From the IMG/VR virus record IMGVR_UViG_3300032053_005312, positions 14,650 to 78,649 of that record: DNA of 64,000 bases; one strand, written 5' to 3'. The translations under genes and the position numbers were made by a program. Of this stretch, positions 1 through 64,000 are shown in pieces. Under the pieces are notes generated by a model. It ran no database searches and had not been told where the DNA came from. It saw nothing but the letters and a program-made list of their open reading frames with translations. Positions within the stretch are counted from its first letter, which is position 1. The number at the start of each line of letters is the position of its first letter. This DNA is from a virus.

Positions 1-1
1 T

Positions 2-397
2 GGCGTTGTTAAATGGTCCTGTGGCAAGACCATATATACCAAAATCCTTGAAGGCATTGTGGGAAACGAAAGTAACCCAAATGTGCCTCGGCTTGGTGAT
101 ATAACCGATCCTAAAAAGGGATATGATCTGCATATCCGAAAGATTGTAAAGAATGGCGGTGGCTCTCACGGGTGGCCCGATTATTCTGCTTCTCAGTTCT
201 TGCCATCTACTCCGCTGGGCAAACCTAAACAAATCAAATTGTGGTTATCGCAATTGCATGATTTGTCTGCTTTGCGTATATTGTCTTCTAAGGAGAGCAT
301 GGAATCTGCTCTCGAAGACGTGTTTGGGTATCTCGGTGCTGTGAACCCAAAACAAAAATATCGCTCTCTGACTGACCCATTTGAACCAGCGTGGTAA
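2..397 (+). CDS. T4 gp32-like ssDNA-binding protein homolog, 5'-partial; usual acidic tail replaced by KYRSLTDPFEPAW
   Basis: Frame open from window start; GKTIYTKIL..LGDITDPKKGYDL..WPDYSASQF..LHDL follows the gp32-family C-terminal half. Confidence 0.65.
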   Translation, partial: GVVKWSCGKTIYTKILEGIVGNESNPNVPRLGDITDPKKGYDLHIRKIVKNGGGSHGWPDYSASQFLPSTPLGKPKQIKLWLSQLHDLSALRILSSKESMESALEDVFGYLGAVNPKQKYRSLTDPFEPAW

Positions 398-407
398 TAG
401 ATAACAT

Positions 408-821
408 ATGCTCCCTAGCAAGCTAAAACTCTTTTTTGATGGGTCATGCGAGCCAAAGAACCCCGGTGGAATAGCTGGGTATGGATGGCGTCTAGTTGAC
501 ATGGATGGCAACGAGGTCGGGACAGACCGTGGTGAGGTCTGCCGGGGTCCGGGAGCAACAAACAATATCGCAGAATGGGCAGGCGTAACGAATGGATTGC
601 GTTACCTAAAAGAAAAAGAATGGCAAGGCACGCTGGAAATATTCGGCGACTCTCAACTTGTCATTCGACAATTACTTGGTGAATACAAGGTTCGCAAAGA
701 TACCTTAATCCCTTATCACCAAGAGTGCATGGGTCTTTTGAAAGACCTTCAGTGGAAGGCAACCTGGATTCCACGGGAACAAAACGAAGAATGCGACAGA
801 CTTTCTAAACATGGAGATTGA
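408..821 (+). CDS. rnhA: Ribonuclease HI
   Basis: FFDGS..NPG, TNNIAEW, GDSQLV, WIPREQNEECDRL catalytic motifs. Confidence 0.92.
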   Translation: MLPSKLKLFFDGSCEPKNPGGIAGYGWRLVDMDGNEVGTDRGEVCRGPGATNNIAEWAGVTNGLRYLKEKEWQGTLEIFGDSQLVIRQLLGEYKVRKDTLIPYHQECMGLLKDLQWKATWIPREQNEECDRLSKHGD

Positions 822-880
822 TCGAGCTATATCCTTCCCATATAATTTGATATTCCAGCTTCAAATATGGGGAGATCAAT

Positions 881-2128
881 ATGCAGGTCAATTATCGTGT
901 TTCAGCATCGGGCTATCCTGTTTACCATGTTCAAATGAAAGATGCCTCGGTCTGCGAGGCACATATCGTGTCTAACTGTGGGTCTTCCCACGAAGATGCT
1001 GATTCTTGGGGCGTGGCACACTTCCTTGAGCATATGTGCTTCCAAGGAACTCCCACCAAGAATAAACACCAAGTAAGCCGTGAACAGTCCTTGATTGGTT
1101 CGTACAACGCATACACCAATCACTTCAATACTGTTTATCACTTTGATGCACTTAACGAAGACTTTGAGAAGGGATTTGGTCTTCTCAAAGAGTCCGTTTT
1201 TGATGCTTGTTTTCCTGAAAAGGAATTCGAGAAGGAAAAGAGCGTTATTGTCGAAGAGTGGAGGATGTATGACAATTATCCATCTGAACACTTTTCTAAT
1301 TATGTGATTTCAAAATGCTTTGGTGCCGATGAAGGCCACCCAATCATTGGCACAGTAGAATCTATTCGGGGAATGAATCCCGAAAAGCTGCATAGATTCA
1401 GAAATAAGTGGTACGGCAAAAACAATATCTTTGTTGTTATTGTCGGTAACTTGGATTTTGAAAAGGTGATGGAAGTCGTTGACAAAACACTCCCGCCAGC
1501 ACCAGAAGTAGAAACCAGCCCTGTATGTTTGAACGGCTTCTTTGCAGATCAACCGAAGTACAACTTTGAAACTGATCGTTTTGAACAAGCTGTGTTTGGC
1601 ATGGTTCGTAAGTGGTCATCCCCAAAAGAGGTTTACAAGAACCGCTATATTGCGAGCTTTTTTTCCTCTGCTTTGTCCAATTATATGCACGAGTATATTC
1701 GAGACGACCTTGGCTTGTGCTATGGTGTCTGGAGCAGTCGCTTCCGTCACTTTGACAATTCCAATTTGATGATCTCGATGCTCACCAATAATGGATATTT
1801 GGAGAAGGCCGAAACTGAACTTGCGAATTTGTTTGCCAAGATTAAATCAGAAGGCTTTCCGAATGAAGTCTTTGAGATCGCCAAAAAGAGTTTGACTTAT
1901 AATCAAGTCAAAACGCTTGATAACGTCGGCGGCATCGCTGGTTCGGTGGTCAATGGCGTACTCAGTTCAGTTGATAAGGATTGGTTCCTGACCGAAGGAC
2001 AAAAGGGCATGGACCCTGTTTGGCTCAAGTCTGTGGCCGCACAACTGACCCAGGAAGACCTGAAGGAATTTGCTAACACTTGGCTCGGCGACTTCACCAA
2101 GTTCGCTATGGTTTCGACCAAGAAGTAA
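881..2128 (+). CDS. M16 family zinc peptidase
   Basis: GVAHFLEHM (HxxEH), NAYT, EKSVIVEE, IRDDLGLCY. Confidence 0.9.
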   Translation: MQVNYRVSASGYPVYHVQMKDASVCEAHIVSNCGSSHEDADSWGVAHFLEHMCFQGTPTKNKHQVSREQSLIGSYNAYTNHFNTVYHFDALNEDFEKGFGLLKESVFDACFPEKEFEKEKSVIVEEWRMYDNYPSEHFSNYVISKCFGADEGHPIIGTVESIRGMNPEKLHRFRNKWYGKNNIFVVIVGNLDFEKVMEVVDKTLPPAPEVETSPVCLNGFFADQPKYNFETDRFEQAVFGMVRKWSSPKEVYKNRYIASFFSSALSNYMHEYIRDDLGLCYGVWSSRFRHFDNSNLMISMLTNNGYLEKAETELANLFAKIKSEGFPNEVFEIAKKSLTYNQVKTLDNVGGIAGSVVNGVLSSVDKDWFLTEGQKGMDPVWLKSVAAQLTQEDLKEFANTWLGDFTKFAMVSTKK

Positions 2129-2132
2129 ATGC

Positions 2133-2161
2133 TTTACAGGCTAGTTGATTTGTGGTACTAT
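2133..2161 (+). promoter_or_regulatory. sigma70-type promoter
   Basis: TTTACA-N17-TACTAT with TGG before the -10; same pattern recurs through the window. Confidence 0.6.
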
Positions 2162-2184
2162 CAGATGTAAGGAACGGAGATACC

Positions 2185-2733
2185 ATGAAGTACGTCGAAG
2201 CATTCTCACTGGAACACCCGGCTCAATATCGAGGCGGGCCTCTAGGCAATATTGTCCCAGGAGAAAACAGTTTGTTCCTGGGCGGTGGCATCACGGGCTG
2301 CTTTGATTGGCAGGCCGAAATGTGTCGCCTATTGAAAGATGTGGACGACCTCGTGGTACTCAATCCTCGGCGTAAGAACTGGCCGATGAATGATCCTAAT
2401 GATCCTAACGACCCTAACGACCCTAACGACCCTAACGACCCTAACGCCACTGACAAGCAGATCAGGTGGGAATACGAACATCTTCAGACGGCGAACATGA
2501 TTATGTTCTGGTTCGCCCCTGAGACGCTGTGTCCCATCACTCTGTTTGAATATGGCAAGTGGTTGGTTCGCAACAAGCCACTGTTCGTCGGTTGTGATCC
2601 GCAATACAAGCGGCTTCTCGACGTGCAGGTTCAGACTGCTCTGGAGCGACCTTTCCAGAAAGTCTATACGAGTCTTGAAGAAGTGGCAGATAGCATTCTG
2701 CTGCATCTCGACAGATACACGGAGACTGAGTGA
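2185..2733 (+). CDS. Nucleoside 2-deoxyribosyltransferase-like protein
   Basis: LFLGGGITGCFDWQ, LNPRR, QIRWE, PITLFEYG motifs. Confidence 0.8.
   Translation: MKYVEAFSLEHPAQYRGGPLGNIVPGENSLFLGGGITGCFDWQAEMCRLLKDVDDLVVLNPRRKNWPMNDPNDPNDPNDPNDPNDPNATDKQIRWEYEHLQTANMIMFWFAPETLCPITLFEYGKWLVRNKPLFVGCDPQYKRLLDVQVQTALERPFQKVYTSLEEVADSILLHLDRYTETE
2389..2442 (+). repeat. In-frame 9-bp tandem repeat encoding (NDP)x6
   Basis: aatgatcct x2 followed by aacgaccct x4. Confidence 0.95.
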
Positions 2734-2735
2734 CC

Positions 2736-2954
2736 ATGCTAGTTACGACTATTGAAGCGGTCTTCAATCCACAACTATGGCAAGAGTTGTGGCGTGAAGT
2801 CATGAAGGACGAAGTGCCGGGTTCAAAAGCCTACCTCAAGGCTGAATACTATATGGGGCAAGCAATTGCTTTATATGGAGCCGAAACGCTCATTAAGGAA
2901 CACAATGAGCGAGAAAAGATTTTCGATAAGCCTTTTGAACTTCTTGGTAAATAG
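2736..2954 (+). CDS. Hypothetical protein
   Basis: ORF coupled to upstream gene. Confidence 0.6.
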   Translation: MLVTTIEAVFNPQLWQELWREVMKDEVPGSKAYLKAEYYMGQAIALYGAETLIKEHNEREKIFDKPFELLGK

Positions 2955-2963
2955 ATAAGATAT

Positions 2964-3034
2964 GTCTCGGCCTGCGGATCAGGCGTTGGGCCTCCGAAGC
3001 CCGAATGAAAAAGGTTCAACTCCTTTCCGGGATA
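2964..3034 (+). tRNA. Non-canonical tRNA-Arg(CCG)
   Basis: Acceptor gtctcgg/ccgggat+A, anticodon arm ttgggc-ctCCGaa-gcccga, T arm aaagg-ttcaact-ccttt, reduced D arm cctg-cggat-cagg. Confidence 0.75.
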
Positions 3035-3039
3035 CTTTT

Positions 3040-3107
3040 GCCCCAGCCGTCGAACGGTGCCAGCACTTCTAAGGCAGGCTTAGTAGGTTTAACTCCTACC
3101 TGGGGTA
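3040..3107 (+). tRNA. Non-canonical or degenerate tRNA-Arg(TCT)
   Basis: Acceptor gccccag/ctggggt+A, D arm ccgt-cga-acgg, loop ctTCTaa in an imperfect stem, T arm gtagg-tttaact-cctac. Confidence 0.6.
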
Positions 3108-3129
3108 CTTGGTTGACCCATTTTAAGAA

Positions 3130-3202
3130 GCGGAATGCGCATAATGGCTGTTGCCCCTGATTTCCAATCAGGTCTGAATGGGTTCGATTCCCATATTCCG
3201 CA
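3130..3202 (+). tRNA. tRNA-Gly(TCC) with atypical D arm
   Basis: gcggaat/attccgc+A; cctga-ttTCCaa-tcagg; atggg-ttcgatt-cccat. Confidence 0.8.
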
Positions 3203-3206
3203 CTAT

Positions 3207-3278
3207 GCGGGTGTAACTCAATGGTAGAGTACCTGCCTTCCAAGCAGGTTGTTGTGGGTTCGAGTCCCATCGCCCGCT
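3207..3278 (+). tRNA. tRNA-Gly(TCC)
   Basis: Canonical cloverleaf, cctgc-ctTCCaa-gcagg, U73. Confidence 0.95.
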
Positions 3279-3283
3279 CTTAG

Positions 3284-3967
3284 CTAGTTGTCCAAAAACT
3301 CCGGCACGTCAACCGTGTGCGGCACCGGACTGAAAGAATCTCTCCAATGGACAGAATCTTCTAGTCCTTTGTCACGCAAAGCGTTAGCCAATTCAATTTC
3401 TGTTTTGGTTCTGGATGTTTCTGTTCTCCAAATAACTGCTGAGTAGTCGCCACTCCCATTGGAATTACGAAGGATCATGTCTGGAATTTGGCTTGGGCTG
3501 ACTTTAATCTCGCCAAATTTTGTTTTCACAAAACAATCATGATCTCTTATGATGATTTTGGTTGGAGTTCCGAGTTCCGATGTCATATTGTTCTGGTTGG
3601 TGCCTATAATGGAATTCGCTCCACCAAGAACTGCGTTGACACCAAGTCCTGTTCCAATTGTTCTTGCCATATATGGGAACAAACTTCCCCAAGGGATTCC
3701 AGACCCTAACAATAAACCAATGGCCGCAGCACCGAGAGCGCCATACTTCAACATTGTTTTGTTTTTGTCCCACCATTTTCTGGCCCAAGATTTTTCTTTT
3801 GGAGGAACTGTTGGGACTTGGATGCTTTTAGGCATTGGAGGGACTTGTGTGGCGACTTGGCGATTCACAACTTTGTCATCTAAAGCGTTTTGCTCTGCTT
3901 CCACCAAGCATCTGATTCCAATTTCTATATTGCGTCTATTTGTAAACTCTTTGAATGATGTGTTCAT
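3284..3967 (-). CDS. Hypothetical membrane-associated protein
   Basis: 227 aa with a Gly/Ala hydrophobic segment; N-terminal SFKEF. Confidence 0.7.
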   Translation of the reverse strand: MNTSFKEFTNRRNIEIGIRCLVEAEQNALDDKVVNRQVATQVPPMPKSIQVPTVPPKEKSWARKWWDKNKTMLKYGALGAAAIGLLLGSGIPWGSLFPYMARTIGTGLGVNAVLGGANSIIGTNQNNMTSELGTPTKIIIRDHDCFVKTKFGEIKVSPSQIPDMILRNSNGSGDYSAVIWRTETSRTKTEIELANALRDKGLEDSVHWRDSFSPVPHTVDVPEFLDN

Positions 3968-4053
3968 TTACGCCTAATCTTTTATCCATTGGTGGAAATC
4001 TAACATTTTGTGCTGCTATTATATAGAATTAAAAAGAAATATTTGGGTGTTTC

Positions 4054-4437
4054 ATGAAACAAGAAACTGAAGACAAGATAGTTGCAGAGTTCCCGGAATA
4101 CTTTCCTGATTTCCGTGGCGATCCAACTAAGACCTGTCTTGCGTGGGGACTTGCTGTCGGCGAAGGATGGAGTAACTTGTTCCATCAGTTGTGTCGTGAT
4201 ATAAAAGCGACCAACCCGCCTGAAGGCTTCAAGTTCGAGCAGGTCAAGGAAAAATTCGGTGGCTTGCGAGTGTATGCTTCTGGCGGCACGAGCGAGATCG
4301 GCAAATTGATTGATGCCGCCGAAAATGATTCCTATACGATCTGCGAAAATTGTGGAACTAAGGAAGGCGTGAAGTCCGAGGGCGCTTGGATTACTACCTT
4401 GTGTGGCAATTGTCGTGGGACGATCAAAGCCGTATGA
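4054..4437 (+). CDS. Conserved phage hypothetical protein with two CxxC
   Basis: VGEGW..QVKEKFGGLRVY..ICENCG..TLC pattern seen in many large phages. Confidence 0.8.
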   Translation: MKQETEDKIVAEFPEYFPDFRGDPTKTCLAWGLAVGEGWSNLFHQLCRDIKATNPPEGFKFEQVKEKFGGLRVYASGGTSEIGKLIDAAENDSYTICENCGTKEGVKSEGAWITTLCGNCRGTIKAV

Positions 4438-4443
4438 GTAAAT

Positions 4444-4515
4444 GCCGGTGTAACTCAGTGGTAGAGTAGTTGTTTTGTAAACAACCTGTCGGGGGTTCGA
4501 TTCCCTTCACCGGCT
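4444..4515 (+). tRNA. tRNA-Thr(TGT)
   Basis: Canonical cloverleaf, gttgt-ttTGTaa-acaac. Confidence 0.95.
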
Positions 4516-4566
4516 CTTTTTGACAAGCCTGAATTTGTGACCTATGCTTCAAGCAGGAGGCCACAA

Positions 4567-4767
4567 ATGCAAGTGATCTGTGCTTGGTGTAAAAAAGACA
4601 TGGGGCAAAAGGAACCGTTGGAAGAGAATTTGATCTCTCACGGTATTTGCCCCATCTGTGTTGCTGCTATTGAGGCAGAAATACATACTCTTCAGGATAC
4701 TTGCCCTGTGGGTTATTGCGATCCACAATCGGCAGAAATGGTACACCCGACTTTCCAAATATCGTGA
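4567..4767 (+). CDS. Small Zn-ribbon protein
   Basis: CAWCKK..SHGICPIC; strong SD aggagg. Confidence 0.7.
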   Translation: MQVICAWCKKDMGQKEPLEENLISHGICPICVAAIEAEIHTLQDTCPVGYCDPQSAEMVHPTFQIS

Positions 4768-5593
4768 AGTCGCCGCTCTTAGCGTGTACTCGACTGCCAT
4801 AGGAACCGTTAATGGTATTCATGAACGCCCTCAGTTCCGTGGCAGCGATCTTTCCATCTCCGTTCGGGTCGATGGCACTACTTTTCTCCGCCATAGCATT
4901 GAATATCTTTGCCATGATGTTTCCTTGAACATATGCAGCGCTTGTCTCATTGGCCGATGAACTGGCAAACATGGTTATGAGTTCTTGTTGACGAGGCGAC
5001 AAACTTCCAATATCAGGAAGCCCAGCACTCGCATAACAACTCAGTTGCCACCAGAATATTTTCTGATTGTTCTTTTCGGCAATATCAGCGATGACCTTGA
5101 GGACTTCTGATCTGCGTCCCAAGTTGTCTACACTCCCACCAGGGAAGCCGTGGCCAATAGTGAACAATATCAATGTGTCGCCCGGCGTAGCATCAGTCTT
5201 GATATACTGGTTCAAATATTGCGACAATGTTTCAATGGAGTACATTCTTTCAACGGTTTCTGGATCGGCCATTTGGAAGCCCATATACCGACCGTCTACG
5301 AAGTGGTTGCCGACAACCTTGATGTTTAGACCCTTCTCAGAAGCCTTCTGAGCAGCTTTAATGGCTAGATCGGCATCACCGTCAGCCATGTGTTCTCTGG
5401 AGTGCTTGATGCACAGCAGGCGAATCTTGGGGGTTGGTGTTTCGGCACCGTAGTACCGAGTTGGCACCGTGGTCTGTTGAGTTGAAGAATTGACATTGCC
5501 ACAGCCGACAATGCCGACAATGCCGAATATAAATACAAGCGGAAGTATCCACCCGAATAGGCGTCGATCCATCGTATACCTCATTTTGAACAA
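4667..5593 (-). CDS. Predicted lipoprotein with caspase-like (clan CD) peptidase domain
   Basis: Signal peptide ending IVGC; LILFTIGHG and QLSCYA spaced like a His-Cys dyad; EF-hand-like DPNGDGKI. Confidence 0.6.
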   Translation of the reverse strand: MFKMRYTMDRRLFGWILPLVFIFGIVGIVGCGNVNSSTQQTTVPTRYYGAETPTPKIRLLCIKHSREHMADGDADLAIKAAQKASEKGLNIKVVGNHFVDGRYMGFQMADPETVERMYSIETLSQYLNQYIKTDATPGDTLILFTIGHGFPGGSVDNLGRRSEVLKVIADIAEKNNQKIFWWQLSCYASAGLPDIGSLSPRQQELITMFASSSANETSAAYVQGNIMAKIFNAMAEKSSAIDPNGDGKIAATELRAFMNTINGSYGSRVHAKSGDFTIFGKSGVPFLPIVDRNNPQGKYPEEYVFLPQ

Positions 5594-5633
5594 TCCTTGT
5601 TGCTATATCTAGTTATGAAAGTGGGGACGATAA

Positions 5634-6026
5634 ATGGTAATCGTTGGAAGAATATCCTTGGTCGATCACCCTACGGCTGTTCACCTACAAGTTGGCACGA
5701 TTCAGGGCAAAACCGTTGTCGTGGGTCGCCACTATGACGAAGGCACCTTTGGATTTTTCATTCCAAATGGGGCGATTGTGCCGGACAAGCTGGCTGACGA
5801 GATGTGGGTGAAGGGCAAATTGTCCGGCAAAAACAAGGATCGAGTCAAAGCCAGGGAGATGCACGGCGTTTTTTCCGAAGGACTGTTTTACGGCAGTCGG
5901 TACTTTGTGGTAGAATTTGGTGAAAAGGTCTACATCGACAGCCCACGCTGGAACCCTGCCTGGGTTGAGGGTCAAGATGTGGCGAACGAAGTGGGGGTTC
6001 TTGAAAGTGGCCCGCCATCAACTTAA
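5634..6026 (+). CDS. OB-fold tRNA-binding-like protein (resembles N-domain of DRB0094-type RNA ligases)
   Basis: HPTAVHL..VVVG..IPNGAIVP..RVKAREMHGVFSEGL..EGQDVA. Confidence 0.6.
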   Translation: MVIVGRISLVDHPTAVHLQVGTIQGKTVVVGRHYDEGTFGFFIPNGAIVPDKLADEMWVKGKLSGKNKDRVKAREMHGVFSEGLFYGSRYFVVEFGEKVYIDSPRWNPAWVEGQDVANEVGVLESGPPST

Positions 6027-6069
6027 AATACTGAGTCAGTAGTTCATACATAAGGAGTATCGCTTCAAT

Positions 6070-6408
6070 ATGAGTGAAACAATAACGCTCCCGGAGCCAA
6101 AAGAGAAAGTCGATAACAAGACTGATAACAAGACTAAGCGTCAACCACCATATAACGTCATTCTGATGAATGACGACGATCACACGGTCGAATATGTTGT
6201 GACGTTGTGCCAAAAAATCTTTGGCTTCCCAATAGAAAAGGGTCTGTTGAAAGCTAAAGAGGTCCACGAAAAGGGTCGGTCTATTTTGTGGACTGGCGCT
6301 CTCGAATTGGCCGAGTTGAAGCAAGAACAAATTCACGCTGTTGGTAAAGACCCGCAGATTAACCGCTGCAAGGGTAGTATGACTGCGGTATTGGAACCGG
6401 CAGCGTAA
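6070..6408 (+). CDS. clpS: Clp protease adaptor ClpS
   Basis: PPYNVILMNDDDHTVEYVV, EVHEKGRS. Confidence 0.93.
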   Translation: MSETITLPEPKEKVDNKTDNKTKRQPPYNVILMNDDDHTVEYVVTLCQKIFGFPIEKGLLKAKEVHEKGRSILWTGALELAELKQEQIHAVGKDPQINRCKGSMTAVLEPAA

Positions 6409-6418
6409 CAGGAGAACA

Positions 6419-6883
6419 ATGAGAGGAATATTGGTTTCGCTGGCCGTCGTATTCGGTTTTATAATCGTGGTCGCCCTCGTGCATCAAAAGCCAAGCGAGC
6501 CACAGCAGATTGCTGTTATATCAACAGAATCACCCCTTCCCGCTCCCACCCAGGTTGAGCCTCAAGCAAAAATAGATAATCCTCCGGCAAGCATGAAGAT
6601 GCCGGAACCAATGGTAATCACGTCATATAAAGATGTGAATCGCATTCCAGATGCAGGTCTTCGCACCTTCGTTCGCCGCAAGGCAGATTTTCGTCACGAT
6701 AATGTTCTCTTCTTTGAGTGGAAGGGTATTTCTGGCGACAAGATGATTGGTGAGGTTAAAGACAAAAAATACACGATCACTTTACATCCTGCATATACTG
6801 TCATGTTTGGACAAGAAGTTGTGCATCGGCAGATATTTGTGATTCCAGCTTCGTATCCTTACGTTTGCGAAGTCGCCAAGTGA
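6419..6883 (+). CDS. Hypothetical membrane-anchored protein
   Basis: N-terminal TM helix and Pro-rich linker. Confidence 0.7.
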   Translation: MRGILVSLAVVFGFIIVVALVHQKPSEPQQIAVISTESPLPAPTQVEPQAKIDNPPASMKMPEPMVITSYKDVNRIPDAGLRTFVRRKADFRHDNVLFFEWKGISGDKMIGEVKDKKYTITLHPAYTVMFGQEVVHRQIFVIPASYPYVCEVAK

Positions 6884-6905
6884 GTGCATGTCTATACTGT
6901 AGATC

Positions 6906-7139
6906 ATGAACCTTTGGCTTAAACTCGCCGTCGCAAGAAGGATTGCAGCGGAACTACAAATCAAGTATTGTGGCGTTCCTTACGGCGATGACTCCGAGCC
7001 TATCGAAGACGAGATGATTGAACATCTCTGGAGTCATCCAGAATTCGATGAAGATATGTGGCTCAACGTCCATTGGGACGATTTTGAGTGCGTCTGCTGG
7101 GTCCAGGTTGGAGTCGGCCTTGAACTCGTTCCGAGATAA
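6906..7139 (+). CDS. Hypothetical protein
   Basis: ORF in co-directional run. Confidence 0.55.
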   Translation: MNLWLKLAVARRIAAELQIKYCGVPYGDDSEPIEDEMIEHLWSHPEFDEDMWLNVHWDDFECVCWVQVGVGLELVPR

Positions 7140-7141
7140 AC

Positions 7142-7402
7142 ATGGCAAGAATCAGTAAAATCATTTGGATTAAAGATGATGACGGGACGATTTCTTTGGA
7201 CACAATTCCTGGCATGACTCGCCAGGATATATTCCAAGCATCCCTTATCATAACTGACAAAGGCCGCATTCTGAAAAATCGTCTCGGCCCGGACAATCAG
7301 ATAATTCCATCGTTCGATCTCGTGAAGCAAGCTGTCAAGCCGCCCAAGAAATCCAAATATCGTTCGATATACGATTCAATGGATATGAATGCCGATCTAT
7401 GA
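7142..7402 (+). CDS. Small protein with DnaB-like ILKNRLGP segment and KYRSIYD tail
   Basis: ASLII..ILKNRLGP resembles the last motif of DnaB-type helicases. Confidence 0.55.
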   Translation: MARISKIIWIKDDDGTISLDTIPGMTRQDIFQASLIITDKGRILKNRLGPDNQIIPSFDLVKQAVKPPKKSKYRSIYDSMDMNADL

Positions 7403-7650
7403 GCGATTCAATTTGGCTGGAAGCATCAGTTAAATTCCTCAAGACTTCATGGGAAGAAGTCCAAGACGGCGATGTGGTATATTACCAAATCATTCGGCGT
7501 CATCACGACAACAATGCCCACGGGCCATTTATCGTTGTCGATAAAACCCGTGGCAGATTGCGGAATGGAAATGGGGTTGAACTGAATTTCAATTCTGATA
7601 ATCTGCAACTGTTGAAGTTCGACCTTGTGTCCATATTGATGGGCGATTAG
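7399..7650 (+). CDS. Hypothetical protein; stop codon lies inside tRNA-Val
   Basis: ATGA overlap with upstream ORF. Confidence 0.6.
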   Translation: MSDSIWLEASVKFLKTSWEEVQDGDVVYYQIIRRHHDNNAHGPFIVVDKTRGRLRNGNGVELNFNSDNLQLLKFDLVSILMGD

Positions 7651-7713
7651 CTCAGTTGGTTAGATCGCCTGCTTTACACGCAGGAAGTCGGGGTTCGAGT
7701 CCCTCATCGCCTA
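7641..7713 (+). tRNA. tRNA-Val(TAC)
   Basis: gggcgat/atcgcct+A; cctgc-ttTACac-gcagg. Confidence 0.9.
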
Positions 7714-7719
7714 CTCGAA

Positions 7720-7748
7720 TTTACAAGTCATCAATTTCGTGGTATAGT
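7720..7748 (+). promoter_or_regulatory. sigma70-type promoter
   Basis: TTTACA-N17-TATAGT, ATG 9 nt downstream. Confidence 0.65.
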
Positions 7749-7757
7749 TCCATCACT

Positions 7758-8219
7758 ATGGCACAGAAACTTTTTATTCCGAATCTCGGAACGCTGATGA
7801 TTTTGGCTGAAGATTGGACTTTCAAGCTCTATTTTGAGCGAAGAAATGACACCATGATTCAGGCGTTCGGCGGCAAGAAAAGTCGTTGGTGGTGGGGCGA
7901 TAAGCTCAGTGCCGATGATTTCGAGGATGGAAAAATTCCTCCTATTGAATACGAGAAGGCCATGTCCGAAAAAGAGTTAGGCGAAGCCTACCAATCCTTC
8001 CGGGCCACCAATGCTGAAGACAAGCCGTTTATTCGAGTCACCCTGCTGAAAGGCACTCAACTCAAGGTTGACCGAATCTATATTCGCCGAGGCAGGGAAT
8101 CATTCAGTTCTGTGACATTTCGTACAACCAAAATTTGTCCTGAAAAGCGCTTTGCAAGCAAGCGATTTTGGGCTAAACTTCGTGAGGCAAATGAGATCGT
8201 TGCCGATGTTATTGGGTAG
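7758..8219 (+). CDS. Conserved phage hypothetical protein
   Basis: LFIPNLG..LAEDWTFKLYFERRN..GTQLKVDRIYIR..RFWAKL. Confidence 0.75.
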   Translation: MAQKLFIPNLGTLMILAEDWTFKLYFERRNDTMIQAFGGKKSRWWWGDKLSADDFEDGKIPPIEYEKAMSEKELGEAYQSFRATNAEDKPFIRVTLLKGTQLKVDRIYIRRGRESFSSVTFRTTKICPEKRFASKRFWAKLREANEIVADVIG

Positions 8220-8392
8220 TTCGCCCAAGCTATAAGCAACATTCCAAATTGGAGACGGGAGATTTGGTTATGCGACTAAAATCTCCAGAACGTGTCGATG
8301 AAATGGTGCGATTGCTCCTACAATATAAGCAGGAGGTTTGGCCGAAACCGACAACGGATGGTCAACATAGGCACTCAAGCCTCAACTGATAT

Positions 8393-8463
8393 TGCCCGAT
8401 GGTGTAATGGTAGCACAATTGACTTTGACTCAATTAGACCAAGTTCGAGTCTTGGTTGGGCAA
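8393..8463 (+). tRNA. tRNA-Gln(TTG)
   Basis: tgcccga/ttgggca; attga-ctTTGac-tcaat; ccaag-ttcgagt-cttgg. Confidence 0.92.
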
Positions 8464-8465
8464 CT

Positions 8466-8630
8466 ATGGCAAGATCACTACAAAAAGATCAAAGCATCAC
8501 TCAAAAAAATGATGCCAGCAGCATTGGGAACAAGCGTCGGAAGGCTCGGAAGGCCAAGACGAATTCCAATAAACGTGACCGTCAATTTCTAAACAAAGAC
8601 CTAAAGGAACAGATCATGAGCTTGTGCTAA
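8466..8630 (+). CDS. Small basic protein
   Basis: MARSLQK..KRRKARKAK; ATG 2 nt after the tRNA discriminator. Confidence 0.5.
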   Translation: MARSLQKDQSITQKNDASSIGNKRRKARKAKTNSNKRDRQFLNKDLKEQIMSLC

Positions 8631-8652
8631 CTTAAACGAAGCCCGGTCCTCG

Positions 8653-9123
8653 ATGGACAAGGCATTTGAATTTTTCCGTGACCAAATGCGAGGCATCAGG
8701 CATGGAGAAATCTCCACTGGCCTCATCGACACAATCCGGGTGGAAGCATACGAGCAGCGATTGCCGCTCAAGCAACTGGCCTGGACAGCACCAGATAAAA
8801 ATAACCGAATCCTAGTGTCACCGTATGACACAGCTTTATTGGGAGCGATTGATCGTGCCATTAGAGCAGAAGGGTTCAACTCCTATGTTTTCTCCAAAAC
8901 CCAGGTGGTAGTCAATTGTCCGGTTCGTAGTGGCGAAGATACAGAACGGGTGATCCAACAGATCAATAAGCTGGCCGAAGAAGCCAGAGTTGTGATTAGG
9001 AATATCCGAAAGAAGATTCGCCAAAAAGCCGAAGAGGATATAGACAAGCCGCTTCAAAAGTTGACGGATGAAAAGATCAAAGAAATCAATGATCTCGTTG
9101 ACTATAAGGTGAAGTGCTTATGA
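8653..9123 (+). CDS. frr: Ribosome recycling factor homolog (shortened)
   Basis: MDKA..IRHG..IRVEAY..PLKQLA..PYD..AIDRAI..AEEARVVIRNIR..LQKLTD. Confidence 0.88.
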   Translation: MDKAFEFFRDQMRGIRHGEISTGLIDTIRVEAYEQRLPLKQLAWTAPDKNNRILVSPYDTALLGAIDRAIRAEGFNSYVFSKTQVVVNCPVRSGEDTERVIQQINKLAEEARVVIRNIRKKIRQKAEEDIDKPLQKLTDEKIKEINDLVDYKVKCL

Positions 9124-9551
9124 CGCATCCGAATATGATCCCGGTCAGTTGTTCCAACATAGATGAGATGCGTCTGCTGGCACAACAGATGCGTGCTTTG
9201 TGTCTCGTGGACCCCGATAAAGTCGAAGGATATACGGCCTCGACTACTAAGGAAGAATGCGACAAGCGTTCTTTGGATGTTCAGGCAGACATAATCGCAA
9301 GTGGTCATTTGCGATTCATTCACTATCCACCAGATGGTCGTATTGTGAATGTTGTTTACACGCTATTGGAACCTGAGAGTGGCGAAAAGGAATGGAACCT
9401 TTCCATGAGCCATGCCACTCTTGCTGGGCCGAGGCGAGTTGAAGACGATCTTGCCAAGATGATTTGCGAAGCGTTCTTGGATGACTTCTACCAAGAAGTT
9501 GATCCCAAGGCGTATTGGAAAAACGTGAGGCATTTCGTCAAGGCTGCATGA
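9120..9551 (+). CDS. Hypothetical protein
   Basis: ORF overlapping the frr stop; similar in type to 57488 and 23393. Confidence 0.65.
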   Translation: MTHPNMIPVSCSNIDEMRLLAQQMRALCLVDPDKVEGYTASTTKEECDKRSLDVQADIIASGHLRFIHYPPDGRIVNVVYTLLEPESGEKEWNLSMSHATLAGPRRVEDDLAKMICEAFLDDFYQEVDPKAYWKNVRHFVKAA

Positions 9552-9627
9552 AAACATGATGGTTGGTTTTGGTTTGCGTCAATATTATTTATGTTGACTG
9601 CTAAACCAGGGATAGGAACCGATGATA

Positions 9628-9864
9628 AACTCTGTAGTGTAAGCAACACGCCATTCAATGGTCCTCGTGCCGTAATTGGATGGAAATGCTTGGTAAATCC
9701 AATAGGCCACCAGTTTGCTGGGTTCTATGGGCTAGTCCGAGAGAGAGCGAGTCAAAGGGTGGTATTCCCTGTACGCAAATTGACAACGCCTACGGGATTA
9801 ACGACCGGGGCCGATAGTCTAGCAGTCCTTCGGCAGTGGGTTTGACCCCCACAGGGACCAACCA
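9628..9864 (+). ncRNA. Structured RNA region ending in T arm, acceptor strand and ACCA (tRNA-like, long insert)
   Basis: gtggg-tttgacc-cccac-agggacca-acca; 5' partner tggtcct(9659) or tgggttct(9719); several internal stems; no credible ORF. Confidence 0.5.
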
Positions 9865-9887
9865 TCATGCCTTTTAGAAAGCAGAAC

Positions 9888-9995
9888 ATGAAGTTCGCCA
9901 TACTGATCCTTGTGGTGTCGATTTCAGGATGTGTCACACTCGATCCACACAAGATGCCTCCGCTGCATCTTGTGGCAAAACAGAAGGCTAAATGA
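9888..9995 (+). CDS. Small lipoprotein (35 aa)
   Basis: MKFAILILVVSISGC lipobox; translated by hand. Confidence 0.5.
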   Translation: MKFAILILVVSISGCVTLDPHKMPPLHLVAKQKAK

Positions 9996-10278
9996 ACATT
10001 TATAAACCTATTCGTGATGGTCCAGACAGAAAGAAATTTCTCGTTTGGAACTACTTGGAGAATCTAATGCCAACAATCTCATTGAGATTAGCTTGGATGC
10101 CCCCTGGCCACCGGAAAACCGAGATCAGGGTCAATGATTTGAGTGGTTCTTGGCACTGGCAGGCTGTCAGGAGTGGGGATTCTGTCATAGAATAGCCGAA
10201 CTAAGGTTCGCTCAAAGGGAGCGGACACGAATAAGGCGAATAAAGGCAGAGCGGGACCACAGATTATCTGCTAACTTT

Positions 10279-10348
10279 GTTCCGTCCGTTGGATTGCGGC
10301 GTCGAGTTTCCTAAACTTGATAAATTGGTTCGATTCCAATACGGAATA
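10279..10348 (+). tRNA. Non-canonical tRNA-Arg(CCT)
   Basis: gttccgt/acggaat+A; D arm ccgt-tggatt-gcgg; gtcgagt-ttCCTaa-acttgat; attgg-ttcgatt-ccaat. Confidence 0.78.
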
Positions 10349-10378
10349 CTTTGGTGTTTGTTGTCAGAAAGGATTGCC

Positions 10379-10618
10379 ATGAAATATTGCACTTACGTTA
10401 GATCCCAAGGCATCCTTGGTTGGTTGCATGGCTGGTTCTTAGTCGGTATTTCCGACGAACAACGAACATCTGGATATGTGACCGAGTTCGCTTATTTTGG
10501 CATCAAGGTGCTGTTGCTTGAAATGGAACCACCACTAACACCTAAATTTCACTTCGTTCCCAAGGGAGCGAAGATCATGGGATCAGGAACCGTATCGGTA
10601 TACAGGATTTGGAAATGA
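10379..10618 (+). CDS. Hypothetical protein
   Basis: SD-like aagga before ATG. Confidence 0.55.
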   Translation: MKYCTYVRSQGILGWLHGWFLVGISDEQRTSGYVTEFAYFGIKVLLLEMEPPLTPKFHFVPKGAKIMGSGTVSVYRIWK

Positions 10619-10818
10619 ATAAGTGGCTTATATTTGCTCTATTTTGTTTGTTGTTATTGGGATGCAGACACAAGCCGACCAAGGTGACGAATCCGACTCC
10701 GGGCGGCATTATTGTCGTAGACCAAGAAGGCAACGAATCAGAGTTCCTTCCTTTGACTGAAGATGAGTTTAAGAAACTCCAAGTCCGGGCGAAGGATTCA
10801 AAGCAAAACAGTAGATAA
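10615..10818 (+). CDS. Small lipoprotein
   Basis: MNKWLIFALFCLLLLGC lipobox. Confidence 0.65.
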   Translation: MNKWLIFALFCLLLLGCRHKPTKVTNPTPGGIIVVDQEGNESEFLPLTEDEFKKLQVRAKDSKQNSR

Positions 10819-10859
10819 TTACCTGCGGCTCTTTTTCGCAAGAGAAATAGCCTTTGCAC

Positions 10860-10962
10860 GGTCGGGTAACTCAGCGGCAGAGTCATCAGTGAATCCGGGT
10901 GGTTTTATAGTTGCCATTGCGGAAAGTTGATGAGGTCGCAGGTTCGAGTCCTGCCCCGGCCA
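10860..10962 (+). ncRNA. tRNA-like gene with a 37-nt structured insert replacing the anticodon loop
   Basis: ggtcggg/cccggcc+A, D arm actc/gagt, stem atcag/ttgat, T arm gcagg-ttcgagt-cctgc. Confidence 0.75.
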
Positions 10963-10964
10963 CT

Positions 10965-11591
10965 ATGAATGAGTTCGAGGGTTTAGTTTCAGTCAAAGAT
11001 GAAGTAGTCGATGGGGTGGGAGATTGGCTTTGGCCACAGTCCGATCTACACGGCTTCAAAGCATTGACTGCTAACTGGCGGGAAGAACACAGATGGACCT
11101 ACTTAGAACACATCAAGAAATTCGACGTTGTGGTTCAAGCAGGCGGGCATTGCGGATTATGGCCCCGATTATTGGCTGGACTTTTCAACAGAGTATACAC
11201 CTTCGAGCCAGACGCAATGAATTTTCATTGTCTTGTGCATAATTGCCAGCGAGACAATATATTCAAGATAAATGCGGCACTTGGCGCAGAGTGTAAATTC
11301 GTCGCTCTTTCAAAGTTCAAAGAGCCAGACAATACTGGAACCCATTTCATTGAAGGCGTTGGCAGCATTCCAATGCTGACAGTGGATTCCTTCAACTTTG
11401 ATGCTTGCGATTTCTTGCAGATTGACGTTGAGCGATACGAATTAAACGTCTTGAAGGGAGCCAAGAAGACCTTGGCGAAATTCAAGCCTGTGTTGTCGAT
11501 AGAAAGAACCAACGAAGAAATAGAGGCGTTCCTGAATCAGTTTGCCTACACCAGAGGTAGAACTGCTGAGATGGACACGATATACTACTAA
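10965..11591 (+). CDS. FkbM family methyltransferase
   Basis: VQAGGHCG, YTFEP, DFLQIDVERYELNVLKGA..KPVLSIE. Confidence 0.88.
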   Translation: MNEFEGLVSVKDEVVDGVGDWLWPQSDLHGFKALTANWREEHRWTYLEHIKKFDVVVQAGGHCGLWPRLLAGLFNRVYTFEPDAMNFHCLVHNCQRDNIFKINAALGAECKFVALSKFKEPDNTGTHFIEGVGSIPMLTVDSFNFDACDFLQIDVERYELNVLKGAKKTLAKFKPVLSIERTNEEIEAFLNQFAYTRGRTAEMDTIYY

Positions 11592-11592
11592 C

Positions 11593-11877
11593 ATGGAAAT
11601 TGGCGGCTACGATCTGATATTCAAAACAGAAGACCCGAAGGGTTTGGTTCAACGAATAATGGAATTCGTGAACTGGCCGGAAGGTATAATTGAACAAGAT
11701 GAAGGCGATGACTTCTTCTGGTACAAGGATTCTGATTCAAAACGTGGTTGGGACATGGAAGGAGCCGTGCCATCACTTGAAAATACGATGGTTTATTTTC
11801 TGCCACGAAAAGAAGAATTGACAGTAGTTGTTGATAAAGAAATGGCATTGGCCATTCGAGAAAATTTCGGATTATAA
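11593..11877 (+). CDS. Hypothetical protein
   Basis: ORF directly after the methyltransferase. Confidence 0.6.
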   Translation: MEIGGYDLIFKTEDPKGLVQRIMEFVNWPEGIIEQDEGDDFFWYKDSDSKRGWDMEGAVPSLENTMVYFLPRKEELTVVVDKEMALAIRENFGL

Positions 11878-11910
11878 CAACAAATTGTTGTTATAAGGCA
11901 TACATACCTT

Positions 11911-12300
11911 ATGCGAACGAGAAACAACGAGTTGAATCGCACTCATCAACAGCGATGGTATGCTCAAAATAAAGAGCTTCAAATACAAAGAAACAATGCC
12001 AATCGAGAAAAAAAGCTGACGTGGTTCATTGAATATAAAAGGAATTTGAAGTGCGAGTTGTGTCCTGAATCCCATATAGCGGCTTTGGATTTTCATCATT
12101 GTGATCCAAAGAAGAAAAGAGCGGGCATTAACAGACTGATAAATAACAACAATAGTTTAGAGGTCATACAAGAAGAAATACAAAAGTGCAGGGTGTTATG
12201 CAGTAATTGTCATCGCAAACTACACTACGAAGAAAAGACGGGAGCATGGTGTAACGGTAGCACACGGGATTTATACCCCCGGCCTAAAGGTGAAGCCTGA
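11911..12300 (+). mobile_element. Free-standing HNH homing endonuclease; ORF reads into the downstream tRNA
   Basis: CELC..ALDFHH..EEIQKCRVLCSNCHRKLH; AT-rich. Confidence 0.8.
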
Positions 12301-12337
12301 TTAGCTTCAAGAGAAGGTTCGATTCCTTCTGCTCCTA
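12240..12337 (+). tRNA. tRNA-Ile(TAT) with a 31-nt variable region
   Basis: gggagca/tgctcct+A; gtgt/gcac; cggga-ttTATac-ccccg; gaagg-ttcgatt-ccttc. Confidence 0.72.
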
Positions 12338-12350
12338 CTATGTGATTGCA

Positions 12351-12638
12351 ATGGGCAAGAACAACAAATACCACAAATTCCCTCCCCGCAAGCAGGTTCC
12401 TGTCGGCGGGGTTTGTCTTTTGTGTGAATGCAACAGACAAGTGCGAATGGCAGCACGACCCTTTGTTAAGGGCAAGGCAATTTCTAATGCCCTGGGCTTT
12501 CCTGCACCGATGCCATTGATTTGTCCAGGGATGATATTCAAAGGCGTCAATAACTTGACAGGCGAAGAGGAATCGTTCAAAGTACATTGTGTATTGATTC
12601 TGAATCCAGAACGTAGTTCAGTAGAAAGAATAAAATGA
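12351..12638 (+). CDS. Hypothetical Cys-containing protein
   Basis: ORF overlapping the GluRS start (ATGA). Confidence 0.5.
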   Translation: MGKNNKYHKFPPRKQVPVGGVCLLCECNRQVRMAARPFVKGKAISNALGFPAPMPLICPGMIFKGVNNLTGEEESFKVHCVLILNPERSSVERIK

Positions 12639-13543
12639 ACATCACACGCATTGCTCCGTCGCCGACCGGCGATATGCACATTGGCACTGCCAGAACTGCA
12701 TATTTCAACTGGCTCGCAGCACGGGCCAGCGGTGGCAAGTTCATTCTTCGGGTGGACGACACCGATCAGAAGCGAAACGATCCAGCCTATACAGAAGTCA
12801 TTCTGTCCACTATGAAGTGGCTGGGTCTGGACTACGATGAGATCGTATTCCAGAGTTCCAGATTCGACACATACAAGGCCGCAGCGGGCTTGTTGATCCA
12901 TGAAGGCTGGGCTGTTCCGAAAGATGGGGCCACGGTCTTCAATTTGAAGAAGGACCATGTGTTCCCTTCTCATTGGAAGGACGAAATCAAGGGCGACATC
13001 AAGATTAGTGCCGACGACATATCTCATATGGATGGGATGGTTCTCATTAAGTCTGATGGAAGTCCATCTTATAATTTTTGTTCAATTGTTGATGATTTGC
13101 ATATGGGGGTTAACCTAATCATCCGTGGAGTAGATCACATAACAAACACAGCAAAGCAGGTGATGCTTTGGGATGTTCTCAACAGCGGACAGACGCTACC
13201 AAGATTTGCCCACCTTGGTCTTATTTGCATTGATGGAAAGCCTATGTCCAAAAGAGACGGGGCATCGAGCATGTTGAATTACATGAACGCCGGATATGAT
13301 GCCGACGCCATGTTGAATTTTCTTGCACGGCTTGGCTGGGGACCAACAAAGGATGATAAGTCCACAACCCTCTTACCGAGAGATAAGATGCTTGAAATGT
13401 TTCTAACTTCGGGTAAGATGAGAAGCCAGCCAGCTAGTTTTGATTCTGGCAAATTAGAGTCGTTTGACCGCAAATACAAGGCCCGTAAGGGTACTTGGCG
13501 AACGGGCGACAAGTTGATTCCTGACACCAACAAAGAGGAATAG
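12635..13543 (+). CDS. Minimal glutamyl-tRNA synthetase-like protein (catalytic core only; GluQ-like size)
   Basis: TRIAPSPTGDMHIGTART, FILRVDDTD, IIRGVDH, KPMSKR, LARLGW; no anticodon-binding domain. Confidence 0.88.
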   Translation: MNITRIAPSPTGDMHIGTARTAYFNWLAARASGGKFILRVDDTDQKRNDPAYTEVILSTMKWLGLDYDEIVFQSSRFDTYKAAAGLLIHEGWAVPKDGATVFNLKKDHVFPSHWKDEIKGDIKISADDISHMDGMVLIKSDGSPSYNFCSIVDDLHMGVNLIIRGVDHITNTAKQVMLWDVLNSGQTLPRFAHLGLICIDGKPMSKRDGASSMLNYMNAGYDADAMLNFLARLGWGPTKDDKSTTLLPRDKMLEMFLTSGKMRSQPASFDSGKLESFDRKYKARKGTWRTGDKLIPDTNKEE

Positions 13544-13545
13544 GC

Positions 13546-13830
13546 ATGAACGAGGGAACTAAACTTGACATTGAACTGGCAAAAGACAAGGCGTGCGAGC
13601 AATTCGTGCGTCGTTGTCGATATGCCATTTGCATTGAGAAGATCGACAACGGTGGTCTACATGCTGGTGCGCCGATGTACTTCTACTGCAAGGACTGTGG
13701 CATTCCTACGGAAGTCTTGCCCGAAGACTATCTGTTCCCGCCACTGCGTCAGTGCAGCCAATGCCAAGGTCTTCATCAACAAGGCTGGATGGAACATGCC
13801 AAGTCTATGGCGAAGGACGATGATCTATAG
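13546..13830 (+). CDS. Hypothetical Zn-binding protein
   Basis: IDNGGLHAGAPMYFYCKDCG..CSQC. Confidence 0.65.
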   Translation: MNEGTKLDIELAKDKACEQFVRRCRYAICIEKIDNGGLHAGAPMYFYCKDCGIPTEVLPEDYLFPPLRQCSQCQGLHQQGWMEHAKSMAKDDDL

Positions 13831-13918
13831 GATCGAATGAATATCCCAGGGATACGTTATACCCCGGACATACTTTCGGTGCTTGACCGATAGTAAGTTC
13901 GGGGTATAATTATTTACT

Positions 13919-14152
13919 ATGGATAATGAACAAGTTGCAGAGACAGAAAAGAAACCTCTGACACTCAAAGATATATGCCTTGGAGTGTTTGGCGTATTCA
14001 TCATTCTGGCAATATTTGCCTTGCCTATTATGTTCCTGATGAATTTCCTTTTACCAGTTTTCGGTGTAGATCGGCAGATTGACTACCAGCATTCGTTGGC
14101 GTTTGCGGTTCTTCTGTTTTGCATGGGGCGATGCTTCAGCCCAGCCAAGTGA
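13919..14152 (+). CDS. Small membrane protein
   Basis: Two hydrophobic helices; TTGACC..TATAAT promoter just upstream. Confidence 0.65.
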   Translation: MDNEQVAETEKKPLTLKDICLGVFGVFIILAIFALPIMFLMNFLLPVFGVDRQIDYQHSLAFAVLLFCMGRCFSPAK

Positions 14153-14191
14153 TTTTACAACTGAAGCAAATCAGGGTATAATCCGGCTGTC

Positions 14192-14561
14192 ATGAAAAAA
14201 AACCGATGCCTACAAATTCTTGCATTTGTTGGTTGAAAAGTATCCGAGCGATGCGGCTCCGATGCTGATTGACATCATTGTGGACTATTTGCTGTTTCCG
14301 AAGGGCGACGGCACCAGCCCTCAACTTGTTGGCATTGACCAAAAAGTTGCCGAAATGATGGCCGATCCGGGTCGCAAGATTGAAGCCGTCAAATACGTTC
14401 GAGATGAACTTAAATGTGGTCTTAAAGAAGCCAAGGACTACGTTGAGCAACGAGTGTGGCCCGCTGGCGTCGGTCCTCAAAGTGAAAAGGCTTTAGAACT
14501 ACAATCCCGATATGTGCAATCGGTTTTGGACAAAATTCGTGTTGATTATAATGTAGGGTGA
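14192..14561 (+). CDS. Protein with ribosomal L7/L12 C-terminal-like domain; start out of frame across an A8 run
   Basis: KIEAVKYVR..GLKEAKDYVE; ATG at 14192 joins the frame only if A8 is read as A7. Confidence 0.65.
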
Positions 14562-14567
14562 TATTGC

Positions 14568-15131
14568 ATGGCTGGATCGTTAGAAAGATTCGACTTCCAA
14601 GGTCGAAGTCTTGTGCGTGATGTATTCATTGAAACTGGCACCTACCTGGGCCAGTCTTCGGAGAATGCGTCTCGTGCGGGGTTCAAACACGTCCATACCA
14701 TCGAAGTCTCCGACAGGATATTTGCACTGGCTCAAGAGCGATTTGCAGGCCGGTCAGACGTGACGGCACATCATGGCTCCAGTCCTAGTGTGCTGCCAAG
14801 CCTGTGTGATCCTAAGTTGTCAACTGTGTTTTATCTGGACGGCCATTACCAAGGTGGGCCGCTTGATGAAAATGATCCGTTGGTGGGTGAATGTCCTCTG
14901 ATATTGGAGTTGGATATTATTCGAGCGGTGGCCTGGGAAACTCCACCAATCATCATTATTGATGACTCGAAGATATTCACTATTGCGGCTGAAAGTCGTG
15001 ATGACTATTTGAAAAACTGTCACCTTGATCCGGTCTTTTGGCCAAGTTATCAACAGGTGATTGATGCGTTGGGACCGGCCTATACGGTCTACGAAGAAGA
15101 TGATAGGCTGTACTGCATACCTGGGGAGTGA
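14568..15131 (+). CDS. SAM-dependent methyltransferase-like protein
   Basis: FIETGTYLG, HTIE, GSS, FYLDGHY, IIIIDD. Confidence 0.78.
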   Translation: MAGSLERFDFQGRSLVRDVFIETGTYLGQSSENASRAGFKHVHTIEVSDRIFALAQERFAGRSDVTAHHGSSPSVLPSLCDPKLSTVFYLDGHYQGGPLDENDPLVGECPLILELDIIRAVAWETPPIIIIDDSKIFTIAAESRDDYLKNCHLDPVFWPSYQQVIDALGPAYTVYEEDDRLYCIPGE

Positions 15132-15478
15132 CATGGACCAGAACTGGAAGAAGTTTCTCAAGTGGCAATGGTCGGAAATCAAGAAGTATTTCGGACTACG
15201 AGTCCTGGGTGGATAGTCTCGGCTACCATGCTGGCAATGGCAACGGTACAGCACTGCTCCAAGAGTGGGTGAAGTACAAGAGCCATAACAAGAATGCCAA
15301 GCTGATTTGCATCGACCTGACCCCTCGTGCAAACCATCAGGTCAAGGAACGTGAAGATATTCTCCAGGTCGGTGGATTCTCGGACAACGTATTCAACGTG
15401 ATCGCAAGGTTCGTTGAAGGTGGCTGGTCGAAGGATTTTTGGGTCAAGGAGATTGAAAGCGTTCAACTGGATACTTAA
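15128..15478 (+). pseudogene. C-terminal vWA remnant of a TROVE/Ro60 protein
   Basis: ISDYESWVD..AKLICIDLTP..DILQVGGFSDNVF..WVKEIE; N-terminal TROVE domain absent; joined to an unrelated 5' piece. Confidence 0.7.
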
Positions 15479-15534
15479 AATATATCCAGCTAGGTTTGGC
15501 TGGGGACCGGGTTGCTGGTCCTCGGCCTGCTTTT

Positions 15535-15657
15535 TGGCGGGTAGCTCAATGGTAGAGCAAAAGTAAAAACAAATCTAAGCGATATTTGGGCTTCGGCCAT
15601 GCAGTTTGGATTACATTATCCAACTTTAGGTTGTGTGTTCGATTCACACCCCGCCAG
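15535..15657 (+). ncRNA. tRNA-like gene with a 58-nt multi-hairpin insert replacing the anticodon loop
   Basis: tggcggg/cccgcca+G, D arm gctc-aatggta-gagc, stem aaagt/acttt, T arm gtgtg-ttcgatt-cacac. Confidence 0.75.
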
Positions 15658-15689
15658 CTTTTCCAGCAAACTTTATTTTCAGGTGATAT

Positions 15690-15812
15690 ATGGCTAAAGG
15701 TAATAACGCACAGAAGAACGACAAGAAAGACAAAAAGCAATCCAAGAATGCCAAGAAGACAACAGCTACGGCAAGTCAGCCCGCTGTTATTGGCAAGTCC
15801 AAGGGTAAGTAA
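15690..15812 (+). CDS. Small Lys-rich peptide (40 aa)
   Basis: SD aggtga; MAKGNNAQKNDKKDKK...; translated by hand. Confidence 0.45.
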   Translation: MAKGNNAQKNDKKDKKQSKNAKKTTATASQPAVIGKSKGK

Positions 15813-16040
15813 TGCCGAAAAGGACAAAACATCCTGACGGCTCTGTGTGTCTTGACGGAATTCGTAGCACTCGTCGCAACAAGCAAGTTTGTTGCGACGA
15901 TTTTTACTTCCGCACTGCAACTTGTGTTTACGACATAAGGTATCAGTGGTATAATCGCCAGAAGACTTGGGGCATTCCTGTTTGTGATGGCGGGAGCAGC
16001 TTCATTGCCATAACCTTCTGTCCACACTGCGGAGTCAAAT

Positions 16041-16892
16041 GTGATCCACGTCAAAGAAGACAAACTCCGTTCAGTCCTGGCAACAATGACAGGGACCAGA
16101 GCCGAAGGCTTGCTTAGGTTCCACGACGATCACATCAGCGAAATTCTTTCAGCCAAAGGCTCATCAGGCGGCAATCATCAAGCCTGGAGCGGCGGTCTTC
16201 ACGACCATCTTGTGCATTGCTTTGTGTTAGCACAAGACCTCTATAAGCTCTTTCACGAGCGTATCGGCCCTGGTCCTCATGCCGGGCAAGACATCTATGG
16301 CGTACACGATTCACGCCCAATCCCGTTTTCTCTCGAAAGCGCCCTCGTGGTGCTTTATTTTCATGATATAGAGAAAATATTCAAATACGGAAACAAACCA
16401 CATCGGTATCCTGAGCGTCTCATCGAAGCGAAGGACGCATGGTATCTTGGTATTTTGCCAACCAAATACGGCATCGTATTTGACGATCAAGAATACAACG
16501 CATTGAAGTACGCCCACGGCGAAGGCGACGACCATCGTAAAGATCAAAGAGTCGCCAGCCCCTTGGCGGGTTTCATTCATGCCATAGATTATCTATCGGC
16601 ACGAGTCCTGTGGCAGATCAAAGACTTCGATTACGGTCTGGTCCCCAGGGAGCCAGTATTGCCATCAGCCATTCAGAGTCTCCATTCCACTTGCTGCAAG
16701 GCAGTGGGCAAGCGTGTTAAGTACACCGGCACCAATGGCGATGAATACGACAAAATCAATCACGGCCTGTATGTCGAGGGCGAAGGAATCTTCGTCATCT
16801 TCTCCGTCAGCCTGAATCGAGCGATGGTTCAGCACGATGATCGCACCACTATTTGCGTTGATCCCATTACCGTTGAAATTCTCGGTGACTAA
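16041..16892 (+). CDS. HD-domain phosphohydrolase
   Basis: HQAWSGGLHDH, YFHDIEK, YAHG, HAIDYLSAR. Confidence 0.78.
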   Translation: MIHVKEDKLRSVLATMTGTRAEGLLRFHDDHISEILSAKGSSGGNHQAWSGGLHDHLVHCFVLAQDLYKLFHERIGPGPHAGQDIYGVHDSRPIPFSLESALVVLYFHDIEKIFKYGNKPHRYPERLIEAKDAWYLGILPTKYGIVFDDQEYNALKYAHGEGDDHRKDQRVASPLAGFIHAIDYLSARVLWQIKDFDYGLVPREPVLPSAIQSLHSTCCKAVGKRVKYTGTNGDEYDKINHGLYVEGEGIFVIFSVSLNRAMVQHDDRTTICVDPITVEILGD

Positions 16893-17227
16893 TGTTTAAG
16901 ATCAAGCATGATTCCTTCGTGTACATTGATGACGCAAAACGTATTGGCGAATGTCGCTATGACGTTATTGCAACTATTGATTCACGATGGATTGTGGTGT
17001 TCACGGAATTGTTGAAGAATCCAGGGCCGAGTGTCACAAATGCCATCGAGTCTATTGTTCCACAATTTTGCCGATGCACTAGCCTCAAGCCAGAGGAAGT
17101 GATGTTTATTGAGCGATACCAAACGCATCCAGATGATCTTGATGTGATAAACTATCAGCCCGATGGCACAACGAGTTGGAGTAGGCTTCCAGAGGATCAA
17201 GCTCGTCCAATCTTGGAGTTACTATGA
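16892..17227 (+). CDS. Hypothetical protein
   Basis: TELLKNPGPSVTNAIE..FIERY pattern. Confidence 0.65.
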   Translation: MFKIKHDSFVYIDDAKRIGECRYDVIATIDSRWIVVFTELLKNPGPSVTNAIESIVPQFCRCTSLKPEEVMFIERYQTHPDDLDVINYQPDGTTSWSRLPEDQARPILELL

Positions 17228-17404
17228 TACCGCTGCCGGTAATAAAAGTGGACTATCCTTTGTCTGTGGTCCCGGCGTGGTGCCGGATGCCTATTGAATG
17301 CCACCAGGATGGCATTGGTGGTTGTTGGGGAATCTATCATGGGGAAGTGGCAAAATATGGCGAATCGCATTGCCAAACTTGCGAGTATAAAGCCGCAACT
17401 ACAA

Positions 17405-18136
17405 ATGGTCGAAAGTAATTTTTCCCCCATGTACAACGAAGGGGTGACGGTTATTGCACAGCCGCCCACTCGCCGTATTGTTCAAATCAATATGGAGTAT
17501 CGTGGTGAAGAAGGCGAAGAACCGGGATACAACGGAAACTTCTTCCTGAGTTTTCCCTTGATGTATTTTCGTATTCAATACAAAAGATACTTTGAGAAAA
17601 ATAAAGAGCAATTTTCTGCATCATCGCTGCACGTCATTTTTGCTGTTGCCGACAACAAAAGCAAAGCATTCATTCCACCACTGCCAAATGTTGATGACTT
17701 GATGCGAGTTTGTATCGAGTTGCCAAAGAAGCGATTTTCAAATGTCGATGATCTCTACAAGGCAGCAATTGATTGCTTCTGGTCAACAGACTTCAATGAC
17801 GGAATGACCATCGCTTTATATCAATATGATTGCGACTCCTTGTTGGGCAACCATCGTAAATGGCAAAATAAAACAAAGAAACAGCCCATCTGGATTCCAA
17901 ACGGTCGTAGCTTGAAGCCGATTGAAAATTTCGACAAAAAGTTCTTCTATGGATCGTCCTTCAAAAAGGACATTCAACCAGAAGACGAATACGATTCTGT
18001 TCAAGAACGATGGCAGCGAGCTGGAGCAGATGAAAGCCATCACCGCACGAAGGTTACTGCTGATTTACAACCAAGAGTTGTGCCATCTGTCCTCAGCGTG
18101 GTGAATCTGGTTTACAACCAGCAAAAATCGTGGTAG
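17405..18136 (+). CDS. Hypothetical protein, weak resemblance to prokaryotic E2-like family D
   Basis: LSFPLMYF..PPLPNV..VC..FWSTDFN; start uncertain. Confidence 0.5.
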   Translation: MVESNFSPMYNEGVTVIAQPPTRRIVQINMEYRGEEGEEPGYNGNFFLSFPLMYFRIQYKRYFEKNKEQFSASSLHVIFAVADNKSKAFIPPLPNVDDLMRVCIELPKKRFSNVDDLYKAAIDCFWSTDFNDGMTIALYQYDCDSLLGNHRKWQNKTKKQPIWIPNGRSLKPIENFDKKFFYGSSFKKDIQPEDEYDSVQERWQRAGADESHHRTKVTADLQPRVVPSVLSVVNLVYNQQKSW

Positions 18137-18139
18137 AAT
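18111..18139 (+). promoter_or_regulatory. sigma70-type promoter
   Basis: TTTACA-N17-TAGAAT with TGG extension. Confidence 0.65.
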
Positions 18140-18168
18140 CCCTGTAAGAAGGGAACAGAAAATGCAAA

Positions 18169-18696
18169 ATGCAAAAGCACAATGATCCAGAAGGTTGTAA
18201 GTGCGCCCGGTGTGCGGCTATTGCCAGAGGCATGACGCCGGATGAAGCTACCGTCGCTCAAACTGAGTGGGAAAACAAGGCATTGGTTGAACGTGGATTT
18301 TATGTTCACTATGTCAGTGCTGATTCCTCTTCTCCGACAAACTTCAATGCCCATACACATGGTATGCAGGCATTTGACAATCATCTGGATTTTCAGCTTA
18401 TTGTCCCTCTACCGCCAGAATCCGCTCACAATATAATTTGCACACTCGCCGAACGAGTGAAAGCTGGTGAGCGGTTTGTGTCAGGACAGAAGTTGGACAA
18501 GATCATTCGAGGGTTTGAAGTCAAGCTGGTCGAGGCTCCCGAAGACGACCGCAAGGTTCTTCGGATTGTATTGCCAGACCCGGATGGCAAATTGGAACCT
18601 GACGAAATCAACGAACAATACGCTGTCCAATACAAGGACGTTGAAGGGGTGAAGCTCCCGAAGCGTTCGTGGGTGGCTTACAAGCCAAAGCGATAA
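18169..18696 (+). CDS. DUF4262-like protein
   Basis: GFYVHYV..NAHTHG..HLDFQ..PDPDGK. Confidence 0.6.
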   Translation: MQKHNDPEGCKCARCAAIARGMTPDEATVAQTEWENKALVERGFYVHYVSADSSSPTNFNAHTHGMQAFDNHLDFQLIVPLPPESAHNIICTLAERVKAGERFVSGQKLDKIIRGFEVKLVEAPEDDRKVLRIVLPDPDGKLEPDEINEQYAVQYKDVEGVKLPKRSWVAYKPKR

Positions 18697-18700
18697 AGCC

Positions 18701-18991
18701 ATGACAGAAGACCCTCGCAATGTTGGATGGGTGTGTCCCGACCATACGCCTAAGCCTGACCCGCAGTATTTCAACAATCCCTTTGAATGGTTTGTCGGAA
18801 AACATTGTAAATTGGGTTTTCCAACGGGTCGCACCGAGGCTCCATTCACTGAGTTCATGTGGGTTTATGTCACTGGTCAAGAGGAAGACTTCCTGGTTGG
18901 CAGGCTAAACAACGATCCTTTATTTGTCGAAGAATACACGGATGGTGATGGCGTTGCTTTTGAGCGTCATGAAATCTGTGCTGTTGAATAG
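18701..18991 (+). CDS. DUF2314-like protein
   Basis: EFMWVYVT..GRLNNDP. Confidence 0.6.
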   Translation: MTEDPRNVGWVCPDHTPKPDPQYFNNPFEWFVGKHCKLGFPTGRTEAPFTEFMWVYVTGQEEDFLVGRLNNDPLFVEEYTDGDGVAFERHEICAVE

Positions 18992-18999
18992 GACTGTTT

Positions 19000-19590
19000 A
19001 TGACTGCAATACTTGACTTTTACCGTGATGAGGCCGCTTGGGATAAAACCAAGGTGCCTAACCCTAGCGGCTACACACATTTTGACATTGTGCGGAATTG
19101 GTCGGACGCACAATGGGAAGTCGCACACGATTTCATTCAGTGGGTCTTTCCACTCAAGGAAGAATCAGTATTTAATCCAGATGCTCCATTGTTGATTGAC
19201 GAAGACATAGCGATCTTTCGGGCCGATGACGAATTGAAGCAAGCCTTGTTTCTTTCGTTTCATCGGTTCCTTCGTTTTTTGGGCCTTCGTTGTCGATACG
19301 ATCAACCAACTAACAAATGGATCATAACTCCTGTAGCAGCCAATGAAAGTGGCATCGGTGACGAGTTCTTGACCAAAGCGGAAATTGAAAAGAAACAACA
19401 GGTATGGTCATATCCGAACCATAATTGGTTGAGGGTCACACGTTGCCTGCACAGCTTGCGTCTCCTGGGCCTGGAGTATGCTGCTGATTCCTTTTTTGAT
19501 TCACTGTGTAAGTTGTATGACGAGAACCGAGGCATCACGCCAGATACATTCAGGTATTGGCAAGATGCCGCACAAGGAGGATTAGAATGA
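19000..19590 (+). CDS. Opioid growth factor receptor (OGFr)-like domain protein
   Basis: WEVAHDFIQWVFPLKEESVFNPDAP, NHNWLRVTRCLHSLRLLGL. Confidence 0.85.
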   Translation: MTAILDFYRDEAAWDKTKVPNPSGYTHFDIVRNWSDAQWEVAHDFIQWVFPLKEESVFNPDAPLLIDEDIAIFRADDELKQALFLSFHRFLRFLGLRCRYDQPTNKWIITPVAANESGIGDEFLTKAEIEKKQQVWSYPNHNWLRVTRCLHSLRLLGLEYAADSFFDSLCKLYDENRGITPDTFRYWQDAAQGGLE

Positions 19591-19674
19591 CCTGCCAGAG
19601 CCACCGAGGTACTAAACGTGCGAAGGTTAAATGACAGTCTGAAGTTCAATGAGGGTGAAGAACCTGAAAACGAC

Positions 19675-20163
19675 ATGCCGCACATTCACTACGCCACTGA
19701 CGGCAAGGGCCGTTGGTGGAAGACTGAATACAAGCGGCAATGCCCTGAAGGCGTCTTCATGCGTGGTCGTTGTCAAGGCGTCGAAGGTCATTTGGGAGTT
19801 CACTGGAGCTTTAACGCTCAAGGTGGCTTCTGTTATGACGACAATGATAATGACCCCAGCGAAGGTGGATGTTCTGGCAGTATCCCGCCAGACCACAAGA
19901 GCTATCGAACGCCATTGGAAATGTCGAGCCATTATCACATGAGTCACAGCACTCATGCTGAAGTGGTTGATCCCGCTGAGATTGCTCGGTTGGAGGCCGA
20001 CGACGTTGACGAAGGCGAATCAGTAAGTCGTCCGCTCGATATGTCAAAACTTTCTCCTGAATATGCTGCCGAGTTGCGGCGACGTTCAGAAGAATACAAA
20101 GAAAACAAACCCAAGAAGCCTTGGTGGGCATTCTGGCGTTCTGAAAAAACAAAGATCGACTAA
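19675..20163 (+). CDS. Hypothetical protein with KPWWAFW tail
   Basis: Long ORF; start uncertain. Confidence 0.6.
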   Translation: MPHIHYATDGKGRWWKTEYKRQCPEGVFMRGRCQGVEGHLGVHWSFNAQGGFCYDDNDNDPSEGGCSGSIPPDHKSYRTPLEMSSHYHMSHSTHAEVVDPAEIARLEADDVDEGESVSRPLDMSKLSPEYAAELRRRSEEYKENKPKKPWWAFWRSEKTKID

Positions 20164-20186
20164 CCGCCCTCAGAGAAAAGAACACA

Positions 20187-20639
20187 ATGTTTGACTTCTT
20201 CAAGAATACGTTCTTGAACCGTGGCCGATACAAGACGCACTCCGAGGCAGTCGTTGTGTCGTGCTTTTACAATCCTCAGAACAGCCCATACCGACTTCTG
20301 GCTTTCCAGAAGTGGTATCACAGCATCAAGCACTTGAACTATCGCATTATTGAGTGTTTGATGGGGCCTGATGCTAAGTCTCAACTCCCGGATGATCCCA
20401 ATATCATCCAGGTGCAAACTGACTCTGTTCTATGGCACAAAGAGTCGCTATTGAACAAGGTTATTGCAGAGCTTCCCGAAAAGTTCAAGTATGTCTTTTG
20501 GGTGGACGCCGACGTGTTGTTCACCAACGACAACTGGCTGGTCGATTCGGTGAAGGAACTCGAACGTGGTGCCAACATCTGGCTTCTACGAAGACATGGG
20601 TTCCGACATCATTTATATGTTCGGTCAGCCTCAATATGA
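20187..20639 (+). pseudogene. Truncated glycosyltransferase-like gene
   Basis: LWHKESLLN..YVFWVDADVLF (DxD), then an abrupt switch to unrelated sequence near 20580. Confidence 0.55.
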
Positions 20640-20766
20640 ATTCCAAGTCGATATTGAGGGCCATGAAGAACTTGATTGTGAATCGTGTTAGTCGAACAAT
20701 GTCACTACGAACAACGACATTGAATGGTGTCGATCCATTCTTTCACCGTGGTTATGGAACCGAAAA

Positions 20767-21183
20767 ATGAAGACGGTAATTGAACAACTGGCCGATTTCA
20801 TTAAGAACTCCGAGGACAGCCACACGAACAACTTGTGGTTGCAGGACGATATAATGAAGGTATACGTCCGCAAAGGGCGGCACATGGTATATCCAGGTAA
20901 GCTCTCTACGACTCTGGATATTGCCGCCGTCGAAGTGGATGAAGACAAGCAAAGTCAGGGACATTGGACGGCTTTTCTCGATAAGGCCCACGAGATGAAT
21001 CCGTGGGAGGCAACATATGTCGAGAATACGTTGAATCCTATTCTTGCTACATCCCTCATTCGACATGGGTGGATGCCGGTTCCGGGTGCGTATCCAGAAT
21101 CCTTCTTCATGCCGAAAGATTCGGCAAAGTATTTCGAGCAGCAGTTTTTACAACAAAAGTTTTCCAGAAGAAATGCCTACTGA
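20767..21183 (+). CDS. GNAT-like protein
   Basis: LDIAAVEVDEDKQSQG motif A-like; YVEN. Confidence 0.55.
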   Translation: MKTVIEQLADFIKNSEDSHTNNLWLQDDIMKVYVRKGRHMVYPGKLSTTLDIAAVEVDEDKQSQGHWTAFLDKAHEMNPWEATYVENTLNPILATSLIRHGWMPVPGAYPESFFMPKDSAKYFEQQFLQQKFSRRNAY

Positions 21184-21472
21184 AACAGCAACGTGCATGG
21201 GTTGTTTTGTGAATAACCCAAGAATATGGGATAATCAACATTTGGAGTCCTTGCGGACCAATCCGACAACCTTCAGTGCGATTGGCTTGACCGCCGATGA
21301 GAAATTGTGTCTCAAGCATTTGGCCGATGCGTGGAATTTGTTCGTCAATATGGCCGCAAAGCATCCAGACGACGACAGTGAATTCCATACGGCAATACAT
21401 GACGCACAAAAAATGATCGCTCTGCGGGTTGCTCGTCGAGTGGACACAGACGTATGGAAGCAGCCAGAATGA
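21173..21472 (+). CDS. Hypothetical protein
   Basis: LADAWNLF..HPDD..FHTAIH..ALRVARR phage-type motif. Confidence 0.6.
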   Translation: MPTETATCMGCFVNNPRIWDNQHLESLRTNPTTFSAIGLTADEKLCLKHLADAWNLFVNMAAKHPDDDSEFHTAIHDAQKMIALRVARRVDTDVWKQPE

Positions 21473-21960
21473 AAGTAATATCCGGTGGGCAAACTGGAAG
21501 TGATGAAGCTGGTCTTCGAGCGGCGAAAGCGTGCGGTTTTGAAACTGGAGGATGGTTGCCCCAAGGCTGTAAAACTCTTGATGGGACACGACCAGACCTA
21601 TTGACAGAATACGGCATGAAAGAGCATAGTAGTTCTCTCTACCCGCCCAGGACTGAGGCAAATGTCAAGGACAGTTGTGGCACCATAAGATTTGCTAGGA
21701 CATTCTCTTCAGCCGGGGAAAAGTGTACTCTCCGTGCGATCAAGTGGTTTAATCGTCCGTATTTGAACGTGGATATAAATAAGCCGATAGATAAACAGGA
21801 AGTATTGTCTTGGCTTAAAGAGCATGATATAAAGATTCTCAACATTGCTGGGAATTCTGAGGAAACCGCTCCCGGCATTGGCGATTTCGTCTTTAAGTAT
21901 CTCATGGGTGTCTTTTCCGACGTAAAAAACGGGCTTGACAACATGACCCATGCGGAGTAA
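21469..21960 (+). CDS. Circularly permuted YpsA SLOG-family protein
   Basis: KVISGGQTGSDEAGL, TGGWLP, YPPRTEANVKDS, LNIAGN. Confidence 0.85.
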   Translation: MKVISGGQTGSDEAGLRAAKACGFETGGWLPQGCKTLDGTRPDLLTEYGMKEHSSSLYPPRTEANVKDSCGTIRFARTFSSAGEKCTLRAIKWFNRPYLNVDINKPIDKQEVLSWLKEHDIKILNIAGNSEETAPGIGDFVFKYLMGVFSDVKNGLDNMTHAE

Positions 21961-22008
21961 AAACTGATGTTGGACAAATTTACGACCCCTATCCAAAAGG
22001 AAGACCCG

Positions 22009-22269
22009 ATGGCTGCAACTGCAACGACCCAGACCCAAATCCAAACTCAGTCTCAAAATGCTTGTCCCGTTCAGGGTGCAGTTGAGCAACTGAGCGCCAC
22101 ATCCGAAACTTGTGAAGGCACGGGATGCTGCGAGAACACTCTTTGCCAGGAGTCCCTCCGAGAGCGGGCTTATTTGCTGTGGGAGAAGGCTGGTTCCCCA
22201 ATCGGCGATGGCGTGGATTTCTGGATCACCGCCGAGCAAGAACTGTTGGCCGATGCCACCGCTGAATAA
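22009..22269 (+). CDS. DUF2934 domain protein
   Basis: LRERAYLLWEKAGSP.G...FW..AE.EL. Confidence 0.8.
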   Translation: MAATATTQTQIQTQSQNACPVQGAVEQLSATSETCEGTGCCENTLCQESLRERAYLLWEKAGSPIGDGVDFWITAEQELLADATAE

Positions 22270-22298
22270 ACCGGCCTGCCTTGATGGTTTGCTTCATA

Positions 22299-22338
22299 AA
22301 CGCCACAACCACTGACAAAAATCAGTGGTTGTGGCGTT
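22299..22338. repeat. Perfect 17-bp inverted repeat
   Basis: aacgccacaaccactga-caaaaa-tcagtggttgtggcgtt. Confidence 0.85.
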
Positions 22339-22460
22339 AGTACGGTTGTGTCAGGTCACGATCCAGAACTGCTGGCTTATGTCCTCAGTGTCACAGCAAA
22401 AGGCGTGCTGGTTTTTCACGATCACGATGAGGAATTTTTTCCGTGGTCGCTACATAGGGC

Positions 22461-22808
22461 ATGGGCAAGAATGATACTTTGGTTGAAGGACTTCACTATT
22501 ACATTGACGGAAAAGGCAAGTGGGTATTTACCTCTTACTTTTTGCTCAATCGTGGGTATTGTTGTCACAACGGTTGTCTTAACTGTCCATATGGTGCTAA
22601 CATGAAAATCGAACCGGGCCAATATATCTGGAGATCGAAAGACACAGACTTTCCAGTAACGGTTATTGAGTCCATTGGCAAAGGCCCGGACGGGCGATTC
22701 TATGTAAAGATCGCTGATAGCAACACATCCGTTCCAGCCGATGAACTCATAAAGGTTCCGAATGTGGCGCAAGCATCACGACGACCCCAATCGAAAAGAC
22801 TATTTTGA
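22461..22808 (+). CDS. DUF5522-like Cys-rich domain fused to a small beta domain
   Basis: YYID..WVFT..LLNRGYCCHNGCLNCPY. Confidence 0.7.
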   Translation: MGKNDTLVEGLHYYIDGKGKWVFTSYFLLNRGYCCHNGCLNCPYGANMKIEPGQYIWRSKDTDFPVTVIESIGKGPDGRFYVKIADSNTSVPADELIKVPNVAQASRRPQSKRLF

Positions 22809-22873
22809 TGATTTGGTGATTGGTGGTTTACTTATTGTTGTCCTTATTCTGCTGGGGTTTATGTCCTTTCATG

Positions 22874-22925
<52 letters not shown>

Positions 22926-22962
22926 AATCCATCACATTCATCCGATGTAGGATATATAAAGC

Positions 22963-23379
22963 ATGAAAAGGATATGCACATTTAATGAATTCATGGTCTT
23001 GAAGGAAGATGATCGGCGAACTGGTAGCAAAACAGGGCTATATCCTCTAGGATATGGTGGAATTGGGTTATACCCCGATGCAGACATGATGACTCATTCT
23101 GCTGATGCGATCCTTTATGTCACAATAGACAACCGATTGTTCAAGAACGGAGATTCAGCCCCATTCAGCATTGCTCACTTGCCCGGCCACAAGCAATATG
23201 GCGACATGGCGAATTCAGGCGAGAATGAACCATATGACATTCGCCATCTTCCTGGCGATGTTGTTCCCCACAAGGACAGCCCATTGGGTGGCAAGTCCAT
23301 ACCGTTCAAGAGTTTTGTAAAGTTGGTAGAAAAGCCAAAAGAAATTTCCCCGCCCGATTCCCCGAACCTTCCCAGGTAG
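22963..23379 (+). CDS. Hypothetical protein, possibly virion-associated
   Basis: N-terminal TFNEF..E; LYPLGYGGIGLYP. Confidence 0.65.
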   Translation: MKRICTFNEFMVLKEDDRRTGSKTGLYPLGYGGIGLYPDADMMTHSADAILYVTIDNRLFKNGDSAPFSIAHLPGHKQYGDMANSGENEPYDIRHLPGDVVPHKDSPLGGKSIPFKSFVKLVEKPKEISPPDSPNLPR

Positions 23380-23392
23380 TTAGGGTCTTGTC

Positions 23393-23764
23393 ATGAAGCG
23401 TAATCCGATTGCCAACTATTGTAAACAACAAGTAGAGGGCTGGGACAAGCTGCCTGAGTTCATGAACTTCGCCCCTCTTGGGGAAGAGGACTTTTGTTGC
23501 AGTTTTCTTCGTCGTGCTGACGGGATTCAAATGTTGGCGTCAGTGAAAGACCTAAACTCCCTCAATACCATCCACATCTCTTTGGCTCCGATTCGAGATT
23601 GCCGCAAAGACTGGACTGATGAAGAACATAGTGGACACATATTCGATGTGGCGTTTGAAGTAGTCGAGTCGTTTTTCCCCGGTCGAAGGTTTGCACGACA
23701 GCCCGATGATCTCCGCAGACCCCAAGTGAAGCATTACTTCGCCATTCTGGAGGCCAATGAATGA
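23393..23764 (+). CDS. Hypothetical protein
   Basis: ORF coupled to metG. Confidence 0.65.
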   Translation: MKRNPIANYCKQQVEGWDKLPEFMNFAPLGEEDFCCSFLRRADGIQMLASVKDLNSLNTIHISLAPIRDCRKDWTDEEHSGHIFDVAFEVVESFFPGRRFARQPDDLRRPQVKHYFAILEANE

Positions 23765-25407
23765 ACGAGTTCCACATTTCAGAAAAAGACAACAACACCA
23801 CGTTCGTCACCACGGCGATTGATTATCCGAATGCTATGCCGCATATTGGTACAGCTTTCGAGAAGATCGGTGCAGACGTGTACGCCCGGTTCCGTCGATT
23901 CCAGGGTCGTGATGTATATTTCACGATGGGCAATGACGAGAACACGGTGAAAGTGCTTAAAGCGGCGAAGGCTGTGGACAAGCATCCTCAGCCATATGTC
24001 GATGAAATGGCCGAAGCGTTTAAGGCTGTGTGGAAAGAACTCAATATTTCCTTTGACGATTTCATTCAGACCAGCGAAGATCGGCATCTGTTGGGCGTTC
24101 AGAGATTTCTGCGTGCTGTTAATGCTGCTGGATATATCGAGAAGCGACCATACAAGGCTCTCTATTGTGAGGGCTGTGAAGAGTTCAAGAGTCCAAATAG
24201 CTTGGACCATGCAAAGCGATGCCCGAACCATACTGGCACACCGTTGGTGGAGCGGGAGGAAGAGAATTACTTCTTTCTTCTATCTGCATTCAAGCAGCGT
24301 GTGGCTGATTTGATTTATCCTACTCCATTCCTCACTGCTTTCCTGAGTATCGAGCCAGAGTCTCGTTACAACGAAGTCACCAAGTTCATCAACACGGAAC
24401 TGACGGATATTTCCATCAGTCGCCGCAATGAAGGCTGGGGCATTCCAATTCCTTGGGATGATACACAGGCCACCTATGTCTGGTTCGACGCTTTGTTGAA
24501 CTATTTGACCGTGATTGGTTTCGGGAACGATTGGGAGAAATTCCAAAAGTATTGGCCTGCTGAAGTTCACTTCATCGGCAAGGACATTACTCGGTTCCAC
24601 TGTGCATTGTTCCCGGCAATGTGCATGGCATACAACGAAGGCTGTGATAAGTTGGGTGAACCTCAATACAAGTTGAAGGCTTTCCCTCAGCGTGTATTCG
24701 CCCACGGATTCGTGAATCAAAAGAAGGGAAGTCAGGTTGTCAAGATTTCCAAGAGCGGAGATTCAATCCAACCTGGAGAACTGATTGAGCAGTTCGGGTC
24801 GGATGCGTATAGATATTACTTCTTGTCGAAGTTCAACTACGATACGGACGGCGAATATAGCCTGGACCACTTCAGAGAAGTGTATAACGCTGACCTCGCC
24901 AACTCTTTGGGCAACCTCGTGAGTCGTACTGTAGGAATGTCGATGCAGTATTTCGACGGGAAGATTCCACCGATGGCCGCAGAAGGCCAGACTTGGCTTG
25001 ATGAGAAGACGGCGTTGGAATACGAGCAATTTATTGTGGATTGTTGTTCGTATCGGCACGCTCTTGAATTGACGTGGAAGATCATCTTCAACGCCAACAA
25101 GCTGATCGAGGATTCCAAGCCGTGGGAGTTGGTTAAGTTGCCCGGCAACACCTGCGGTCAGGTGTTGGGCCAACTTGTGGGCAGTCTGAGAATCATCAGT
25201 CTGTTGATCCGACCGTTCACTCCAGCGGTGGCCGAGAAGATTTACACGACGTTCCAGTGGGCTGAAGGTTGGAATGAACTCGATTGGGAGTTCGTCAAGA
25301 AGTTGTCTGAAAACAACTTCCTGGGACTCGAAAACGGTATTGCCATCAATAGGAATGTTTTAGATAATGCCGGAAAGTTTCCAGTGTTGTTTCCGAGGGC
25401 CAAATGA
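23761..25407 (+). CDS. metG: Methionyl-tRNA synthetase
   Basis: TTAIDYPNAMPHIG, DDFIQTS, YCEGCEEF, YVWFDALLNY, IGKDITRFH, KISKS, LANSLGNLVSR, KPWEL. Confidence 0.93.
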   Translation: MNEFHISEKDNNTTFVTTAIDYPNAMPHIGTAFEKIGADVYARFRRFQGRDVYFTMGNDENTVKVLKAAKAVDKHPQPYVDEMAEAFKAVWKELNISFDDFIQTSEDRHLLGVQRFLRAVNAAGYIEKRPYKALYCEGCEEFKSPNSLDHAKRCPNHTGTPLVEREEENYFFLLSAFKQRVADLIYPTPFLTAFLSIEPESRYNEVTKFINTELTDISISRRNEGWGIPIPWDDTQATYVWFDALLNYLTVIGFGNDWEKFQKYWPAEVHFIGKDITRFHCALFPAMCMAYNEGCDKLGEPQYKLKAFPQRVFAHGFVNQKKGSQVVKISKSGDSIQPGELIEQFGSDAYRYYFLSKFNYDTDGEYSLDHFREVYNADLANSLGNLVSRTVGMSMQYFDGKIPPMAAEGQTWLDEKTALEYEQFIVDCCSYRHALELTWKIIFNANKLIEDSKPWELVKLPGNTCGQVLGQLVGSLRIISLLIRPFTPAVAEKIYTTFQWAEGWNELDWEFVKKLSENNFLGLENGIAINRNVLDNAGKFPVLFPRAK

Positions 25408-25592
25408 GCAGATTGATGTTGGTTCTAGGATTAGTCATTGGGTTTTGGGCGGGCCATTGGTTCGCCCGAACTTCATGGCATCAACGATGGTATGCTCAGT
25501 GGTATGAGGGGTTTCTCAACGGCGCTGTTGTTGCAGCAATACTGGTGGGCATCTACTTCATTGTCATAAGAAATTGGAAACAATCTTCTTAG
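25404..25592 (+). CDS. Small membrane protein
   Basis: Two TM segments; ATGA overlap. Confidence 0.6.
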   Translation: MSRLMLVLGLVIGFWAGHWFARTSWHQRWYAQWYEGFLNGAVVAAILVGIYFIVIRNWKQSS

Positions 25593-25667
25593 GGGTTGCA
25601 CGGTGAGTCCAATCGGTAAGGCGCAAGTCGCTCCGATTAACTGAGGGTTCGATTCCCTCCAACTCCA
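25592..25667 (+). ncRNA. Anticodon-less Ala-acceptor tRNA-like RNA resembling the tmRNA tRNA-like domain
   Basis: ggggttg/caactcc+A (G3.U70, A73), stem aatcgg/ccgatt capped by ggc-GCAA-gtc, T arm gaggg-ttcgatt-ccctc. Confidence 0.68.
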
Positions 25668-25669
25668 CT

Positions 25670-25954
25670 ATGAATGAAAAACCAGCCGATGGCGTCCGAG
25701 GCTTCTTTCTCTACAGTCCGTTTTCGCATCGACACTTCTTCCGTGTTTACGGAGAAGTCGATCCGACGACGGGCCATAAGACGTTCACCGATTACAAGGT
25801 GTGCGCCGAAGATATAGAAGTCACGATTGAAGCGAATGGGTTGTCCCTGTATGAAGGGGACGAAGATAAAAACCGCCTTGATTGGTCCAGCCGTGTCTTA
25901 GGAAGAGATGGCAAAGACCACTTGGATGTGCGAACACCAAAAAAGGAACAGTAA
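25670..25954 (+). CDS. Hypothetical protein
   Basis: ATG 2 nt after the RNA discriminator. Confidence 0.65.
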   Translation: MNEKPADGVRGFFLYSPFSHRHFFRVYGEVDPTTGHKTFTDYKVCAEDIEVTIEANGLSLYEGDEDKNRLDWSSRVLGRDGKDHLDVRTPKKEQ

Positions 25955-26034
25955 TGGGACGGCCCGTAGAATTTTCTTGATACGATCACTCCTTTATTGT
26001 GTCTGAAAAGATATAATGAACCAAGGAGTAAATC

Positions 26035-26247
26035 ATGGATAAAGAATACGCAAAAGCTATTTCCAACTTCGAGCAAGCGGGAGCGCACCTGGGAAACTTC
26101 GCCAACCTATTGTTCACATATCACAAATCGCTATGTGAATCCGGCTTCCAGAGAGACGAAGCATTGGAATTGGTGAGGGAACTCCAAACGACCTTATTTG
26201 CACAGGCTTTCAACTTCGGACCACAGAAGCAAGATGATGACGACTAA
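26035..26247 (+). CDS. Hypothetical protein
   Basis: SD aaggag; GFQRDEALEL motif. Confidence 0.65.
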   Translation: MDKEYAKAISNFEQAGAHLGNFANLLFTYHKSLCESGFQRDEALELVRELQTTLFAQAFNFGPQKQDDDD

Positions 26248-26353
26248 AGTAATCATTGTTAAGCCAGAAAGACTTGCAGGATCGGTCGCAGAGAAATCTG
26301 GCGACCGATTTCGTTATCCATGCAGATGACTTCCTTGCGGAACTGGAGCGAAC

Positions 26354-26611
26354 ATGAGTGATTGCGAAGTGGCCCAATTCAGCAGAATGGCCATCCCTTT
26401 GATGAGGAGGATATATCCTCAGCTTATTGCCAACCAGATATACAGTGTTCAGCCATTGGCTTGCCCAACTGGTTTAGTGCATTATTTGCGATATAAATAT
26501 TCTGAGAACAAAGGCAGCACCATCAATACCGATGGTTGGATCATCAAGTCCAAGAAGAAAAAGATTTGGCGTGACATCAACGATCCGTGGGAGCCTTCTA
26601 GCAATGGCTGA
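26354..26611 (+). CDS. Mini-protein carrying a T4 gp23-like major capsid fragment and WRDINDPWE tail
   Basis: IPLMRRIYPQLIANQIYSVQPLACPTGLVHYLRYKY follows the conserved gp23 segment RR.P.LIA...VQP..GPTG. Confidence 0.75.
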   Translation: MSDCEVAQFSRMAIPLMRRIYPQLIANQIYSVQPLACPTGLVHYLRYKYSENKGSTINTDGWIIKSKKKKIWRDINDPWEPSSNG

Positions 26612-26834
26612 GAATATATGGTATCGTATTCGCAAGCATCTTGGGATGTTGTCCTATGAGGAAAGTCGCATTGAATCGAGTGAGCAGGTAAAGAACTCGA
26701 TCAGGGCGCAAATGATACATCCCGATGACGTTAATTGGTCTGATGGAATCAAGACCGAGAATATTCCCAAAAAAGATAAACTGCGGCCCAGGTCGATTCT
26801 CGAAGATTGGGGAGTAACCCAAGATTCGGGCTGA
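26604..26834 (+). CDS. Hypothetical protein with RSILEDW tail
   Basis: Coupled ORF. Confidence 0.55.
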   Translation: MAENIWYRIRKHLGMLSYEESRIESSEQVKNSIRAQMIHPDDVNWSDGIKTENIPKKDKLRPRSILEDWGVTQDSG

Positions 26835-26878
26835 ACCTTTTGGCAGCGGCGATCTCTAGTAGTGTAAGGAGAAACATC

Positions 26879-27283
26879 ATGGCAGTAAAGCAAGTTATCG
26901 TTTGGCGACACGATTTAGGTTGTCGAGTTGGCAAGAAGATGTCGCAAGCGGGTCATGCTGCTTTGGCCGACTTGTCGAACACGATTCGTGACAATGTTGA
27001 TGCCGAAGGTAATGTATCGTTCAAGCTGTCGCCTGCACAGTTTGAGTGGTATTTGACGAACTTCCGTAAGATCGTTCTCCGTGTTGACAGTGAGGCCGAC
27101 CTGTTGCTTCTGTACCATCTGGCGCAGGAAGTGGGGTTGCCGACTGAACTCATCATCGACAGTGGTTTGACGGAATGGGATCAGCCCACAAAGACTTGCA
27201 TCGCTATCGGGCCAGCAGAAGATGCCGAGATTGACGAGATCACTGGTGAGCGTGGCCCTTTGGGAAGATTGAAGTTGATGTGA
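26879..27283 (+). CDS. pth2: Peptidyl-tRNA hydrolase, Pth2 type
   Basis: KQVIVWRHDL..GKKMSQAGHA..KIVL..IIDSGLTE..TCIAIGP. Confidence 0.9.
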   Translation: MAVKQVIVWRHDLGCRVGKKMSQAGHAALADLSNTIRDNVDAEGNVSFKLSPAQFEWYLTNFRKIVLRVDSEADLLLLYHLAQEVGLPTELIIDSGLTEWDQPTKTCIAIGPAEDAEIDEITGERGPLGRLKLM

Positions 27284-27325
27284 CCTTTACTGATTGGTGG
27301 TTTTTGTGGTGTATAATACAATACC

Positions 27326-27835
27326 ATGATTGCAACCATCATAATTGCCGCAGCAACTTTTTTCACCCTGATGGCCTTGACGTATTGCTGTCTACGTTTA
27401 TGGTCGGCACGGAATGCTTTACAACATAAACTTTCCGTGGTAGAATCAACCGTAGCAGAGCAGCATCTTGCCCTTAGTGCATACGAGGATCGGCTGAGTA
27501 AAGTCGAGGCTGTTCAAGAAGAAGAATTGACGCAAGATCAGGCTGAATACAGAGATCAGCTACAGGCACAATACGCTGCCCTGTTCAAGCAGATCGAAGA
27601 CAAAATGAAAAACGATCTGAAGACGGCGAGAACCGAAACTTCAGATTTGGTGAAGAAGAGTCGTGCGGAATTCGACAAAAAGTTGAAGGACGAGTTCAAG
27701 AAAGCCTGTGAACAGATCAAGTTTAGCGAAATCGAATACAAACGAACCATCACCAAAAAGCGGAAAGAATTCAGTCGCAAAAATGCAAAGAACGCCAAAC
27801 CTCAGAGGATATGGCGATACATAGATGAAGAGTAG
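27326..27835 (+). CDS. Membrane-anchored coiled-coil protein
   Basis: N-terminal TM, long helical region, ends RIWRYIDEE. Confidence 0.7.
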   Translation: MIATIIIAAATFFTLMALTYCCLRLWSARNALQHKLSVVESTVAEQHLALSAYEDRLSKVEAVQEEELTQDQAEYRDQLQAQYAALFKQIEDKMKNDLKTARTETSDLVKKSRAEFDKKLKDEFKKACEQIKFSEIEYKRTITKKRKEFSRKNAKNAKPQRIWRYIDEE

Positions 27836-27902
27836 CCCTTTGAACGCAGAGGAAAAAATGGGTCCGTAGATACACGAAAGGAACCATCAACCGGAGGTCA
27901 GT

Positions 27903-28511
27903 ATGTCATTAGCACAGAGAAAAGTCTTAGTTTTGAACAAGTCGTGGACTGCCATTGGCGTCGTCACGTTGGAAAAGGCACTAAAGAAAGTCGCCGGAAC
28001 CTACAAAGACGGTACGCCGAAGGCACGCATCATCGACGCACTTCATGACTTTGCTATGCTGACCTGGGATGATTGGGCAAAACTCCGTCCAGGGGAAGAC
28101 GAGCCAGCAATGCGTTCTGTGAACGCAGTGTTTCGTATTCCTGAAGTTATCCAGTACACTCGATACGACAAGCTGCCTACACAGAAGGTCCACTACAACC
28201 GTAGGACCATCTACCGGCGTGACGGTAACGTCTGCCAGTATTGTGGAAAGCAGAAGCCGGGTAGCGAGTTGTCATTGGACCACGTTATCCCACGTTGCCA
28301 GGGTGGTTTGACCACCTGGGAAAACATTGTCGTGGCTTGTACCGACTGCAACGCAAAGAAGGCTGGCCGGACTCCGAAAGAAGCCAATATGAGGTTGCTC
28401 TCTGTGCCTAAGAAGCCGAAGCACAACTTCTTCCCTGGTGATGTTCGGGTGAAGTCTTGGGAGCAATTCCTTGGCGAAGCGTACTGGCTCACAGAGCTAG
28501 AACATGACTAG
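27903..28511 (+). CDS. HNH endonuclease (McrA-like)
   Basis: VLVLN, RRTIYRRD..CQYCG, DHVIP, TWENIVVAC..CN..K..RTP.EA. Confidence 0.9.
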   Translation: MSLAQRKVLVLNKSWTAIGVVTLEKALKKVAGTYKDGTPKARIIDALHDFAMLTWDDWAKLRPGEDEPAMRSVNAVFRIPEVIQYTRYDKLPTQKVHYNRRTIYRRDGNVCQYCGKQKPGSELSLDHVIPRCQGGLTTWENIVVACTDCNAKKAGRTPKEANMRLLSVPKKPKHNFFPGDVRVKSWEQFLGEAYWLTELEHD

Positions 28512-28534
28512 CTGTCTACGGATTGCTAAACGAT

Positions 28535-28573
28535 AGCCTCTGGCGTGTGGCGACATGCGCCAGAGGCTTTTTT
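28535..28573 (+). terminator. Rho-independent terminator
   Basis: agcctctggcg..cgccagaggct followed by T-run. Confidence 0.85.
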
Positions 28574-28590
28574 ATTCTTCATGGTGCGAC

Positions 28591-28992
28591 ATGGAATTAT
28601 CACCCTCTGTTCAAAAACTTATAGCTATCCGCACCAAGCTGGAAGAGGAACGGCATCAATTTGCCATCAAGCACGGCTTCGCCTTCAAGCGGGCGCAAAA
28701 CTTCAAAGATTGCGTCGTGATCCGTTGGAAAACATCAACTAAGAAGCACAAGATCAACCATCCTCGCATTGAGGAATATGTCAAAATAAGTCATGAACTT
28801 TCCGACAAGCACAATTTGTGGGTTGAAGATTACCCATTCCTCGAAACCGGACTCCTATTGTTGAAGATTGGCATTTACGTCTTCTATTCATGGGACTACC
28901 AATCTTGGGCCATCCCAAATGAAAACAAGGAAATTCAGGACTACGTTCTGAGCAATTTACCCAAATGGGCCAAAGTGAGTGTGAAGAAATGA
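28591..28992 (+). CDS. Hypothetical protein
   Basis: ORF coupled to argS. Confidence 0.6.
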   Translation: MELSPSVQKLIAIRTKLEEERHQFAIKHGFAFKRAQNFKDCVVIRWKTSTKKHKINHPRIEEYVKISHELSDKHNLWVEDYPFLETGLLLLKIGIYVFYSWDYQSWAIPNENKEIQDYVLSNLPKWAKVSVKK

Positions 28993-30281
28993 TTCGCCCT
29001 ATCCCGCTATCTCATGGCGTTGGGTTTTTCTCAATGCAGCAATTGCCTCAATTTGCAGGCAAGTACCGTGAGGAAAATGTCGGTCGCTACTGGAACTACT
29101 ACGTCACTCCAGAGTGCCAGGAATGGCCCGAAGCTGTGACGTATAAGGGTCCGTATGTAATCGACGGGTTCTCCCCAAACCTCAACAAGAGTCTGCACGT
29201 CGGGCATCTACGTCAATTGGCTTTGGCCAAGTCTTTGGAGAGCATTATGAACTATGCTCAACAAAAGCCTAATGCCAAGTTCGTGTCCCTATTGGGAGCG
29301 TCACAAGGCGTCTTTCAATACGCCACCGAGCAACTGAATGGATGGTTCGATTTTCTGAACTTCCATCCAGAGTTGCACTACGACGTATTGATGCCACGAG
29401 ATCAGGAGATCGTTCCTCGTTACAAAACCAAGGTGCCGGTCAAAGACTCTATTTCGACCGACATTAACGGCAACCCTTTCGAGCATGAGGAAGAATGTGA
29501 AGTATGGGATGGCCCCAATGGGCCTGTAATCGTCGTTCGTTGGGATGGGCGTCCTTTGTATGCCTTCCAAGACATTGCCTTCTCGAAGGTTGTGGGGCCG
29601 ACGCATTACATCACTGGCACTGAGCAACAGGAGCATTTCGCAAACCTGGGGCTGGGCGACAAGCACTTGCCTATGGGCCTTGTATTGGGCGCTGACGGCA
29701 AGAAGATGAAGTCTCGTACTGGCGATAGTGTCACGGCGAAAGAAGTGCTGGATCAGATTGTGTCACAGCTTGATCCGACACCTGAACCGAACAAGCTGGC
29801 GTGGAATGTATTGGCATGGAACTTCCTTCATGTCGCTCGTTCCAAGAGTGTGAAATATACACCGCAAGAATGGACGAAGCCGGATGCTCCGGGCATGTAT
29901 ATTTCCTACACTTATGCTCGTTTGCAATCGGCCATGAGTCAGGTGCCATATCGTGATCGCACGGCTCGGCATGTTGTTCGCATTACCGCAGCGGGTGTCA
30001 ACGCAGTGTTTGATCCAGAGTACGATTTGACGCAAGGTGATGCCGAACTCATTGGCTTTGCAAATCAACATGCTTATTTTTTGGCACGAAGCATTGAGTC
30101 GTTTGACCCAGCGATTTTGGCAAACTTCACTTACGATCTTGCAGCGAAATTAGGACAAGCGTATCATCTGGACAAAATCGTTGATGGTCGTTGGGGATTC
30201 AAGTATTCTGTATCGCAGGCGTTGACACACCTTCGTTTGTGCATGTGTCAACTTGGCATGTTTCCTTTGGAGAAGATTTGA
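28989..30281 (+). CDS. argS: Reduced arginyl-tRNA synthetase lacking most of the N-terminal domain
   Basis: SPNLNKSLHVGHLR, DGRPLY..DIA, YITG.EQ.EHF, KKMKSRTG, YISYTYARLQS, DALR-type C-terminus GMFPLEKI. Confidence 0.87.
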   Translation: MIRPIPLSHGVGFFSMQQLPQFAGKYREENVGRYWNYYVTPECQEWPEAVTYKGPYVIDGFSPNLNKSLHVGHLRQLALAKSLESIMNYAQQKPNAKFVSLLGASQGVFQYATEQLNGWFDFLNFHPELHYDVLMPRDQEIVPRYKTKVPVKDSISTDINGNPFEHEEECEVWDGPNGPVIVVRWDGRPLYAFQDIAFSKVVGPTHYITGTEQQEHFANLGLGDKHLPMGLVLGADGKKMKSRTGDSVTAKEVLDQIVSQLDPTPEPNKLAWNVLAWNFLHVARSKSVKYTPQEWTKPDAPGMYISYTYARLQSAMSQVPYRDRTARHVVRITAAGVNAVFDPEYDLTQGDAELIGFANQHAYFLARSIESFDPAILANFTYDLAAKLGQAYHLDKIVDGRWGFKYSVSQALTHLRLCMCQLGMFPLEKI

Positions 30282-30613
30282 TGGATGCTCAACAACGAGA
30301 GGCCGATCAGCGAGTCATCGCTTCTGAAAGGAAGATGACGGATGCCGAGTTTCTTGAAACCATGTCAAGAACGGACTCGTTGATTGACCATGAGCCTGAT
30401 ACCACCTGTGGCATGTGCCATCACCAATTCGTGATGGCACAGGTCGCTCGTGATATGATCGTTGCAGGCGAGACGGAAGACGTAATCAAGAAGTGGTCTG
30501 AGGAAGCCGAACGTCGTTGGCGTTCATCGAAATTTGTCCAGCTTTGGGACGAAGCTGTTGCTGCCGATAAAGACCCTAATGCGGTCTTCGAGGAACGTGG
30601 TTGGGAGCCTTAA
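30281..30613 (+). CDS. Hypothetical protein
   Basis: TGATG coupling. Confidence 0.65.
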   Translation: MDAQQREADQRVIASERKMTDAEFLETMSRTDSLIDHEPDTTCGMCHHQFVMAQVARDMIVAGETEDVIKKWSEEAERRWRSSKFVQLWDEAVAADKDPNAVFEERGWEP

Positions 30614-30614
30614 A

Positions 30615-31166
30615 ATGTCAGAACATGGAATCGTCAAAGATGGTTGTTGGGTGCCTTTGCCCCCAATCATGACTGTTGAATCCTTGTTGGCTTATGGATT
30701 TAGAGAATGGCCTGTCGGCCAACATGACAAGCATGATCGGCATTGGCAATTTTGCAAGCGTGATGAAAAGGGCAAGAAGCTCTATGTGCAGGTGCGACTG
30801 TGGGCGTTCAGTAAATACAGCAATACTGAACGAACAGTTGAAGACTCATTCGATGCCGATGTTCAGTTTGACATGAATGGTCCCAAGACATTCAACGTCA
30901 ATATGAGCGTCAATAATATGACGCCAGCACAGGTCGTTGAATGGTTCGAGAAAATGCACGACACAATGGGATGTACTCATTACGAGTTGTATTCCGACGA
31001 CCGATACAACGAAGAAGGCGAACAGACTTCTTTCGACTGTGATAAATGTGGAAGATATTTGCCACCAGAAGAAGCTGTCGCACCGTTTCTTTGTCCTGGG
31101 TGCAAGTACGAAACAGAGAGTGGTTTTAAGCAAGTTGCCAGAAAGGTCAAAGTAAAGCGTAGATAG
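30615..31166 (+). CDS. Hypothetical protein with C-terminal Zn ribbon
   Basis: CDKC..CPGC. Confidence 0.65.
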   Translation: MSEHGIVKDGCWVPLPPIMTVESLLAYGFREWPVGQHDKHDRHWQFCKRDEKGKKLYVQVRLWAFSKYSNTERTVEDSFDADVQFDMNGPKTFNVNMSVNNMTPAQVVEWFEKMHDTMGCTHYELYSDDRYNEEGEQTSFDCDKCGRYLPPEEAVAPFLCPGCKYETESGFKQVARKVKVKRR

Positions 31167-31167
31167 C

Positions 31168-31196
31168 TTTACAATTTGGGCCTCTCGTGGTAGAAT
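31168..31196 (+). promoter_or_regulatory. sigma70-type promoter of the release-factor gene
   Basis: TTTACA-N17-TAGAAT. Confidence 0.7.
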
Positions 31197-31232
31197 GTAG
31201 AGGTCCAGCAAAATTTTTTGGAGTAGAGAGAG

Positions 31233-32037
31233 ATGAGAAATGTCAAAATCATGAATCAAGGACACGGCGGCAAATCTTCGGCAACATCCTGTCTTTAGCG
31301 ACTCTAAAGTTCTAATCTTAGAACTGCATGGCGGGGAAGGTGGCGAAGACTCGAAGTTGTTCGTCGCCGATTTACTTGAAACCTATCTCAAATACGCTTC
31401 CAACTGTGGATTAGGCTATGAAGTCCTGACAAAAGAACACGGTCACGCAATTGCCAAGATCACAGGCAAAGGCGTCTGGAAAGCGTTTCAAAACGAACCC
31501 GGCAAACACGTTGTACAGCGTGTCCCACCCACAGAGCGTGGTGGGCGACGGCAAACCTCTATTGTGACGGTTTCTGTCATGCCGCTGCCTCCTGAGAACA
31601 CTCAGGAGCCGCTTCGTGAAAAAGACCTGGACATTATCTTTCAGACGGGCAAGCAGAAGGCAGGCGGTCAAAACGTCAATAAGGTGGCGTCAGCCGTCCG
31701 CATGAAGCATAAGCCGACTGGAATGATGGTGTTCATCAACGGTAGAGATCAGAAGCAAAATCTCGATGAGGCGTTGCGCATTTTGACCTTCAAGGTCAAT
31801 GAGCAAAAGCGGCTCAAGATCGAGGGCGAATACGATCAATCCCGTAAGACGCAGATGATGAGCGGCGGTGATCGAATTGGTGGTAGAGGCGATAAAATTC
31901 GCACCTACAACTTCATTCAGTCTCGTGTCGTGGATCACAGGCTTGGTCGCAAAACGGCAAACATCAAAGAGGTCATGAAGGGTAATTTCTCCATCCTGTT
32001 CAATGATGGAGAAATGTCTGGCAGTGACGACGAATAA
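31233..32037 (+). CDS. Class I peptide chain release factor homolog (RF1-type PxT, no domain 1), predicted +1 frameshift at 31293-31299
   Basis: LELHGGEGGEDSKLF, EPGKHVVQRVPPTE, AGGQNVNKVASAVR, KIRTYNF..RVVDHR; CTT-TAG-C joins ATG31233 to the conserved frame. Confidence 0.85.
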
Positions 32038-32057
32038 CTCGATTTTGCTTAATCGAG

Positions 32058-32093
32058 GGCCAGCATCTTCTTTTGGGGGTGCTGGCCTTTTTT
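32058..32093 (+). terminator. Rho-independent terminator
   Basis: ggccagcatc..ggtgctggcc followed by T6. Confidence 0.85.
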
Positions 32094-32139
32094 GTTCGCC
32101 CGTACTCCTTTGTTATATCCAGCTTCAAAGGAGCATATT

Positions 32140-32427
32140 ATGTGGCTTGAATTAGGCAAAGAACGACCGGGTGGTGTCCCACAGAACAATCCACGAATTT
32201 GGGTCAATACAGACCATATCGTGCGTGTAGAATTCATTCAGGAAGGTGCGGTATTGACCGCTACAGTCATCTCTACGAAGCCGGGCGGTTCAGATCGCAC
32301 GATATTCAAAGGTGATGACGCAGAACGATTAAGACTGGCTTTGAATATGGAGCGTTCGTGGCAACCACTGCTCGACTATGAAAAGCCAGCAGAGCCAGAA
32401 AAGGCTGTCAAAAAACCAAAGAAATAA
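32140..32427 (+). CDS. Hypothetical protein
   Basis: SD aaggag. Confidence 0.65.
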   Translation: MWLELGKERPGGVPQNNPRIWVNTDHIVRVEFIQEGAVLTATVISTKPGGSDRTIFKGDDAERLRLALNMERSWQPLLDYEKPAEPEKAVKKPKK

Positions 32428-32472
32428 GCGAACCCGGTTTGCTTATTTCCTGTCAAGTAAACGGAGGGAAAA

Positions 32473-33399
32473 ATGGCAAACGTAATTAAAGAACTGTACG
32501 ACAAGAGATTGACAAATCTCGGCGGTCATCGCTGGATTCCAGACAACATGCACTACATCACAATGATGGGTAGTGTGGCCTATGGTGTTTCAAACGATAC
32601 GTCCGACACGGACATTTATTCCTTTTGCATTCCACCAAAGGAAGAATTGTTTCCGCATCTTCGTGGCGAAATCGTAGGCTTTGGCGATGCCGTACACGCC
32701 AATAATAGATTCACCAATTACCAAGAACACCACATCAAAGATGTCGGTGCCGAGAAAGAATATGACCTCAACATTTACAATATTGTTGACTTCTTTCAGT
32801 TGGTGATGGAAAACAACCCTAACATGATTGACTCTTTGTTTACGCCTCAATGGTGCGTATTGCATAGCACCAGAGTCGGCCAGATGGTGCGAGAGCAGAG
32901 GAAGATATTCCTTCATTTAGGAAGCTGGAATACTTTCAAAGGCTACGCCTATTCACAGCTAAAGAAGTGTGGGTCAAAGAAGCGAACCGGGAAGCGAAAG
33001 CAAGTGGTAGACGAAATGGGCTTCGACCCTAAATTCGCTTACCATATTGTGAGAAATCTGAATGAAATCGAACAGATTCTCACAGAGGGCGATCTGGACC
33101 TACAGCGAAATAGAGAACAATTGAAGGCTATTCGCCGTGGGGAATGGTCGCTCGAACAGATAGAAGAATATTTCGAGCGGAAAGAACTTGAGCTAGAAAC
33201 TCTGTATAATGAGAATAAAGCCGGTTTACCTTGGGGGCCTAAACACGATGGTTTGCAAGAGAAAGTTAAACAACTTCTCTTTCAGTGCCTCGAAGAACAC
33301 TATGGATCGCTTGACAAATGTATTGTCAATCCAGATGCCGCAGTGATGGCTCTCCGGGAGGTTGGCGACGTTCTCGCAAAATACAGAAACCTTCTATGA
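32473..33399 (+). CDS. Pol-beta superfamily nucleotidyltransferase (RlaP/YcgL-like)
   Basis: GSVAYG..SDTD, NNPNMIDSLF, KGYAYSQL, FDPKFAYH, LKAIRRGEW. Confidence 0.85.
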   Translation: MANVIKELYDKRLTNLGGHRWIPDNMHYITMMGSVAYGVSNDTSDTDIYSFCIPPKEELFPHLRGEIVGFGDAVHANNRFTNYQEHHIKDVGAEKEYDLNIYNIVDFFQLVMENNPNMIDSLFTPQWCVLHSTRVGQMVREQRKIFLHLGSWNTFKGYAYSQLKKCGSKKRTGKRKQVVDEMGFDPKFAYHIVRNLNEIEQILTEGDLDLQRNREQLKAIRRGEWSLEQIEEYFERKELELETLYNENKAGLPWGPKHDGLQEKVKQLLFQCLEEHYGSLDKCIVNPDAAVMALREVGDVLAKYRNLL

Positions 33400-34034
33400 A
33401 ATTCATTCCGACAGATGTTGAAAACTGCACGGTCGTCATGATGGATCGCTATCATGACGACCGTGGTTTTTTTCAGGAACTCTACGAACAAGACAAATAT
33501 ACGCATGGCATTGAGTTATTGAATTGGCAACAAACCAATTGGTCCGTAAGCAACAAGAACGCATTGCGAGGAATCCATGTTGCTAATTATGCCAAGCTAG
33601 TCACATGCGTCTCAGGAAAAATATGGGACTTGGTAGTTGATCTTAGGACAAACTCGCCAACTTTCTTAAAGTACGTCGGAGTCGAACTGACTCCTGATGA
33701 ACCCAAACAAGTCTATGTGCCGCCAGGATGCGGACATGGGTTTGTATCTCTTGAAGACAACTCTTCTGTTGTCTATATGCAGACTGGTCGATATGCCCAA
33801 GATGGCGAATTGACGGTTATGTATAACGAACCCAATCTTGCCATTCAATGGCCCGGCGAAAACCACACTATATCAGAACGTGACAAAGGTGGTCAGCCGC
33901 TCTGGTCTTTTCAGATGTGTTTATCTGAAAAAATAGACTATAAAATGAATGATGAGCTTCAATCTGTATGGGTCGCCTCTCTCCCTCCAGAAAACCAGGA
34001 AGAGTGGAACAAAAAATATCCTAAGTTAGAATAA
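33396..34034 (+). CDS. rmlC: dTDP-4-dehydrorhamnose 3,5-epimerase
   Basis: DDRGFFQE, LRGIH, KLVTCVSG.IWDLVVDLR..SPTF, VPPGCGHGF. Confidence 0.9.
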   Translation: MKFIPTDVENCTVVMMDRYHDDRGFFQELYEQDKYTHGIELLNWQQTNWSVSNKNALRGIHVANYAKLVTCVSGKIWDLVVDLRTNSPTFLKYVGVELTPDEPKQVYVPPGCGHGFVSLEDNSSVVYMQTGRYAQDGELTVMYNEPNLAIQWPGENHTISERDKGGQPLWSFQMCLSEKIDYKMNDELQSVWVASLPPENQEEWNKKYPKLE

Positions 34035-34929
34035 AGTCAACAAATTGAATTTCCAATACATCTCTTGGAAACTGTGTTCCTGCCGCTAGAGCTTTATTTT
34101 CACTTACTTTCCATTGTTCTTTGATTCGTCTTAGGACGGCAGGCTCGTGAGTGAAAAATAGCTCTACAGGATGTGTGACTAATTCTTCTTCAGATATGGT
34201 TAGTCCTGCCTCTTCGATTATCTTTCTATATTCCGTCATAGGATCGAGGAAGTTTCTAGTGCGGGTTTCTTTTAGTCCCATACTAAACAATTCATCTGTG
34301 TCGAACACAAGATGCAGATAAGCTCTATTTAGTTGCTTATAAAGGTGCGTGCCGTGGCGACTGGTCCAGGGATGGCATCGTAAATAAATGCGACCATTTG
34401 GAGCTTTGACCTCGTTTGCTTTGATGAGTATATTTTCATCTGCGTGGTCAATGACATCATTGACCAGTATGACATCGTATGGGCCATTCTTTTTGATTTC
34501 GTCAAAATCAGTGCTGAATTGCAGGTTGACGGTATCTTCAAAGTGGCTCCAGTTTTGCTCGCTGGGATCATAGCCCATAGCCAATTTGACGCCGACGAGA
34601 TTGGCAGCAACATAGGGAACATGCCCTTCACCGCAGCCGAAGTCTAGTAGCTTTTTATCGCTTAGATCGGTGCGAATAAAGTCATGTACGATTCCTGCTG
34701 CACGAGACAGCTTGTGATCCTCGTCTTCGCCGCAAATTAGGTCTTCAGGCACCGCCAGAGGCCATTTCTCGGATTTAGCGAGCAATCGGAGGGTTGTGAT
34801 CTCCGATAGCCTCTCACGCTCACCAACGGGCATTGGGGGCGATTTGAGTTCTTCTTCGAGTAACGAACGCATGAAGCCTGTCATGTGTTCAAGCGCCCGG
34901 AGGTATTCTTTGATTGTTTTTTGGTCCAT
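34021..34929 (-). CDS. Class I SAM methyltransferase
   Basis: LLDFGCGEG, YDVILVNDVIDH, HPWTSRHGTHL. Confidence 0.82.
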   Translation of the reverse strand: MDQKTIKEYLRALEHMTGFMRSLLEEELKSPPMPVGERERLSEITTLRLLAKSEKWPLAVPEDLICGEDEDHKLSRAAGIVHDFIRTDLSDKKLLDFGCGEGHVPYVAANLVGVKLAMGYDPSEQNWSHFEDTVNLQFSTDFDEIKKNGPYDVILVNDVIDHADENILIKANEVKAPNGRIYLRCHPWTSRHGTHLYKQLNRAYLHLVFDTDELFSMGLKETRTRNFLDPMTEYRKIIEEAGLTISEEELVTHPVELFFTHEPAVLRRIKEQWKVSENKALAAGTQFPRDVLEIQFVDFILT

Positions 34930-34987
34930 GTTTCTTTCCACCTAAGACTCTATTAGATGAGTGAACTTTGCGAAAATTGGAGCGTGC

Positions 34988-35521
34988 ATGAAAGATTTTG
35001 AACGGACATTGTTAATTGGGGTCGTATTTGATCTATCGACGTTGCACACCAACGGTACTCGGAACTTGGATATTGTAAAGGATGTTCTTCTGAAGAATGT
35101 CTTGGATGTGAAGCCGTCATCGAAAATATATGTTTCTCATCCAAATTGGCATACAATCCCACGGGATCAGGGGGAAAGCACATATTATGTGATCTCCTAT
35201 CAAGAGCCGCCAAATTTCTATGTTGATTCTACTTTGAAAAACGCCGTCACAGTTGTTGGCGAGTATGTCGAAGATTGTGATAAGTATATGTTTTTGATTA
35301 CAGATCGTTTTCAAGCACCACGCAACTATCAATATCGCAAGGGATTTTTGGCAAATAATATCAGAGGCTATAGTACGAAGATGTGTGTCTTTGGCATAGG
35401 AGATGGTTATGACAACATGAATCTCAAATCATTGGCCGAAGAATACGAGGCACATTTTTCACACTTGTCAGACGCCGCCTCGCTGTCTGATGAACTTACC
35501 AAATTGTTGACGGGATACTAA
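34988..35521 (+). CDS. Degenerate vWA-like protein
   Basis: VVFDLS, FLITD, VFGIGDGYD..LKSLA. Confidence 0.55.
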   Translation: MKDFERTLLIGVVFDLSTLHTNGTRNLDIVKDVLLKNVLDVKPSSKIYVSHPNWHTIPRDQGESTYYVISYQEPPNFYVDSTLKNAVTVVGEYVEDCDKYMFLITDRFQAPRNYQYRKGFLANNIRGYSTKMCVFGIGDGYDNMNLKSLAEEYEAHFSHLSDAASLSDELTKLLTGY

Positions 35522-36306
35522 TGGAAAATCCAAAGATATTCGTAAAGCGAACTGTAGAAAATAATCCTTTTTACATGGCCCCGGTGGAAATCATCATTCC
35601 ATTTCATGGCGAACAGGCTCGTGTTGCCAAGTTGATGGAGAGTATATTTACCACAGTGCATACCAACAGGTATTTGATTTCTCTAGTTGACGATGGTTCT
35701 CCGAACCAGACATTCATCAAAGATATAGACAAGAAGAAAATGCCTGGTGTGCGATGTTTTCGTACCGATGAAAACAAGGGATTCGGAGCAGCGGTAAATT
35801 TGGCACTCAAAACTCCGTGGAGCCAAAATATCACCTGGATCGCCATTATGCAGTCTGATGTTTTTGCAGAAGAAAACAATTGGCTCTCCAATATGGGAGA
35901 GACGATGAATCTACTCAAGAATAAAGGCGTAAAAATGGTGTCTCCAATGACCAACAATCCAATGGTCGAGTCAAATATTTTGACTGGACGAAAAAGTGAT
36001 CGTCGGCCTGATGCGATTTTGACAGAAGGCTATTTGCCGATGTATTGCGTATTGGCTCATAGAGAATTGTTCAATAAAGTTGGGTCATTGAAAGAATGCC
36101 CGTATGCCGGAACCGAAGCTGAAGAATTCGCCGTGCGTATGCGATTGATGGGTTACAAACAGGCTGTGTGTGGCACCAGTTGGGTGAATCACTCTGGCGG
36201 CGCTACCCTTGCCAATTTCACTGAAAACATAAAGGTTCAGGAAATGTTGCGAAAGGTAAAAGAAGAGTTCGATCCAGGCCCTAAGAAAGAGGCCCAGGTT
36301 GGATAG
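35521..36306 (+). CDS. Glycosyltransferase family 2
   Basis: IIIPF, LVDDGS, NKGFGAAVN. Confidence 0.82.
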   Translation: MENPKIFVKRTVENNPFYMAPVEIIIPFHGEQARVAKLMESIFTTVHTNRYLISLVDDGSPNQTFIKDIDKKKMPGVRCFRTDENKGFGAAVNLALKTPWSQNITWIAIMQSDVFAEENNWLSNMGETMNLLKNKGVKMVSPMTNNPMVESNILTGRKSDRRPDAILTEGYLPMYCVLAHRELFNKVGSLKECPYAGTEAEEFAVRMRLMGYKQAVCGTSWVNHSGGATLANFTENIKVQEMLRKVKEEFDPGPKKEAQVG

Positions 36307-36354
36307 ATAATGGTGAAGTGATTAACTCTTCAACCTATTATGGAGGATATTCTC

Positions 36355-36510
36355 ATGAGATGCAAAAAGCCAGACGGCACATACACGACAACCAGTTGGT
36401 TGTACTTCTACCCTCAGTGCGGTAGAATTCTGCAAGCCCTTGGCATCTGCTCTGCTAAGGCAGGCGCATATGTTCCAGCTATTACGGTATGCACTCAGCG
36501 TTTGTACTAA
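36355..36510 (+). CDS. Small 4-Cys peptide (51 aa)
   Basis: SD ggagg; MRCKKPDG...VCTQRLY; followed by a terminator; translated by hand. Confidence 0.6.
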   Translation: MRCKKPDGTYTTTSWLYFYPQCGRILQALGICSAKAGAYVPAITVCTQRLY

Positions 36511-36536
36511 CGCTTGATTGTTGACCATATTTAGAG

Positions 36537-36571
36537 AGGTTGCCCGATTGAAAAGTCGGGCAACCTTTTTT
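36537..36571 (+). terminator. Rho-independent terminator
   Basis: aggttgcccga-ttgaaaag-tcgggcaacct followed by T-run. Confidence 0.85.
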
Positions 36572-37007
36572 ATTTGCCTTGCCAATTTTCACTGTGGTCG
36601 ATCAGTTCTTTTGCGATTGCTTCATAGCAAGGACGATCAATGGTTCCTGCTGAGGGGCTATCGAATTCCATCACAAAGATTTGATGGACGACTTCGGTGA
36701 TTTCCTTCAATCCTGGCGTGCCACGGATAGCCAGTTCACGCAAGATCATTCTGGCTTCAATATCATATTCGTCTTTTGGCACTACGCAGGGAACCAGATC
36801 AATCGGGTCATGTTCATACAGAATCCGTGTGAGCCAATCCAATGCGTTACCGAAGCGACACAGATCGTCTCTGTGTTCGAGATCATGGAGATGAAGCATC
36901 TCCATCCGTTGGTCTTGTGTGACTCCATTGCCTTTGCTGGTCTGAAAGATCAATCGCAGTCCCGCCATACGTTCTTTGGCAGCATTGTTCCATTCGGTGT
37001 ATTTCAT
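36570..37007 (-). CDS. Hypothetical protein
   Basis: ILYEHDPI..DEYDIEA motif; coupled to upstream gene. Confidence 0.65.
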   Translation of the reverse strand: MKYTEWNNAAKERMAGLRLIFQTSKGNGVTQDQRMEMLHLHDLEHRDDLCRFGNALDWLTRILYEHDPIDLVPCVVPKDEYDIEARMILRELAIRGTPGLKEITEVVHQIFVMEFDSPSAGTIDRPCYEAIAKELIDHSENWQGK

Positions 37008-37645
37008 ATTGCTCTGGTTATATGGGTGGCATAGCCAAAAATGTTGCTGATGTAAGAGTGATGCCCAGGAGGGGATAAGTATACCATCTTGCCGCCGTGC
37101 TTTTCAACCAACTGAAGCAGTCTTCCTGGTGAGCGAAACACAGCGCCCCACGTTTGGGCTTTGAGGTCATCTTGTTCGTATAGGGCTATTGCCCACTTGC
37201 CGTCCTGATGAGTAGGAATAAGCCTATCATCTAAATGGGAAAATTGGAGTGCATAAATGCCACCAACTTTTAGACTCTTGATGATCTTCTGAAGTTGAAT
37301 CTCAAAGGCTTCATGACTCATGTGTATGCACACATTGTTTGAGAATACATAGTCGAACTTATTCTCAGGCAAGTCATCTTCAGGCAGAAATTGGCCGAGC
37401 GTATATGGCTTGACATTTTCAAGAGCGATTGGCGAAATATCAAGGGCATATACATTGCCGCCTTTTTGTTGGTAAAACTTGCTTGGGTTGCAAACGCCAA
37501 CGCCGATAGCAAGAATAGTTTTACCAGCCAGAGAATCCGGGTCGATTCTCAAAACGCCTAGTTCAGTAGGCCCGTCACTACCCGTCAGACTGATGCAGTC
37601 TTGACGGGTGTGAACGTCGTTCCAAAAGTCTTGTATTTCGCTCAT
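37004..37645 (-). CDS. Class I SAM methyltransferase
   Basis: ILAIGVG, ALDIS, FDYVFSNNVCIH, LKVGG. Confidence 0.82.
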   Translation of the reverse strand: MSEIQDFWNDVHTRQDCISLTGSDGPTELGVLRIDPDSLAGKTILAIGVGVCNPSKFYQQKGGNVYALDISPIALENVKPYTLGQFLPEDDLPENKFDYVFSNNVCIHMSHEAFEIQLQKIIKSLKVGGIYALQFSHLDDRLIPTHQDGKWAIALYEQDDLKAQTWGAVFRSPGRLLQLVEKHGGKMVYLSPPGHHSYISNIFGYATHITRAI

Positions 37646-37651
37646 GCTTTA

Positions 37652-38800
37652 TTAAGTCCGACTGAGACGAATTTTACTGCTCGACATATCAACCGGAGGC
37701 AAAATATCCGGTGGAATGATTTGGCCCATCTTCAAGAAGCGAGGGTCGATGCCGTCGAGTCCTTCTTCATGCGAAGCCCTTCCATCCATTATACGGTGGA
37801 AGACGATAAATTTGGCATCCTGGCGAATCAGGGTTGCCACTACTTCGTCAATCTTGCCGTATTTCGGGTCGCTGATCCGCTTAAATGTATCCCAGCCTAC
37901 CACGAAGGTTGCGCCGTAGAAATATTCGGCCTTCTGCATGAAGGTCGCCAGCGACGTAAAGTGAATGTCTCCACACCACGGATTGACTTTTTGCGATTCC
38001 AGATGAGCGATCCGCTCTCTGAGATTGGTGTAATTGAAGGCAGGCTTATCGACATTGTGGACACACACTTCGAGATCGACTGGTTTTCCAGTAATCTCGA
38101 ACACCTTGGCTGCAATGCCAGCATGTCCGGGGTGAAGTGGATGGAATGATCCAGCGAAAATAACTCGGTTCTCTGGACGGTCCATTCCAGCGGCGATACC
38201 AAGCGTGAGGGACTTCAACTGTCCGGTCAACAGCTTGAACATTTCCGGCGTGCCGGGGGTCATGACTTCTGTGACGTAATTATTCTCAAAAATGTCGATG
38301 GCTTCATCACGAAAGCCAGATGCAAACGCCAGCACACCGATTATAACACGGGCAACCAGAGTTTCTTCTTCGACTCGGTTGTGTCCACGACCAGTCAGGT
38401 CGATTTCGTAGGTTCGTGTGAATTCGCTGGTTTGAACAGCGATATAGGCGTGGTGTTCTCGTCCTTCACGCTCATGATCTTTGGCAAGCGAACAGGATGC
38501 GCCGATTCCGACAAGACTTTCGGCATTGTCCAGTCCAGAGTATTTGATGGCTTTCTGATATGCTGCCATTGCCAGATCACGAGCAGCGCCAGTGGAACAA
38601 TATTTGTCGGGAGTTCCCTTCACAAAGTTGTCGAACGACTTCTGATCGTATGGTACAATGGCTTCCAACACGGTGTTGGAACCTTGGCCATATCGGAGAA
38701 GTTCTCCGATGACTTCGGCCCCGCCCCCGGTGAGAGCAAGCACTGCTTTTTGCGGAGTTTGATGGATTCTCAAGACCAGATCACGTTCTGACAGCGACAT
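37652..38800 (-). CDS. CinA-like plus nucleotidyltransferase (NMN adenylyltransferase-like) fusion
   Basis: TGGG..GSNTVLEAIVPY N-domain; FAGSFHPLHPGH, NVDKP, FVVGWDT, DMSSSKIR. Confidence 0.8.
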   Translation of the reverse strand: MSLSERDLVLRIHQTPQKAVLALTGGGAEVIGELLRYGQGSNTVLEAIVPYDQKSFDNFVKGTPDKYCSTGAARDLAMAAYQKAIKYSGLDNAESLVGIGASCSLAKDHEREGREHHAYIAVQTSEFTRTYEIDLTGRGHNRVEEETLVARVIIGVLAFASGFRDEAIDIFENNYVTEVMTPGTPEMFKLLTGQLKSLTLGIAAGMDRPENRVIFAGSFHPLHPGHAGIAAKVFEITGKPVDLEVCVHNVDKPAFNYTNLRERIAHLESQKVNPWCGDIHFTSLATFMQKAEYFYGATFVVGWDTFKRISDPKYGKIDEVVATLIRQDAKFIVFHRIMDGRASHEEGLDGIDPRFLKMGQIIPPDILPPVDMSSSKIRLSRT

Positions 38801-38965
38801 TTTATGCTCCCGTAAAAAATTGGTTCATCAGATTGTACCACGGCATTTGTGGGGTGTAAAATGTGTGGTGTAAAACTTCAAACTGGTCTTGTGGCCTTTC
38901 GCAGCTTTCGGTAGAATCGGGCGAGTTTCATCCATCACGGCATCGTGACCAAAAGGAGTTAGCCG

Positions 38966-39166
38966 ATGTTAGTTCTGAGCAGAAAAAAAGACGAGTCGAT
39001 TGTTATCGGGGAAAACATCCGAATCGTCGTCGTTGAAGTTCGTGGCGACAAAGTACGTTTGGGGATTGAAGCCCCAAGCGATATTCCTGTTCACCGACAG
39101 GAAGTCTATGACGCCATCCAAAACGAAAAGGGAAAAGGGGATATTGAGCTAGATGGCAAATCCTAG
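38966..39166 (+). CDS. csrA: Carbon storage regulator CsrA
   Basis: MLVLSRKKDESIVIG..DKVRLGIEAP..VHRQEVY. Confidence 0.95.
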   Translation: MLVLSRKKDESIVIGENIRIVVVEVRGDKVRLGIEAPSDIPVHRQEVYDAIQNEKGKGDIELDGKS

Positions 39167-39398
39167 AATATGCCCTCATTGCCATGAAAATATTCCCACA
39201 GATCGAGATTTTACCTTTGATGAAAAGTTAAATCTCATCTGTGGGAAGTGTTGCAAAGTAGCCTTTCCGACAACTTCGGAAGCGGAACTTGCGTTTTCCC
39301 AGCCCGGCCTGAAACAGCCGTTAGCGTCTCAACCACACCAGACTTATATGCCGAGGCATAGGACTGGACCTCATCACGACGATATTCCAGAAGGATAA
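39153..39398 (+). CDS. Small Zn-finger protein
   Basis: CPHC..CGKC. Confidence 0.6.
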   Translation: MANPRICPHCHENIPTDRDFTFDEKLNLICGKCCKVAFPTTSEAELAFSQPGLKQPLASQPHQTYMPRHRTGPHHDDIPEG

Positions 39399-39400
39399 TC

Positions 39401-40069
39401 ATGGAGAAGACCTCGCTTATTGCCGAATTGGAGCGTATTTTCGGCGTTCTAAACCAAGCCTTATTTGGTGGTGAACTGGAGTCGGTAAGTTTCACTCTTC
39501 AACCCAAGAAGAAGGTTTCGTTGCGATGGATGCCTGATGTTGAGGGCATGATTATCGGAGTGGATTTTTCCAAACTGGAATATGGAGAAATCCCTGGTGC
39601 CATGCTGCACGAGATGATTCACGTCTCAAATCAACAGAAGGGTTTGCCAGACGTTACAACGAATCAATATCACAATAAGAACTTCCTTGAAGCTGCTCTG
39701 GAAGTTGGACTTGTGGTAATCAAGCACAAGACCCAAGGTTGGGCGATCACTTCGACCGTATATCCGAGAAACGTAGTTGAGCGAGTATACATCAAGCGGC
39801 CCAATAAAGATGCCATTCGGCGGCGAGACGATGCCTTTGATTCCGTTGATATGGACAAGGCTATATTCAAAGCCGGACGTGCCGATATGCGGGATCGAGT
39901 CAGAAGTGAGAAGCCGACCAAGACGTATTTCCTCAAATATCAATGCAACTGCCTGCCACCGCACAACAGCATTCGATCAGGAAGAAGGCCAGATGGACCC
40001 AATGCTTTGAATATCCAGTGTCTAAACTGTCGCTCTCTGTTTGAGTGCGTCACTGAACTAGACGAATAA
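39401..40069 (+). CDS. SprT-like metalloprotease domain protein
   Basis: LNQALFGGEL, LHEMIH, YHNKNF, C-terminal Cys cluster. Confidence 0.75.
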   Translation: MEKTSLIAELERIFGVLNQALFGGELESVSFTLQPKKKVSLRWMPDVEGMIIGVDFSKLEYGEIPGAMLHEMIHVSNQQKGLPDVTTNQYHNKNFLEAALEVGLVVIKHKTQGWAITSTVYPRNVVERVYIKRPNKDAIRRRDDAFDSVDMDKAIFKAGRADMRDRVRSEKPTKTYFLKYQCNCLPPHNSIRSGRRPDGPNALNIQCLNCRSLFECVTELDE

Positions 40070-40078
40070 AGGATTTGT

Positions 40079-40336
40079 ATGGACAAAGAGACGCTGGCTG
40101 ACCAGATTCAGAGCGTATTGAAGGAATGTCCGCATGTTCGGGGATATAAACTTTCCGTGATGGAGCTTTCTAACTCGGTCGTAATCGGAGGAGCCGTCAG
40201 TTGTTTCTACCACAAGCAGATGGCACAAGAAGCCATTCGTATATTTCTCAAACCTCTTGTGGAGAAAGGACTTATGTTGACGCTGATAAACGAGATCACC
40301 GTGAATTTGCCTCGTCCACGGGTCAACGACGAATAA
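40079..40336 (+). CDS. BON-domain-like protein
   Basis: VVIGGAVSCFYHKQMAQEA..INEITV. Confidence 0.65.
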   Translation: MDKETLADQIQSVLKECPHVRGYKLSVMELSNSVVIGGAVSCFYHKQMAQEAIRIFLKPLVEKGLMLTLINEITVNLPRPRVNDE

Positions 40337-40354
40337 TCTTTTGCCTCCGATTTT

Positions 40355-40403
40355 ACAACAATCGGATTGCGTGGTAGAATCTTCCACGCAATCCGATTGT
40401 TGT
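40355..40403. repeat. 20-bp perfect inverted repeat spanning a promoter
   Basis: acaacaatcggattgcgtgg-tagaatctt-ccacgcaatccgattgttgt; TTTACA(40352)-N17-TAGAAT. Confidence 0.85.
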
Positions 40404-40424
40404 TTCGAGAAGGGGAAGAAGCTC

Positions 40425-41087
40425 ATGGCCGTCAAGATCATATATCCTCCCCGGCCAAAGAGCAAGATGCTTCCCAAGGACTTGGGATACTACGAAAGCA
40501 CTGGAAAATGGCTCGCTCAACGAAAGTTTCGTGGAAGTCGGGCCGTCATCAATATCTCACCGGCATGTGAGATCACACTCGGCAATCGCCACGGCACTTC
40601 TTTTGCCCGTTTTTCTCTTGACCGCAAACACAAGGAAGAAATTCTGTCCGGCCTTCACCTTCAGAAAGGTGTCGAATATTGGCTGGATGGCGAACTGATG
40701 AATAAGGACGAAAATGCTACGAACGAGATCATCTTGTTCGATGTTCTTCAGGTCGGCAAATATTTATTCGGTTCCCCCAATCAAGTTGAGCGGCTGAAAA
40801 TGCTCGACGATATTTGTGGGAGTCCGAAGGAATATTGTCCGAGTGGCATTGCTCTAAAGGTCACGCCTCGCATTTGGATGGCCGAGACGTTCGCTTCGGA
40901 TTTCACAAAACGCTTTGAAGAGGCGTTGCCCATTGTTCAACTTGAAGGTTTGGTTCTTCGCAAGAAGACTTCAGCTTTGGATCATTTCGGTCATGCCGAA
41001 TATGAAACAAACAATATCATCCGGTGTCGGAAGCCATTTGCATCTGAGACGCCGAAGTCGCAGCGTTCGGGTGGATATGAATTCTAG
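40425..41087 (+). CDS. ATP-dependent ligase/capping-type nucleotidyltransferase domain
   Basis: QRKFRGSR (motif I), NRHG, LDGEL, LFDVL, EGLVLRK. Confidence 0.75.
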   Translation: MAVKIIYPPRPKSKMLPKDLGYYESTGKWLAQRKFRGSRAVINISPACEITLGNRHGTSFARFSLDRKHKEEILSGLHLQKGVEYWLDGELMNKDENATNEIILFDVLQVGKYLFGSPNQVERLKMLDDICGSPKEYCPSGIALKVTPRIWMAETFASDFTKRFEEALPIVQLEGLVLRKKTSALDHFGHAEYETNNIIRCRKPFASETPKSQRSGGYEF

Positions 41088-41226
41088 TCTTGACACCCAT
41101 GCCGATAAATCATACTCTGCCTCTGCCATTTTAAGGAGCGACGATTAAAGAAACATTGGCACGCACTAGAACCTACGATGGATCGTTTTTTTGACAGACC
41201 GACCGAACCCGAAGCAGGAGTGACTG

Positions 41227-42561
41227 ATGAATAAAAGTGAATCTTTCCCGATGGATCGCATCCCGGAAGGCAGCAAGCATCTTTATGGTGCGTTGTTCGC
41301 CGTTCCGTTCGCTGCGGTGCGTACCCCGGACATTGACGAAGAAGAAACGTCAAAGTCGGAATACAAGTTCAGGAACCCCAGGCTCTTGACTGAGAAAGGG
41401 CAGAGTGAGTTGCTGGACAAGCGACTCTCGGCTGAACTTCGTGAGAGCATTAAGAACCGCACGTTGCTCAACCCGCTAGTGTGCAGATGGGTTCAAGAAG
41501 GGGATAACTACTATCCCCAACTGGTTGGTGGTGATCGCCGATACCGTGCATTGGACTTCCTCATTCGCAAGAAAGAGATCGTCACCGATCCCAGCAGTCT
41601 GCAACTGAACGACAAGGGCGAATGGGTTTATACCCAATGCTCGGCTGACAAAGCCTATGCAATGATTCCTTGTCAAGTCTTCGCCGTCAACGACGACTTG
41701 CAAGCCTTGGCGCTGGCCTGGGCTGAGAACAAGGGCCGCATCAACCTGACTGAAGGCCACGAGATTGCCGAAGTCATGAAGTTGCGTAAGGTCGGGGCTT
41801 CAGACGAGAAGATTCTTGAAATCTTGCAGCAAGACGAGAAGTGGTTGGCCGAGTCCGATTCGTTGATCGCCAATCTCGATACTGATACACTCGCAGACTT
41901 GCTGGAAAACCGGATCGACCGGGAATCGGCTTGTGAGCTTTCCAGCATCGAAGACGAGCATGTTCGCACCAAGGTTCGTCTTGCGGCGAACGAAGCGTCC
42001 AAGGAAGCCTGTAATCGCAAGATTAAGCGCATCCAGAAGCAGATCGAGTCGGCGCTTGAACGCAAGGAAATCGCCGAAGGCTCTGTCGCCGATGCTGAAT
42101 TCCAGCACGATGACGAAGCGGCAGAAGAAGCCAAGGGCGAATTGGTTAACGCCGAGAAGAAGGTCACTCGTTCTGTGAAGGAACGGGATGAAACCACTCC
42201 GGTCACGTCCTTGAGGGACGTGAAGAAGGCCGAAACCGATGCCGGGGCCAAGCCGCCAAAGGAACATCGAAACGACGAGGATCGACCTCTCCGCATTCTG
42301 TCCTCGAAGAAGATTCAGGATGCAGTCGATTATCTTGATGCTGTTATTGCCAATGGCGGAAAGTGTCTCGAAGGCACGTTCATCGGTGGGCCGGGTCTGG
42401 TGACGGCGTTGGGATTGGCGAGGAAATTCCTCAATAATAACGTCTTGGCGAATGAGCCGGACTTCGGTTCGACCATCAAGCGGTACTTGGATGCTGCTCG
42501 TAAGATGAAGGCCGACCAGTCCCAGCCTGTCGAACGGGTTGAGACTGAAGAAGGCCAATAA
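41227..42561 (+). CDS. ParB N-terminal domain protein with coiled coil
   Basis: ELRESIK..LLNPLV..LVGGDRRYRAL..AWAEN..R.NL. Confidence 0.78.
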   Translation: MNKSESFPMDRIPEGSKHLYGALFAVPFAAVRTPDIDEEETSKSEYKFRNPRLLTEKGQSELLDKRLSAELRESIKNRTLLNPLVCRWVQEGDNYYPQLVGGDRRYRALDFLIRKKEIVTDPSSLQLNDKGEWVYTQCSADKAYAMIPCQVFAVNDDLQALALAWAENKGRINLTEGHEIAEVMKLRKVGASDEKILEILQQDEKWLAESDSLIANLDTDTLADLLENRIDRESACELSSIEDEHVRTKVRLAANEASKEACNRKIKRIQKQIESALERKEIAEGSVADAEFQHDDEAAEEAKGELVNAEKKVTRSVKERDETTPVTSLRDVKKAETDAGAKPPKEHRNDEDRPLRILSSKKIQDAVDYLDAVIANGGKCLEGTFIGGPGLVTALGLARKFLNNNVLANEPDFGSTIKRYLDAARKMKADQSQPVERVETEEGQ

Positions 42562-42611
42562 TCTTCCCTGGCAACGGGGAAGTGGTGGAGGGCGGCATCA
42601 GTCGCTCCTAA

Positions 42612-42645
42612 GCCCCGCCAAGAGAAATCTTGGCGGGGTTTTTTA
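42612..42645 (+). terminator. Rho-independent terminator
   Basis: ccccgccaaga-gaaa-tcttggcgggg followed by T-run. Confidence 0.88.
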
Positions 42646-42661
42646 TTTGGCGGGCATAAAT

Positions 42662-42976
42662 ATGATAATGATACAAGCCTGCCCAAACTGCGGTCATGCC
42701 CTTCAGCGTGAATTGAAGGATGGCCTTACACATTGTTCCCATTGCAATCAAGTTTTTGATTCAAGCGATTTTAATCGTCTTTTATCAGCCGCTTGGCAAA
42801 TACGCAGGGAGCATTTGTCGTTGGAACAACTTAAATGGCAATGTAAATTGGGAGACGATTATTCCATATTGATATACACATTTGTCAGTGACTATGGCTA
42901 TGCCCACGATGAGTTAATCAAATTATTGCGAAAACTCGGCGTGGCAAATAAAGCGTATATCGACTTTTCGGCCTAG
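42662..42976 (+). CDS. Zn-ribbon protein
   Basis: CPNCG..CSHC. Confidence 0.65.
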   Translation: MIMIQACPNCGHALQRELKDGLTHCSHCNQVFDSSDFNRLLSAAWQIRREHLSLEQLKWQCKLGDDYSILIYTFVSDYGYAHDELIKLLRKLGVANKAYIDFSA

Positions 42977-43022
42977 ATCGAGCATTGCGGCTTTGGTATC
43001 CTCTTATTTATGGAGGATAAAT

Positions 43023-44114
43023 ATGAAGCCTTTTTCAGATTTGCGCAAACAACAATTTGGTTTGCATGTCGTTCTTGAATATGTTGATCGAACACCTAGC
43101 GGACATGCTCGTTGGTTGACTGAATGTTTGAATTGCAAGTGTCGTTCTATTCGTCACGGAGTAAATATCAAAAGATGCTCTAAAGTTTCAGGAGGTTGTC
43201 GCAATTGTTCTGGTAAGCCAAAGGGGTACATGGGTCTACATCAATTATTTACTCAATATAAATTACGTGCAAATAAAATAGGTCGTATTTTTAATTTGTC
43301 TATTGAACAATTTCAAACAGTTACATCAAGCAATTGTCATTATTGTGGTCGTGAGCCATATCAAATTAAAAACAGTGGTAACAAGAATCAAATTTCAACG
43401 TGGGGCATTTATCAATATAATGGAATTGATCGCAAGGACAATTCTAAGGGTTACATTATAGAAAACTGTCTTCCTTGTTGTGGAATTTGCAATCAGATGA
43501 AAGGCAGTATGTTGTATAAAGATTTTGTTGATTGGCTCGATGTTGCGTCCACTTTTCGCAAAAATAGAAATGGTGATAAGGTGATGGCGGACATCGGCGT
43601 CGGATACAGGGTCAAAATTCAAATTTTATGCGGAATGATCGCAGCAGGAAAGTCATCTTATTGTAAATTAGCCGCCAAAAAAGGAATGTTGATTTTGAAC
43701 GATGACGCAATCGTCAATATGCTCCATGCTGATGACTATACGCTTTATAGTACCGATCTCAAGGTGTTGTATAAGTCTGTTGAAAATCACGTTATTGGAA
43801 CCAGCCTTGCTATGGGCCGTTCAGTAATTGTTGATCGTGGACTCAATATGAGTCTTGCCGGTCGGCGTCGTTGGTTGGCCTTGGCTCAAAGTTTTGATGT
43901 GCCATGTGAAGCCATTCATTTCAAAAACGACGGACCAGAAGAACACGCTCGTCGTCGTACTCAATCTGATGGTCGAGGCCACACCTGGGAATATTGGCTT
44001 AGGGTTGCAGAGCTTCATAATTCCTTGTATATTCCACCTACTAAAGAAGAGGGCTTTGATGCCATCTACGATATTGGGTTTGATGAAATACAGCAAGGTA
44101 AAGTCATTCTTTAA
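43023..44114 (+). CDS. HNH-type endonuclease fused in frame to a P-loop (AAA_33/PNK-like) kinase
   Basis: CHYCG..NGIDRKDNSKGYIIENCLPCCGICNQMK, then LCGMIAAGKSS, VIVD, EEGFD. Confidence 0.8.
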   Translation: MKPFSDLRKQQFGLHVVLEYVDRTPSGHARWLTECLNCKCRSIRHGVNIKRCSKVSGGCRNCSGKPKGYMGLHQLFTQYKLRANKIGRIFNLSIEQFQTVTSSNCHYCGREPYQIKNSGNKNQISTWGIYQYNGIDRKDNSKGYIIENCLPCCGICNQMKGSMLYKDFVDWLDVASTFRKNRNGDKVMADIGVGYRVKIQILCGMIAAGKSSYCKLAAKKGMLILNDDAIVNMLHADDYTLYSTDLKVLYKSVENHVIGTSLAMGRSVIVDRGLNMSLAGRRRWLALAQSFDVPCEAIHFKNDGPEEHARRRTQSDGRGHTWEYWLRVAELHNSLYIPPTKEEGFDAIYDIGFDEIQQGKVIL

Positions 44115-44126
44115 GGGGACTTGTAA

Positions 44127-44999
44127 ATGGAGTGTAGGCTCATTGATGGCAATGCCATTGCCGCCGATATTCGTAAAGAATTACGACAACGTGTGGCAGA
44201 ATATAAAGCAACTACAGGTATCACCCCGACTTTAGTTGCTTTGATGGTGGGCAACAATCCAGCCAGTCAAATTTATGTCCAAAAGAAAATTGCTGCCTGT
44301 GATGAAGTTGGCATATTGGCATATCGAGTTGAATCAAATGAAGATGAGGACGATCTCCGAACTCATATTCGGAGATTGAACAATGATGATTCGGTGCATG
44401 GATACATTCTTCAACTGCCATTGCCTCCAGGATGGAAACCCGATAGATATTTTTCTGACTTCAATCCGTATAAAGATGTGGATGTATTCCACCCGGAGAA
44501 TGTAGGCTTGCTGGTTCAAGGGCGACCCAGGTTTAGACCTTGTACGCCACACGGTATTCAGGTGATGCTCCATAGGAGCGGCATTAAAGTTGCGGGAAAG
44601 AAAGTGGTTGTCATCAATCGCAGCAATGTGGTTGGCAAACCTCTATCCTCAATGCTTATTCAAGAGTGCGATGATTACGCCAATGCCACGGTCACAGTAT
44701 GCCACGACCGCACGCCTCCTGATCTTCTCAAAAGCGTTACTCAAACAGCCGATATTGTAATTGTCGCCGTGGGCAAACCGGGATTCCTGACTCCAGATAT
44801 GATTCGACCGGGAGCGGTAGTGATTGATGTGGGCATTACACGAATTGGAAACAAGGTAGTTGGAGATGTTGATTTTGAAAATGTCAGTAAAGTTGCTGGT
44901 GCTATATCTCCGGTCCCAGGTGGTTGTGGACCAATGACAGTTGCTATGTTATTGGAAAATACTTTACAAGCTGCTAAATATCAAACAAAAAGCCATTGA
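44127..44999 (+). CDS. folD: Methylenetetrahydrofolate dehydrogenase/cyclohydrolase
   Basis: IDG, LQLPLP, KDVD, PCTP, RSNVVGKP, VIDVGI, PVPGGCGPMTVAML. Confidence 0.95.
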   Translation: MECRLIDGNAIAADIRKELRQRVAEYKATTGITPTLVALMVGNNPASQIYVQKKIAACDEVGILAYRVESNEDEDDLRTHIRRLNNDDSVHGYILQLPLPPGWKPDRYFSDFNPYKDVDVFHPENVGLLVQGRPRFRPCTPHGIQVMLHRSGIKVAGKKVVVINRSNVVGKPLSSMLIQECDDYANATVTVCHDRTPPDLLKSVTQTADIVIVAVGKPGFLTPDMIRPGAVVIDVGITRIGNKVVGDVDFENVSKVAGAISPVPGGCGPMTVAMLLENTLQAAKYQTKSH

Positions 45000-45015
45000 T
45001 CCGAATAGATACTGT

Positions 45016-45648
45016 ATGGGAACATACAAAAAAGATATTCGTCAAGAACGTAGAGATTTAGGTCTGTGCATTTACTGTGGAAATGATGCAAAAGGATTTC
45101 GTCGTTGTGAGTCTTGCAGAGAAAAATCAAACAAGGCAACCGCTCGTTGGCGAGATAAAAACAAAGAAGCTGGTTTGTGTATAAAGTGCGGCAAACCTAC
45201 CTCAGAAGGTCATACTCGTTGTGAAGATTGCCTAGTTTCGCACAATGCTGTTTATTCACAGAGGAAACAGCGTGGAGTTTGTCTTTATTGTGGAAAGTCG
45301 TCTGATTATGGACATTGTGAAATTTGCTATCTGAAAAAACGAGCGACAAGACATTTAGGAGATGCTTCTATGTGGATTTTGCTAAAAAAGATATTTGACG
45401 ATCAACAAGGGATTTGTCCATATACGGGAATCGAATTACAGATTCGAGCGAACACCGAATTAGATCATCGCATCCCCAGAAGCAAAGGTGGCACGGACGA
45501 GTTGTCGAATCTACAGTGGGTTTACGCTCCGGTGAACACAATGAAGTGGAATATGACTGAAGGCGAATTTTTGGCGACTGTTGGAAAGGTTGCCGCCCAC
45601 ATGCTTTTGGAAAATACTTTGGCCGCAGCCCAGCTTCAAGGGCAGTAG
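45016..45648 (+). mobile_element. HNH homing endonuclease with Zn-finger repeats; ends in a copy of the FolD C-terminus
   Basis: Repeated CxxC, CPYTG, LDHRIPRSKGG..NLQWV..VN.MK; tail MLLENTLAAA. Confidence 0.82.
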
Positions 45649-45707
45649 GCTTTACAACCACAACTATTCGGTGGTATAATTCTCTCACAGAAAAGGAGAC
45701 TTTAACC

Positions 45708-46715
45708 GTGAACGATTTGCGTATTTTTGGCCTGGGATCGAGCGTTGAATACACAGATCAAGTATGCAAGGCGTTATCGCTCAAGCGATCTGACCACAAA
45801 GAGACGTGGCAAGACGATGACGAGCCTTACGTCCTTTCCCAAGAGAATGTTCGGGGCTGTGACGTATTCATCGTGCAGAGTTTGTACTCCTGTCACAAAG
45901 AGCGGCTGGCAGATAAGTTCCTGAAGCTCCTGTTGTTCGCTCGTTCTCTTCGTGACGCATCGGCCCGGCGTATTACGCTTGTGTTGCCGTATTTCGCATT
46001 TCAACGTCAGGATCGAAAAACCGAGTCCAGAGCGCCGGTATACACCAAATACATCCCTGAAATTGTCGAGGGCTTGCTTCGTCCCGACGACCGCATTTTG
46101 ACTATTGATGCTCACAACCTGAGCGCATATCAGTCGGGCTTCCGGTTGATGCTCGATCACCTTGAGGCGAAACCAGTTGTCTGTGACTGGTTCAGCAATG
46201 CCGCTGCCCGACTTTGGCCCGAAGTCGATTTCGACAATCTCTGTTTTGCATCACCCGATGAAGGTGGCGTCAAGCGTGTTGGTTTCTATCGAAAACGTGT
46301 TCAGTCTCAGATGAAAATCGAGATCAGCACGGCGTCAGTCTACAAAACCCACGAGGGTAAGCAGATTGAGGCACATGGCGTGATGGGTAACGTCCAAGGC
46401 AAAGACGTGTTCCTGATTGACGACATGATCTCGTCTGGAACCACGTTGGTAAAAGCAACCGATGCCATTGAGAAGGAAGGCGGCAAAGTTCGGGGTGCTA
46501 TCGCAACGCACGGTTTATTCGTCGGTAACGCCAATGAGCGTATAGGGTTACTGCAAGAGCGTGGCATCAGGGTTATCGTCACCGATACTGTCCACACCAA
46601 TAAGTTGGACCCAAAGTTGCAGAAGTCGTTGGTGGTTATTCCGACCGCTCCGCTAATCGGTGAAGCGATTCGGTGTATTCACAACGAAGAGTCTGTCAGC
46701 AAATTACTTTCCTAA
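45708..46715 (+). CDS. prs: Ribose-phosphate pyrophosphokinase family protein
   Basis: ENVRGCDVF, PYFAFQRQDRK, SPDEGGVKR, IDDMISSGTTL, ATHGLF, VTDT. Confidence 0.9.
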   Translation: MNDLRIFGLGSSVEYTDQVCKALSLKRSDHKETWQDDDEPYVLSQENVRGCDVFIVQSLYSCHKERLADKFLKLLLFARSLRDASARRITLVLPYFAFQRQDRKTESRAPVYTKYIPEIVEGLLRPDDRILTIDAHNLSAYQSGFRLMLDHLEAKPVVCDWFSNAAARLWPEVDFDNLCFASPDEGGVKRVGFYRKRVQSQMKIEISTASVYKTHEGKQIEAHGVMGNVQGKDVFLIDDMISSGTTLVKATDAIEKEGGKVRGAIATHGLFVGNANERIGLLQERGIRVIVTDTVHTNKLDPKLQKSLVVIPTAPLIGEAIRCIHNEESVSKLLS

Positions 46716-46764
46716 AAATCTGGTTGTCAAGACCAATACCCCCAAGTATAATCGGAGGCGCACA

Positions 46765-47358
46765 GTGGCTCTCAAGATTTGTCCTGCCTGTCAGAAGCAG
46801 GTTGGACCCAGGACAAAAAAATGTGATTGTGGACACCAGTTCGCAACAACCACGGCGGCGGTTCCAGCTAGTGGACAGTCTATGTCACTTGACCCTTTGG
46901 ACAAGCGCATCGCTGAGTCTGTTGGCAATGTCCGTGACATTATTTCCAGAGTCGAAAATCGCCCTGCCTCAGCAGTTCCAACCACAGTTCTCAACAATGA
47001 GGATGTAGATCAATCGCCTCGGCGCACAACGGTAGTACAGCAGCCAGTTCGACCACAACGATTTTATGGTGGTGGCGGCGGCAAGATTGTTGCACCAGCG
47101 GGTGAGTGTCCATTTAAGCCCCAAGGATATAAAGACAAATGGCCTGATGGCCCAGCCTCAGATGAGGTTGTCCAGAATTGGGCTATAGACGTGTACAACT
47201 ACGGCGAGGGTAGATACGCAATTGATGCGGTCATCTACTTCGCTCGTCACTTTTGGGACATTAACGGGCAAGAATATCGCAGGATTCGTGAACTGATTGT
47301 GAAGACGTTACAACCTTCACGTCCATCCGATCACGAATCCGGTGATGAAGTTGCTTAG
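46765..47358 (+). CDS. Hypothetical protein with N-terminal Zn ribbon
   Basis: KICPAC..GPRTKKCDCGHQF; PAGECP. Confidence 0.7.
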   Translation: MALKICPACQKQVGPRTKKCDCGHQFATTTAAVPASGQSMSLDPLDKRIAESVGNVRDIISRVENRPASAVPTTVLNNEDVDQSPRRTTVVQQPVRPQRFYGGGGGKIVAPAGECPFKPQGYKDKWPDGPASDEVVQNWAIDVYNYGEGRYAIDAVIYFARHFWDINGQEYRRIRELIVKTLQPSRPSDHESGDEVA

Positions 47359-47579
47359 GCACTCTCAGCGGACAACTGTTCAACCGGAGAGCGAAGTGTT
47401 TCTACTTCAATGCCTTCGGTTGTCAGTTCAGACCGCAATACAGTGATTTCCTTGTCGGCTTCGATGCCAATGCGGACCTTATTGCGGTTATCAATACGGA
47501 CGACAGTAATCCTAATGTCTTCCATATTTGGACCCTTGAGAATGATAGTTTCGTCTTTCTTACGACTTAGTACGAGCAT
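47355..47579 (-). CDS. csrA: Second, divergent CsrA
   Basis: MLVLSRKKDETII..KVRIGIEA..VLRSEL; SD aaagga. Confidence 0.85.
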   Translation of the reverse strand: MLVLSRKKDETIILKGPNMEDIRITVVRIDNRNKVRIGIEADKEITVLRSELTTEGIEVETLRSPVEQLSAESA

Positions 47580-47819
47580 GGTTATTCCTTTCTTAGCTTG
47601 TTTGCTTGCGTGCTGTACGCTGTATCCGTTATTAAGTGAGTGCGGATACAGATTTTCTGTGAAAGGGTGAGAAATTTTGTCTGCGGCATCTTTACACTCA
47701 GGATATTTGACGTAATATCTGTGTAGAGGGACGAGTTTTCGGTATACGATAGTCAGCGTGATGCACAGTCCCAGCACACGCCACCGACAAGAACCTGGGA
47801 CTGTTTTGGGAGAAATCCG

Positions 47820-48317
47820 ATGGCGCAAGTTACGAAGTACGACGATCAACTGGAAAGCAAGCTGAAAGAAGCCGAATTGCTCCAAGAGCAAATTGGCCTG
47901 TTGCAGCGTGTTCGAGAAATCGAACTGGAAATCACTGGTGGTGTGGTCGCAGTTGCCGCAGTTCCCACTGTGAGGACCACCGCTCCGGTGCAGGCTGCTG
48001 TTGCCGCTCCTACGGGCGAAGTCAAGCGTCGTGGTCGCCCGAAGGGAACGACTAACGCAGCCAAGGCCGCAGGCGTTGCAACCGATGACGGCAAGTCGGT
48101 CGATCTTCCGACACTGTTGGAAACGATTGCCCAACAGGTCAATCGTCCTTTGCTGCTGGCAGATTTCGTCACGCTGGCTCGTGAAGCTGGCTACACGACC
48201 AAGGCCAAGGACTTCAGCAACATGGTCTATCAGTCCGTGCTGAAGCTGGTCAAGAAGGGGCTGTTCAAGAAGAACGAAGAGACTCGTGCATACGAGTACG
48301 TCGGCAAAGCAGCCTAA
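47820..48317 (+). CDS. Nucleoid-associated-like protein (coiled coil, AT-hook, winged-helix-like C-terminus)
   Basis: KRRGRPK; GYTTKAKDFSNMVYQ; strongly biased codons. Confidence 0.65.
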   Translation: MAQVTKYDDQLESKLKEAELLQEQIGLLQRVREIELEITGGVVAVAAVPTVRTTAPVQAAVAAPTGEVKRRGRPKGTTNAAKAAGVATDDGKSVDLPTLLETIAQQVNRPLLLADFVTLAREAGYTTKAKDFSNMVYQSVLKLVKKGLFKKNEETRAYEYVGKAA

Positions 48318-48329
48318 CCGACAACGATG

Positions 48330-48358
48330 AAGGTCCGTGTGTGCGGACCTTTGATTTT
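48330..48358 (+). terminator. Probable terminator
   Basis: aaggtccg-tgtgtg-cggacctt followed by T-rich tail. Confidence 0.6.
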
Positions 48359-48414
48359 GGAGTTTTACTTTACAACCCTACTGAAACAGGGTAACATCCT
48401 CAAGGAGAAGTTTG

Positions 48415-48879
48415 ATGGCTACGACTGAACAACCGAAGGTCAACAAGACCGCTTTCGTTCGCAACGTCCTGAAGGAGATTGGCGCAATCACTGCCACTCC
48501 ACCTGAAGGCTGGCGGCAGAAGGTCGAGGAGGCGCTGGCAAAGCAAAATTTGAACATGCACCAAGTCACCATCTACCAGATTCGTCAGAAGGCAATCAAG
48601 GAAGCGGCTGGCGCTCCTGCCGCCATAGACGATAAGAAAAAACAATTACTTGAAATGGCTCGTCGAGGCGATCCTAAACCTAGTCACATAAAGGGAAAGT
48701 CCAAGGGTCGCCCAAAGGCCCAGGCTACCGCCCCGATTGCTCCGGCTCCGGCTCCTGTCAATGGCAATGCCAATCTGACTGTCGCCGATCTGCAAGCGGT
48801 GCTGGAATTCGCCAAGAAGTTCGGTGGACTGGACGGGCTTACCGAAGCCGTCAGCACCATCAAGTCCTTCAAGAGCTAA
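48415..48879 (+). CDS. Basic DNA-binding-like protein
   Basis: VNKTAFVR..KGRPK..LTVADL..FAKKFGG. Confidence 0.65.
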   Translation: MATTEQPKVNKTAFVRNVLKEIGAITATPPEGWRQKVEEALAKQNLNMHQVTIYQIRQKAIKEAAGAPAAIDDKKKQLLEMARRGDPKPSHIKGKSKGRPKAQATAPIAPAPAPVNGNANLTVADLQAVLEFAKKFGGLDGLTEAVSTIKSFKS

Positions 48880-48966
48880 TTGCAAGCTGGCATGGCATGG
48901 GAAAACACTAAGCGGGTATCCGAGATTCTTTATCGGATGCCCGTTTAGCTTTTATGGAGAAACAAT

Positions 48967-49434
48967 ATGGAAAGTCCATTTTTGTTGCGTATTGTGGGCA
49001 ACAAGATTGCTCCGGTCGCCATGAACCCTAATGTTCCCACACTTAGTTTTTGGTGTGAGCTTCATCGTTCGGCAGGTCAAGATCGCAGCCTTGCCGTAAT
49101 CATGATTCCAGATAACTGGCATGATATGCTGGTTCAAGATGCCCATATGCAAATGGGAGCAATGGTCTTTGCTGCCTCTCAAGCCAAAGACTATTGGAAC
49201 CACAAGTTTGGGCCATTATCCAAAAAAGAAATACATGATCGGGCGTGGTCGTCTGAGGCAGAATTACTTCATTATTTTGCTCGCACCGCTCCTGACTTCA
49301 AAGCCAACGACTACCAGAAGAAGATCATGGAAAAATACCAAAAGGGTATTGAATCCGTAGATGCTCATTATGTTGGTCGTGAATACGATGGTGTTTTCCC
49401 GCCGTTTCCAGTTAATGTCAACTCATTCCGATAG
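48967..49434 (+). CDS. Hypothetical protein
   Basis: SD ggaga. Confidence 0.65.
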   Translation: MESPFLLRIVGNKIAPVAMNPNVPTLSFWCELHRSAGQDRSLAVIMIPDNWHDMLVQDAHMQMGAMVFAASQAKDYWNHKFGPLSKKEIHDRAWSSEAELLHYFARTAPDFKANDYQKKIMEKYQKGIESVDAHYVGREYDGVFPPFPVNVNSFR

Positions 49435-49520
49435 GTAAAAAAATGGCTGTTCGCCGTCCCGAATTCATGGATTGACGAAATCGTGGCGTATTACGTTTTG
49501 GACAAACCAGGCGTTTTCGT

Positions 49521-50111
49521 TTATAGTCCCTTGGTGGACTCCATTAAAGCTCGTACATTATCTTTGCAGAAGCCAAACTCTTGTCGTTCGATAAACTCGT
49601 AAATCACACCTGTCAATTCAGATGGCTTTGTGAACACCTGGGTTAAGCCGGGACACTTCATGGGTTCCTTCGACGTGAACTCAGCGTATCCTGCCGCTTG
49701 CCATTGTTTCATTATGTTCTCGACACTTTCAACTTGGTAGGCGATATGGTGAATGCCGCCTACTCCATTGCGGGCCGCAACCCAATTTGCGACAATGGAC
49801 CCAGCCGTGCCATCACTCACGAAGATTTCTGGCGGCAGATGATATTCCTGTAGCACTTCTCCAGCAGGCAAGTAGTTTACTTCCTGAACGGTCCAGTGTA
49901 CGCCACTGTTTTTCTTTTCTGGTGGCTCCAGTGCAATGCACTGCGCTGTTTGACCATCACCGAAGTCGATGGTAAATTCTTGTTGGACATGATAACCCAG
50001 GGAATTCATAAAGAAATTCGCTGATTGATGTCTATCTTTCACTCTATAAGCAATATGGTCGAGTCTAATGGGAGTCTCCTTTGTGTGAAACAATTGCTTT
50101 ACACATTTCAA
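49521..50111 (-). CDS. VOC/glyoxalase family protein (HPPD-like)
   Basis: LDHIAYRV, GGIHHIAYQV, LTQVFTK, YEFIER..GFC..NVRALMES. Confidence 0.8.
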   Translation of the reverse strand: MKCVKQLFHTKETPIRLDHIAYRVKDRHQSANFFMNSLGYHVQQEFTIDFGDGQTAQCIALEPPEKKNSGVHWTVQEVNYLPAGEVLQEYHLPPEIFVSDGTAGSIVANWVAARNGVGGIHHIAYQVESVENIMKQWQAAGYAEFTSKEPMKCPGLTQVFTKPSELTGVIYEFIERQEFGFCKDNVRALMESTKGL

Positions 50112-50184
50112 GTAAGTATTGTTCTGAAAAAAATTGCGGTATTATTGAAGAGGACTTGATCTACTTAACAATGGGGTATAAATC

Positions 50185-50952
50185 ATGGTTAGTGGTCCCA
50201 CATTTATAGAAAGGGTCTTTTCTTTTCCCAAAGAAATACAACAAGAATTGTGTGTGGCTCATACATATAAACCCGTGCCTAAAGACATTCTAATTGTTAC
50301 TCATAATCAGTTTGAGCATCTTCAACAGTGCGTGCAGTCGATTCGAGATAACACCGAAGATTATCAGATTTATGTGTGGGACAATGGCTCGCAAGAAGAC
50401 ATGCGGTCTTGGTTGGCTTCCCAGCCTGATATTATTGTGACTCGAAGTGAAACAAACCTTGGCTTTATCATTCCGAACAATCGCTTGATTGCCCAAGGTG
50501 AAAATCCGTTCGTCATCCTTTTGAATGACGACACGTTGGTATATCCAGGTTGGGATAAAGCCATGATAGCACATTTGCAAAACGGCATAGCGTCCCAAGT
50601 TGGATATGTTGGCGGTTGGCTTGATGGTGATGCAAAAGGCTCGAAGTTTGGGTGGGGCGGCTCGATGGACTATATCCCAGGTTGGTGTTTTGCTATAAGC
50701 CGTGAAACATATCAAGAATTTGGCCTGTTTGATGAAACACTGGTTTTTGCGTACTGCGAAGACGCCGATTTCTCTATGAGGCTGACCAAGGCGGGAAAGC
50801 AAATCGCTGCTTTACATCTTGGCCTTGTGCATCATTTTGAGAACCAAACTATCAAGAATTCGATTGGTTTCCATGACTGTTGTACCAGTTTTGCAGGCAA
50901 TCACGCAGTTCTGAAAACACGTTGGGGAGATCGCATTTCCACAAGTCGTTGA
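50185..50952 (+). CDS. Glycosyltransferase family 2
   Basis: WDNGS, NLGF, LLNDD, GLFDE..YCEDADF. Confidence 0.88.
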   Translation: MVSGPTFIERVFSFPKEIQQELCVAHTYKPVPKDILIVTHNQFEHLQQCVQSIRDNTEDYQIYVWDNGSQEDMRSWLASQPDIIVTRSETNLGFIIPNNRLIAQGENPFVILLNDDTLVYPGWDKAMIAHLQNGIASQVGYVGGWLDGDAKGSKFGWGGSMDYIPGWCFAISRETYQEFGLFDETLVFAYCEDADFSMRLTKAGKQIAALHLGLVHHFENQTIKNSIGFHDCCTSFAGNHAVLKTRWGDRISTSR

Positions 50953-51073
50953 TGTAAAACGACTTGTGGCAAAAACGCTGGGAACAAGTTCGATTTACAC
51001 GCCGCAATAACTGCGGTAGAATGAACTTAGGAAATTACAACAGCCGCTTTAGATCATTGAAGGGGAAGAATTT

Positions 51074-52381
51074 ATGGCAAAGAGGACGACGACAAACACT
51101 CCGTTGTGTGACTACTGTGGAAAAACCAGTAAGGAAGCGGGACTTTTGGTGGAAAGCCCTGTCGCCGACCGTGAGCAAAACGGTCGCCCGGCTGGGTCAC
51201 GGGTATTTATCTGTGCCGCTTGTGTTGAGCTATGCCAGACGATGGTGAAGCAGAAGAATCAAAAGAAGAGTGCTGGGGTGTCCTTGCCGAAGGAAGTTCC
51301 TACCCCACGAGAGATCGTTGGGTATTTGGACCAATATATCATTGGGCAAGAGCGAGCCAAGCGAACATTGGCGGTGGCTGTATCGAATCACTATAAGCGT
51401 TTACGAGATGATGCTGCTCGACTGGAAGAAATTGATATCACCGATGATCTGGCTGAAACCACCATCGAAAAGAGCAATATTCTTCTGATCGGTCCCACGG
51501 GATCAGGCAAAACATTGCTTGCCAAGACGCTGGCAAAGATTCTTCAGGTTCCGTTTGCCATCGGTGACGCCACGACGTTGACGGAAGCTGGCTACGTTGG
51601 AGAAGACGTGGAGAACTTGGTGTTGAAACTGCTTCGAGAAGCAGATTTCGATGTCGAAGTGGCTCAAACTGGCATCATTTACCTCGATGAAGTGGACAAG
51701 ATCGGAAAGACGAGCCAGAATGTAAGCATCACTCGTGATGTATCTGGCGAGGGTGTGCAGCAAGCGTTGCTGAAGATGCTTGAAGGAACGACCTGTAACG
51801 TCCCACCGACTGGTGGTCGCAAGCACCCGGAGCAGCAGTACATTCAGGTCGATACGACCAATATCTTGTTTATTGTTGGAGGCACGTTTGTTGGCCTCGA
51901 AGACATTATCAACAAGCGTATTGGGCGAAAGTCCATTGGCTTCGGCGCTGGGCGTGAGGCACAGGAAGCTGAAACAGAATGGATTCTGGAGCATGTGACT
52001 GAAGACGACTTGGTTCATTTCGGGTTGATTCCCGAACTGATTGGTCGATTGCCGGTTATCACCCCTCTGAAGGCCCTTGATGAAGATGCTCTGGTTCAAG
52101 TATTGACTGAGCCGAAGGATGCTTTGGTGAAGCAATACAAGAAGCTGTTCCGATACGACAAGGTGGGTTTGGAGTTCACACCTGAAGCACTGAAGGAGAT
52201 CGCCAAGACCGCTGCAAAGAAGGGTACTGGCGCTCGTGGGCTTCGCAGTGTCATCGAGAGCTTCATTACTGAAGTGATGTTTGATCTGCCAGAACATGGT
52301 GGCAAAGTTGTAACGATCACCGACAAGATCGTTCGTGGAGAAGAAACAGTCGCATTCCCCACGAGCAATAAGGCGGCATGA
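51074..52381 (+). CDS. clpX: ATP-dependent Clp protease ATPase ClpX
   Basis: Zn finger, [40 protein letters not shown] loop, GARGLR. Confidence 0.97.
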
Positions 52382-52443
52382 CACTCATTTAAGTTAGGGG
52401 ATGGATTGTCCGTCCCCTAATATTGCAGACAGAGAAGGCAACA

Positions 52444-53094
52444 ATGACAAAACCATATCTCCGACTGATCGGGGACGTTCACGGCAAGATGGAAGAGTAT
52501 ATTTTTCTGGCAGAACAGGCAGAAAATACTATCCAGCTTGGCGACTTGGGGTTTTCGTATAACGCTCTGGCGAAGTTCTTGGACCCGATTAAGCATCGGG
52601 TTCTAGGTGGAAATCATGACAACTATGAAGTGTTGGATAGTCGCTTTCATAAGCAGCCACCGCACTTCTTGGGCGATTATGGGGTGCATAACATCCCTGG
52701 TATCGGTGATTTCTTTTTCGTCCGAGGCGGTCACAGCATTGACAAAGCACAGCGAACCGAAGGCTACGATTGGTGGCCCGGTGAGCAGCTTTCTTATGTT
52801 GATGCTGCAAAAGCACTAGAAGAATACACCAAGGTCCGACCAGCGTTGATGTTGTCCCATGAATGCCCAACCAGCATCATTGATATGATTGCCGGTTTTA
52901 AGACATGGGACGGCGAGCCAATTCGCCCTAGCATGACAGCTAATGTCCTTGAACAAATGTTTGAGGAACACAAGCCGTTATTGTGGGTGTTTGGGCATCA
53001 TCACAAGGTCTTTGATATGGTTGTCGAAGGCACACGGTTCGTTTGTTTGCCTGAACTGGCTTGTCTCGATTTTGATCGTAAAGAGGCCAAATGA
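52444..53094 (+). CDS. Calcineurin-like metallophosphoesterase
   Basis: GDVHG, GDLG, GNHD, SHECP, FGHHH. Confidence 0.88.
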   Translation: MTKPYLRLIGDVHGKMEEYIFLAEQAENTIQLGDLGFSYNALAKFLDPIKHRVLGGNHDNYEVLDSRFHKQPPHFLGDYGVHNIPGIGDFFFVRGGHSIDKAQRTEGYDWWPGEQLSYVDAAKALEEYTKVRPALMLSHECPTSIIDMIAGFKTWDGEPIRPSMTANVLEQMFEEHKPLLWVFGHHHKVFDMVVEGTRFVCLPELACLDFDRKEAK

Positions 53095-53687
53095 GTTACG
53101 TTGTAGCAACATACATGAATCTTGATGCCTGGAATAAAACAGGTGTCAATTGGCTACGAAAAGCCAAATCAGCAGGACTGACTGGCTTTATCGTAGGTGA
53201 TAATCTACCGACCGATGCTGAGTTAAAGGCAAAAGAATTGGGATTCAAAGTGGTCCCTGTGATTGTCAAGTTCGGCGACGAACGTGACCAATATCGAACG
53301 GTAGCAGAAACGATACAGAAAGGTCAGCGGTGCCTTTTTGTAAATTCCAATATTAACCCGAAGGGAGGCATATCAGAAGCAAGAGAAATTACATGCAACC
53401 AAGACGAGTCTCTTGAATTGCTCGAAATGGTATCTCTGATTAGGAATTTACATGACCGGGCTAAAGCGGTCGTTCAAATTCGAGAGAAGATCATTGACGT
53501 GCATAAAGGCTTACTCTCAACAAATAGCGTTTTAGGAACGTGGGATTTTTGGAATAGCCTTAGCGCATTCCACGATTACCTGCAAGAAAAAAACTACCTT
53601 GATCGACGGGCTTCATATAACGAGTTGGTATTCAACCTGTATGTCGCCTTAGCAGAGTCGATTTCCCTGGAGGTCTGTCATGATTAG
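53091..53687 (+). CDS. Hypothetical protein
   Basis: Coupled ORF. Confidence 0.65.
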   Translation: MSYVVATYMNLDAWNKTGVNWLRKAKSAGLTGFIVGDNLPTDAELKAKELGFKVVPVIVKFGDERDQYRTVAETIQKGQRCLFVNSNINPKGGISEAREITCNQDESLELLEMVSLIRNLHDRAKAVVQIREKIIDVHKGLLSTNSVLGTWDFWNSLSAFHDYLQEKNYLDRRASYNELVFNLYVALAESISLEVCHD

Positions 53688-53916
53688 CGCACCACGGAAT
53701 ATTCCGTATTTTTATAACCGTGCATCAGTAGTTCAGTTGAGCCGACTACGAAAGACTTTTCGGCACTTTGGCGTCAATAGCCATCATACCCTTGTGGGTG
53801 AAAGTCTGCTCAGGCTTGGCAAATACGTCACAGAAAGCGCCGTCTGTCAACTGCCAATTGATGCCCCTGGCAAGGCCCTGTTCCGCATGTACAAGTATTA
53901 CGATTCTCTCGAATAG
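53680..53916 (+). CDS. Hypothetical protein
   Basis: SD ggagg; followed by terminator. Confidence 0.55.
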   Translation: MISAPRNIPYFYNRASVVQLSRLRKTFRHFGVNSHHTLVGESLLRLGKYVTESAVCQLPIDAPGKALFRMYKYYDSLE

Positions 53917-53942
53917 ACGTTTTTTCAATTCGATATTCTTCT

Positions 53943-53983
53943 GACCGCCCGGCGAAATACTTTCGTCAGGGCGGTTTTCTTTT
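53943..53983 (+). terminator. Rho-independent terminator
   Basis: gaccgccc..gggcggtt followed by T-run. Confidence 0.7.
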
Positions 53984-54037
53984 GTCATTTCTGGACTTTC
54001 CTCGCTACTTTTTCGTATATGGTAGCTAGATATAAGA

Positions 54038-54601
54038 ATGGAAAAGAAAACATGCTGTCAATGTGAATGTGAGAAACCTGTTTCTGAGTTTACTAAGCGA
54101 GGCGATAAGCCTGGGAGTTGGTGTAAAGTTTGTTACAACTCTTACAAAAGGGCTAACGGGTATAATTCTTACTCAGAGCGGAAGGAATATCTTGCCGCTG
54201 CACAAAGAAAAAATAGAAAAACACAAAATCATAAGCGTTGGGAAAGTGACTATCGAAAAAAGTATGGTTCAACTTTTTCTGGCATGGTTACTAGCTTATT
54301 GTGTAATGCCAAAGATAGGGCAAAGAAAAATGAGTTGGAAATAGATTTAGACAGAACTTGGATTGAACAACATTTGCATCCTCTTATATGCGAGGCTACC
54401 GGCGTAGAATTTACTATGGAGAGGCAATCTGGTGTGTCTCATTCGCCTTTTCGTCCGTCGATAGATAGAATCGACAACAAGAAAGGTTACATTAAAGATA
54501 ATTGCAGAATTGTTTGTGTTATTTACAACAAAGCCAAATCAGACTATAGCGAACTCGACGTAGTTAAAATGGCAAAAGGATTAGTCAAAAAATGCACTTA
54601 A
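54038..54601 (+). mobile_element. HNH-type homing endonuclease
   Basis: CxxC..EKP..CKVC; CEATG; PSIDRIDNKKGYIKDNCRIVC..YN..K; AT-rich. Confidence 0.8.
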
Positions 54602-55017
54602 TATTTGTTTACGGAACTTTGAAAAAAGGTTTTGTCCGTCATAATGCCATTCGCAATCAGCGTTATATTGGCATTGCACGAACAGAGCCTAAGTATGGCA
54701 TGTTTGGCTATGGTGGGTATCCGGCCCTGGTGGATGAAACATTGGCAGAGGTGTCTGGCATAACCGCCAAAACTCGCATATTTGGCGAACTATATGAAGT
54801 CGATGATGCGTGTATGCAGGAACTCGATAAGATTGAAGGAACGGATCGAGGTTTATTCGAGCGACGTGATATTGCCTTGGGTGAAATCACGATGACGACT
54901 CTTCCAAGTGACGAGGCTGTTTGGGGTGGTTTGACTCGTAAAGTTGCCCAAGCATACTTCTTCAAAAAGAAGCTGGCTGGTGCCGGAGATTGCGGTCCTC
55001 TTTGGGTCCAGAAGTAA
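54592..55017 (+). CDS. Gamma-glutamylcyclotransferase (AIG2-like)
   Basis: IFVYGTLKKG, YPALV, GELYEVD..LDKIEG. Confidence 0.88.
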   Translation: MHLIFVYGTLKKGFVRHNAIRNQRYIGIARTEPKYGMFGYGGYPALVDETLAEVSGITAKTRIFGELYEVDDACMQELDKIEGTDRGLFERRDIALGEITMTTLPSDEAVWGGLTRKVAQAYFFKKKLAGAGDCGPLWVQK

Positions 55018-55029
55018 ATTAGACTCTGA

Positions 55030-55058
55030 TTTACAGCCCACAATTTTTGTGGTAGAAT
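55030..55058 (+). promoter_or_regulatory. sigma70-type promoter giving a likely leaderless mRNA
   Basis: TTTACA-N17-TAGAAT, ATG 5 nt downstream. Confidence 0.7.
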
Positions 55059-55063
55059 CCGTC

Positions 55064-55648
55064 ATGAAGACTACAGAGGCGGTTCTACAAGGGCTGTTGA
55101 AATATGCCCGCCCTGAAATCCTAAAGGAATTCAGGGCGGATTCATGTATCGCATCCACTGCCGTAGGGCTTGATATTCTCATGCACTACGGCATTCTTGC
55201 TGAACCTTTTCCCGTTCGCACGTTAATCTTCAACGAACCTTTTACAAGCCGTCTTGAAAATGGCCAAGGTTGGCCTACCGGACAACAAGTTCGAGTCTGG
55301 ACAGAAGAGGATGGTTCTTACAGCGTTGGCATTGGCGTTGGAACTCAACAGCCCAATAAGTGGGCGGGGTATTTGGCTATATTGGTTGAGAAGCGATTAC
55401 TTCTGGACCTTTCAATTGACCAAGCGACTCGTCCTCAGTATAACATGATGTTAGAGCCATTGTGTGTTGAAATAGATGAACAATTTATTTCTGGTTCTCC
55501 GAAAGTATTCAAAGCTGGACAATGCGTAGTCCGAGTTGATGCTTTGCTTGGCAATGAAGGATATACTTCCTCACCAGATTGGTTATTTGCTGGACGTAGA
55601 CGGAAGATAGTCGCTAACACCTTACGACTCATTCAGGGAGAATTGTAA
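55064..55648 (+). CDS. Hypothetical protein
   Basis: SCIAS..WAGYL..LLDLSIDQA.RP. Confidence 0.7.
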   Translation: MKTTEAVLQGLLKYARPEILKEFRADSCIASTAVGLDILMHYGILAEPFPVRTLIFNEPFTSRLENGQGWPTGQQVRVWTEEDGSYSVGIGVGTQQPNKWAGYLAILVEKRLLLDLSIDQATRPQYNMMLEPLCVEIDEQFISGSPKVFKAGQCVVRVDALLGNEGYTSSPDWLFAGRRRKIVANTLRLIQGEL

Positions 55649-56067
55649 TGGAGCCGATTTATGTTTGGTCTTTGATGGGAACGGCCATTACCGTACTCGC
55701 CGCAGCCTGCATCTATCTTGGTCGGTTGGTTCGGTCCCAACGACACAAACTCAAGACATTCACTACTGCTCGTAAGCAGTCGATGATGGATGATCTTGAA
55801 CTCGCCACCAGCGATCAATTGCTGGGTGAATTGCGAAAGCGTCCTGGTGCGCCTTACTTGATGTTGTCGCCCATTCAGGGCGAAGACCATCATGGCCTCA
55901 GTATTGAGATTCACAATATTCCTCCAGTCCCATGTCTTCAGATGTTGCACATGGCAACTAGCTTGACGTTCCATGAACTAAAGAAGCGTGGTGTTGAAAT
56001 ACCTGACTTTCCAGGTGGCCCGGACCAAGAATGCGAAGAAGGTGAAGAGTGGAAGCAGGATTTTTAA
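55648..56067 (+). CDS. Hypothetical membrane protein
   Basis: N-terminal TM helix. Confidence 0.7.
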   Translation: MEPIYVWSLMGTAITVLAAACIYLGRLVRSQRHKLKTFTTARKQSMMDDLELATSDQLLGELRKRPGAPYLMLSPIQGEDHHGLSIEIHNIPPVPCLQMLHMATSLTFHELKKRGVEIPDFPGGPDQECEEGEEWKQDF

Positions 56068-56081
56068 GGAAAGGAAAGGCA

Positions 56082-56753
56082 ATGGTGTCACGGAAAGACC
56101 TTCTTGATAGAGCTTCTGAAGTAACAGAACTTGCGAAATGGTGGGCCACACGCCGCAATTGGAGATACCATCAGATTCGTAAGTTAGGGTCAATGGAAGA
56201 CTTCACGAATGATGTTTGGGTTGGTCTTCTCAAAAATTTTTCGGACCCTGATAAGAATGTTGAAGTCAGTTTTTCAACAGTTGTCGTGAAGCACTGCGAG
56301 TGGCAACTATGTTCATCTGCTCGAATGGGAACAATTGCTTCACGAAGTTTCAGGGAAAAATTAAGGCAAGCTGAGTCTGTACAGGCCGACAATATCGTTA
56401 CTGATGACAGTGAAATAATCGCACAATGTGACGACAAAGCGTTGAAGCAATCAATTGCAAAATTGATGCTATCTTTGACGTGGAGAGAAGCCGCAGTTAT
56501 TCGTGCTAGATTTGGTCTTTTTGGTGATGATAGCTTAACGCTAGAAGCCATTGGCAAAATACTGAATGTTTCGAGAGAAAGAGTCCGATCTATTGAAAGT
56601 AAAGCCTTGGGAAAAATTCAAAATTGTTTTAATCGGTCAATAAAGCTATTGCCTTTTTTTGATGAAATTTGCAGAGAAGCAGAACAAGAAAAAAACCAGG
56701 AAAAGCGAAATCTACTTTACCGTAATATATTTTTACATGGAAGAAGCGAGTGA
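56082..56753 (+). CDS. Sigma70 region-4-containing factor (divergent sigma)
   Basis: LTWREAAVIRARFGL..TLEAIGKILNVSRERVRSIESKALGKI; degenerate region 2. Confidence 0.8.
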   Translation: MVSRKDLLDRASEVTELAKWWATRRNWRYHQIRKLGSMEDFTNDVWVGLLKNFSDPDKNVEVSFSTVVVKHCEWQLCSSARMGTIASRSFREKLRQAESVQADNIVTDDSEIIAQCDDKALKQSIAKLMLSLTWREAAVIRARFGLFGDDSLTLEAIGKILNVSRERVRSIESKALGKIQNCFNRSIKLLPFFDEICREAEQEKNQEKRNLLYRNIFLHGRSE

Positions 56754-56756
56754 GTA

Positions 56757-57002
56757 ATGGATGTAGAACAAAAAGTAAAACAAACGATTTGTGATTGTTT
56801 GTGCGTCGAGTTGGACGCCATAGAGGACAATTCAATTAGGTTAAGCGATTTAGAAGCAGACTCGCTTGACTTGCTTGACCTTGATTTTCAACTCGATAAG
56901 CAATTTGACGGCAAGTTGATTAACGAAATGACTGTCTCTTTGGAGACGACAATTCAAGACGTAATCAACTTTGTCAGGACGGAGATCGGGCCGGTAGCCT
57001 AG
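56757..57002 (+). CDS. acpP: Acyl carrier protein
   Basis: DLEADSLDLLDL phosphopantetheine site; TIQDVINFV. Confidence 0.82.
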   Translation: MDVEQKVKQTICDCLCVELDAIEDNSIRLSDLEADSLDLLDLDFQLDKQFDGKLINEMTVSLETTIQDVINFVRTEIGPVA

Positions 57003-57116
57003 TGACTAAAGCGACGGGACTGTAGCTCAGTGGTAGAGCAAGGAACTCATAATTCCGTGGTCGCTGGTTCGATCCCAGCCAGTCCCATATAATGGGTTTT
57101 AGTCCCACCCGGCCCA
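56988..57116 (+). ncRNA. Outer tRNA-like shell enclosing a complete tRNA
   Basis: gggccgg/ccggccc+A, ta-gcct-agtgacta-aagc D-like arm, tggg-ttttagt-ccca T-like arm. Confidence 0.6.
57016..57087 (+). tRNA. tRNA with CAT anticodon (Ile2-like body; elongator Met not excluded)
   Basis: gggactg/cagtccc+A; aggaa-ctCATaa-ttccg; gctgg-ttcgatc-ccagc. Confidence 0.9.
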
Positions 57117-57143
57117 GGATTTCTGAGTGGAGCAAGAAACCAG

Positions 57144-57500
57144 ATGGCGATTAAAGAAGATGTTCTTGGCTACTTGCAAGTTTTGAACTCACCAGAGGTC
57201 TTGGCACACCTCACTGCTGAAGAACATCGGATTTGTCGTGCCAACCTTCTCGGCTGCTTCTCCAGGCTCATGGAAGTCTTGGAGAAGGACGTGATGAATA
57301 CCGATCATCGTGTCATGTATATGCGAATTCAACATCGGGAATATTTGAACGCCTATAGGATGCTACCAGTTGGTCATCCTGAGCTTGTTGCCGCTACTGA
57401 AGAAACCGCCTCGATGCTCTTTGAGTATCTGAGAGGCAGCTATCTCAGCCCGGACGAGGCCCTCACCAAAATATTGGAAAATCAAAAATGCGAGCGCTGA
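57144..57500 (+). CDS. Hypothetical protein
   Basis: ORF in co-directional run. Confidence 0.65.
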   Translation: MAIKEDVLGYLQVLNSPEVLAHLTAEEHRICRANLLGCFSRLMEVLEKDVMNTDHRVMYMRIQHREYLNAYRMLPVGHPELVAATEETASMLFEYLRGSYLSPDEALTKILENQKCER

Positions 57501-57865
57501 TAATTGACGAAACGGCAAAAGCCGCCATTGCTGCCGTCTGTGAATACGCAGATGAAAATCGTATCGACTTCAAGGAAATTCAGGCTAGGGTCGCCATCCC
57601 TGATGGATATTCGCCAATTGGCGATGATCCAAATCATTGTTGTTATTTGGTTGATGGCTTCAAGTGCGTTTTCAGCGTTGAAGAACAGCCTTGCGGCTGG
57701 ACTCGACACCTTTCAATATCGGTAGCGGCTATTGATAAAATGCCGCATATCGAAGCAGTCAAACTACTTATGCCTGAATTTGGCATCGAGAAGCCTCTGG
57801 ATGAATGTCACATCTATATCGAGGAATCGGTTCCGAAGTCAATCAATATTATTTGTACGATATAG
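57488..57865 (+). CDS. Hypothetical protein
   Basis: VFSVEEQPCGWTRHLSISV..PH. Confidence 0.7.
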   Translation: MRALIIDETAKAAIAAVCEYADENRIDFKEIQARVAIPDGYSPIGDDPNHCCYLVDGFKCVFSVEEQPCGWTRHLSISVAAIDKMPHIEAVKLLMPEFGIEKPLDECHIYIEESVPKSINIICTI

Positions 57866-57928
57866 TCTGGATCGAGCTTTGCAGCCCGGATATAATCCAC
57901 CCTATCATCCCGATAGGAGGTATATCCA

Positions 57929-58876
57929 ATGGTCCAGGTCCAGATTACTGATGAGACACAACAGCGAGCGGAAAAGCTGTTGGAGGCAACACTGCGAGTA
58001 TTCTATCATCCGACGTTTGATGAACTTAAACAAAGGAAGAATATTCTTGCAGATATACCCGGTCACGAGAAGTTTCAAAAAGATGGTGAAAAGGTTCAGA
58101 AGCTACGAACTAGCAAGATCGCACCAGAAATGCGACCTTGTTACGAAGCCCCGTTGTTGAACTTCGAGCAGGAACAACATTTGTTCCGCAAGATGAATTA
58201 CTTCAAGTATCGGGCGAAGAAGTTAATGGAAGGGATGAACCCGAAGAGAGTCGGCGAAAAGCGAGTCAAAAACATTGAAGAACACTTGGCCATTGCCGAT
58301 TCGATCCGCAATCAAATTGCGGAATCGAACTTCCGGCTTGCCACTCAAATCCTCAAGGGGCAGATTACTTTTTACCGTGAACATAGTTTGACAGATGCGT
58401 TGCTCAGTGATGGGTATTTTGACGTGTTGAAGGCGGTTGACTACTTCGATTGGACGAAGGGCTATCGTTTCAGCACATATGCAACCTGGGTGGTAAAGAA
58501 GAATTTCTTCCGAGACTCCAAGCAGAAGATCACATATGCCGAGAGATTCACCTATCTGGATGACTCTCGTGCTGAAATGCTCAACTCAAGGGGCGAAGGA
58601 TACCAAGAAGAGAAAGATTACACAGGCCGACAAGAGTTGGTCAAGAAGTTGTTGAAACTATTGTCTGAAGGCGACAATAGCACGGATCGCAACCGACAGG
58701 TTCGTGTGCTAGAACATTACTTCGGGGTCAATGGCACCAACCGACAAACATTGGAACAGATCAGCGAAGAGATCGGCGTCACTAAAGAACGGGTGCGACA
58801 ACTCAAAGAAAAAGGTTTGCTTTGGATTAAGCAGAAGGTCGAAGAGTTGGGCATCCAATACGAAACGGAAGAATGA
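57929..58876 (+). CDS. RNA polymerase sigma70-family factor (Planctomycete-like type)
   Basis: YEAPLL..EQE.HLFRKMNY.KY, SNFRL, AVDYFD..KGYRFSTYATW, TLEQI..GVTKERVRQL. Confidence 0.9.
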   Translation: MVQVQITDETQQRAEKLLEATLRVFYHPTFDELKQRKNILADIPGHEKFQKDGEKVQKLRTSKIAPEMRPCYEAPLLNFEQEQHLFRKMNYFKYRAKKLMEGMNPKRVGEKRVKNIEEHLAIADSIRNQIAESNFRLATQILKGQITFYREHSLTDALLSDGYFDVLKAVDYFDWTKGYRFSTYATWVVKKNFFRDSKQKITYAERFTYLDDSRAEMLNSRGEGYQEEKDYTGRQELVKKLLKLLSEGDNSTDRNRQVRVLEHYFGVNGTNRQTLEQISEEIGVTKERVRQLKEKGLLWIKQKVEELGIQYETEE

Positions 58877-58877
58877 A

Positions 58878-59441
58878 ATGAATGATAAAAACGAAAATGC
58901 CAAGCGGTTGGCATACGAAGCCCACGAAGGGCAGTTCAGAAAATACACGGGTGAACCATATATCGTTCACCCGGAACAAGTCCACGACAAAGTAACTTTA
59001 TTTTGTCTTGATAAGGGTTTGCCTGAAGAACAAAAGAGGTTGATGCAACGAGCCTCATGGTTGCACGACGTAAAAGAAGATTGCCCACAAATCAGCGATG
59101 AGCGTATCGTCAGCGAAGCTGATGAAGAAACGCTTAAACTGGTTCTCGAACTAACAAATCCATCAAAAGGATCAAAAGAGCCACGGGCAGTACGGAAGAA
59201 GATGGATCGTGACCATTTGGCCGTTGTTTCTTGGGAAGCCAAAGTCATCAAACTTTGTGACCGCATCTTAAATCTTCTTGATCTGAAAATGAATGCCCGT
59301 TTGCCTAACGGTCCACCAAAAGATTTTCTTGCTCTTTATGCCAAGGAGAGTCGGGCGCTTTTGGAAGCTCTTGAAGGCACAGACGAAATGTTGGAGCTTG
59401 AGTTGGTGGTTAGGATTACAAGCATCGAAGAAATGAAATGA
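58878..59441 (+). CDS. RelA/SpoT-type HD hydrolase (small alarmone hydrolase-like)
   Basis: AHEGQFRKYTGEPYIVHP, WLHDVKED, ELTN, IKLCDRILNL. Confidence 0.85.
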   Translation: MNDKNENAKRLAYEAHEGQFRKYTGEPYIVHPEQVHDKVTLFCLDKGLPEEQKRLMQRASWLHDVKEDCPQISDERIVSEADEETLKLVLELTNPSKGSKEPRAVRKKMDRDHLAVVSWEAKVIKLCDRILNLLDLKMNARLPNGPPKDFLALYAKESRALLEALEGTDEMLELELVVRITSIEEMK

Positions 59442-59599
59442 GACTGTGGCTATGGCGAGTTCGTCGTCAGCAAGATCGGCGACATTCAAGAGTTTACCGA
59501 GCGATGGAGAAATCATTTTGTGTCAATAATGAATCCGCAATATCTACCAGATTTTTGGGACGTTAAGAAGCCTTTGGTTCGAGATCGGGTTAGATCAAA

Positions 59600-59848
59600 A
59601 TGAAAAAAGATACAACTGGATTGGTCGAAGGCATCATTTGCCATGACGCCAATCTGACCATTGCCGAAGTTAAGACTGAATGGGAAAGAATTGGATTGGG
59701 CAAATTCGTTCCTGACAGCAGGTTGTCAGGAGTTCTTCTGTTTTTTGCCTCAAACGAAGACATTATTCTTTGCCAGAGGAAAGTCCGGGATGGCGACACC
59801 AAATTATTCACGACTGTCGGCCTGAACCGCAAAGTTAAAATGTGCTGA
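59600..59848 (+). CDS. Hypothetical protein
   Basis: Short ORF. Confidence 0.45.
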   Translation: MKKDTTGLVEGIICHDANLTIAEVKTEWERIGLGKFVPDSRLSGVLLFFASNEDIILCQRKVRDGDTKLFTTVGLNRKVKMC

Positions 59849-59855
59849 GGTTAAA

Positions 59856-60284
59856 ATGAGGTTATGGTCTTTGAATCCTGCTCTTTTGGACCCCAAAGGG
59901 CTTGTCGCATTATGGCGAGAAGGACTGTTGGCTCAGAATGTTTTGATGAACAAAACAAAGGGCTACAAGTTCCATCCTCAATTGGAACGATTCAAAAGAA
60001 CAAATGATCCAGTGGCTTCGATTGATCTGTATTTAAGTTATGTTTTGGAAGAGTCCAGAAATAGAGGCTACTCATTCAACGCCTCCAAATTGAGTGCGAA
60101 TAACATTCAGCCGAAAATAGAAGTGACTATTGGGCAAATGCTTTACGAGATAGAGCATTTGAAAAACAAGTTAAGACTTCGTAATGAGAAGTTTCTTGAC
60201 AAGATGCCAAGCGAGTTGGCAGATTGCATTCATCCATTTTTTCAGTTGATTCCCGGTGACGTGGAATCCTGGGAAAAGACTTGA
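59856..60284 (+). CDS. Pyrimidine-dimer DNA glycosylase (DenV-like)
   Basis: MRLWSL.P..LD.KGLVALWREGLLAQ, GYKFHPQLERF, RGYSF. Confidence 0.85.
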   Translation: MRLWSLNPALLDPKGLVALWREGLLAQNVLMNKTKGYKFHPQLERFKRTNDPVASIDLYLSYVLEESRNRGYSFNASKLSANNIQPKIEVTIGQMLYEIEHLKNKLRLRNEKFLDKMPSELADCIHPFFQLIPGDVESWEKT

Positions 60285-60323
60285 GTTTTACGTTTGCCAG
60301 GATTTGTGGTATGATGATAAATC

Positions 60324-60992
60324 ATGAGCCATTTCCACAAATATCCTCGAACGTATCATCTTCCTTGGTCGCCAGGGGCAAGTAATGATGATCGCATTTT
60401 GCCCAATGTTAAGCACTTCGAGGGTTTGGAAATCGTCGTCACGGAGAAGTTGGATGGGGAAAACACATCCATGTACTCCGATCACATTCACGCTCGCTCT
60501 CTTGATTCCAAGCATCACCCTTCTCGAACTTGGGTCAAGGTGTTGCACGGCCAGTTAAGCCACGAACTGCCTCCAGGCTGGCGAGTTTGTGGTGAGAATG
60601 TGTATGCCTTGCATTCAATCCAATACACCAAGCTGCAAGGCTATTTCTACGTTTTCGGAATATACGACGACAAAAACAATTGTTTGTCGTGGGACGAAAC
60701 CGTGGAATATGCCACCATGCTCAATCTGCCGGTTGCCCCGGTCCTATATCGTGGGCCTTGGGACGAGGCAAAGGTCAAAGCCTGCTGGACAGGCATTTCT
60801 ACTGCATCCCCAGGAGATCAACAGGAAGGCTATGTTCTGCGAGTGGCGCAGACGTTCCCGTATGACGCTCAAGATGATGGGCTGTTTTCACAATGCACTG
60901 CCAAATATGTCCGGGCCGATCATGTTCAAACCAGTTCGCACTGGTTAGATAAACCCGTGGTGCCGAACTTGCTGAGGATAACATGGGAGTAG
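60324..60992 (+). CDS. RNA ligase (Rnl2-type adenylation domain)
   Basis: KYPRTYHLPWSPG, TEKLDGEN, GEN, EGYVLR, AKYVR..HVQT. Confidence 0.9.
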   Translation: MSHFHKYPRTYHLPWSPGASNDDRILPNVKHFEGLEIVVTEKLDGENTSMYSDHIHARSLDSKHHPSRTWVKVLHGQLSHELPPGWRVCGENVYALHSIQYTKLQGYFYVFGIYDDKNNCLSWDETVEYATMLNLPVAPVLYRGPWDEAKVKACWTGISTASPGDQQEGYVLRVAQTFPYDAQDDGLFSQCTAKYVRADHVQTSSHWLDKPVVPNLLRITWE

Positions 60993-61357
60993 CTGCAACT
61001 CATTACGTCGTATTGGGCGTTGCCATTACCGATGAAGCCCAGGTCAAGGAATTCTTTCGCATCAATGAAGATCACCTTGATTTCATGGATGGCTACGACG
61101 ACAACGACTATAAGGACGAGATTACTCCCAACGAAAGCGGCATCCATGTCATTGTGGACGGCATGAGCGGCAAATACGTTGTCGTTGGAAAGATATTGGC
61201 CAAGGGCATTGAAGGTGGGCTGGAGCTTACCAAAGTGTCTGATATTGCCCGACAATACAGGAATTTCTACCAAGAAGTTCTCAAGTTGGATCAGGTATTG
61301 GGGACGAAGTTTGGTGGGCTGGATGCCGAAGTGATTGTTTTTACACATTGGCACTGA
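60983..61357 (+). CDS. Hypothetical protein
   Basis: VDGMSGKYVVVG phage-type motif. Confidence 0.7.
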   Translation: MGVAATHYVVLGVAITDEAQVKEFFRINEDHLDFMDGYDDNDYKDEITPNESGIHVIVDGMSGKYVVVGKILAKGIEGGLELTKVSDIARQYRNFYQEVLKLDQVLGTKFGGLDAEVIVFTHWH

Positions 61358-61400
61358 ACCAAACGGCAAGTTTCTTCTCTAGGTTGTCAGGAGACAAATC

Positions 61401-61910
61401 ATGAGTGCCTTGATCGAGTATGTTCAGAACCACACAGATCGCAGCGTATGTTCATCAAGACCCTATTGGAGAAATTATCTATGTCTTTGCGGCAAGTGCA
61501 TCGACGCAGGTGAATGGGAAAAGTACGGCCTGCCGAAGCCTGTGGAAAAAAGCCAATGGGATTTGGTTGAACTTGTTGAGCCGCCACATACAGTCAATAT
61601 GTTCTTCTTCGACGTGTCCGCAGTAGGCAATCCTACCGCTGAAGAGTTTGTTCGACTGACGAATGAACACAAAGGCGCATTCGGTGACGCCGATCCTTTG
61701 GACGGCGGCGAACACGGATACATGGAGTTGGGCGGTTGGATCGGGGACCAAGGGCTTGCTATGCAATATATGGCCCTTGGGAAAATACTCGGCCTGTGGC
61801 AAGTCATGCACCCCGGAATGATTCTGGATGTCAACGATCTGGCTCAGAAGCAAATGGCCGATCAGATGGCCGGAGCCGGGATGGTGTCAATCCTGGGTAA
61901 GCAGTCTTGA
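61401..61910 (+). CDS. Hypothetical protein
   Basis: SD aggag; YMELGGWIGDQGLA. Confidence 0.7.
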   Translation: MSALIEYVQNHTDRSVCSSRPYWRNYLCLCGKCIDAGEWEKYGLPKPVEKSQWDLVELVEPPHTVNMFFFDVSAVGNPTAEEFVRLTNEHKGAFGDADPLDGGEHGYMELGGWIGDQGLAMQYMALGKILGLWQVMHPGMILDVNDLAQKQMADQMAGAGMVSILGKQS

Positions 61911-61911
61911 C

Positions 61912-61940
61912 TTTACAATCAGACTTTTTCGTGGTAAAAT
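61912..61940 (+). promoter_or_regulatory. sigma70-type promoter
   Basis: TTTACA-N17-TAAAAT. Confidence 0.65.
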
Positions 61941-62054
61941 ATCCACGTTAAAGCCGGATATTCGATATATTAGGCTAAAGTCTGATTGTGGTCTGCCGAT
62001 ATAACTTTCACCAGCAACTACAAACTACTTTCACCGAACTAGGAAACCACTTTT

Positions 62055-63677
62055 ATGTCGAAGAAACTTGGAAAATCTGCCTATCCTGCCGGTCATGGCC
62101 CGAATGACTTTCAATGCTTCGGCCCGCCTGCTCTTGAAGATGGCAACTTCGACACCTGCAAGATAGCCGATATGGGATCATTCTCGCAGGAAGAAAAGGA
62201 CTCCAACAAGTATTACCACGCCTCTGTGGTGAAGTCCAAAATCAGTGGCACTTTCTACACCTATTTTGAGTGGGGCCGAGTCGGTGCTTCTTCGCCTCAA
62301 TTCCAAATGATTGAGTGTGCCAACGAAGCTGAAGCGCAGCGTGAATTCGCCGCTCAGTGTCATGAGAAGAACGACAAGCGTGGCGTATGGTCCACGGTTG
62401 CTGGCCTTCGCACTCTCACCGCCAAGCCGGGCAAAGACGTGTATCTGGTTCGTCAGTTGACGACCCGCAGCACTGGTCTGCCTGATGCCAAAACCATCAA
62501 GTATGTCGATCCCAATACTCCGAAGAAGCCCGACCCTAAAGCGTCGTCTGGCGATGCCGGTGTGAAGTCGGCGGCTAAGAAAGCTGATACTCACACCAGT
62601 CGATTGCTGCAAGACTTGATTGGTGGAACGATCAAGTACACTCGTTCGGCGATGGCCGACAATAGCCTGCCTACGCTGACGGCTATTGACCAAGCACGCA
62701 CCATTCTCACCGAGGCGCAGAAGCGTGTTGGTGTTGTGGGCGAAGACTTGGACGATCAGATCGGCGACAAAGAACTTCGGGTATATTCATCCGAATTGTA
62801 TCGACGTATTCCGAAGGTCAAGGCAGTCGGTACGCCGGACAGTGTGTGGATTCTGAGCGGCAATAATATCCTTTCCTGGCAACAGGACTTGGATGCCTTC
62901 GAGTCTGCATTGAGTGGACAAGCCCAAGTCGAAACCGACAGTGAAACCGATCCGTTCCACGGTCTGCCGCTTCACATGGAGTGGATTGACCCCAAGACTG
63001 ATCTTGGCAAATTCCTCACCTTCTGGTGGCCGAAGGCGACGGCAAACCGTCACGGTCATATTGGGACGATGAAGATCAAGAATCTGTGGAAGGTGGATCG
63101 TCACGGCGATGACGATAAGTTCACCAAGACTCAGGATAAGATTTATTCCGAAATCGGCGGGGCTAAGATCAGCGAACGTCCGTTGGTCCAGCCAAGCGAA
63201 CGACATGACGTTGATCCTAAGCGTCGTGAAGTATTCAGTGGTTCCAATACGGCCTTGCTGTTCCACGGAACTCGTTCCGTCAACGTGAAGGGTATTTTGG
63301 AGAAGTCACTGTTGCTTCCGAAGGAACTGGTCGGTGTCGCCATCAACGGTGCTATGTTCGGGCCGGGCCTATATTGGGCTGATGACTGGAAGAAGTCGGC
63401 GGGATATACGTCTCTCCGTGGTTCGATCTGGTCTGGTGGTGGCGGTTCGGTTGCTGGTCGTGCAGCGTTTATGTTCGCTGCTGACGTGACTGTTGGCGAG
63501 CCTCACGTTGCTCCTGGGCCTCGTGGTTATACTGCCCCGCCGAAGGGTACTCATTGTATCTTCGGCATGGGTCGCAACCACGGCAAGAAGCAATACAGCG
63601 GCGTCGAGAACAACGAATGGATCGTATTCCAGAATACACAAAGCCGTCTCAAATACCTTTGTGAATTTGAGACGTAA
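62055..63677 (+). CDS. WGR-domain PARP-family ADP-ribosyltransferase
   Basis: SNKYY..EWGRVG (WGR); helical SSELYRRIP region; LLFHGTR, GAMFGPGLYWAD..KSAGY, NNEWIVF (H-Y-E). Confidence 0.88.
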   Translation: MSKKLGKSAYPAGHGPNDFQCFGPPALEDGNFDTCKIADMGSFSQEEKDSNKYYHASVVKSKISGTFYTYFEWGRVGASSPQFQMIECANEAEAQREFAAQCHEKNDKRGVWSTVAGLRTLTAKPGKDVYLVRQLTTRSTGLPDAKTIKYVDPNTPKKPDPKASSGDAGVKSAAKKADTHTSRLLQDLIGGTIKYTRSAMADNSLPTLTAIDQARTILTEAQKRVGVVGEDLDDQIGDKELRVYSSELYRRIPKVKAVGTPDSVWILSGNNILSWQQDLDAFESALSGQAQVETDSETDPFHGLPLHMEWIDPKTDLGKFLTFWWPKATANRHGHIGTMKIKNLWKVDRHGDDDKFTKTQDKIYSEIGGAKISERPLVQPSERHDVDPKRREVFSGSNTALLFHGTRSVNVKGILEKSLLLPKELVGVAINGAMFGPGLYWADDWKKSAGYTSLRGSIWSGGGGSVAGRAAFMFAADVTVGEPHVAPGPRGYTAPPKGTHCIFGMGRNHGKKQYSGVENNEWIVFQNTQSRLKYLCEFET

Positions 63678-63908
63678 GAACTTGCCCTTGTTGCTAGAGA
63701 TCGTAGCTGGACGCTTCCGTGAGAGCTTCACAATAGTCACGGCTGATCTCTTATAAAGATCAAGATGAAGAAATGCCGGACTACGGCCACCGAAACAACA
63801 AGGGTATTTTTTCAAAATCGACGTGAACTAAAGTCAGCCGCCGTTCTCTAGGTGATTGTGGCGGTTGACTGATGCGAAACTAAAACAACACTACAAAGGA
63901 ACTTTCCA

Positions 63909-64000
63909 ATGAGCAATGCAAGTCTAATCCAGGTCGTTGAGACGGTCGTGGACGAAAAGGTTCAAGCTGGTGAATTGTTCACCGCCCATGATGTTACCCT
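63909..64000 (+). CDS. Hypothetical protein, 3'-partial
   Basis: SD aagga; MSNASLIQ..FTAHDVT open to window end. Confidence 0.6.
   Translation, partial: MSNASLIQVVETVVDEKVQAGELFTAHDVT

Follow-up and report, generated by a model that had tools for sequence, protein, structure and literature searches.

Five open reading frames (ORFs) of this phage share a short peptide tag at or near their C termini, and the tag is real, selected at the peptide level and conserved across a long evolutionary distance. Its core consists of three to six basic residues, Y or W (rarely F, H, or P), an invariant Arg, S (or D, N, T, or Y), I or L, any residue, and D or E, often followed by P-W/F and a short acidic or EP-x-W tail. 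On sequence grounds, the tag probably, though far from certainly, is a short linear motif by which proteins built from an interaction module, a lysine linker, and the tag dock onto one partner that they share. No description of it was found in the literature, and it appears to be undescribed.

Positions below refer to the window, the whole stretch of 64,000 nt analyzed here, which lies within a record of 78,649 bp (78.6 kb; G000). A close relative (G001, 340 kb), a complete tag-rich relative (G002, 533 kb), and a tag-less relative (G003, 527 kb) were compared with it. The tag-bearing genomes, those of this phage and its clade, are those of huge phages.

Table 1. Tag-bearing genes and the phage ClpX gene (window positions unless another reference is given)
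Feature	Position	Strand	Stop codon	Tag and its position	Remark
gp32-like SSB gene, 3' part	2..397	+	395-397	KQK-YRSLTDPF-EPAW, encoded at 350-394	
Complete gp32-like SSB gene	G000:C1:14201-15046				281 aa
86-aa protein	7142..7402	+	7400-7402	KKSK-YRSIYDSM-DMNADL, ~7346-7399	
Mini-capsid protein, 85 aa	26354..26611	+	26609-26611	WRDINDPW-EPSSNG, from ~26546	
76-aa protein	26604..26834	+	26832-26834	KKDKLR-PRSILEDW-GVTQDSG, ~26769-26831	
169-aa protein	27326..27835	+	27833-27835	PQRI-WRYIDEE (short tag), 27800-27832	
Phage ClpX	51074..52381	+			Candidate receptor only; Pfam: zinc-finger N-domain plus AAA+

The original prediction had named five ORFs with such endings, and all five hold: they stop at window positions 397, 7402, 26611, 26834, and 27835, and the translations agree with the peptides quoted. 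When the regular expression [YWP]R[SDY][IL].[DE].[WFM] was applied to the six-frame translation of the entire 78,649-bp record, exactly four matches were obtained, all in plus-strand ORFs, 4 to 7 residues ahead of the stop and with at least 78 residues upstream of the motif. Genomes simulated with a Markov-1 model (n = 200) gave on average 0.135 matches anywhere and 0 at ORF ends. Because this expression had been devised post hoc, after the data had been seen, an independent position matrix was built and trained solely on the G002 tags. At a cutoff of at least 12 bits, the matrix found four sites in G000, all among the five predicted ORFs and with no other match, 8 sites in G001, 40 in G002, and none in the 527 kb of G003. 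The ORF with PRSILEDW scored below the cutoff; nevertheless, its tag is kept in the G001 ortholog. A genome-wide enrichment at C termini, proposed earlier as a check, was also found: in the complete genome G002, RSID occurs 36 times in the last 22 residues versus 1.46 expected (p = 5e-37).

The tag is independent of position, being mostly C-terminal (about 45 of 47 copies) and twice N-terminal, both times on C-terminal fragments. The distance from core to stop codon varies from 0 to 15 residues, and a truncated core is common in G002, where YRSIDDE, WRSIDD, and YRSIDDP are each followed directly by the stop. Since G002 holds many such core-end tags and its ortholog of the 169-aa membrane protein ends in FRSIDDE, the truncated WRYIDEE ending in the window is judged to be a genuine tag variant.

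It had been claimed that the DNA of the motif is not conserved and that any selection acts on the peptide. This proved correct: the DNA differs between copies, which mix synonymous codon families (AGY or TCN for Ser and CGN or AGR for Arg). In addition, dN/dS is 0.15 to 0.24 in four of the five window genes. Retention in homologs, another check suggested beforehand, was likewise observed, as the tag is kept in 15 gp32-like proteins and in the mini-capsid family, where it persists down to about 50% identity. That the tagged ORFs are functionless, decaying gene fragments whose shared ending arose by coincidence or as a DNA-level repeat is hardly conceivable. Several carriers are indeed fragments of larger genes and the 76-aa protein has a dN/dS of 0.84, but this explanation is refuted by the motif statistics, the mixed codons, the low dN/dS of the other four genes, and the conservation of fragment plus tag across families.

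The gp32-like ORF ends in KQKYRSLTDPFEPAW and matches PHROG SSB families; PF08804 was detected on its homologs, and dN/dS versus the G001 ortholog is 0.21. In the AF2 model, pLDDT is above 90 in the core and 45 to 56 in the tail, which is predicted to be disordered and not docked onto the core, as expected of a linear motif. All 15 gp32-like homologs (44 to 80% identity) end in K-x-K-[YFW]-R-[SDN]-[IL]-x-x-P-[FW]-x-P-[AS]-W, whereas distant canonical gp32 proteins (31 to 37% identity) carry at this position a long acidic tail ending in LADDDFMKELEGM. In the gp32-like family, the tag stands in place of the acidic tail by which canonical gp32 recruits its partners.

The 86-aa ORF ends in KSKYRSIYDSMDMNADL, scores 21.8 bits with the position matrix, and has a dN/dS of 0.15; Pfam, PHROG, and parent searches found neither a family nor a parent for it. 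The mini-capsid ORF, which ends in KKKKIWRDINDPWEPSSNG, consists of an N-arm segment of a gp23-type major capsid protein, a lysine run, and the tag. It was rejected as a full HK97-fold gp23-type capsid protein (about 480 to 520 aa) because it matches only positions 1 to 51 of Pfam Gp23 (E 2e-13) and full-length relatives have 477 to 498 aa. The mini-capsid family (28 members with conserved tag; dN/dS 0.24) forms one clade, separate from the N-arms of full-length capsid proteins. In G000 and G002, its gene adjoins pth2 amid translation genes, outside the head module. The 76-aa ORF ends in KLRPRSILEDWGVTQDSG and most likely starts at the ATG at 26604, overlapping the mini-capsid stop, and not at 26532; its body is fast-evolving, and its tag is retained in G001. 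The 169-aa protein (dN/dS 0.19) has an N-terminal membrane helix and a coiled coil and ends in PQRIWRYIDEE.

Several tagged proteins had been thought to derive from core phage proteins, and the derivation goes further than was claimed. The carriers are small (57 to 253 aa), and their parent-derived modules comprise five capsid segments (a to e), the N-terminal part of the prohead protease, a scaffold-like PYVP motif, the ATPase domain, and only this domain, of the terminase, and pieces of gp32. In G002, the mini-capsid segment is 87.5% identical to the same phage's own capsid protein, while one gp32 N-fragment is tagged at its C-terminal end and a gp32 middle fragment at its N-terminal end. 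A profile search of the whole library added 21 small tagged proteins (57 to 225 aa), including capsid segments and scaffold-motif fragments. Since about two thirds of the carriers are without a detectable parent, being a fragment of an own protein is not a universal rule. Three carriers are membrane-anchored, and the tag is absent from all genuine head genes adjoining the capsid gene. In G002, the gene neighbors of an N-tagged capsid fragment include, on its flanks, macro and PARG-like genes. For such systematic, conserved tagging of pieces of a phage's own capsid, protease, terminase, and SSB, there appears to be no described precedent.

If the tag is a docking motif, it would act on a disordered tail and tether all its carriers to the same partner. 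T4 gp32 recruits other proteins through its C-terminal "A-domain" peptide, and the tag of the gp32-family SSB sits in the corresponding position. The remaining carriers would be small bipartite proteins with an interaction module joined to the tag by a lysine-rich linker, the module in many of them being a copied piece of a phage machine. Such a module would bind the site of its parent protein (prohead or DNA), and the tag would form the bridge from there to the common partner, or else compete against the SSB for binding to this partner. The single common partner and the adaptor logic are what we infer. A single receptor is an assumption, and the tag could instead self-pair, be a modification site, or work at the ribosome while the peptide is still nascent. 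There is no obvious reason for capsid fragments and an SSB to share a partner, which counts against docking. The earlier idea of a docking or sorting tag thus stands in part: the unrelated carriers, the C-terminal excess, and the retention in homologs speak for it, and the partners suggested for it (ClpX, a virion site, or a replication compartment) are, as a group, not supported. More broadly, though doubtfully, a clade of huge phages may have evolved a "module plus universal tag" system. In it, a single effector or compartment would be wired through the tag to dozens of mini-proteins, each showing one conserved interaction segment taken from a phage machine (capsid, scaffold, protease, terminase, or SSB) or from a kinase- or ParB-type protein. 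This would be a natural library of adaptors or baits controlling assembly or defeating sensors and rivals that recognize such segments.

An unlikely alternative is that the tag targets proteins to the prohead or capsid, in the manner of encapsulin cargo-loading peptides or of the T4 capsid targeting sequence moved to the C terminus. It would bind the inner surface of the HK97-fold shell or the scaffold core and have about 8 to 45 small proteins packaged and injected. Carriers with an identifiable parent do come mostly from head morphogenesis (capsid segments, prohead protease, scaffold-like motif, and terminase ATPase), their small size resembles that of internal or ejection proteins, and the I/L-x-D/E triplet of the tag recalls the T4 prohead protease site, L/I-x-E. 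However, a gp32-type SSB, tagged throughout its family, is not expected as capsid cargo, membrane-anchored carriers do not fit, and no genuine head gene beside the capsid gene is tagged; moreover, the acidic residue of the tag is mostly Asp, usually followed by Pro, in contrast to the L/I-x-E cleavage sites, which abound in the N terminus of the capsid protein itself. Somewhat less probable still is a bait or decoy directed at host immunity or rival phages. Bacterial defenses (Lit/Gol, CapRel, Avs, and retrons) sense conserved segments of capsid, terminase, protease, and SSB; presented as mini-proteins, such segments would let the tag neutralize, mislocalize, or destroy whatever binds them, or the fragments would act as poisons when co-infecting relatives assemble. 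It would suit a bait that the fragments come from the best conserved parts of the capsid protein, the window mini-protein aligning with the start of the Gp23 model, that the terminase fragment is limited to the ATPase domain, and that the mini-capsid gene lies by pth2 among translation genes, a position compatible with a function other than head assembly. But sensors would normally be triggered by a decoy bound to them, the idea does not suit many of the carriers (membrane proteins, the full-length SSB, and parentless proteins), and the G002 mini-capsid is so close to its own capsid protein that it would not discriminate against rivals.

A tether or degron for an AAA+ unfoldase, either the phage ClpX or a host protease, with the fragments acting as SspB-like adaptors that hand over their bound partners or as self-destructing decoys, is improbable to a slightly greater degree. 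SspB consists of a binding module, a flexible linker, and a short C-terminal ClpX-binding tail, the same layout as that of the carriers. The zinc-finger N-domain of ClpX binds SspB-type tails, and the phage ClpX, conserved in G001 and G002, has such a domain. However, G003, which lacks the tag, has ClpX just the same, so that co-occurrence gives no support to it as the partner originally proposed, and the main SSB would be an unexpected protein to bear a degron. A classical C-terminal degron misfits because the tag lies 0 to 15 residues from the end and is twice N-terminal, a free C-terminal carboxylate not being needed; together with ClpX in G003, this does not match what a ClpX degron or SspB-type tether would show. 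The neighboring M16 peptidase was excluded as a general partner, being absent from the tag-rich complete G002. A motif that binds a sliding clamp of the phage's own was also rejected, since no gp45-type or beta-type clamp (PF09116, PF02768) was detected in G000, G001, or G002. It is highly improbable that the tag works without a separate receptor, be it as a self-pairing, charge-patterned "sticker" clustering its carriers into an assembly or condensate, as a modification site at the invariant Arg or the Ser, or as a nascent-peptide signal on the ribosome. The charge pattern of the tag, basic first and then acidic with aromatic residues, would suit a sticker, as would the opposite tagging of the two gp32 fragments in G002, but self-association of a 12-mer is pure conjecture. 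A modification site would accord with a WGR+PARP protein, 72% identical between G000 and G002 and absent from G003, and with the macro and PARG-like genes around the N-tagged capsid fragment; against this, the RSID[DE] core is not in excess in other PARP-bearing huge phages (G007, G008, and G010). An arrest peptide tied to the stop codon is hard to reconcile with copies at the N terminus and with a spacing to the stop that varies.

Shared terminal docking peptides organize hubs such as SSB, sliding clamps, and encapsulins. With the tag on 8 proteins in this phage and about 40 in the 533-kb relative, it offers a direct experimental handle on how huge phages organize infection, and a tag peptide of 12 to 15 residues can be used to fish for the partner. 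The tagged self-protein fragments bear on the assembly and regulation of very large capsids, as well as on how phages handle defenses that sense these conserved proteins. In addition, the tag is a practical annotation key for dozens of anonymous small ORFs in the clade.

Among known systems, the SspB-type tether of an AAA+ protease is similar in its modular layout, and a ClpX with the relevant N-domain is encoded by the phage; however, there is no sequence similarity to the tag, and ClpX does not covary with it. Like capsid targeting signals, the tag is one short terminal peptide on many unrelated small proteins, many of them head-related, of an HK97-fold capsid system, but the consensus differs, an SSB and membrane proteins are tagged, and no protease cleavage site is adjacent. 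The T4 capsid targeting sequence is N-terminal and encapsulin cargo-loading peptides are C-terminal. A T4-type signal (about 10 N-terminal residues ending in L/I-x-E on internal head proteins) was rejected, the tags being nearly all C-terminal, mostly with Asp and then Pro, and present on an SSB. As for encapsulin cargo loading, the C-terminal location and the HK97-type capsid context are both found, and the consensus is one that we take to be unlike that of cargo-loading peptides.

Clamp-binding motifs occur on unrelated proteins, as in the C termini of T4 gp43, gp33, and gp55, the RB69 polymerase peptide, and bacterial QL[SD]LF. They too are terminal hydrophobic-acidic motifs after basic residues on several unrelated proteins, and the S-L-x-D-x-F spacing of the SSB tail presumably resembles the RB69 peptide; in contrast, the tag carriers are mostly not replication or transcription proteins, and no clamp gene was detected in the three genomes searched. 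The C-terminal region of T4 gp32 recruits partners, and a 23-residue peptide from this region binds Dda helicase (PMC11551737). On the gp32-family SSB, the tag is likewise short and disordered and follows the OB-fold core at the C-terminal end of the protein. Its sequence is unrelated to the gp32 tail: in place of an acidic stretch of Asp/Glu with a terminal hydrophobic residue, it has a basic run plus Y/W-R-S-I/L-x-D/E-P-W. It also marks dozens of non-replication mini-proteins, capsid fragments and membrane proteins among them, and occurs at the N terminus too. Other C-terminal, protein-recruiting SSB tails are the SSB-Ct tip of E. coli and the gp2.5 tail of T7. In T7, the SSB and the helicase have in common an acidic aromatic tail through which they dock on the polymerase, so that the use of one tail by unrelated proteins has a precedent.

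All five C-terminal endings that the original prediction had assigned to ORFs of the window matched the translation exactly. Six-frame translation of G000, the 78,649-bp record containing the window, gave four matches to the regular expression behind that prediction ([YWP]R[SDY][IL].[DE].[WFM]), each located 4 to 7 residues ahead of a plus-strand ORF stop, against 0.135 matches anywhere and 0 at ORF ends in simulated genomes. Because this expression had been fitted by eye, an independent position matrix was trained only on the tags of G002, a related record of 532,729 bp rated 100% complete. Applied to G000, the matrix found four sites, every one among the original five, and no others. In G001 (340,341 bp, 69% complete), seven of the eight sites were C-terminal, and in G002, 35 of 40 lay within 15 residues of a stop. 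No site was found in the 527,112 bp of G003, a tag-less relative rated 100% complete, with the same capsid type. The three relatives were analyzed as whole records. The genome-wide enrichment at C termini implied by the original prediction was borne out in G002, where RSID occurred 36 times in the last 22 residues of six-frame ORFs against 1.46 expected (p = 5e-37). RSID, SIDD, and YRSI ranked highest in an unbiased count of 4-mers at G002 ORF ends.

Copies within one genome drew on both serine codon families (AGY and TCN) and on both arginine families (CGN and AGR). Between G000 and G001, dN/dS was 0.15 to 0.24 in four of the five window genes; in the fifth (26604-26834) it was 0.84, with a fast-evolving body and a retained tag. 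Selection acts at the level of the peptide, and a lack of function is excluded. An intron or intein junction and a DNA repeat were ruled out, since the DNA is not conserved and the downstream sequences differ; the Cys/Ser-first intein block is also absent.

In 46 aligned tails, the arginine was invariant and the I/L two residues downstream nearly so. The core consists of three to six K/R residues, an aromatic residue (Y/W, sometimes F/H/P), R, a small polar residue, I/L, any residue, and D/E; one form of the peptide is KKKKYRSIDDPWE. Tags were almost uniform in G002 (KKK-YRSIDD-PWE..) and more varied in G000 and G001. The P-W/F part is optional, and many G002 proteins end directly after the core. 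Thus, the ending of the fifth window ORF, previously described as truncated, is a genuine form of the tag. Two G002 proteins, the C-terminal half of the capsid protein and a middle piece of gp32, carried the tag near the N terminus, and both are C-terminal fragments. Therefore, the tag does not require a free C terminus.

All carriers were small (57 to 287 aa, and 291 aa for a terminase paralogue in G001), three were membrane anchored, and about two thirds had no detectable parent. For the 86-aa window ORF, no informative relative was found in the ESM Atlas, and the model was predicted to be disordered. In G002, besides the N-tagged capsid half, carriers included five segments of the major capsid protein (about residues 55 to 104, 218 to 310, 318 to 368, 400 to 448, and 438 to 463; 43 to 87% identical to its own capsid gene), an N-terminal part of the prohead protease (39% identity to the actual protease, whose gene adjoins the capsid gene), three proteins related to gp32, a fragment of PrkA, the C-terminal piece of a 283-aa protein for which the window also has a gene, and a piece with a WPxLxNPYVP motif that is repeated at the end of a large gene upstream of the protease. 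This 687-aa gene ends in two copies of W/YPxLxNPYVPxSPWD, which resembles the PYVPL segment of the capsid protein; tagged mini-proteins copy one such motif. G001 contributed three further carriers: a 75-aa ORF, a 91-aa ORF, and a terminase paralogue of 291 aa that has only the ATPase domain. The genuine TerL of G002 (681 aa) comprises both domains and shares 41% identity with this paralogue. Besides its genuine TerL, G003 encodes another terminase-ATPase-like ORF, which is highly divergent (26% identity to the N-domain of G002 TerL), and ATPase-only terminase paralogues may be more widespread than the tag.

When a tail profile was searched against 1.84 billion representative proteins, 23 hits were obtained. 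Two long repetitive proteins (P0056 and P0073) were rejected as false positives, and the rest were small tagged proteins, among them capsid segments, scaffold-motif pieces, and, by our reading, a ParB-like piece, which matched no Pfam family. The G002 order of a scaffold-motif piece followed by a capsid segment recurred on other contigs.

Positions of the features discussed (window, coordinates within the analyzed stretch; G000 to G003, coordinates within the respective virus records)
Feature	Record	Position	Strand	Remark
tRNA genes interleaved with small ORFs	G000:C1	1-25000		window up to about 10350; several ORFs tagged
Listed with tRNA genes	window	57016-57087
Gly-Pro-Leu N terminus of gp32-like protein	G000:C1	14201-14290		just left of window
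gp32-like SSB	window	2-397		tagged
86-aa ORF	window	7142-7402		tagged
283-aa protein	window	16041-16892
Methionine-tract ORF	window	22762-22950	+	16 consecutive Met (MSFHVMMMMMMMMMMMMMMMMKIHHIHPM); (ATG)n tract
Mini-capsid	window	26354-26611		tagged
Fast-evolving ORF	window	26604-26834		tagged
Mini-capsid gene and pth2	window	26354-27283
Mini-capsid gene and pth2	G002	58150-59182
Membrane coiled-coil	window	27326-27835		tagged
WGR + PARP-catalytic protein	window	62055-63677	+	540 aa
91-aa carrier	G001	ends 298176	minus	HRTIDDDWTPPW
Listed with ADP-ribose observation	G002	95695-97356
Listed with ADP-ribose observation	G002	523648-525459
687-aa gene	G002	335144-337207		upstream of prohead protease
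Terminase-ATPase-like ORF	G003	525376-526002		second, very divergent

The mini-capsid, an 85-aa ORF in the window, is part of a 28-member protein family (72 to 124 aa) on contigs of up to 603 kb. Down to about 50% identity, members kept both the capsid segment and the terminal KKKK-IWRDI-x-[DE]-PWEPS. Thus, homologues retain the tag in this family, as they do in the 15 homologues of the gp32-like SSB. Capsid proteins of this type are also common at full length (477 to 498 aa), and G002 encodes both forms. In a tree of the shared segment, one branch split the mini-proteins from the full-length N-arms (support 92/87), and the mini-protein and capsid protein of G002 did not fall together. This topology points to an old duplication, maintained by selection, rather than a recent copy. 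In the window and in G002 alike, the mini-capsid gene directly precedes pth2 (peptidyl-tRNA hydrolase 2), and the tagged membrane coiled-coil gene follows pth2; this synteny is kept at about 50% protein identity.

G000 is an IMG/VR virus record, and the window spans its bases 14650-78649. CheckV rated G000 16% complete, which puts the full genome of the phage at probably about 490 kb. The same DNA was present in sediment metagenomes; no RNA run was listed for it. The record contains 36 tRNA genes, near which MetRS, GluRS-like and ArgRS-like proteins, PTH2, and an RRF-like ORF form a large translation island; an M16 peptidase, an HNH endonuclease, ClpX, a sigma factor, and a WGR+PARP protein are also encoded. 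Five proteins from the right half and middle of the window were 93 to 98% identical between G000 and G001; for the gp32-like protein the value was about 88%, and for the small tagged ORFs it was 67 to 93%.

Several readings were weighed against a docking motif: that the tag targets carriers to the capsid, that it acts as a protease tether or degron, that the carriers are decoys or bait, and that the tag pairs with itself or is modified. ClpX, originally proposed as one possible partner, was not supported by co-occurrence, as tag-less G003 also has it. The M16 peptidase beside the SSB gene was ruled out, being absent from the complete, tag-rich G002. The search for a sliding clamp turned up no gp45-C or DnaN domain in G000, G001, or G002. 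Phyletic subtraction (genes in G002 and in G000/G001 but not in G003), based on crudely called ORFs, left 108 candidates, too large a set to single out a receptor. The WGR+PARP protein was 72% identical between G000 and G002 and absent from G003, and 49 to 56% identical proteins occur in other huge phages. PARP and the tag covaried across three genomes, but in another three huge phages with PARP the count of the RSID[DE] core was only at background; this is a weak test because variable tags like those of G000 would escape such a DNA pattern. In G002, a putative macro-domain protein and a putative PARG-like protein, both read by eye from motifs, flank the N-tagged capsid fragment. An ADP-ribose module in these phages is suggested.

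The 15 homologues of the gp32-like SSB (44 to 80% identity) all end in K-x-K-[YFW]-R-[SDN]-[IL]-x-x-P-[FW]-x-P-[AS]-W, whereas the next tier (31 to 37% identity, 325 to 352 aa) has, in place of the tag, a long acidic tail ending LADDDFMKELEGM. Thus, the tag has taken over the place of the canonical gp32 tail in this clade. In the AlphaFold2 model, the core was confident, with a pLDDT above 90, and the tail, at 45 to 56, was disordered; packing of the tail on the SSB's own core was not seen in this model. At the other end, the gp32-like proteins (including homologues P0035, P0036, and P0045) begin with a conserved Gly-Pro-Leu repeat (MAVNLGPLGP...) where canonical gp32 relatives begin MALDFEPLD; this N terminus may correspond to the cooperativity (B) domain.

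No description of the tag was found in the literature, searched by topic and by peptide strings. We lean, if only slightly, toward the tag being a short linear docking motif, because it is short, disordered, position independent, selected as a peptide, present on many unrelated proteins, and a replacement for the recruiting tail of the SSB. The carriers would then be adaptors in which a lysine linker joins an interaction module to a tether. In T4, the C-terminal region of gp32 serves to recruit other proteins, and the Dda helicase is bound by a short peptide of this region (PMC11551737).

Follow-up and report, generated by a model that had tools for sequence, protein, structure and literature searches.

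Engineered tRNA scaffolds carry recombinant RNA cargo in the anticodon stem, which lets cellular tRNA handling process and protect the cargo. Phage T4 encodes the stable RNAs C and D, small non-decoding RNAs that lie among phage tRNA genes and are co-processed; we liken them to the loci described here by description only, and we know of no link between them and Ro60. Bacterial and phage Ro60/Rsr bind YrlA (Y RNA-like A, Rfam RF02553), a Y RNA with a tRNA-like part (Chen et al. 2014, PMC4201824; Wang et al. 2018, bioRxiv 10.1101/312249). Published YrlA genes share a strand with Ro60, lie within 4 kb of it, and look like tRNAs that have been circularly permuted (PMC4201824; bioRxiv 10.1101/312249). 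Y RNAs and Ro60 have been studied from bacteria to humans, the partner of the YrlA tRNA-like half is still sought, and the origin of this half in bacteria is debated, with a dimeric tRNA having been proposed.

We analyzed a 64,000-nt stretch of an uncultivated virus record (hereafter, the window), which is part of a huge-phage genome with relatives of 340 kb (G001) and 532 kb (G002). The genes in this phage context include aminoacyl-tRNA synthetases, RlaP, PARP, ClpX, and RNA-repair enzymes. Between 36 and 40 tRNAs were counted, every one on the plus strand, and a scan of the 78.6-kb contig for a T arm with a 7-bp acceptor, made to gauge chance occurrence, returned 38 matches on the plus strand and none on the minus strand. 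Within or adjoining these tRNA arrays, and on the same strand, we found genes for RNAs that keep a tRNA body and carry cargo in place of the anticodon loop (Table 1). Taken as a whole, they are best explained by the tRNA body serving in this clade as a chassis for non-decoding RNAs, a reading that we consider probable. The anticodon arm would have been lengthened, and the element at its tip would carry a specific job. Unlike engineered tRNA scaffolds, which are artificial, these genes are a natural arrangement, and what they carry is a docking site or a conserved loop.

Table 1. Features of the window discussed in the text (window coordinates)
Feature	Coordinates	Strand	Evidence or remark
Block of unassigned nature	9628..9864	+	Near-identical to G001 over ~180 nt
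tRNA-bodied RNA, family 1	10860..10962	+	Rfam tRNA 41.1 bits, full model
Ro60 remnant, last 97 codons	15128..15478	+	65% identical to the Ro60-like protein of G002 across 95 aa, E 2e-42
Predicted tRNA-order YrlA-type Y RNA	15535..15657	+	Rfam tRNA 51.5 bits, full model
Y module	15574..15616	+	Pair count and YrlA motif mapping
tRNA-Ala-like RNA, family 2	25592..25668	+	Model R2 homologues and pair count
Outer tRNA(CAU) relic	56990..57115	+	Acceptor, D arm, T arm; tRNA intact at this site in G001
Canonical tRNA-Met(CAU) nested in relic	57016..57087	+	ARAGORN; Rfam 69.9 bits

An earlier note on this DNA had proposed tRNA scaffolds with a swapped anticodon loop at four loci and probably a fifth, and this holds for 10860, 15535, 25592, and 56990 but is unsupported for 9628–9864. 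The architecture itself, a retained tRNA body with the anticodon loop exchanged for cargo, was borne out by Rfam tRNA matches and by the anatomy of the arms. Acceptor and T arms are intact at 10860, 15535, and 25592, with D arms and an anticodon stem only in the first two, and the 7-nt anticodon loop is replaced by 39, 58, and 16 nt, respectively. The loop of a decoding tRNA (7 nt, U33, purine 37) is absent from all three and is not restored by any excision. The note had described the cargo as unrelated structured sequence; the four cargoes do differ from one another, but each is conserved or identifiable. Such genes are currently missed by annotation or labeled as intron-bearing or pseudo tRNAs.

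Three of the cargo RNAs are members of conserved RNA families. All three were found again in phages with a MetRS only ~49% identical, and window copies differ from those of G001 at one to two positions, with 4%–10% difference in the flanks. The covariation analysis proposed with the note was run and yielded compensatory pairs in the Y module and in the 10860 and 25592 families. Covariation occurs in every helix, and the apical loops of the cargo families are invariant. Their recurrence in diverged phages, together with helix covariation and invariant loops, means that these three loci are not products of random decay, as the note had argued from the repeated sparing of the same arms: among relatives, compensatory changes occur in each of the acceptor, D, T, and cargo helices. 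The loci could alternatively be scars, decaying tRNA genes whose anticodon region was struck by an insertion or by recombination. In favor of this account, the genome carries a second embedded Y RNA in truncated form (contig 7467–7540, contig numbering) and the phage has lost Ro60, but the helices of the three cargo families are all retained by compensatory change among phages with marker proteins ~49%–64% identical. As a general account we regard scarring as extremely unlikely; the covariation counts refute it for 10860, 15535, and 25592, which leaves the outer tRNA at 56988 as the sole case where it applies.

The 3′ ends of the cargo RNAs carry the signature of the phage's own tRNAs (discriminator, C, U). 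Of 41 tRNA ends, nearly all are directly followed by C-U, the three cargo RNAs included. From this shared signature and from the position of the genes in the arrays, we infer that the cargo RNAs are probably excised by RNase P and 3′ tRNA-processing enzymes and finished by CCA-adding enzyme. No RNA run contains this DNA.

The cargo at 15535 is, on its motifs, the putative Ro60-binding module of YrlA-type Y RNAs, with binding predicted. The body is a full cloverleaf (acceptor UGGCGGG/CCCGCCA, discriminator G), and the Y module sits on the anticodon stem, within the insert between strands AAAGU/ACUUU. The module consists of helix 2 (UCUAAGC/GUUUGGA), an internal loop with GAUAUUUG on one side and AUGCA on the other, and helix 1 (U-[G]-GGC/GCC-A), which is capped by UUCG and followed by UUACAU. 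Both helices covary: in the A8 alignment, 100% of cells were paired and five of the 11 pairs were compensatory, a count reached by none of 500 shuffles. The AUGC, GGGA-UUAC, and UUG-stem elements of the cargo map onto the Rfam YrlA consensus.

Like YrlA, the 15535 RNA has a tRNA-shaped domain (D and T arms, acceptor helix) joined via the anticodon stem to an AUGC / GGGA-UUAC / UUG stem, and RNAs of the two types share a gene position next to Ro60 on the same strand and several copies per genome. In published YrlA both termini lie in the Ro60 stem and a loop closes the acceptor, whereas the 15535 RNA has its termini in an ordinary 7-bp acceptor, complete with discriminator, and its Ro60 stem is closed by UUCG. 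As far as sequence and predicted pairing can tell, it therefore has the connectivity of YrlA in reversed order, with open acceptor ends in place of Ro60-stem ends. We found no published description of a tRNA-order YrlA with open acceptor ends. The 15535 RNA further differs from YrlA in that the phage has lost Ro60, the Rfam score is below threshold, and the CGAA contact motif is imperfect. Against the published motif, GNCGAA(N)G, G002 has GGGAAUG, while the window and G001 both have GGCCAUG; the CGAA position thus reads GGAA in G002 and CCA in the other two. The Rfam YrlA model scored only 18.4 bits at 15535, in a partial match to a different part and below the gathering threshold of 69 bits, which we attribute to the permuted order.

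Free-standing Y RNAs in this genome and in relatives carry the Y-module motifs in circularly permuted order, and canonical-order RNAs with the same GGGAUUACAU motif scored 56.1 and 44.6 bits with YrlA and 27.5 bits with YrlB (E 0.21). Free-standing RNAs of the clade (for example, contig 9683–9771 and L015 12989–13078), located outside the window, have motifs in common with the 15535 cargo and no tRNA body. They share the 5′–3′ stem, internal loop, and second helix of YrlB and of Yrl1/Yrl2 from Thermus phage phiLo (PMC12135203). Embedded copies of the 15535 insert number eight, in eight different tRNA bodies (G000, G001, and G002), five of them in the 532-kb relative. Several Y-RNA copies with different tRNA bodies in one phage suggest different targets. 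Inserts within one genome are near-identical while their carrier bodies differ, and this could also reflect a mobile insert rather than a selected docking site. Also counting against the reading, the G001 orthologue has lost 1 nt from the 5′ strand of its acceptor.

Linkage to Ro60 was found in the window and in both large relatives. The gene remnant upstream of 15535 matches the vWA_Ro60 profile over positions 117–165 (E 0.06), and the remainder was lost by a 1.76-kb deletion relative to G001, where Ro60 is intact (581-aa ORF, vWA_Ro60 at 59 bits plus TROVE). The 15535 gene begins 56 nt behind the Ro60 frame in G001 and 56 nt behind the remnant in the window, and in G002 an intact Ro60 lies ~0.8 kb upstream of a tRNA-order Y RNA. 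All three cases fall within the YrlA range of 4 kb or less from Ro60 on the same strand. Four other phage Ro60 neighborhoods, with proteins 39%–46% identical, yielded no such RNA by Rfam or model R3. Since the phage Ro60 gene has been deleted, the 15535 RNA is probably an orphan in this phage. By analogy with known Y RNAs, RNAs of this type may link the phage Ro60 ring to the binding partner, whatever it is, of the tRNA-shaped half. The earlier suggestion of a scaffold for stabilizing small RNAs is not supported as put: the sole identified cargo, next to a Ro60 gene, is the predicted Ro60-binding stem of a Y RNA, which would dock a protein and is no small RNA in need of stabilization. With a Y RNA built on a complete tRNA whose acceptor ends are open, several properties become testable, including processing, CCA tailing, charging, and which tRNA-binding protein is brought to Ro60.

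A different account takes the loci as intron-bearing tRNA genes, with the phage nuclease-kinase, ligase, and RlaP removing the inserts and joining the halves into normal decoding tRNAs. The window encodes RlaP and an HNH/EndoVII-plus-kinase fusion; the RNA ligase named in the note is a ligase-like protein with only a weak domain match (E 0.0019, below cut-off). RlaP and a kinase are described as the usual tRNA repair kit of jumbo phages (PMC7824862). ARAGORN in intron mode calls the loci tRNAs with introns of 5–51 nt, near-identical inserts occur in differing tRNA bodies of one genome, and G002 has a tRNA-Lys(CUU) with a 21-nt insert, removal of which leaves a perfect CUCUUAA loop. At the three window loci, however, insert removal leaves no U33 with a sensible anticodon and purine 37, and ARAGORN needs odd intron positions, calling anticodons such as AAA and AUC. 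The 15535 insert is also homologous to stand-alone Y RNAs and linked to Ro60. Neither a tRNA splicing endonuclease (PF01974) nor RtcB was found in five phage records (this contig and four relatives, one rated complete). Because no usable anticodon loop is left and neither enzyme was found, the splicing route raised earlier is disfavored, and we judge the intron account very unlikely. Two particular intron types were rejected. Group I or II introns do not fit inserts of 16–58 nt, against a group I core of ~200 nt or more, and Rfam, searched to E 10, returned no intron. A bulge-helix-bulge intron at or near 37/38 is at odds with the placement of the inserts by ARAGORN and with the absence of PF01974 and RtcB from the five records.

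Two further families show that the design is not restricted to Ro60. In the 10860 RNA, acceptor, D, and T arms are joined by a 5-bp anticodon stem, which is prolonged into a rod of two short helices and two internal loops, with an invariant 9-nt loop, UUUAUAGUU (10904–10912), at its tip. The homologue in G002 scored 86.8 bits with model R1 and has an identical 9-nt loop. In this family, 100% of cells were paired and eight of 28 pairs had changed on both sides, with at least one such pair in each of six helices, counted in an alignment fitted to structure and covering only three to four lineages. The RNA may display its invariant loop on a rod of ~12 bp; no pointer to a particular partner emerged for 10860 or 25592. 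It is also conceivable that these two RNAs are decoys, tRNA bodies that soak up host anticodon nucleases, tRNA-modifying enzymes, or uncharged-tRNA sensors while themselves being uncleavable or non-decoding. Their bodies are under selection though decoding is impossible, the UU-UAU-AG in the 10860 loop resembles the anticodon loop of the neighboring tRNA-Ile(UAU), and the phage tRNA-repair kit implies pressure from tRNA-cutting defenses (PMC7824862). Yet bait for anticodon nucleases would be expected at the normal loop-elbow distance, and here the rod is ~12 bp longer; the invariant apical loops argue for a specific partner rather than a generic sponge, and no defense or target gene is linked. 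Decoys seem decidedly unlikely to us.

The 25592 RNA is a tRNA-Ala derivative that is unable to read a codon. It combines the acceptor GGGGUUG/CAACUCC, with G3:U70 and A73, and a T arm with a 6-bp helix closed by 16 nt; the D stem is absent. The helix is capped by UAAGG together with a 4-bp hairpin that has CAAGU as its loop. G3:U70 is the established main identity mark for alanyl-tRNA synthetase. Model R2 recovered homologues in G001 (111 bits), G003 (77.8 bits), and G002 (45 bits), and nine of 22 pairs were compensatory in a structure-fitted alignment of three to four lineages. Since G3:U70 is kept in all four genomes, the RNA probably accepts alanine. It would then most likely be used off the normal decoding path, and the leading candidate use is with the SmpB encoded by relatives.

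The tRNA-like domain of tmRNA shares with the 25592 RNA G3:U70, A73, a T arm, no anticodon, and an unpaired D region (three of four genomes); relatives encode SmpB. The 25592 RNA differs in being 77 nt long, with no tag reading frame or pseudoknots, a visible tRNA-Ala origin, and one member, that of G002, with a full normal D arm. A specific form of the SmpB idea is a tag-less mini tmRNA, charged with alanine and bound by phage SmpB, that enters stalled ribosomes for rescue without a tag or blocks host trans-translation. Conservation of the family in four genomes and the helix replacing the anticodon arm suit this idea, as do SmpB genes in G001, G002, and G005 and the lack of any full tmRNA above the Rfam cut-off in G001 or G002 (G002 rated complete). 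Against it, the G002 D arm indicates that likeness to the tmRNA domain is not a family-wide trait, and the RNA has neither reading frame nor pseudoknot. The tmRNA model covers only positions 1–17 and 346–374 (acceptor and T arm), and plain tRNA-Ala genes score equally or higher. Phage SmpB may serve host tmRNA, and no SmpB is encoded on the 78.6-kb contig. On balance we hold the mini tmRNA to be somewhat unlikely, and the alanine-type acceptor beside phage SmpB, with no full tmRNA found, to be a lead to stalled-ribosome handling in huge phages.

These families can be joined in one broader reading, which we think unlikely in full. The tRNA body would be a general chassis for at least three ribonucleoprotein handles, and the true acceptor ends would leave the RNAs CCA-tailed and some of them aminoacylated. 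The tRNA-order Y RNAs would take Ro60 to tRNA-handling enzymes or the ribosome, and the G3:U70 RNA would be a tag-less SmpB partner that rescues or jams stalled ribosomes in infection. The tRNA order would be ancestral, with bacterial YrlA derived by permutation.

The two remaining loci stand apart. At 9628–9864, put forward earlier as a probable fifth locus, we found no tRNA match at E up to 10 (Rfam). The folding z-score is +0.42, the T loop, UUUGACC, lacks C56, and a G-to-T change in a relative disrupts the CTCTGT/ACAGGG pairing proposed as the acceptor; the proposal is thus unsupported as far as we could show. The locus at 56988 is a different case, in which a tRNA-Met gene has taken the place of the anticodon arm in an older tRNA(CAU). 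The outer acceptor is GGGCCGG/CCGGCCC, and the anticodon arm and variable loop of the relic are replaced by the whole tRNA-Met. At the same site, G001 has one plain, intact 74-nt tRNA(CAU) with the same outer arms. Relative to G001, the window shell carries four damaging changes, as expected of a scar: one mismatch in the D stem, another at the first pair of the T stem, U in place of G57, and loss of the CU trailer. The outer tRNA is decaying.

tRNA bodies carrying unrelated sequence (cargo) in place of the anticodon region recur in this phage DNA. The earlier note had proposed this arrangement for at least four loci, and it proved real at four, namely 10860, 15535, 25592 and 56988 (positions are those of the window unless a contig is named). 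Three of these (10860, 15535 and 25592) are conserved, non-decoding, tRNA-bodied RNAs whose helices are kept by compensatory changes. A script searching for a T arm and then a 7-bp acceptor within 400 nt gave 38 matches on the + strand and 0 on the − strand; besides normal tRNAs, it returned four elements (see table). One of the three conserved families, that of 15535, is identifiable from sequence as a putative Ro60 partner.

The window spans bases 14650-78649 of a viral contig of 78.6 kb and comes from a huge phage that carries genes of its own for translation and tRNA repair. All genes on the contig lie on the + strand, and ARAGORN found 36 standard tRNAs, 7 of them in the window. The window encodes MetRS, a 302-aa protein with a GluRS catalytic domain and an ArgRS-like protein, as well as RlaP, a PARP-WGR protein, ClpX, a sigma factor and a fusion of an HNH/EndoVII domain with a polynucleotide kinase. 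The 302-aa protein sits between tRNA-like RNAs; it contains the GluRS/GlnRS catalytic domain only and matches glutamyl-Q tRNA(Asp) synthetase in size and make-up. Four related phage records were obtained by protein-guided searches: G001 (340 kb, 90–96% nucleotide identity), G002 (532 kb, rated complete, MetRS 49% identical), G003 (101 kb) and G005 (436 kb). Gene order at 7.6–27 kb of the window is common to G002. BLAST with 7.9 kb of window sequence as the query found no match among 50,697 phage records. Among public sequencing runs, no RNA run was listed with the window DNA, and four sediment and vent runs contributed only identical fragments among their DNA contigs, plus joints that were other organisms' ordinary tRNAs. 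Because MAFFT placed the anticodon stems of whole elements out of register, we used model-based alignments.

Features of the window, the contig and related records
Feature	Record	Position	Details
tRNA-bodied RNA with rod	window	10860-10962	script match, 103 nt
Homologue of 10860	G002	25615-25717	86.8 bits with 10860 model
tRNA-Ile(UAU), long variable arm	window	12240-12337	script match, 98 nt; gene in 4/4 phages
tRNA-Ile(UAU)	L016	7217-7315	
tRNA-Ile(UAU)	L012	15141-15233	
tRNA-Ile(UAU)	L020	6405-6494	
tRNA-bodied RNA, predicted Y module	window	15535-15657	script match, 123 nt
tRNA-bodied RNA with long hairpin	window	25592-25667	script match, 76 nt
tRNA-Met nested in 56988	window	57016-57087	69.9 bits
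Candidate structured RNA	window	9683-9860	
tRNA-Arg(CCU)	window	10274-10349	ARAGORN
Cassette	window	10964-12314	1.35 kb; FkbM-type methyltransferase, two small ORFs
302-aa GluRS/GlnRS-like protein	window	12635-13543	
Residual Ro60 ORF	window	15128-15478	
HNH/EndoVII + polynucleotide-kinase fusion	window	42993-44114	HNH/endonuclease VII-like domain, residues 55-183; polynucleotide-kinase-like P-loop domain, 208-322
SmpB	G001	245484-245903	
SmpB	G002	107580-107993	
SmpB	G005	303976-304392	
Full tmRNA	G005	100789-101152	above Rfam threshold
Second tmRNA match	G005	325378-325520	143 nt; above Rfam threshold
tRNA-Lys(CUU) with insert	L015 (G002)	13184-13278	21-nt hairpin
tRNA body with hairpin cargo	L213 (G005)	1501-1588 (G005 95839-95926)	

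The RNA at 15535 is a probable YrlA-type Y RNA in tRNA gene order, with Ro60 binding predicted. The Rfam tRNA model matches it with 51.5 bits, and 58 nt lie between AAAGU and ACUUU. This insert is nearly unchanged in seven further tRNA bodies, two in G001 and five in G002, which differ strongly in their acceptor, D and T arms. Searching with a model built on this insert recovered exactly these eight embedded copies and, on the contig, one truncated copy; G003 and G005 gave none. In the folded insert, a 7-bp helix (UCUCAGC/GUUGGGA) leads through an asymmetric internal loop (GCCAAUUUG versus AUGCUUA) to a short helix that has one bulged G and is capped by UUCG or UACG; the conserved tail UUACAU follows the insert. 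All cells were paired, 5 of 11 pairs showed changes on both sides, and none of 500 shuffles reached the observed values.

The same motifs occur in permuted order (terminal stem, AAAUGC, GGGAUUACAU, variable hairpin, AGUCUCAUCACC, AAUUUGUU, terminal stem) in free-standing RNAs that follow tRNA genes at contig positions 9683-9771, outside the window, and in G001, G002, G003 and unrelated phage contigs. Two such RNAs in contig L062 are YrlA by Rfam (56.1 and 44.6 bits, E 1e-11 and 2.5e-8), and one in G002 gave a weak YrlB match far under the family threshold (27.5 bits, E 0.21). In the Rfam alignment, the YrlA consensus at the Ro60-binding end includes AUGC, a G-rich helix with UAC after it, and UUG ahead of the closing stem. 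The CGAA contact motif is imperfect in the tRNA-order RNAs, reading GGAA or CCA, and the G001 orthologue of 15535 has a 1-nt deletion in an acceptor strand. We also scanned viral contigs by exact pattern: AATGC..GGGATTACAT gave at least 117 stretches and GGTTTTATAGTTGCC gave 51. Most were rejected, with counts near the estimated chance level; the credible matches were a handful adjoining tRNAs for the first pattern and those in G002 only for the second. One match of R3, one of our own search models, in contig L057 lacks a tRNA body.

Ro60 genes lie close to these RNAs. In G001, the RNA orthologous to 15535 begins 56 nt after a 581-aa ORF that carries the Ro60 vWA domain (59 bits) and also matches TROVE, and in G002 a 621-aa counterpart lies about 0.8 kb upstream of one RNA copy. 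The window carries a 1.76-kb deletion relative to G001, which removed the first ~485 Ro60 codons; the residual ORF and the C-terminal part of the G002 protein are 65% identical (E 2e-42). Searches with Rfam and R3 around four other phage Ro60 genes yielded nothing. Known YrlA RNAs are encoded on the same strand as Ro60, within 4 kb of it; their two ends form the Ro60-binding stem and a loop closes the acceptor helix, for which reason they are said to "resemble circularly permuted tRNAs" (PMC4201824; bioRxiv 10.1101/312249). The connectivity equals that of the 15535-type phage RNA, whereas the opening differs: YrlA opens at the Ro60 stem, and the phage RNA has its ends in the acceptor and a closed Ro60 stem. 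No description of a tRNA-order Y RNA was found in the literature searched.

The family of 10860 combines a tRNA body with a long rod. The Rfam tRNA model matches the RNA end to end (41.1 bits), with 39 nt in place of 7. A homologue in G002, where the position in the gene order is kept, shares the tRNA body and a rod ending in an identical loop, UUUAUAGUU. In both RNAs the rod consists of a 5-bp anticodon stem, an internal loop, a 3–4-bp helix, a second internal loop and a 4-bp helix below the terminal loop. Each of the six helices shows at least one compensatory change between the two RNAs (8 in total), with 100% of cells paired. The loop includes UU-UAU-AG, similar to the anticodon loop of the adjacent tRNA-Ile(UAU); given the length of the rod, it cannot contact a codon in the usual geometry. 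A search for an antisense target of the loop found none. A hammerhead ribozyme, suggested by CUGAUGA beside GAAA, was rejected, since the motif is an anticodon-stem strand and the ribozyme stems do not fit. In the window the cassette separates 10860 from tRNA-Ile(UAU); the corresponding G001 genes are just 18 nt apart. The cassette break points coincide exactly with RNA gene ends; the same holds at 25592, where G001 carries an additional ORF of 0.78 kb.

The RNA at 25592 combines an acceptor and a T arm with a long hairpin. A model built from it scored 111 bits in G001, 77.8 in G003 and 45 in G002; the G003 member lies inside a tRNA array, and the G002 member, like 25592 itself, follows MetRS and a small membrane ORF. 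A pattern scan for the loop returned nothing beyond two relatives already known. Compensatory changes affect 9 of 22 pairs, G1-C72, G2-C71, G3:U70 and G4-C69 are invariant, and GG-UAAGG-C-N-CAAGU-N-G is conserved. In G002 the D arm is normal, and this member clearly derives from tRNA-Ala. Alanine charging can reasonably be inferred, because G3:U70 is the main identity element for alanyl-tRNA synthetase. The tmRNA model also matches 25592, via its acceptor and T arm only; this match is not specific, since ordinary tRNA-Ala genes score equally well. SmpB (~190 bits) is encoded in G001, G002 and G005; G005 has tmRNA matches above the Rfam threshold, and G001 and G002 have none above it, which fits a reading of 25592 as a mini-tmRNA.

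At 56988, one tRNA is nested within another. The tRNA-Met at first sight looks plain, flanked upstream by GGGCCGG-UA-GCCU-AGUGACUA-AAGC and downstream by UGGG-UUUUAGU-CCCA-CCGGCCC. At the same site G001 has a single ordinary tRNA(CAU) bearing exactly these outer arms, so the nested structure is real; 24 nt of that tRNA (anticodon arm and variable loop) have given way in the window to a complete tRNA-Met preceded by GAC and followed by UAUAA. Four damaging changes mark the outer shell: a D-stem C-A mismatch, an A-C mismatch at the first T-stem pair, G57 changed to U and a lost C-U trailer. The nested arrangement thus stands, but it arose by replacement and its shell is decaying; it is not kept up as a scaffold.

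The region 9628-9864, also put forward as a probable scaffold, found no support: it gave no tRNA match and no folding signal, its T loop lacks C56 and the proposed acceptor pairing is disrupted in G001, the only record with a BLAST homologue. Readings as a tRNA scaffold or a Y RNA both failed in G001. Within it, ~180 nt (9683-9860) differ from G001 by one base, with ~4% difference in the flanks, and an adjoining hairpin keeps its pairing with changed sequence and length. This stretch overlaps an 84-aa ORF, matched no Rfam family and includes AAAUGC and AGUCUAGC-AG-UCCUUCGG, reminiscent of the Y module; it may encode a structured RNA.

A C-U follows the discriminator at nearly all of 41 tRNA and tRNA-like 3' ends, including those of 10860, 12240, 15535 and 25592, and is absent from the nested tRNA-Met. 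Through this trailer the cargo RNAs resemble the phage's own tRNAs to 3' processing machinery. At 10963-10967, 12338-12342 and 25669-25673 the next gene starts directly (..A-CU-AUG), and a ribosome-binding site cannot fit; this looks like tRNA punctuation with almost leaderless mRNAs.

Removal of the cargo by splicing, which had been considered as a route, appears unlikely. To read these loci as tRNAs, ARAGORN needs "introns" at unusual positions, anticodons such as AAA or AUC and a pyrimidine at 37, and neither a tRNA splicing endonuclease domain nor RtcB was found in the contig or its four relatives. RlaP with a kinase has been described as the common repair kit of jumbo phages against tRNA-cutting defences (PMC7824862). 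The insert in tRNA-Lys(CUU) of G002 is UU-flanked, and its excision gives a perfect CUCUUAA anticodon loop; it is the sole insert observed that looks like a true intron and the best lead for splicing.

Several other tRNA-like genes were unusual. The variable arm of tRNA-Ile(UAU) is a covarying hairpin with a 7-nt loop (CUGAUUA or CAGAUAA) displaying GAU, the other isoleucine anticodon, and may act as a second anticodon arm, a mimic by which IleRS recognises the tRNA; the acceptor stem of this tRNA shows four compensatory pairs between the window and G001. The tRNA-Arg(CCU), not detected by Rfam, is probably functional despite an odd D arm, because its acceptor (GUUCCGU/ACGGAAU versus GCCCCGU/ACGGGGU in G001) shows two compensatory pairs. 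Before the window, the contig holds a 247-nt element with an acceptor and T arm (1375-1621), a 142-nt tRNA-like element with a large insert (7255-7394), tRNA-Asn and tRNA-Lys with extra variable-arm hairpins (186-276 and 4014-4097) and a tRNA with a 6-nt anticodon loop (2030-2104). A possible fourth kind of cargo within the clade sits in G005: there the anticodon stem (UUCAG/CUGAA) of another tRNA body surrounds 20 nt that include a GCC-GCAA-GGC hairpin.

What the first reader, a model, noticed from the sequence alone, without database searches (positions are those of the whole stretch)
25592..25667. tmRNA-TLD-like mini RNA with Ala identity but no anticodon or mRNA domain
Seen: G1-C72, G2-C71, G3.U70, A73, a perfect T arm, a roughly 12-nt D region, and a stem closed by a GCAA tetraloop in place of an anticodon. 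Known: this is the layout of the tmRNA tRNA-like domain, and ORF-less tmRNAs occur in jakobid mitochondria. Inference: it may sequester SmpB or rescue stalled ribosomes without ssrA tagging, fitting the nearby Pth2, RRF and release factor. An alternative D stem (cggt/atcg) can be drawn but gives no anticodon arm.
Basis: partly seen in the sequence, partly recalled or inferred. Interest (0 to 1): 0.75.

Follow-up and report, generated by a model that had tools for sequence, protein, structure and literature searches.

The report
Huge-phage tag-less mini-tmRNA-like RNA
A giant sediment phage carries a real, conserved 76-base gene for an alanine-type tRNA look-alike with no anticodon, a divergent member of the little-studied "tRNA-like-domain-only tmRNA" class known from mycobacteriophage DS6A; its close relatives also encode the partner protein SmpB but no full tmRNA.

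Summary
Window 25592-25667 (+) folds as a 7-bp acceptor stem with G3.U70 and A73, a perfect T arm, a 12-nt D region and an extended hairpin where the anticodon arm should be. ARAGORN and Rfam gathering thresholds miss it.

It is not a decaying tRNA-Ala. Syntenic copies downstream of MetRS in two other huge-phage lineages, and copies in a tRNA array of a third, keep the hairpin through compensatory changes: 14 pairs, 100% paired, 6 pairs changed on both sides.

The class is known from mycobacteriophage DS6A ("TLD only"), where a similar molecule inhibits E. coli tmRNA.

This copy is atypical. It lacks the UCGAC/GGAC hallmark of the tmRNA tRNA-like domain. It scores only about 6 bits above the phage's own tRNA-Ala with a model built without loop bias. 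Its ortholog in a complete 532-kb phage keeps a tRNA-Ala-type D arm.

Relatives (340 kb and 532 kb) encode a full-length SmpB but no tmRNA above threshold. A more distant relative (436 kb) has SmpB plus a full and a reduced tmRNA.

Most likely function, inferred only: alanylated, SmpB-dependent entry into stalled ribosomes without tagging, and/or competition with host tmRNA.

The parts
25592..25667 (+). Whole RNA gene, 76 nt before CCA addition: anticodon-less alanine-identity tRNA-like RNA (TLD-only tmRNA-like)
   Evidence: Sequence; fold; Rfam tmRNA 22.5-31 bits, below threshold; R1 44.2 bits; R2 35.9 bits; conserved in L009, L290, L011, L030, L299
25592..25598 (+). Acceptor stem 5' strand GGGGTTG (G3 = 25594)
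   Evidence: Pairs with 25660-25666; G3.U70 is kept in every relative
25599..25610 (+). 12-nt D region CACGGTGAGTCC. It has no D stem when P2 forms and contains a GG.
   Evidence: The CACGG motif is shared with L030, L111 and the 143-nt reduced tmRNA of G012
25611..25638 (+). Central arm replacing the anticodon arm: P2 AATCGG/CCGATT (25611-25616 / 25633-25638), 5' bulge UAA (25617-25619), upper stem GGCG/CGCU (25620-25623 / 25629-25632), CAAGU loop (25624-25628)
   Evidence: All 9 counted pairs are 100% paired in 6 sequences; 4 of them change on both sides
25639..25642 (+). 4-nt linker AACT, in the position of a variable loop
   Evidence: Canonical TLD-only RNAs have GGAC here
25643..25659 (+). 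T arm GAGGG-TTCGATT-CCCTC
25660..25667 (+). Acceptor 3' strand CAACTCC (U70 = 25664) plus discriminator A73 (25667). It is followed by C-T-A, so CCA is not encoded.
   Evidence: The same N73-C-T trailer follows about 33 of the 36 phage tRNAs
23761..25407 (+). Context: methionyl-tRNA synthetase, the synteny anchor used to find orthologous loci
   Evidence: Pfam tRNA-synt_1g, 3.5e-84; relatives
25404..25592 (+). Context: 62-aa ORF whose TAG stop shares its G with G1 of the RNA
   Evidence: weak Phage_holin_2 match
26807..27283 (+). Context: peptidyl-tRNA hydrolase Pth2
   Evidence: Pfam PTH2, 6e-26
31357..32037 (+). Context: class-I release factor (PCRF C-terminal part + RF-1/GGQ domain), syntenic with the RNA in G001 and G002

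Best explanation
Window 25592-25667 is a functional gene for a roughly 76-nt RNA that keeps the alanine-accepting 'top half' of a tRNA but has a closed hairpin instead of an anticodon arm. The retained parts are the acceptor stem with G3.U70 and A73, the T arm, and a short D region. It is a divergent huge-phage member of the class known as TLD-only (CDS-less) tmRNA.

Proposed mechanism:
1. The RNA is cut out of a polycistronic transcript by the tRNA-processing enzymes (RNase P at the 5' end, RNase Z-type cleavage after A73). It then receives CCA, like the phage's 36 CCA-less tRNAs. This step is inferred from the shared N73-C-U trailer and from its position inside a tRNA array in one lineage.
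2. AlaRS charges it with alanine. This is inferred from established knowledge that G3.U70 in the acceptor stem is sufficient for AlaRS.
3. It binds SmpB, which this phage lineage encodes itself. The co-occurrence is shown; the binding is inferred.
4. As an Ala-RNA/SmpB complex it enters the empty A site of ribosomes stalled on broken mRNAs and accepts the nascent chain. This step is inferred.
5. Because it has no resume codon or tag frame, no degradation tag is added. The peptidyl-RNA would be resolved by drop-off or hydrolysis, for which the same gene block supplies Pth2, a release factor and RRF. This step is inferred.

The net effect would be tag-less ribosome rescue that also competes with the host's tagging tmRNA.
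For: Real and selected:
- The hairpin, T arm and acceptor are kept in three divergent lineages, with 6 of 14 counted pairs changed on both sides and 100% of cells paired. Slid controls pair 49-67%.
- Orthologs lie downstream of MetRS in contigs whose MetRS is 97% and 49% identical.

Class membership:
- Model R1, seeded from IMG/VR minis, scores DS6A's published TLD-only element at 55.2 bits and the window at 44.2 bits. The phage's own tRNA-Ala genes score 22-26 bits.
- Model R2, seeded without loop bias, gives DS6A 58.3, the window 35.9 and own tRNA-Ala 23-29 bits.
- The family structure covaries strongly, and G3.U70 is present in 19 of 19 seed sequences.

Partner protein:
- A full-length SmpB with its C-terminal tail is encoded in G001 (the 340-kb near-identical relative) and in G002 (532 kb, CheckV 100%).
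- Neither has a tmRNA or permuted tmRNA above 47 bits.
- The same search finds a 364-nt tmRNA (114.8 bits) and a 143-nt one (55.2 bits) in the related phage G012, so the method works in this group.

Processing:
- The phage tRNAs lack encoded CCA and share an N73-C-T trailer, as the element does.
- In G003 and L299 it sits 4-5 nt upstream of tRNA-Leu.

Context:
- MetRS, Pth2, an ArgRS-like protein, a release factor and RRF lie nearby. The release factor is syntenic in G001 and G002.

Literature:
- DS6A is listed as 'TLD only', and a similar molecule inhibits E. coli tmRNA (PMC4131195; PMC11915505, both citing Mao et al. 2009).
- CDS-less mitochondrial tmRNA co-occurs with SmpB (PMC11915505).
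Against: - No expression, alanylation or SmpB-binding data exist for this RNA.
- The UCGAC...GGAC motif (G.A pairs at the base of P2) is absent here. It is present in the canonical phage minis, and related forms occur in G012's tmRNAs. A phage SmpB 62% identical to G012's might therefore not recognise this RNA.
- With model R2 the margin over the phage's tRNA-Ala(GGC) is only 6.5 bits, and the G002 ortholog scores below that tRNA (26.6 against 29.4 bits).
- The G002 ortholog has a 4-bp D stem, U8 and an AGGU variable loop like tRNA-Ala. Its 5' part matches at 20 of 26 positions. A tRNA-like extended 'anticodon arm' may clash with SmpB's usual position.
- SmpB co-occurrence rests on two lineages. 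G000 itself is only 16% complete and shows no SmpB. Phage SmpB could equally serve the host tmRNA.
- Most phages carrying such minis, including DS6A and a complete 31.9-kb phage, encode no SmpB.
Confidence: 0.55

Rival explanations
1. Pure decoy. The RNA does not act on ribosomes. It titrates SmpB (and perhaps AlaRS or EF-Tu) and so shuts down host trans-translation and tagging during infection. This is the role proposed for DS6A-type TLD-only RNAs.
For: [quoted passage not shown] Most phages with such RNAs encode no SmpB.
Against: This lineage adds SmpB rather than removing it: G001 and G002 encode a full-length SmpB with a conserved C-terminal tail. G3.U70 and A73 are invariant across the family, which suggests that charging matters. 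The SmpB-contact hallmark UCGAC/GGAC is missing here, which would make a poor sponge.
Confidence: 0.2
2. A tRNA-Ala derivative with a job unrelated to SmpB. It arose from a phage tRNA-Ala by replacement of the anticodon loop. It might serve as an alanine donor outside translation, as a decoy for host tRNA-targeting defence nucleases or tRNA-binding proteins, or simply as an RNase P/Z processing signal that separates neighbouring mRNAs.
For: The G002 ortholog scores 49.1 bits with the Rfam tRNA model, with an 18-nt insert in place of the anticodon loop. It shares 20 of 26 5' positions, the D stem and the variable loop with G002 tRNA-Ala(UGC). The window copy lacks the TLD hallmark. The element abuts ORFs on both sides, with spacers of 0 and 2 nt. 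The genome holds other odd tRNA-like genes.
Against: The conserved central hairpin has the same layout as in bona fide TLD-only RNAs: P2, a 5' UAARG bulge, a 3-4 bp stem and a C-A-N-G-type loop. SmpB occurs without tmRNA in relatives. A mere processing signal would not need G3.U70 or a covarying extended hairpin.
Confidence: 0.15
3. An unusual decoding tRNA. It would have either an expanded 16-18-nt anticodon loop (a conserved GGC, an Ala anticodon, lies in UAAGGC) or a short intron that is removed to give a 7-nt loop.
For: GGC is conserved in the window, L011 and L030. With thresholds lowered to 70-80%, ARAGORN proposes tRNA-Leu(aag), or tRNA-Arg(tcg) with a 9-nt intron.
Against: The two ARAGORN models disagree with each other and with Ala identity. 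The 'intron' solution gives different anticodons in the window (TCG) and in L011 (TGG). The GGC is base-paired in a covarying stem and is preceded by A, not U33. No 9-11-nt bacterial or phage tRNA intron mechanism is known (my own knowledge). Default ARAGORN and Rfam gathering thresholds call nothing.
Confidence: 0.04
4. A decaying duplicate of a phage tRNA-Ala gene, with no function.
For: The genome has three tRNA-Ala genes and many duplicated tRNAs. The acceptor and T arm resemble theirs.
Against: The non-tRNA central hairpin is conserved with compensatory changes across lineages whose MetRS is only 49% identical, and in a third lineage at a different locus. No copy in any relative shows an ordinary anticodon loop.
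Confidence: 0.03

Closest known systems
TLD-only ('standard, no CDS') tmRNA of mycobacteriophage DS6A (JN698994: 28478-28557; tmRNA Website tmID 11587; Mao et al. 2009, as cited in PMC4131195 and PMC11915505)
   Same: It is a closed RNA of about 80 nt with a 7-bp acceptor stem, G3.U70, A73 and a T arm. It has no anticodon loop, tag frame or pseudoknots. The mRNA-like domain is replaced by a P2 hairpin with a purine-rich 5' bulge, a 3-4-bp stem and a C-A-N-G-type loop. It is phage-encoded, unannotated in the record and missed by ARAGORN. Models R1 and R2 hit both elements.
   Different: DS6A and the canonical family have GGU(U)UCGAC before P2 and G(G/C)AC after it; the window has GGUGAGUCC and AACU. 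DS6A scores 55-58 bits against 36-44 for the window. DS6A encodes no SmpB, whereas relatives of this phage do. The host phage is a roughly 0.5-Mb sediment phage with at least 36 tRNAs, not a 60-kb actinophage.
Bacterial one-piece tmRNA (SsrA, Rfam RF00023), including the huge-phage tmRNAs of relative G012
   Same: The acceptor stem with G3.U70 and A73 and the T arm align to model positions 1-17 and 346-374. The 5' CACGG of the D region resembles G012's 143-nt tmRNA. An SmpB gene is present in the lineage.
   Different: There is no mRNA-like domain, resume codon, tag frame or pseudoknots: 40 nt stand where the model has 328. The score of 22.5-31 bits is below the 47-bit gathering threshold. The G.A-pair motif at the base of P2 is absent.
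CDS-less organellar tmRNAs (jakobid and oomycete mitochondria, Rfam RF02544; two ~65-bp plastid forms, PMC11915505)
   Same: They consist of the tRNA-like domain only and co-occur with an SmpB gene encoded elsewhere. The presumed role is tag-less handling of stalled ribosomes.
   Different: The mitochondrial genes are usually circularly permuted and give two-piece RNAs. They are organellar, not viral. No specific sequence relationship was shown here: RF02544 is not listed among the matches, though clan filtering may hide it.
Canonical tRNA-Ala (Rfam RF00005), e.g. this phage's own genes at G000:483-554 and 12415-12488
   Same: It shares G3.U70, A73, the T arm, the N73-C-U trailer and, in the G002 ortholog, the D arm and variable loop.
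   Different: It has no 7-nt anticodon loop or anticodon. The window copy has no D stem. Neither ARAGORN nor Rfam at gathering threshold calls it.

Membership tests
TLD-only (CDS-less) tmRNA, DS6A type | Closed 65-95-nt RNA: 7-bp acceptor stem with G3.U70, discriminator A73, canonical T arm | tested here: met
   The same features appear in 19 of 19 seed sequences.
TLD-only (CDS-less) tmRNA, DS6A type | No anticodon loop and no tag reading frame; the mRNA-like domain is replaced by a short P2 hairpin | tested here: met
   The hairpin covaries. No conserved in-frame ORF was found by inspection of the window, L009 and L011 sequences.
TLD-only (CDS-less) tmRNA, DS6A type | D loop ending in UCGAC and a 3' GGAC linker (base-of-P2 G.A motif of the tmRNA TLD) | tested here: not met
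   The window has ...GAGUCC and AACU. The canonical members carry the motif because the search pattern required it. DS6A has UCGAC/GCAC.
TLD-only (CDS-less) tmRNA, DS6A type | Scores with a family covariance model clearly above ordinary tRNA-Ala | tested here: inconclusive
   R1: 44.2 bits against 22-26, but the R1 seeds share the CAAGT loop by ascertainment. R2 (unbiased): 35.9 against 29.4 for tRNA-Ala(GGC). The G002 ortholog scores 26.6.
TLD-only (CDS-less) tmRNA, DS6A type | Binds SmpB and interferes with or replaces trans-translation | not testable with these tools
   Only co-occurrence is available: SmpB in G001 and G002 without tmRNA.
tmRNA (SsrA, RF00023) | mRNA-like domain with resume codon, tag ORF and stop, plus pseudoknots | tested here: not met
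   40 nt stand in place of 328 model positions. ARAGORN -m finds nothing.
tmRNA (SsrA, RF00023) | Rfam gathering score of 47 bits | tested here: not met
   22.5 bits and 31 bits.
tRNA-Ala (RF00005) | Cloverleaf with a 7-nt anticodon loop carrying an NGC anticodon flanked by U33 and R37 | tested here: not met
   A 16-nt structured insert lies between the strands of P2.
tRNA-Ala (RF00005) | G3.U70 and A73 alanine identity set | tested here: met
   Charging itself cannot be tested here.
Mitochondrial tmRNA (RF02544) | Match to the specialised model; permuted two-piece gene | tested here: inconclusive
   It is not listed among matches with E <= 10, but 3 lower-scoring matches from the same clan were suppressed. 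The gene here is not permuted.

The most novel reading that the evidence does not exclude
In this huge-phage lineage a tRNA-Ala gene was converted, independently of bacterial tmRNA, into an anticodon-less SmpB partner. The G002 copy still has the tRNA-Ala D arm and variable loop, while the window copy has lost the D stem. Together with the phage's own SmpB it would form a minimal two-component, tag-less ribosome-rescue system. That would be a living re-run of the presumed origin of the tmRNA tRNA-like domain from tRNA-Ala, and a viral counterpart of the mitochondrial CDS-less tmRNA/SmpB pair.
Probability: 0.15. Interest if true: 0.75.

Novelty: new variant of a known kind. Interest (0 to 1): 0.45.

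Why it matters
TLD-only tmRNAs are documented for a single cultured phage and are invisible to ARAGORN, tRNA scanners and Rfam thresholds. Yet they recur in well over a hundred viral contigs.

This copy adds two points. First, giant phages that encode SmpB may pair it with a tag-less mini RNA rather than a tmRNA. If that holds, phages can rescue stalled ribosomes without marking their own unfinished proteins for degradation, or can out-compete host tagging. Second, it shows a form intermediate between tRNA-Ala and a tmRNA-like domain.

The SmpB plus 76-nt RNA pair would be a compact system for testing how tag-less trans-translation ends, a question still open for mitochondrial tmRNA (PMC11915505). 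Nothing here bears on function beyond inference.

Tried and rejected
- ARAGORN at default settings, with -i (introns), -m (tmRNA) and -mt: nothing. Only at thresholds of 70-80% did it return two mutually inconsistent tRNA models.
- Rfam at gathering threshold: no match.
- BLAST of the locus and of the element against 50,697 cultured phage records: either no match or T-arm-only matches.
- Conserved UAA as a zero-length-tag stop codon. A stop triplet is common but not universal in the A-rich bulge of the family, and DS6A, L063 and L107 lack one. It lies 6 bp from the core inside a closed hairpin. Rejected as unsupported.
- A short tag ORF (GCA AGU CGC UCC GAU UAA in the window) is not conserved in frame in L009 or L011. 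Rejected.
- 'CAAGU loop is universally conserved' was rejected. The loop-agnostic scan shows CACG, CAUG, CUUG and CAAG variants. The similarity of UAAGG..CAAGU to the tRNA-Leu(AAG) anticodon arm is judged coincidental.
- No RNA holder was listed for the locus among public runs; only sediment DNA runs hold it.
- The 462-kb metagenome contig carrying a close copy (L290) is not held for whole-record searches.
- Phage SmpB as a single query found only itself. As an alignment it mostly found host smpB at provirus ends, so no wider co-occurrence statistic was possible.
- Mao et al. 2009 and Jacob et al. 2004 could not be read. They are cited only through PMC4131195 and PMC11915505.

Full report
**1. 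What is in the sequence**

The window is bases 14650-78649 of a 78.6-kb IMG/VR viral record that CheckV rates 16% complete. That implies a phage of roughly 0.5 Mb. ARAGORN finds 36 tRNA genes on the record. Public runs that hold the locus are sediment metagenomes.

- a 7-bp acceptor stem with G1-C, G2-C and G3.U;
- discriminator A73;
- a 5-bp T stem with a TTCGATT loop;
- a 12-nt D region;
- a hairpin in place of an anticodon arm.

The competing D stem cggt/atcg also exists, and it excludes the central helix.

The gene is tightly wedged between ORFs. The TAG of the upstream 62-aa ORF shares its G with G1, and the next ORF starts 2 nt after A73.

Standard detectors miss the element. The Rfam tmRNA model aligns only its two ends, at 22.5 bits, with 40 nt where the model has 328.

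**2. It is conserved, not decaying**

I used the upstream MetRS (Pfam 3.5e-84) as an anchor and found orthologous loci:
- L009 lies in a 340-kb contig (G001) whose MetRS is 97% identical. It carries the element with two changes.
- L011 lies in a 532-kb contig (G002, CheckV 100%) whose MetRS is 49% identical. It carries an 82-nt version.

Pattern scans added three more copies. L030 is from a third huge-phage fragment (G003), L299 is a variant of L030, and L290 is a close copy on a 462-kb metagenome contig.

Across these six sequences the central helix P2, the upper stem and the T stem make 14 pairs. All 84 cells are paired, and 6 pairs change on both sides. With the 3' partners slid by 1-3 columns, only 49-67% of cells pair.

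The loop-closing pair is G-C, A-U or C-G in the three lineages. This supports a CAAGU pentaloop on a 4-bp stem.

**3. Processing context**

None of the phage's tRNAs encodes CCA. About 33 of 36 have the trailer N73-C-T, and the element has A73-C-T-A. In G003 and L299 the element sits 4-5 nt upstream of tRNA-Leu(UAG) inside a tRNA array.

I infer that it matures through the tRNA pathway. No promoter or terminator signal stands out locally.

**4. What class it belongs to**

The literature already names a phage 'TLD only' tmRNA in mycobacteriophage DS6A. [quoted passage not shown] 2009, which I could not read). CDS-less forms are also reported from mitochondria and two plastids (PMC11915505).

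A pattern requiring CAAGT plus an Ala-type 3' end returned many closed 68-82-nt RNAs whose 5' ends resemble tmRNA. A second pattern did not constrain the loop (TCGAC...GGAC..GGGTTCRANTCC, with a 20-45-nt gap).

The common plan of these RNAs is:
- acceptor stem;
- a D region ending in GGUUUCGAC;
- a P2 helix of 6-9 bp;
- a purine-rich 5' bulge (G/U-A-A-A/G-G);
- a 3-4-bp stem;
- a CACG, CAUG, CAAG or CUUG loop;
- GGAC;
- T arm.

On 19 loop-agnostic members the structure is 96.7% paired, 13 pairs change on both sides, and G3.U70 is invariant.

Scores with the two covariance models:

| Sequence | R1 (bits) | R2 (bits) |
|---|---|---|
| DS6A element (JN698994: 28478-28557) | 55.2 | 58.3 |
| Window element | 44.2 | 35.9 |
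| L030 | 40.8 | 36.2 |
| L290 | not scored | 35.8 |
| L009 | 40.9 | 34.8 |
| L011 (G002 ortholog) | 35.1 | 26.6 |
| Phage's own tRNA-Ala(GGC) | 26.3 | 29.4 |
| Phage's own tRNA-Ala(UGC) | 22.5-24.6 | 23.3-23.5 |

R1 was seeded from minis found with the CAAGT pattern, so its score for the window is inflated by that shared loop. R2 was seeded from the loop-agnostic set.

This scan has already reported DS6A-type minis many times in other genomes. The class itself is not new.

**5. How this copy differs**

It lacks the UCGAC/GGAC motif that flanks P2 in canonical TLDs. The motif is also present in modified form in the tmRNAs of the related phage G012. The R2 margin over tRNA-Ala is small.

The G002 ortholog keeps several tRNA-Ala features:
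- U8 and A9;
- a 4-bp D stem GCUU/GAGU with a GG loop;
- an AGGU variable loop.

It scores 49.1 bits with the Rfam tRNA model, with an 18-nt insert replacing the 7-nt anticodon loop. Its 5' part matches G002's tRNA-Ala(UGC) at 20 of 26 positions. The window copy has 6 nt fewer in this region and cannot form both a D stem and P2.

The lineage therefore spans a tRNA-Ala-like body and a TLD-like body that share one central hairpin (GG-UAA-GGCN-CAAGU-NGNN-CC). Whether it descends from a tmRNA or from tRNA-Ala cannot be decided with sequences this short. The shared CACGG in the D region with G012's 143-nt tmRNA is only a weak hint for tmRNA ancestry.

**6. The SmpB link**

SmpB (PF01668) is encoded in G001 (191.7 bits) and G002 (186.9 bits). 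These are full-length proteins of 143-146 aa. They align to solved SmpBs through most of the C-terminal tail. They are 50-62% identical to each other and to the SmpB of G012.

Neither G001 nor G002 has a standard or permuted tmRNA above the 47-bit threshold. Their best 'tmRNA' hits are tRNA-Ala genes and the mini itself.

The same search in G012 finds three things:
- a 364-nt tmRNA (114.8 bits, tag GETPAYRMAA*);
- a 143-nt reduced tmRNA (55.2 bits);
- SmpB.

The method therefore detects tmRNAs in this phage group.

G000 shows no SmpB, but it is only a 16% fragment. By contrast DS6A, a complete 31.9-kb phage and several other mini-bearing contigs encode no SmpB.

The mini lies in a conserved translation block: MetRS, the mini, Pth2, an ArgRS-like protein and a release factor (PCRF + RF-1). 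The release factor lies 6-8 kb downstream in G000, G001 and G002.

**7. Mechanism**

Shown:
- a conserved, structured, anticodon-less RNA gene with the alanine identity set;
- tRNA-like gene context;
- SmpB without tmRNA in relatives.

Inferred:
- processing and CCA addition;
- alanylation (G3.U70 is sufficient for AlaRS; established knowledge);
- SmpB binding;
- entry into stalled ribosomes;
- peptidyl transfer without tagging;
- resolution by Pth2, release factor or RRF.

I put 0.55 on this SmpB-dependent tag-less rescue or competition model. The rivals are:
- a pure SmpB sponge, 0.2;
- a tRNA-Ala-derived RNA with a role unrelated to SmpB, 0.15;
- an odd decoding tRNA, 0.04;
- a pseudogene, 0.03.

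The main weakness is the missing SmpB-contact motif. The second is that co-occurrence rests on two lineages.

**8. Verdict**

It is a new variant of a known kind. What is new is a huge-phage setting with SmpB co-encoded in relatives, no hallmark motif, and an ortholog intermediate between tRNA-Ala and a TLD. What is not new is the class: it is published (DS6A) and has been seen repeatedly in this scan.

Interest is moderate at 0.45. The most novel reading still allowed is convergent birth of a TLD from tRNA-Ala, forming a minimal phage rescue pair with SmpB. I give that a probability of about 0.15.

Noticed in passing
L168:1501-1643 (minus strand; = G012:325378-325520): A related 436-kb phage carries a 143-nt reduced tmRNA (RF00023, 55.2 bits) that ARAGORN does not call. 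It has a possible short tag frame (AYNENSAAT*). The same phage also has a normal 364-nt tmRNA (tag GETPAYRMAA*) and SmpB.
   Followed up: partly
window 26354-26611 (+): A stand-alone 85-aa ORF matches only the first 51 positions of the T4 major capsid protein Gp23 profile (Pfam, 2e-13). It lies among translation genes.
   Followed up: no
window 12240-12337 (+) and 10274-10349 (+): A 98-nt Rfam tRNA hit (50.4 bits) is not called by ARAGORN. An ARAGORN tRNA-Arg(CCT) is not reported by Rfam at gathering threshold. At G000:2030-2104 (outside the window) ARAGORN calls a 'tRNA-???' with a 2-nt anticodon. The genome seems rich in non-standard tRNA-like genes.
   Followed up: no
G002:30209-30892 (contig of L011): A 338-aa ORF matches only parts of the AlaRS catalytic domain (PF01411, 62 + 33 bits). 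This is a possible truncated alanyl-tRNA synthetase in the phage that also carries the mini RNA and SmpB.
   Followed up: no
L009:4851-5613 and L290 upstream of position 73: A roughly 250-aa ORF sits between the 62-aa ORF and the RNA gene in G001 and L290 but is absent from the window. In L290 this ORF reads 9 codons into the RNA gene and stops at the conserved UAA.
   Followed up: partly
window 25590-25592: The TAG stop of the upstream ORF overlaps G1 of the RNA. RNase P cleavage would leave that mRNA ending in ...UA, without a complete stop codon. Such an mRNA is itself a potential substrate for ribosome rescue.
   Followed up: no
window 32473-33399 (+) and 21454-21960 (+): An RlaP-family 'RNA repair pathway' nucleotidyltransferase (Pfam, 1.2e-12) and a circularly permuted YpsA SLOG protein (2.1e-33) lie in the same translation and RNA-metabolism block.
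   Followed up: no
L210 and L224 (IMG/VR loci): Two 95-nt TLD-only variants have a long, nearly perfect 18-20-bp P2 hairpin instead of the usual bulged arm.
   Followed up: no
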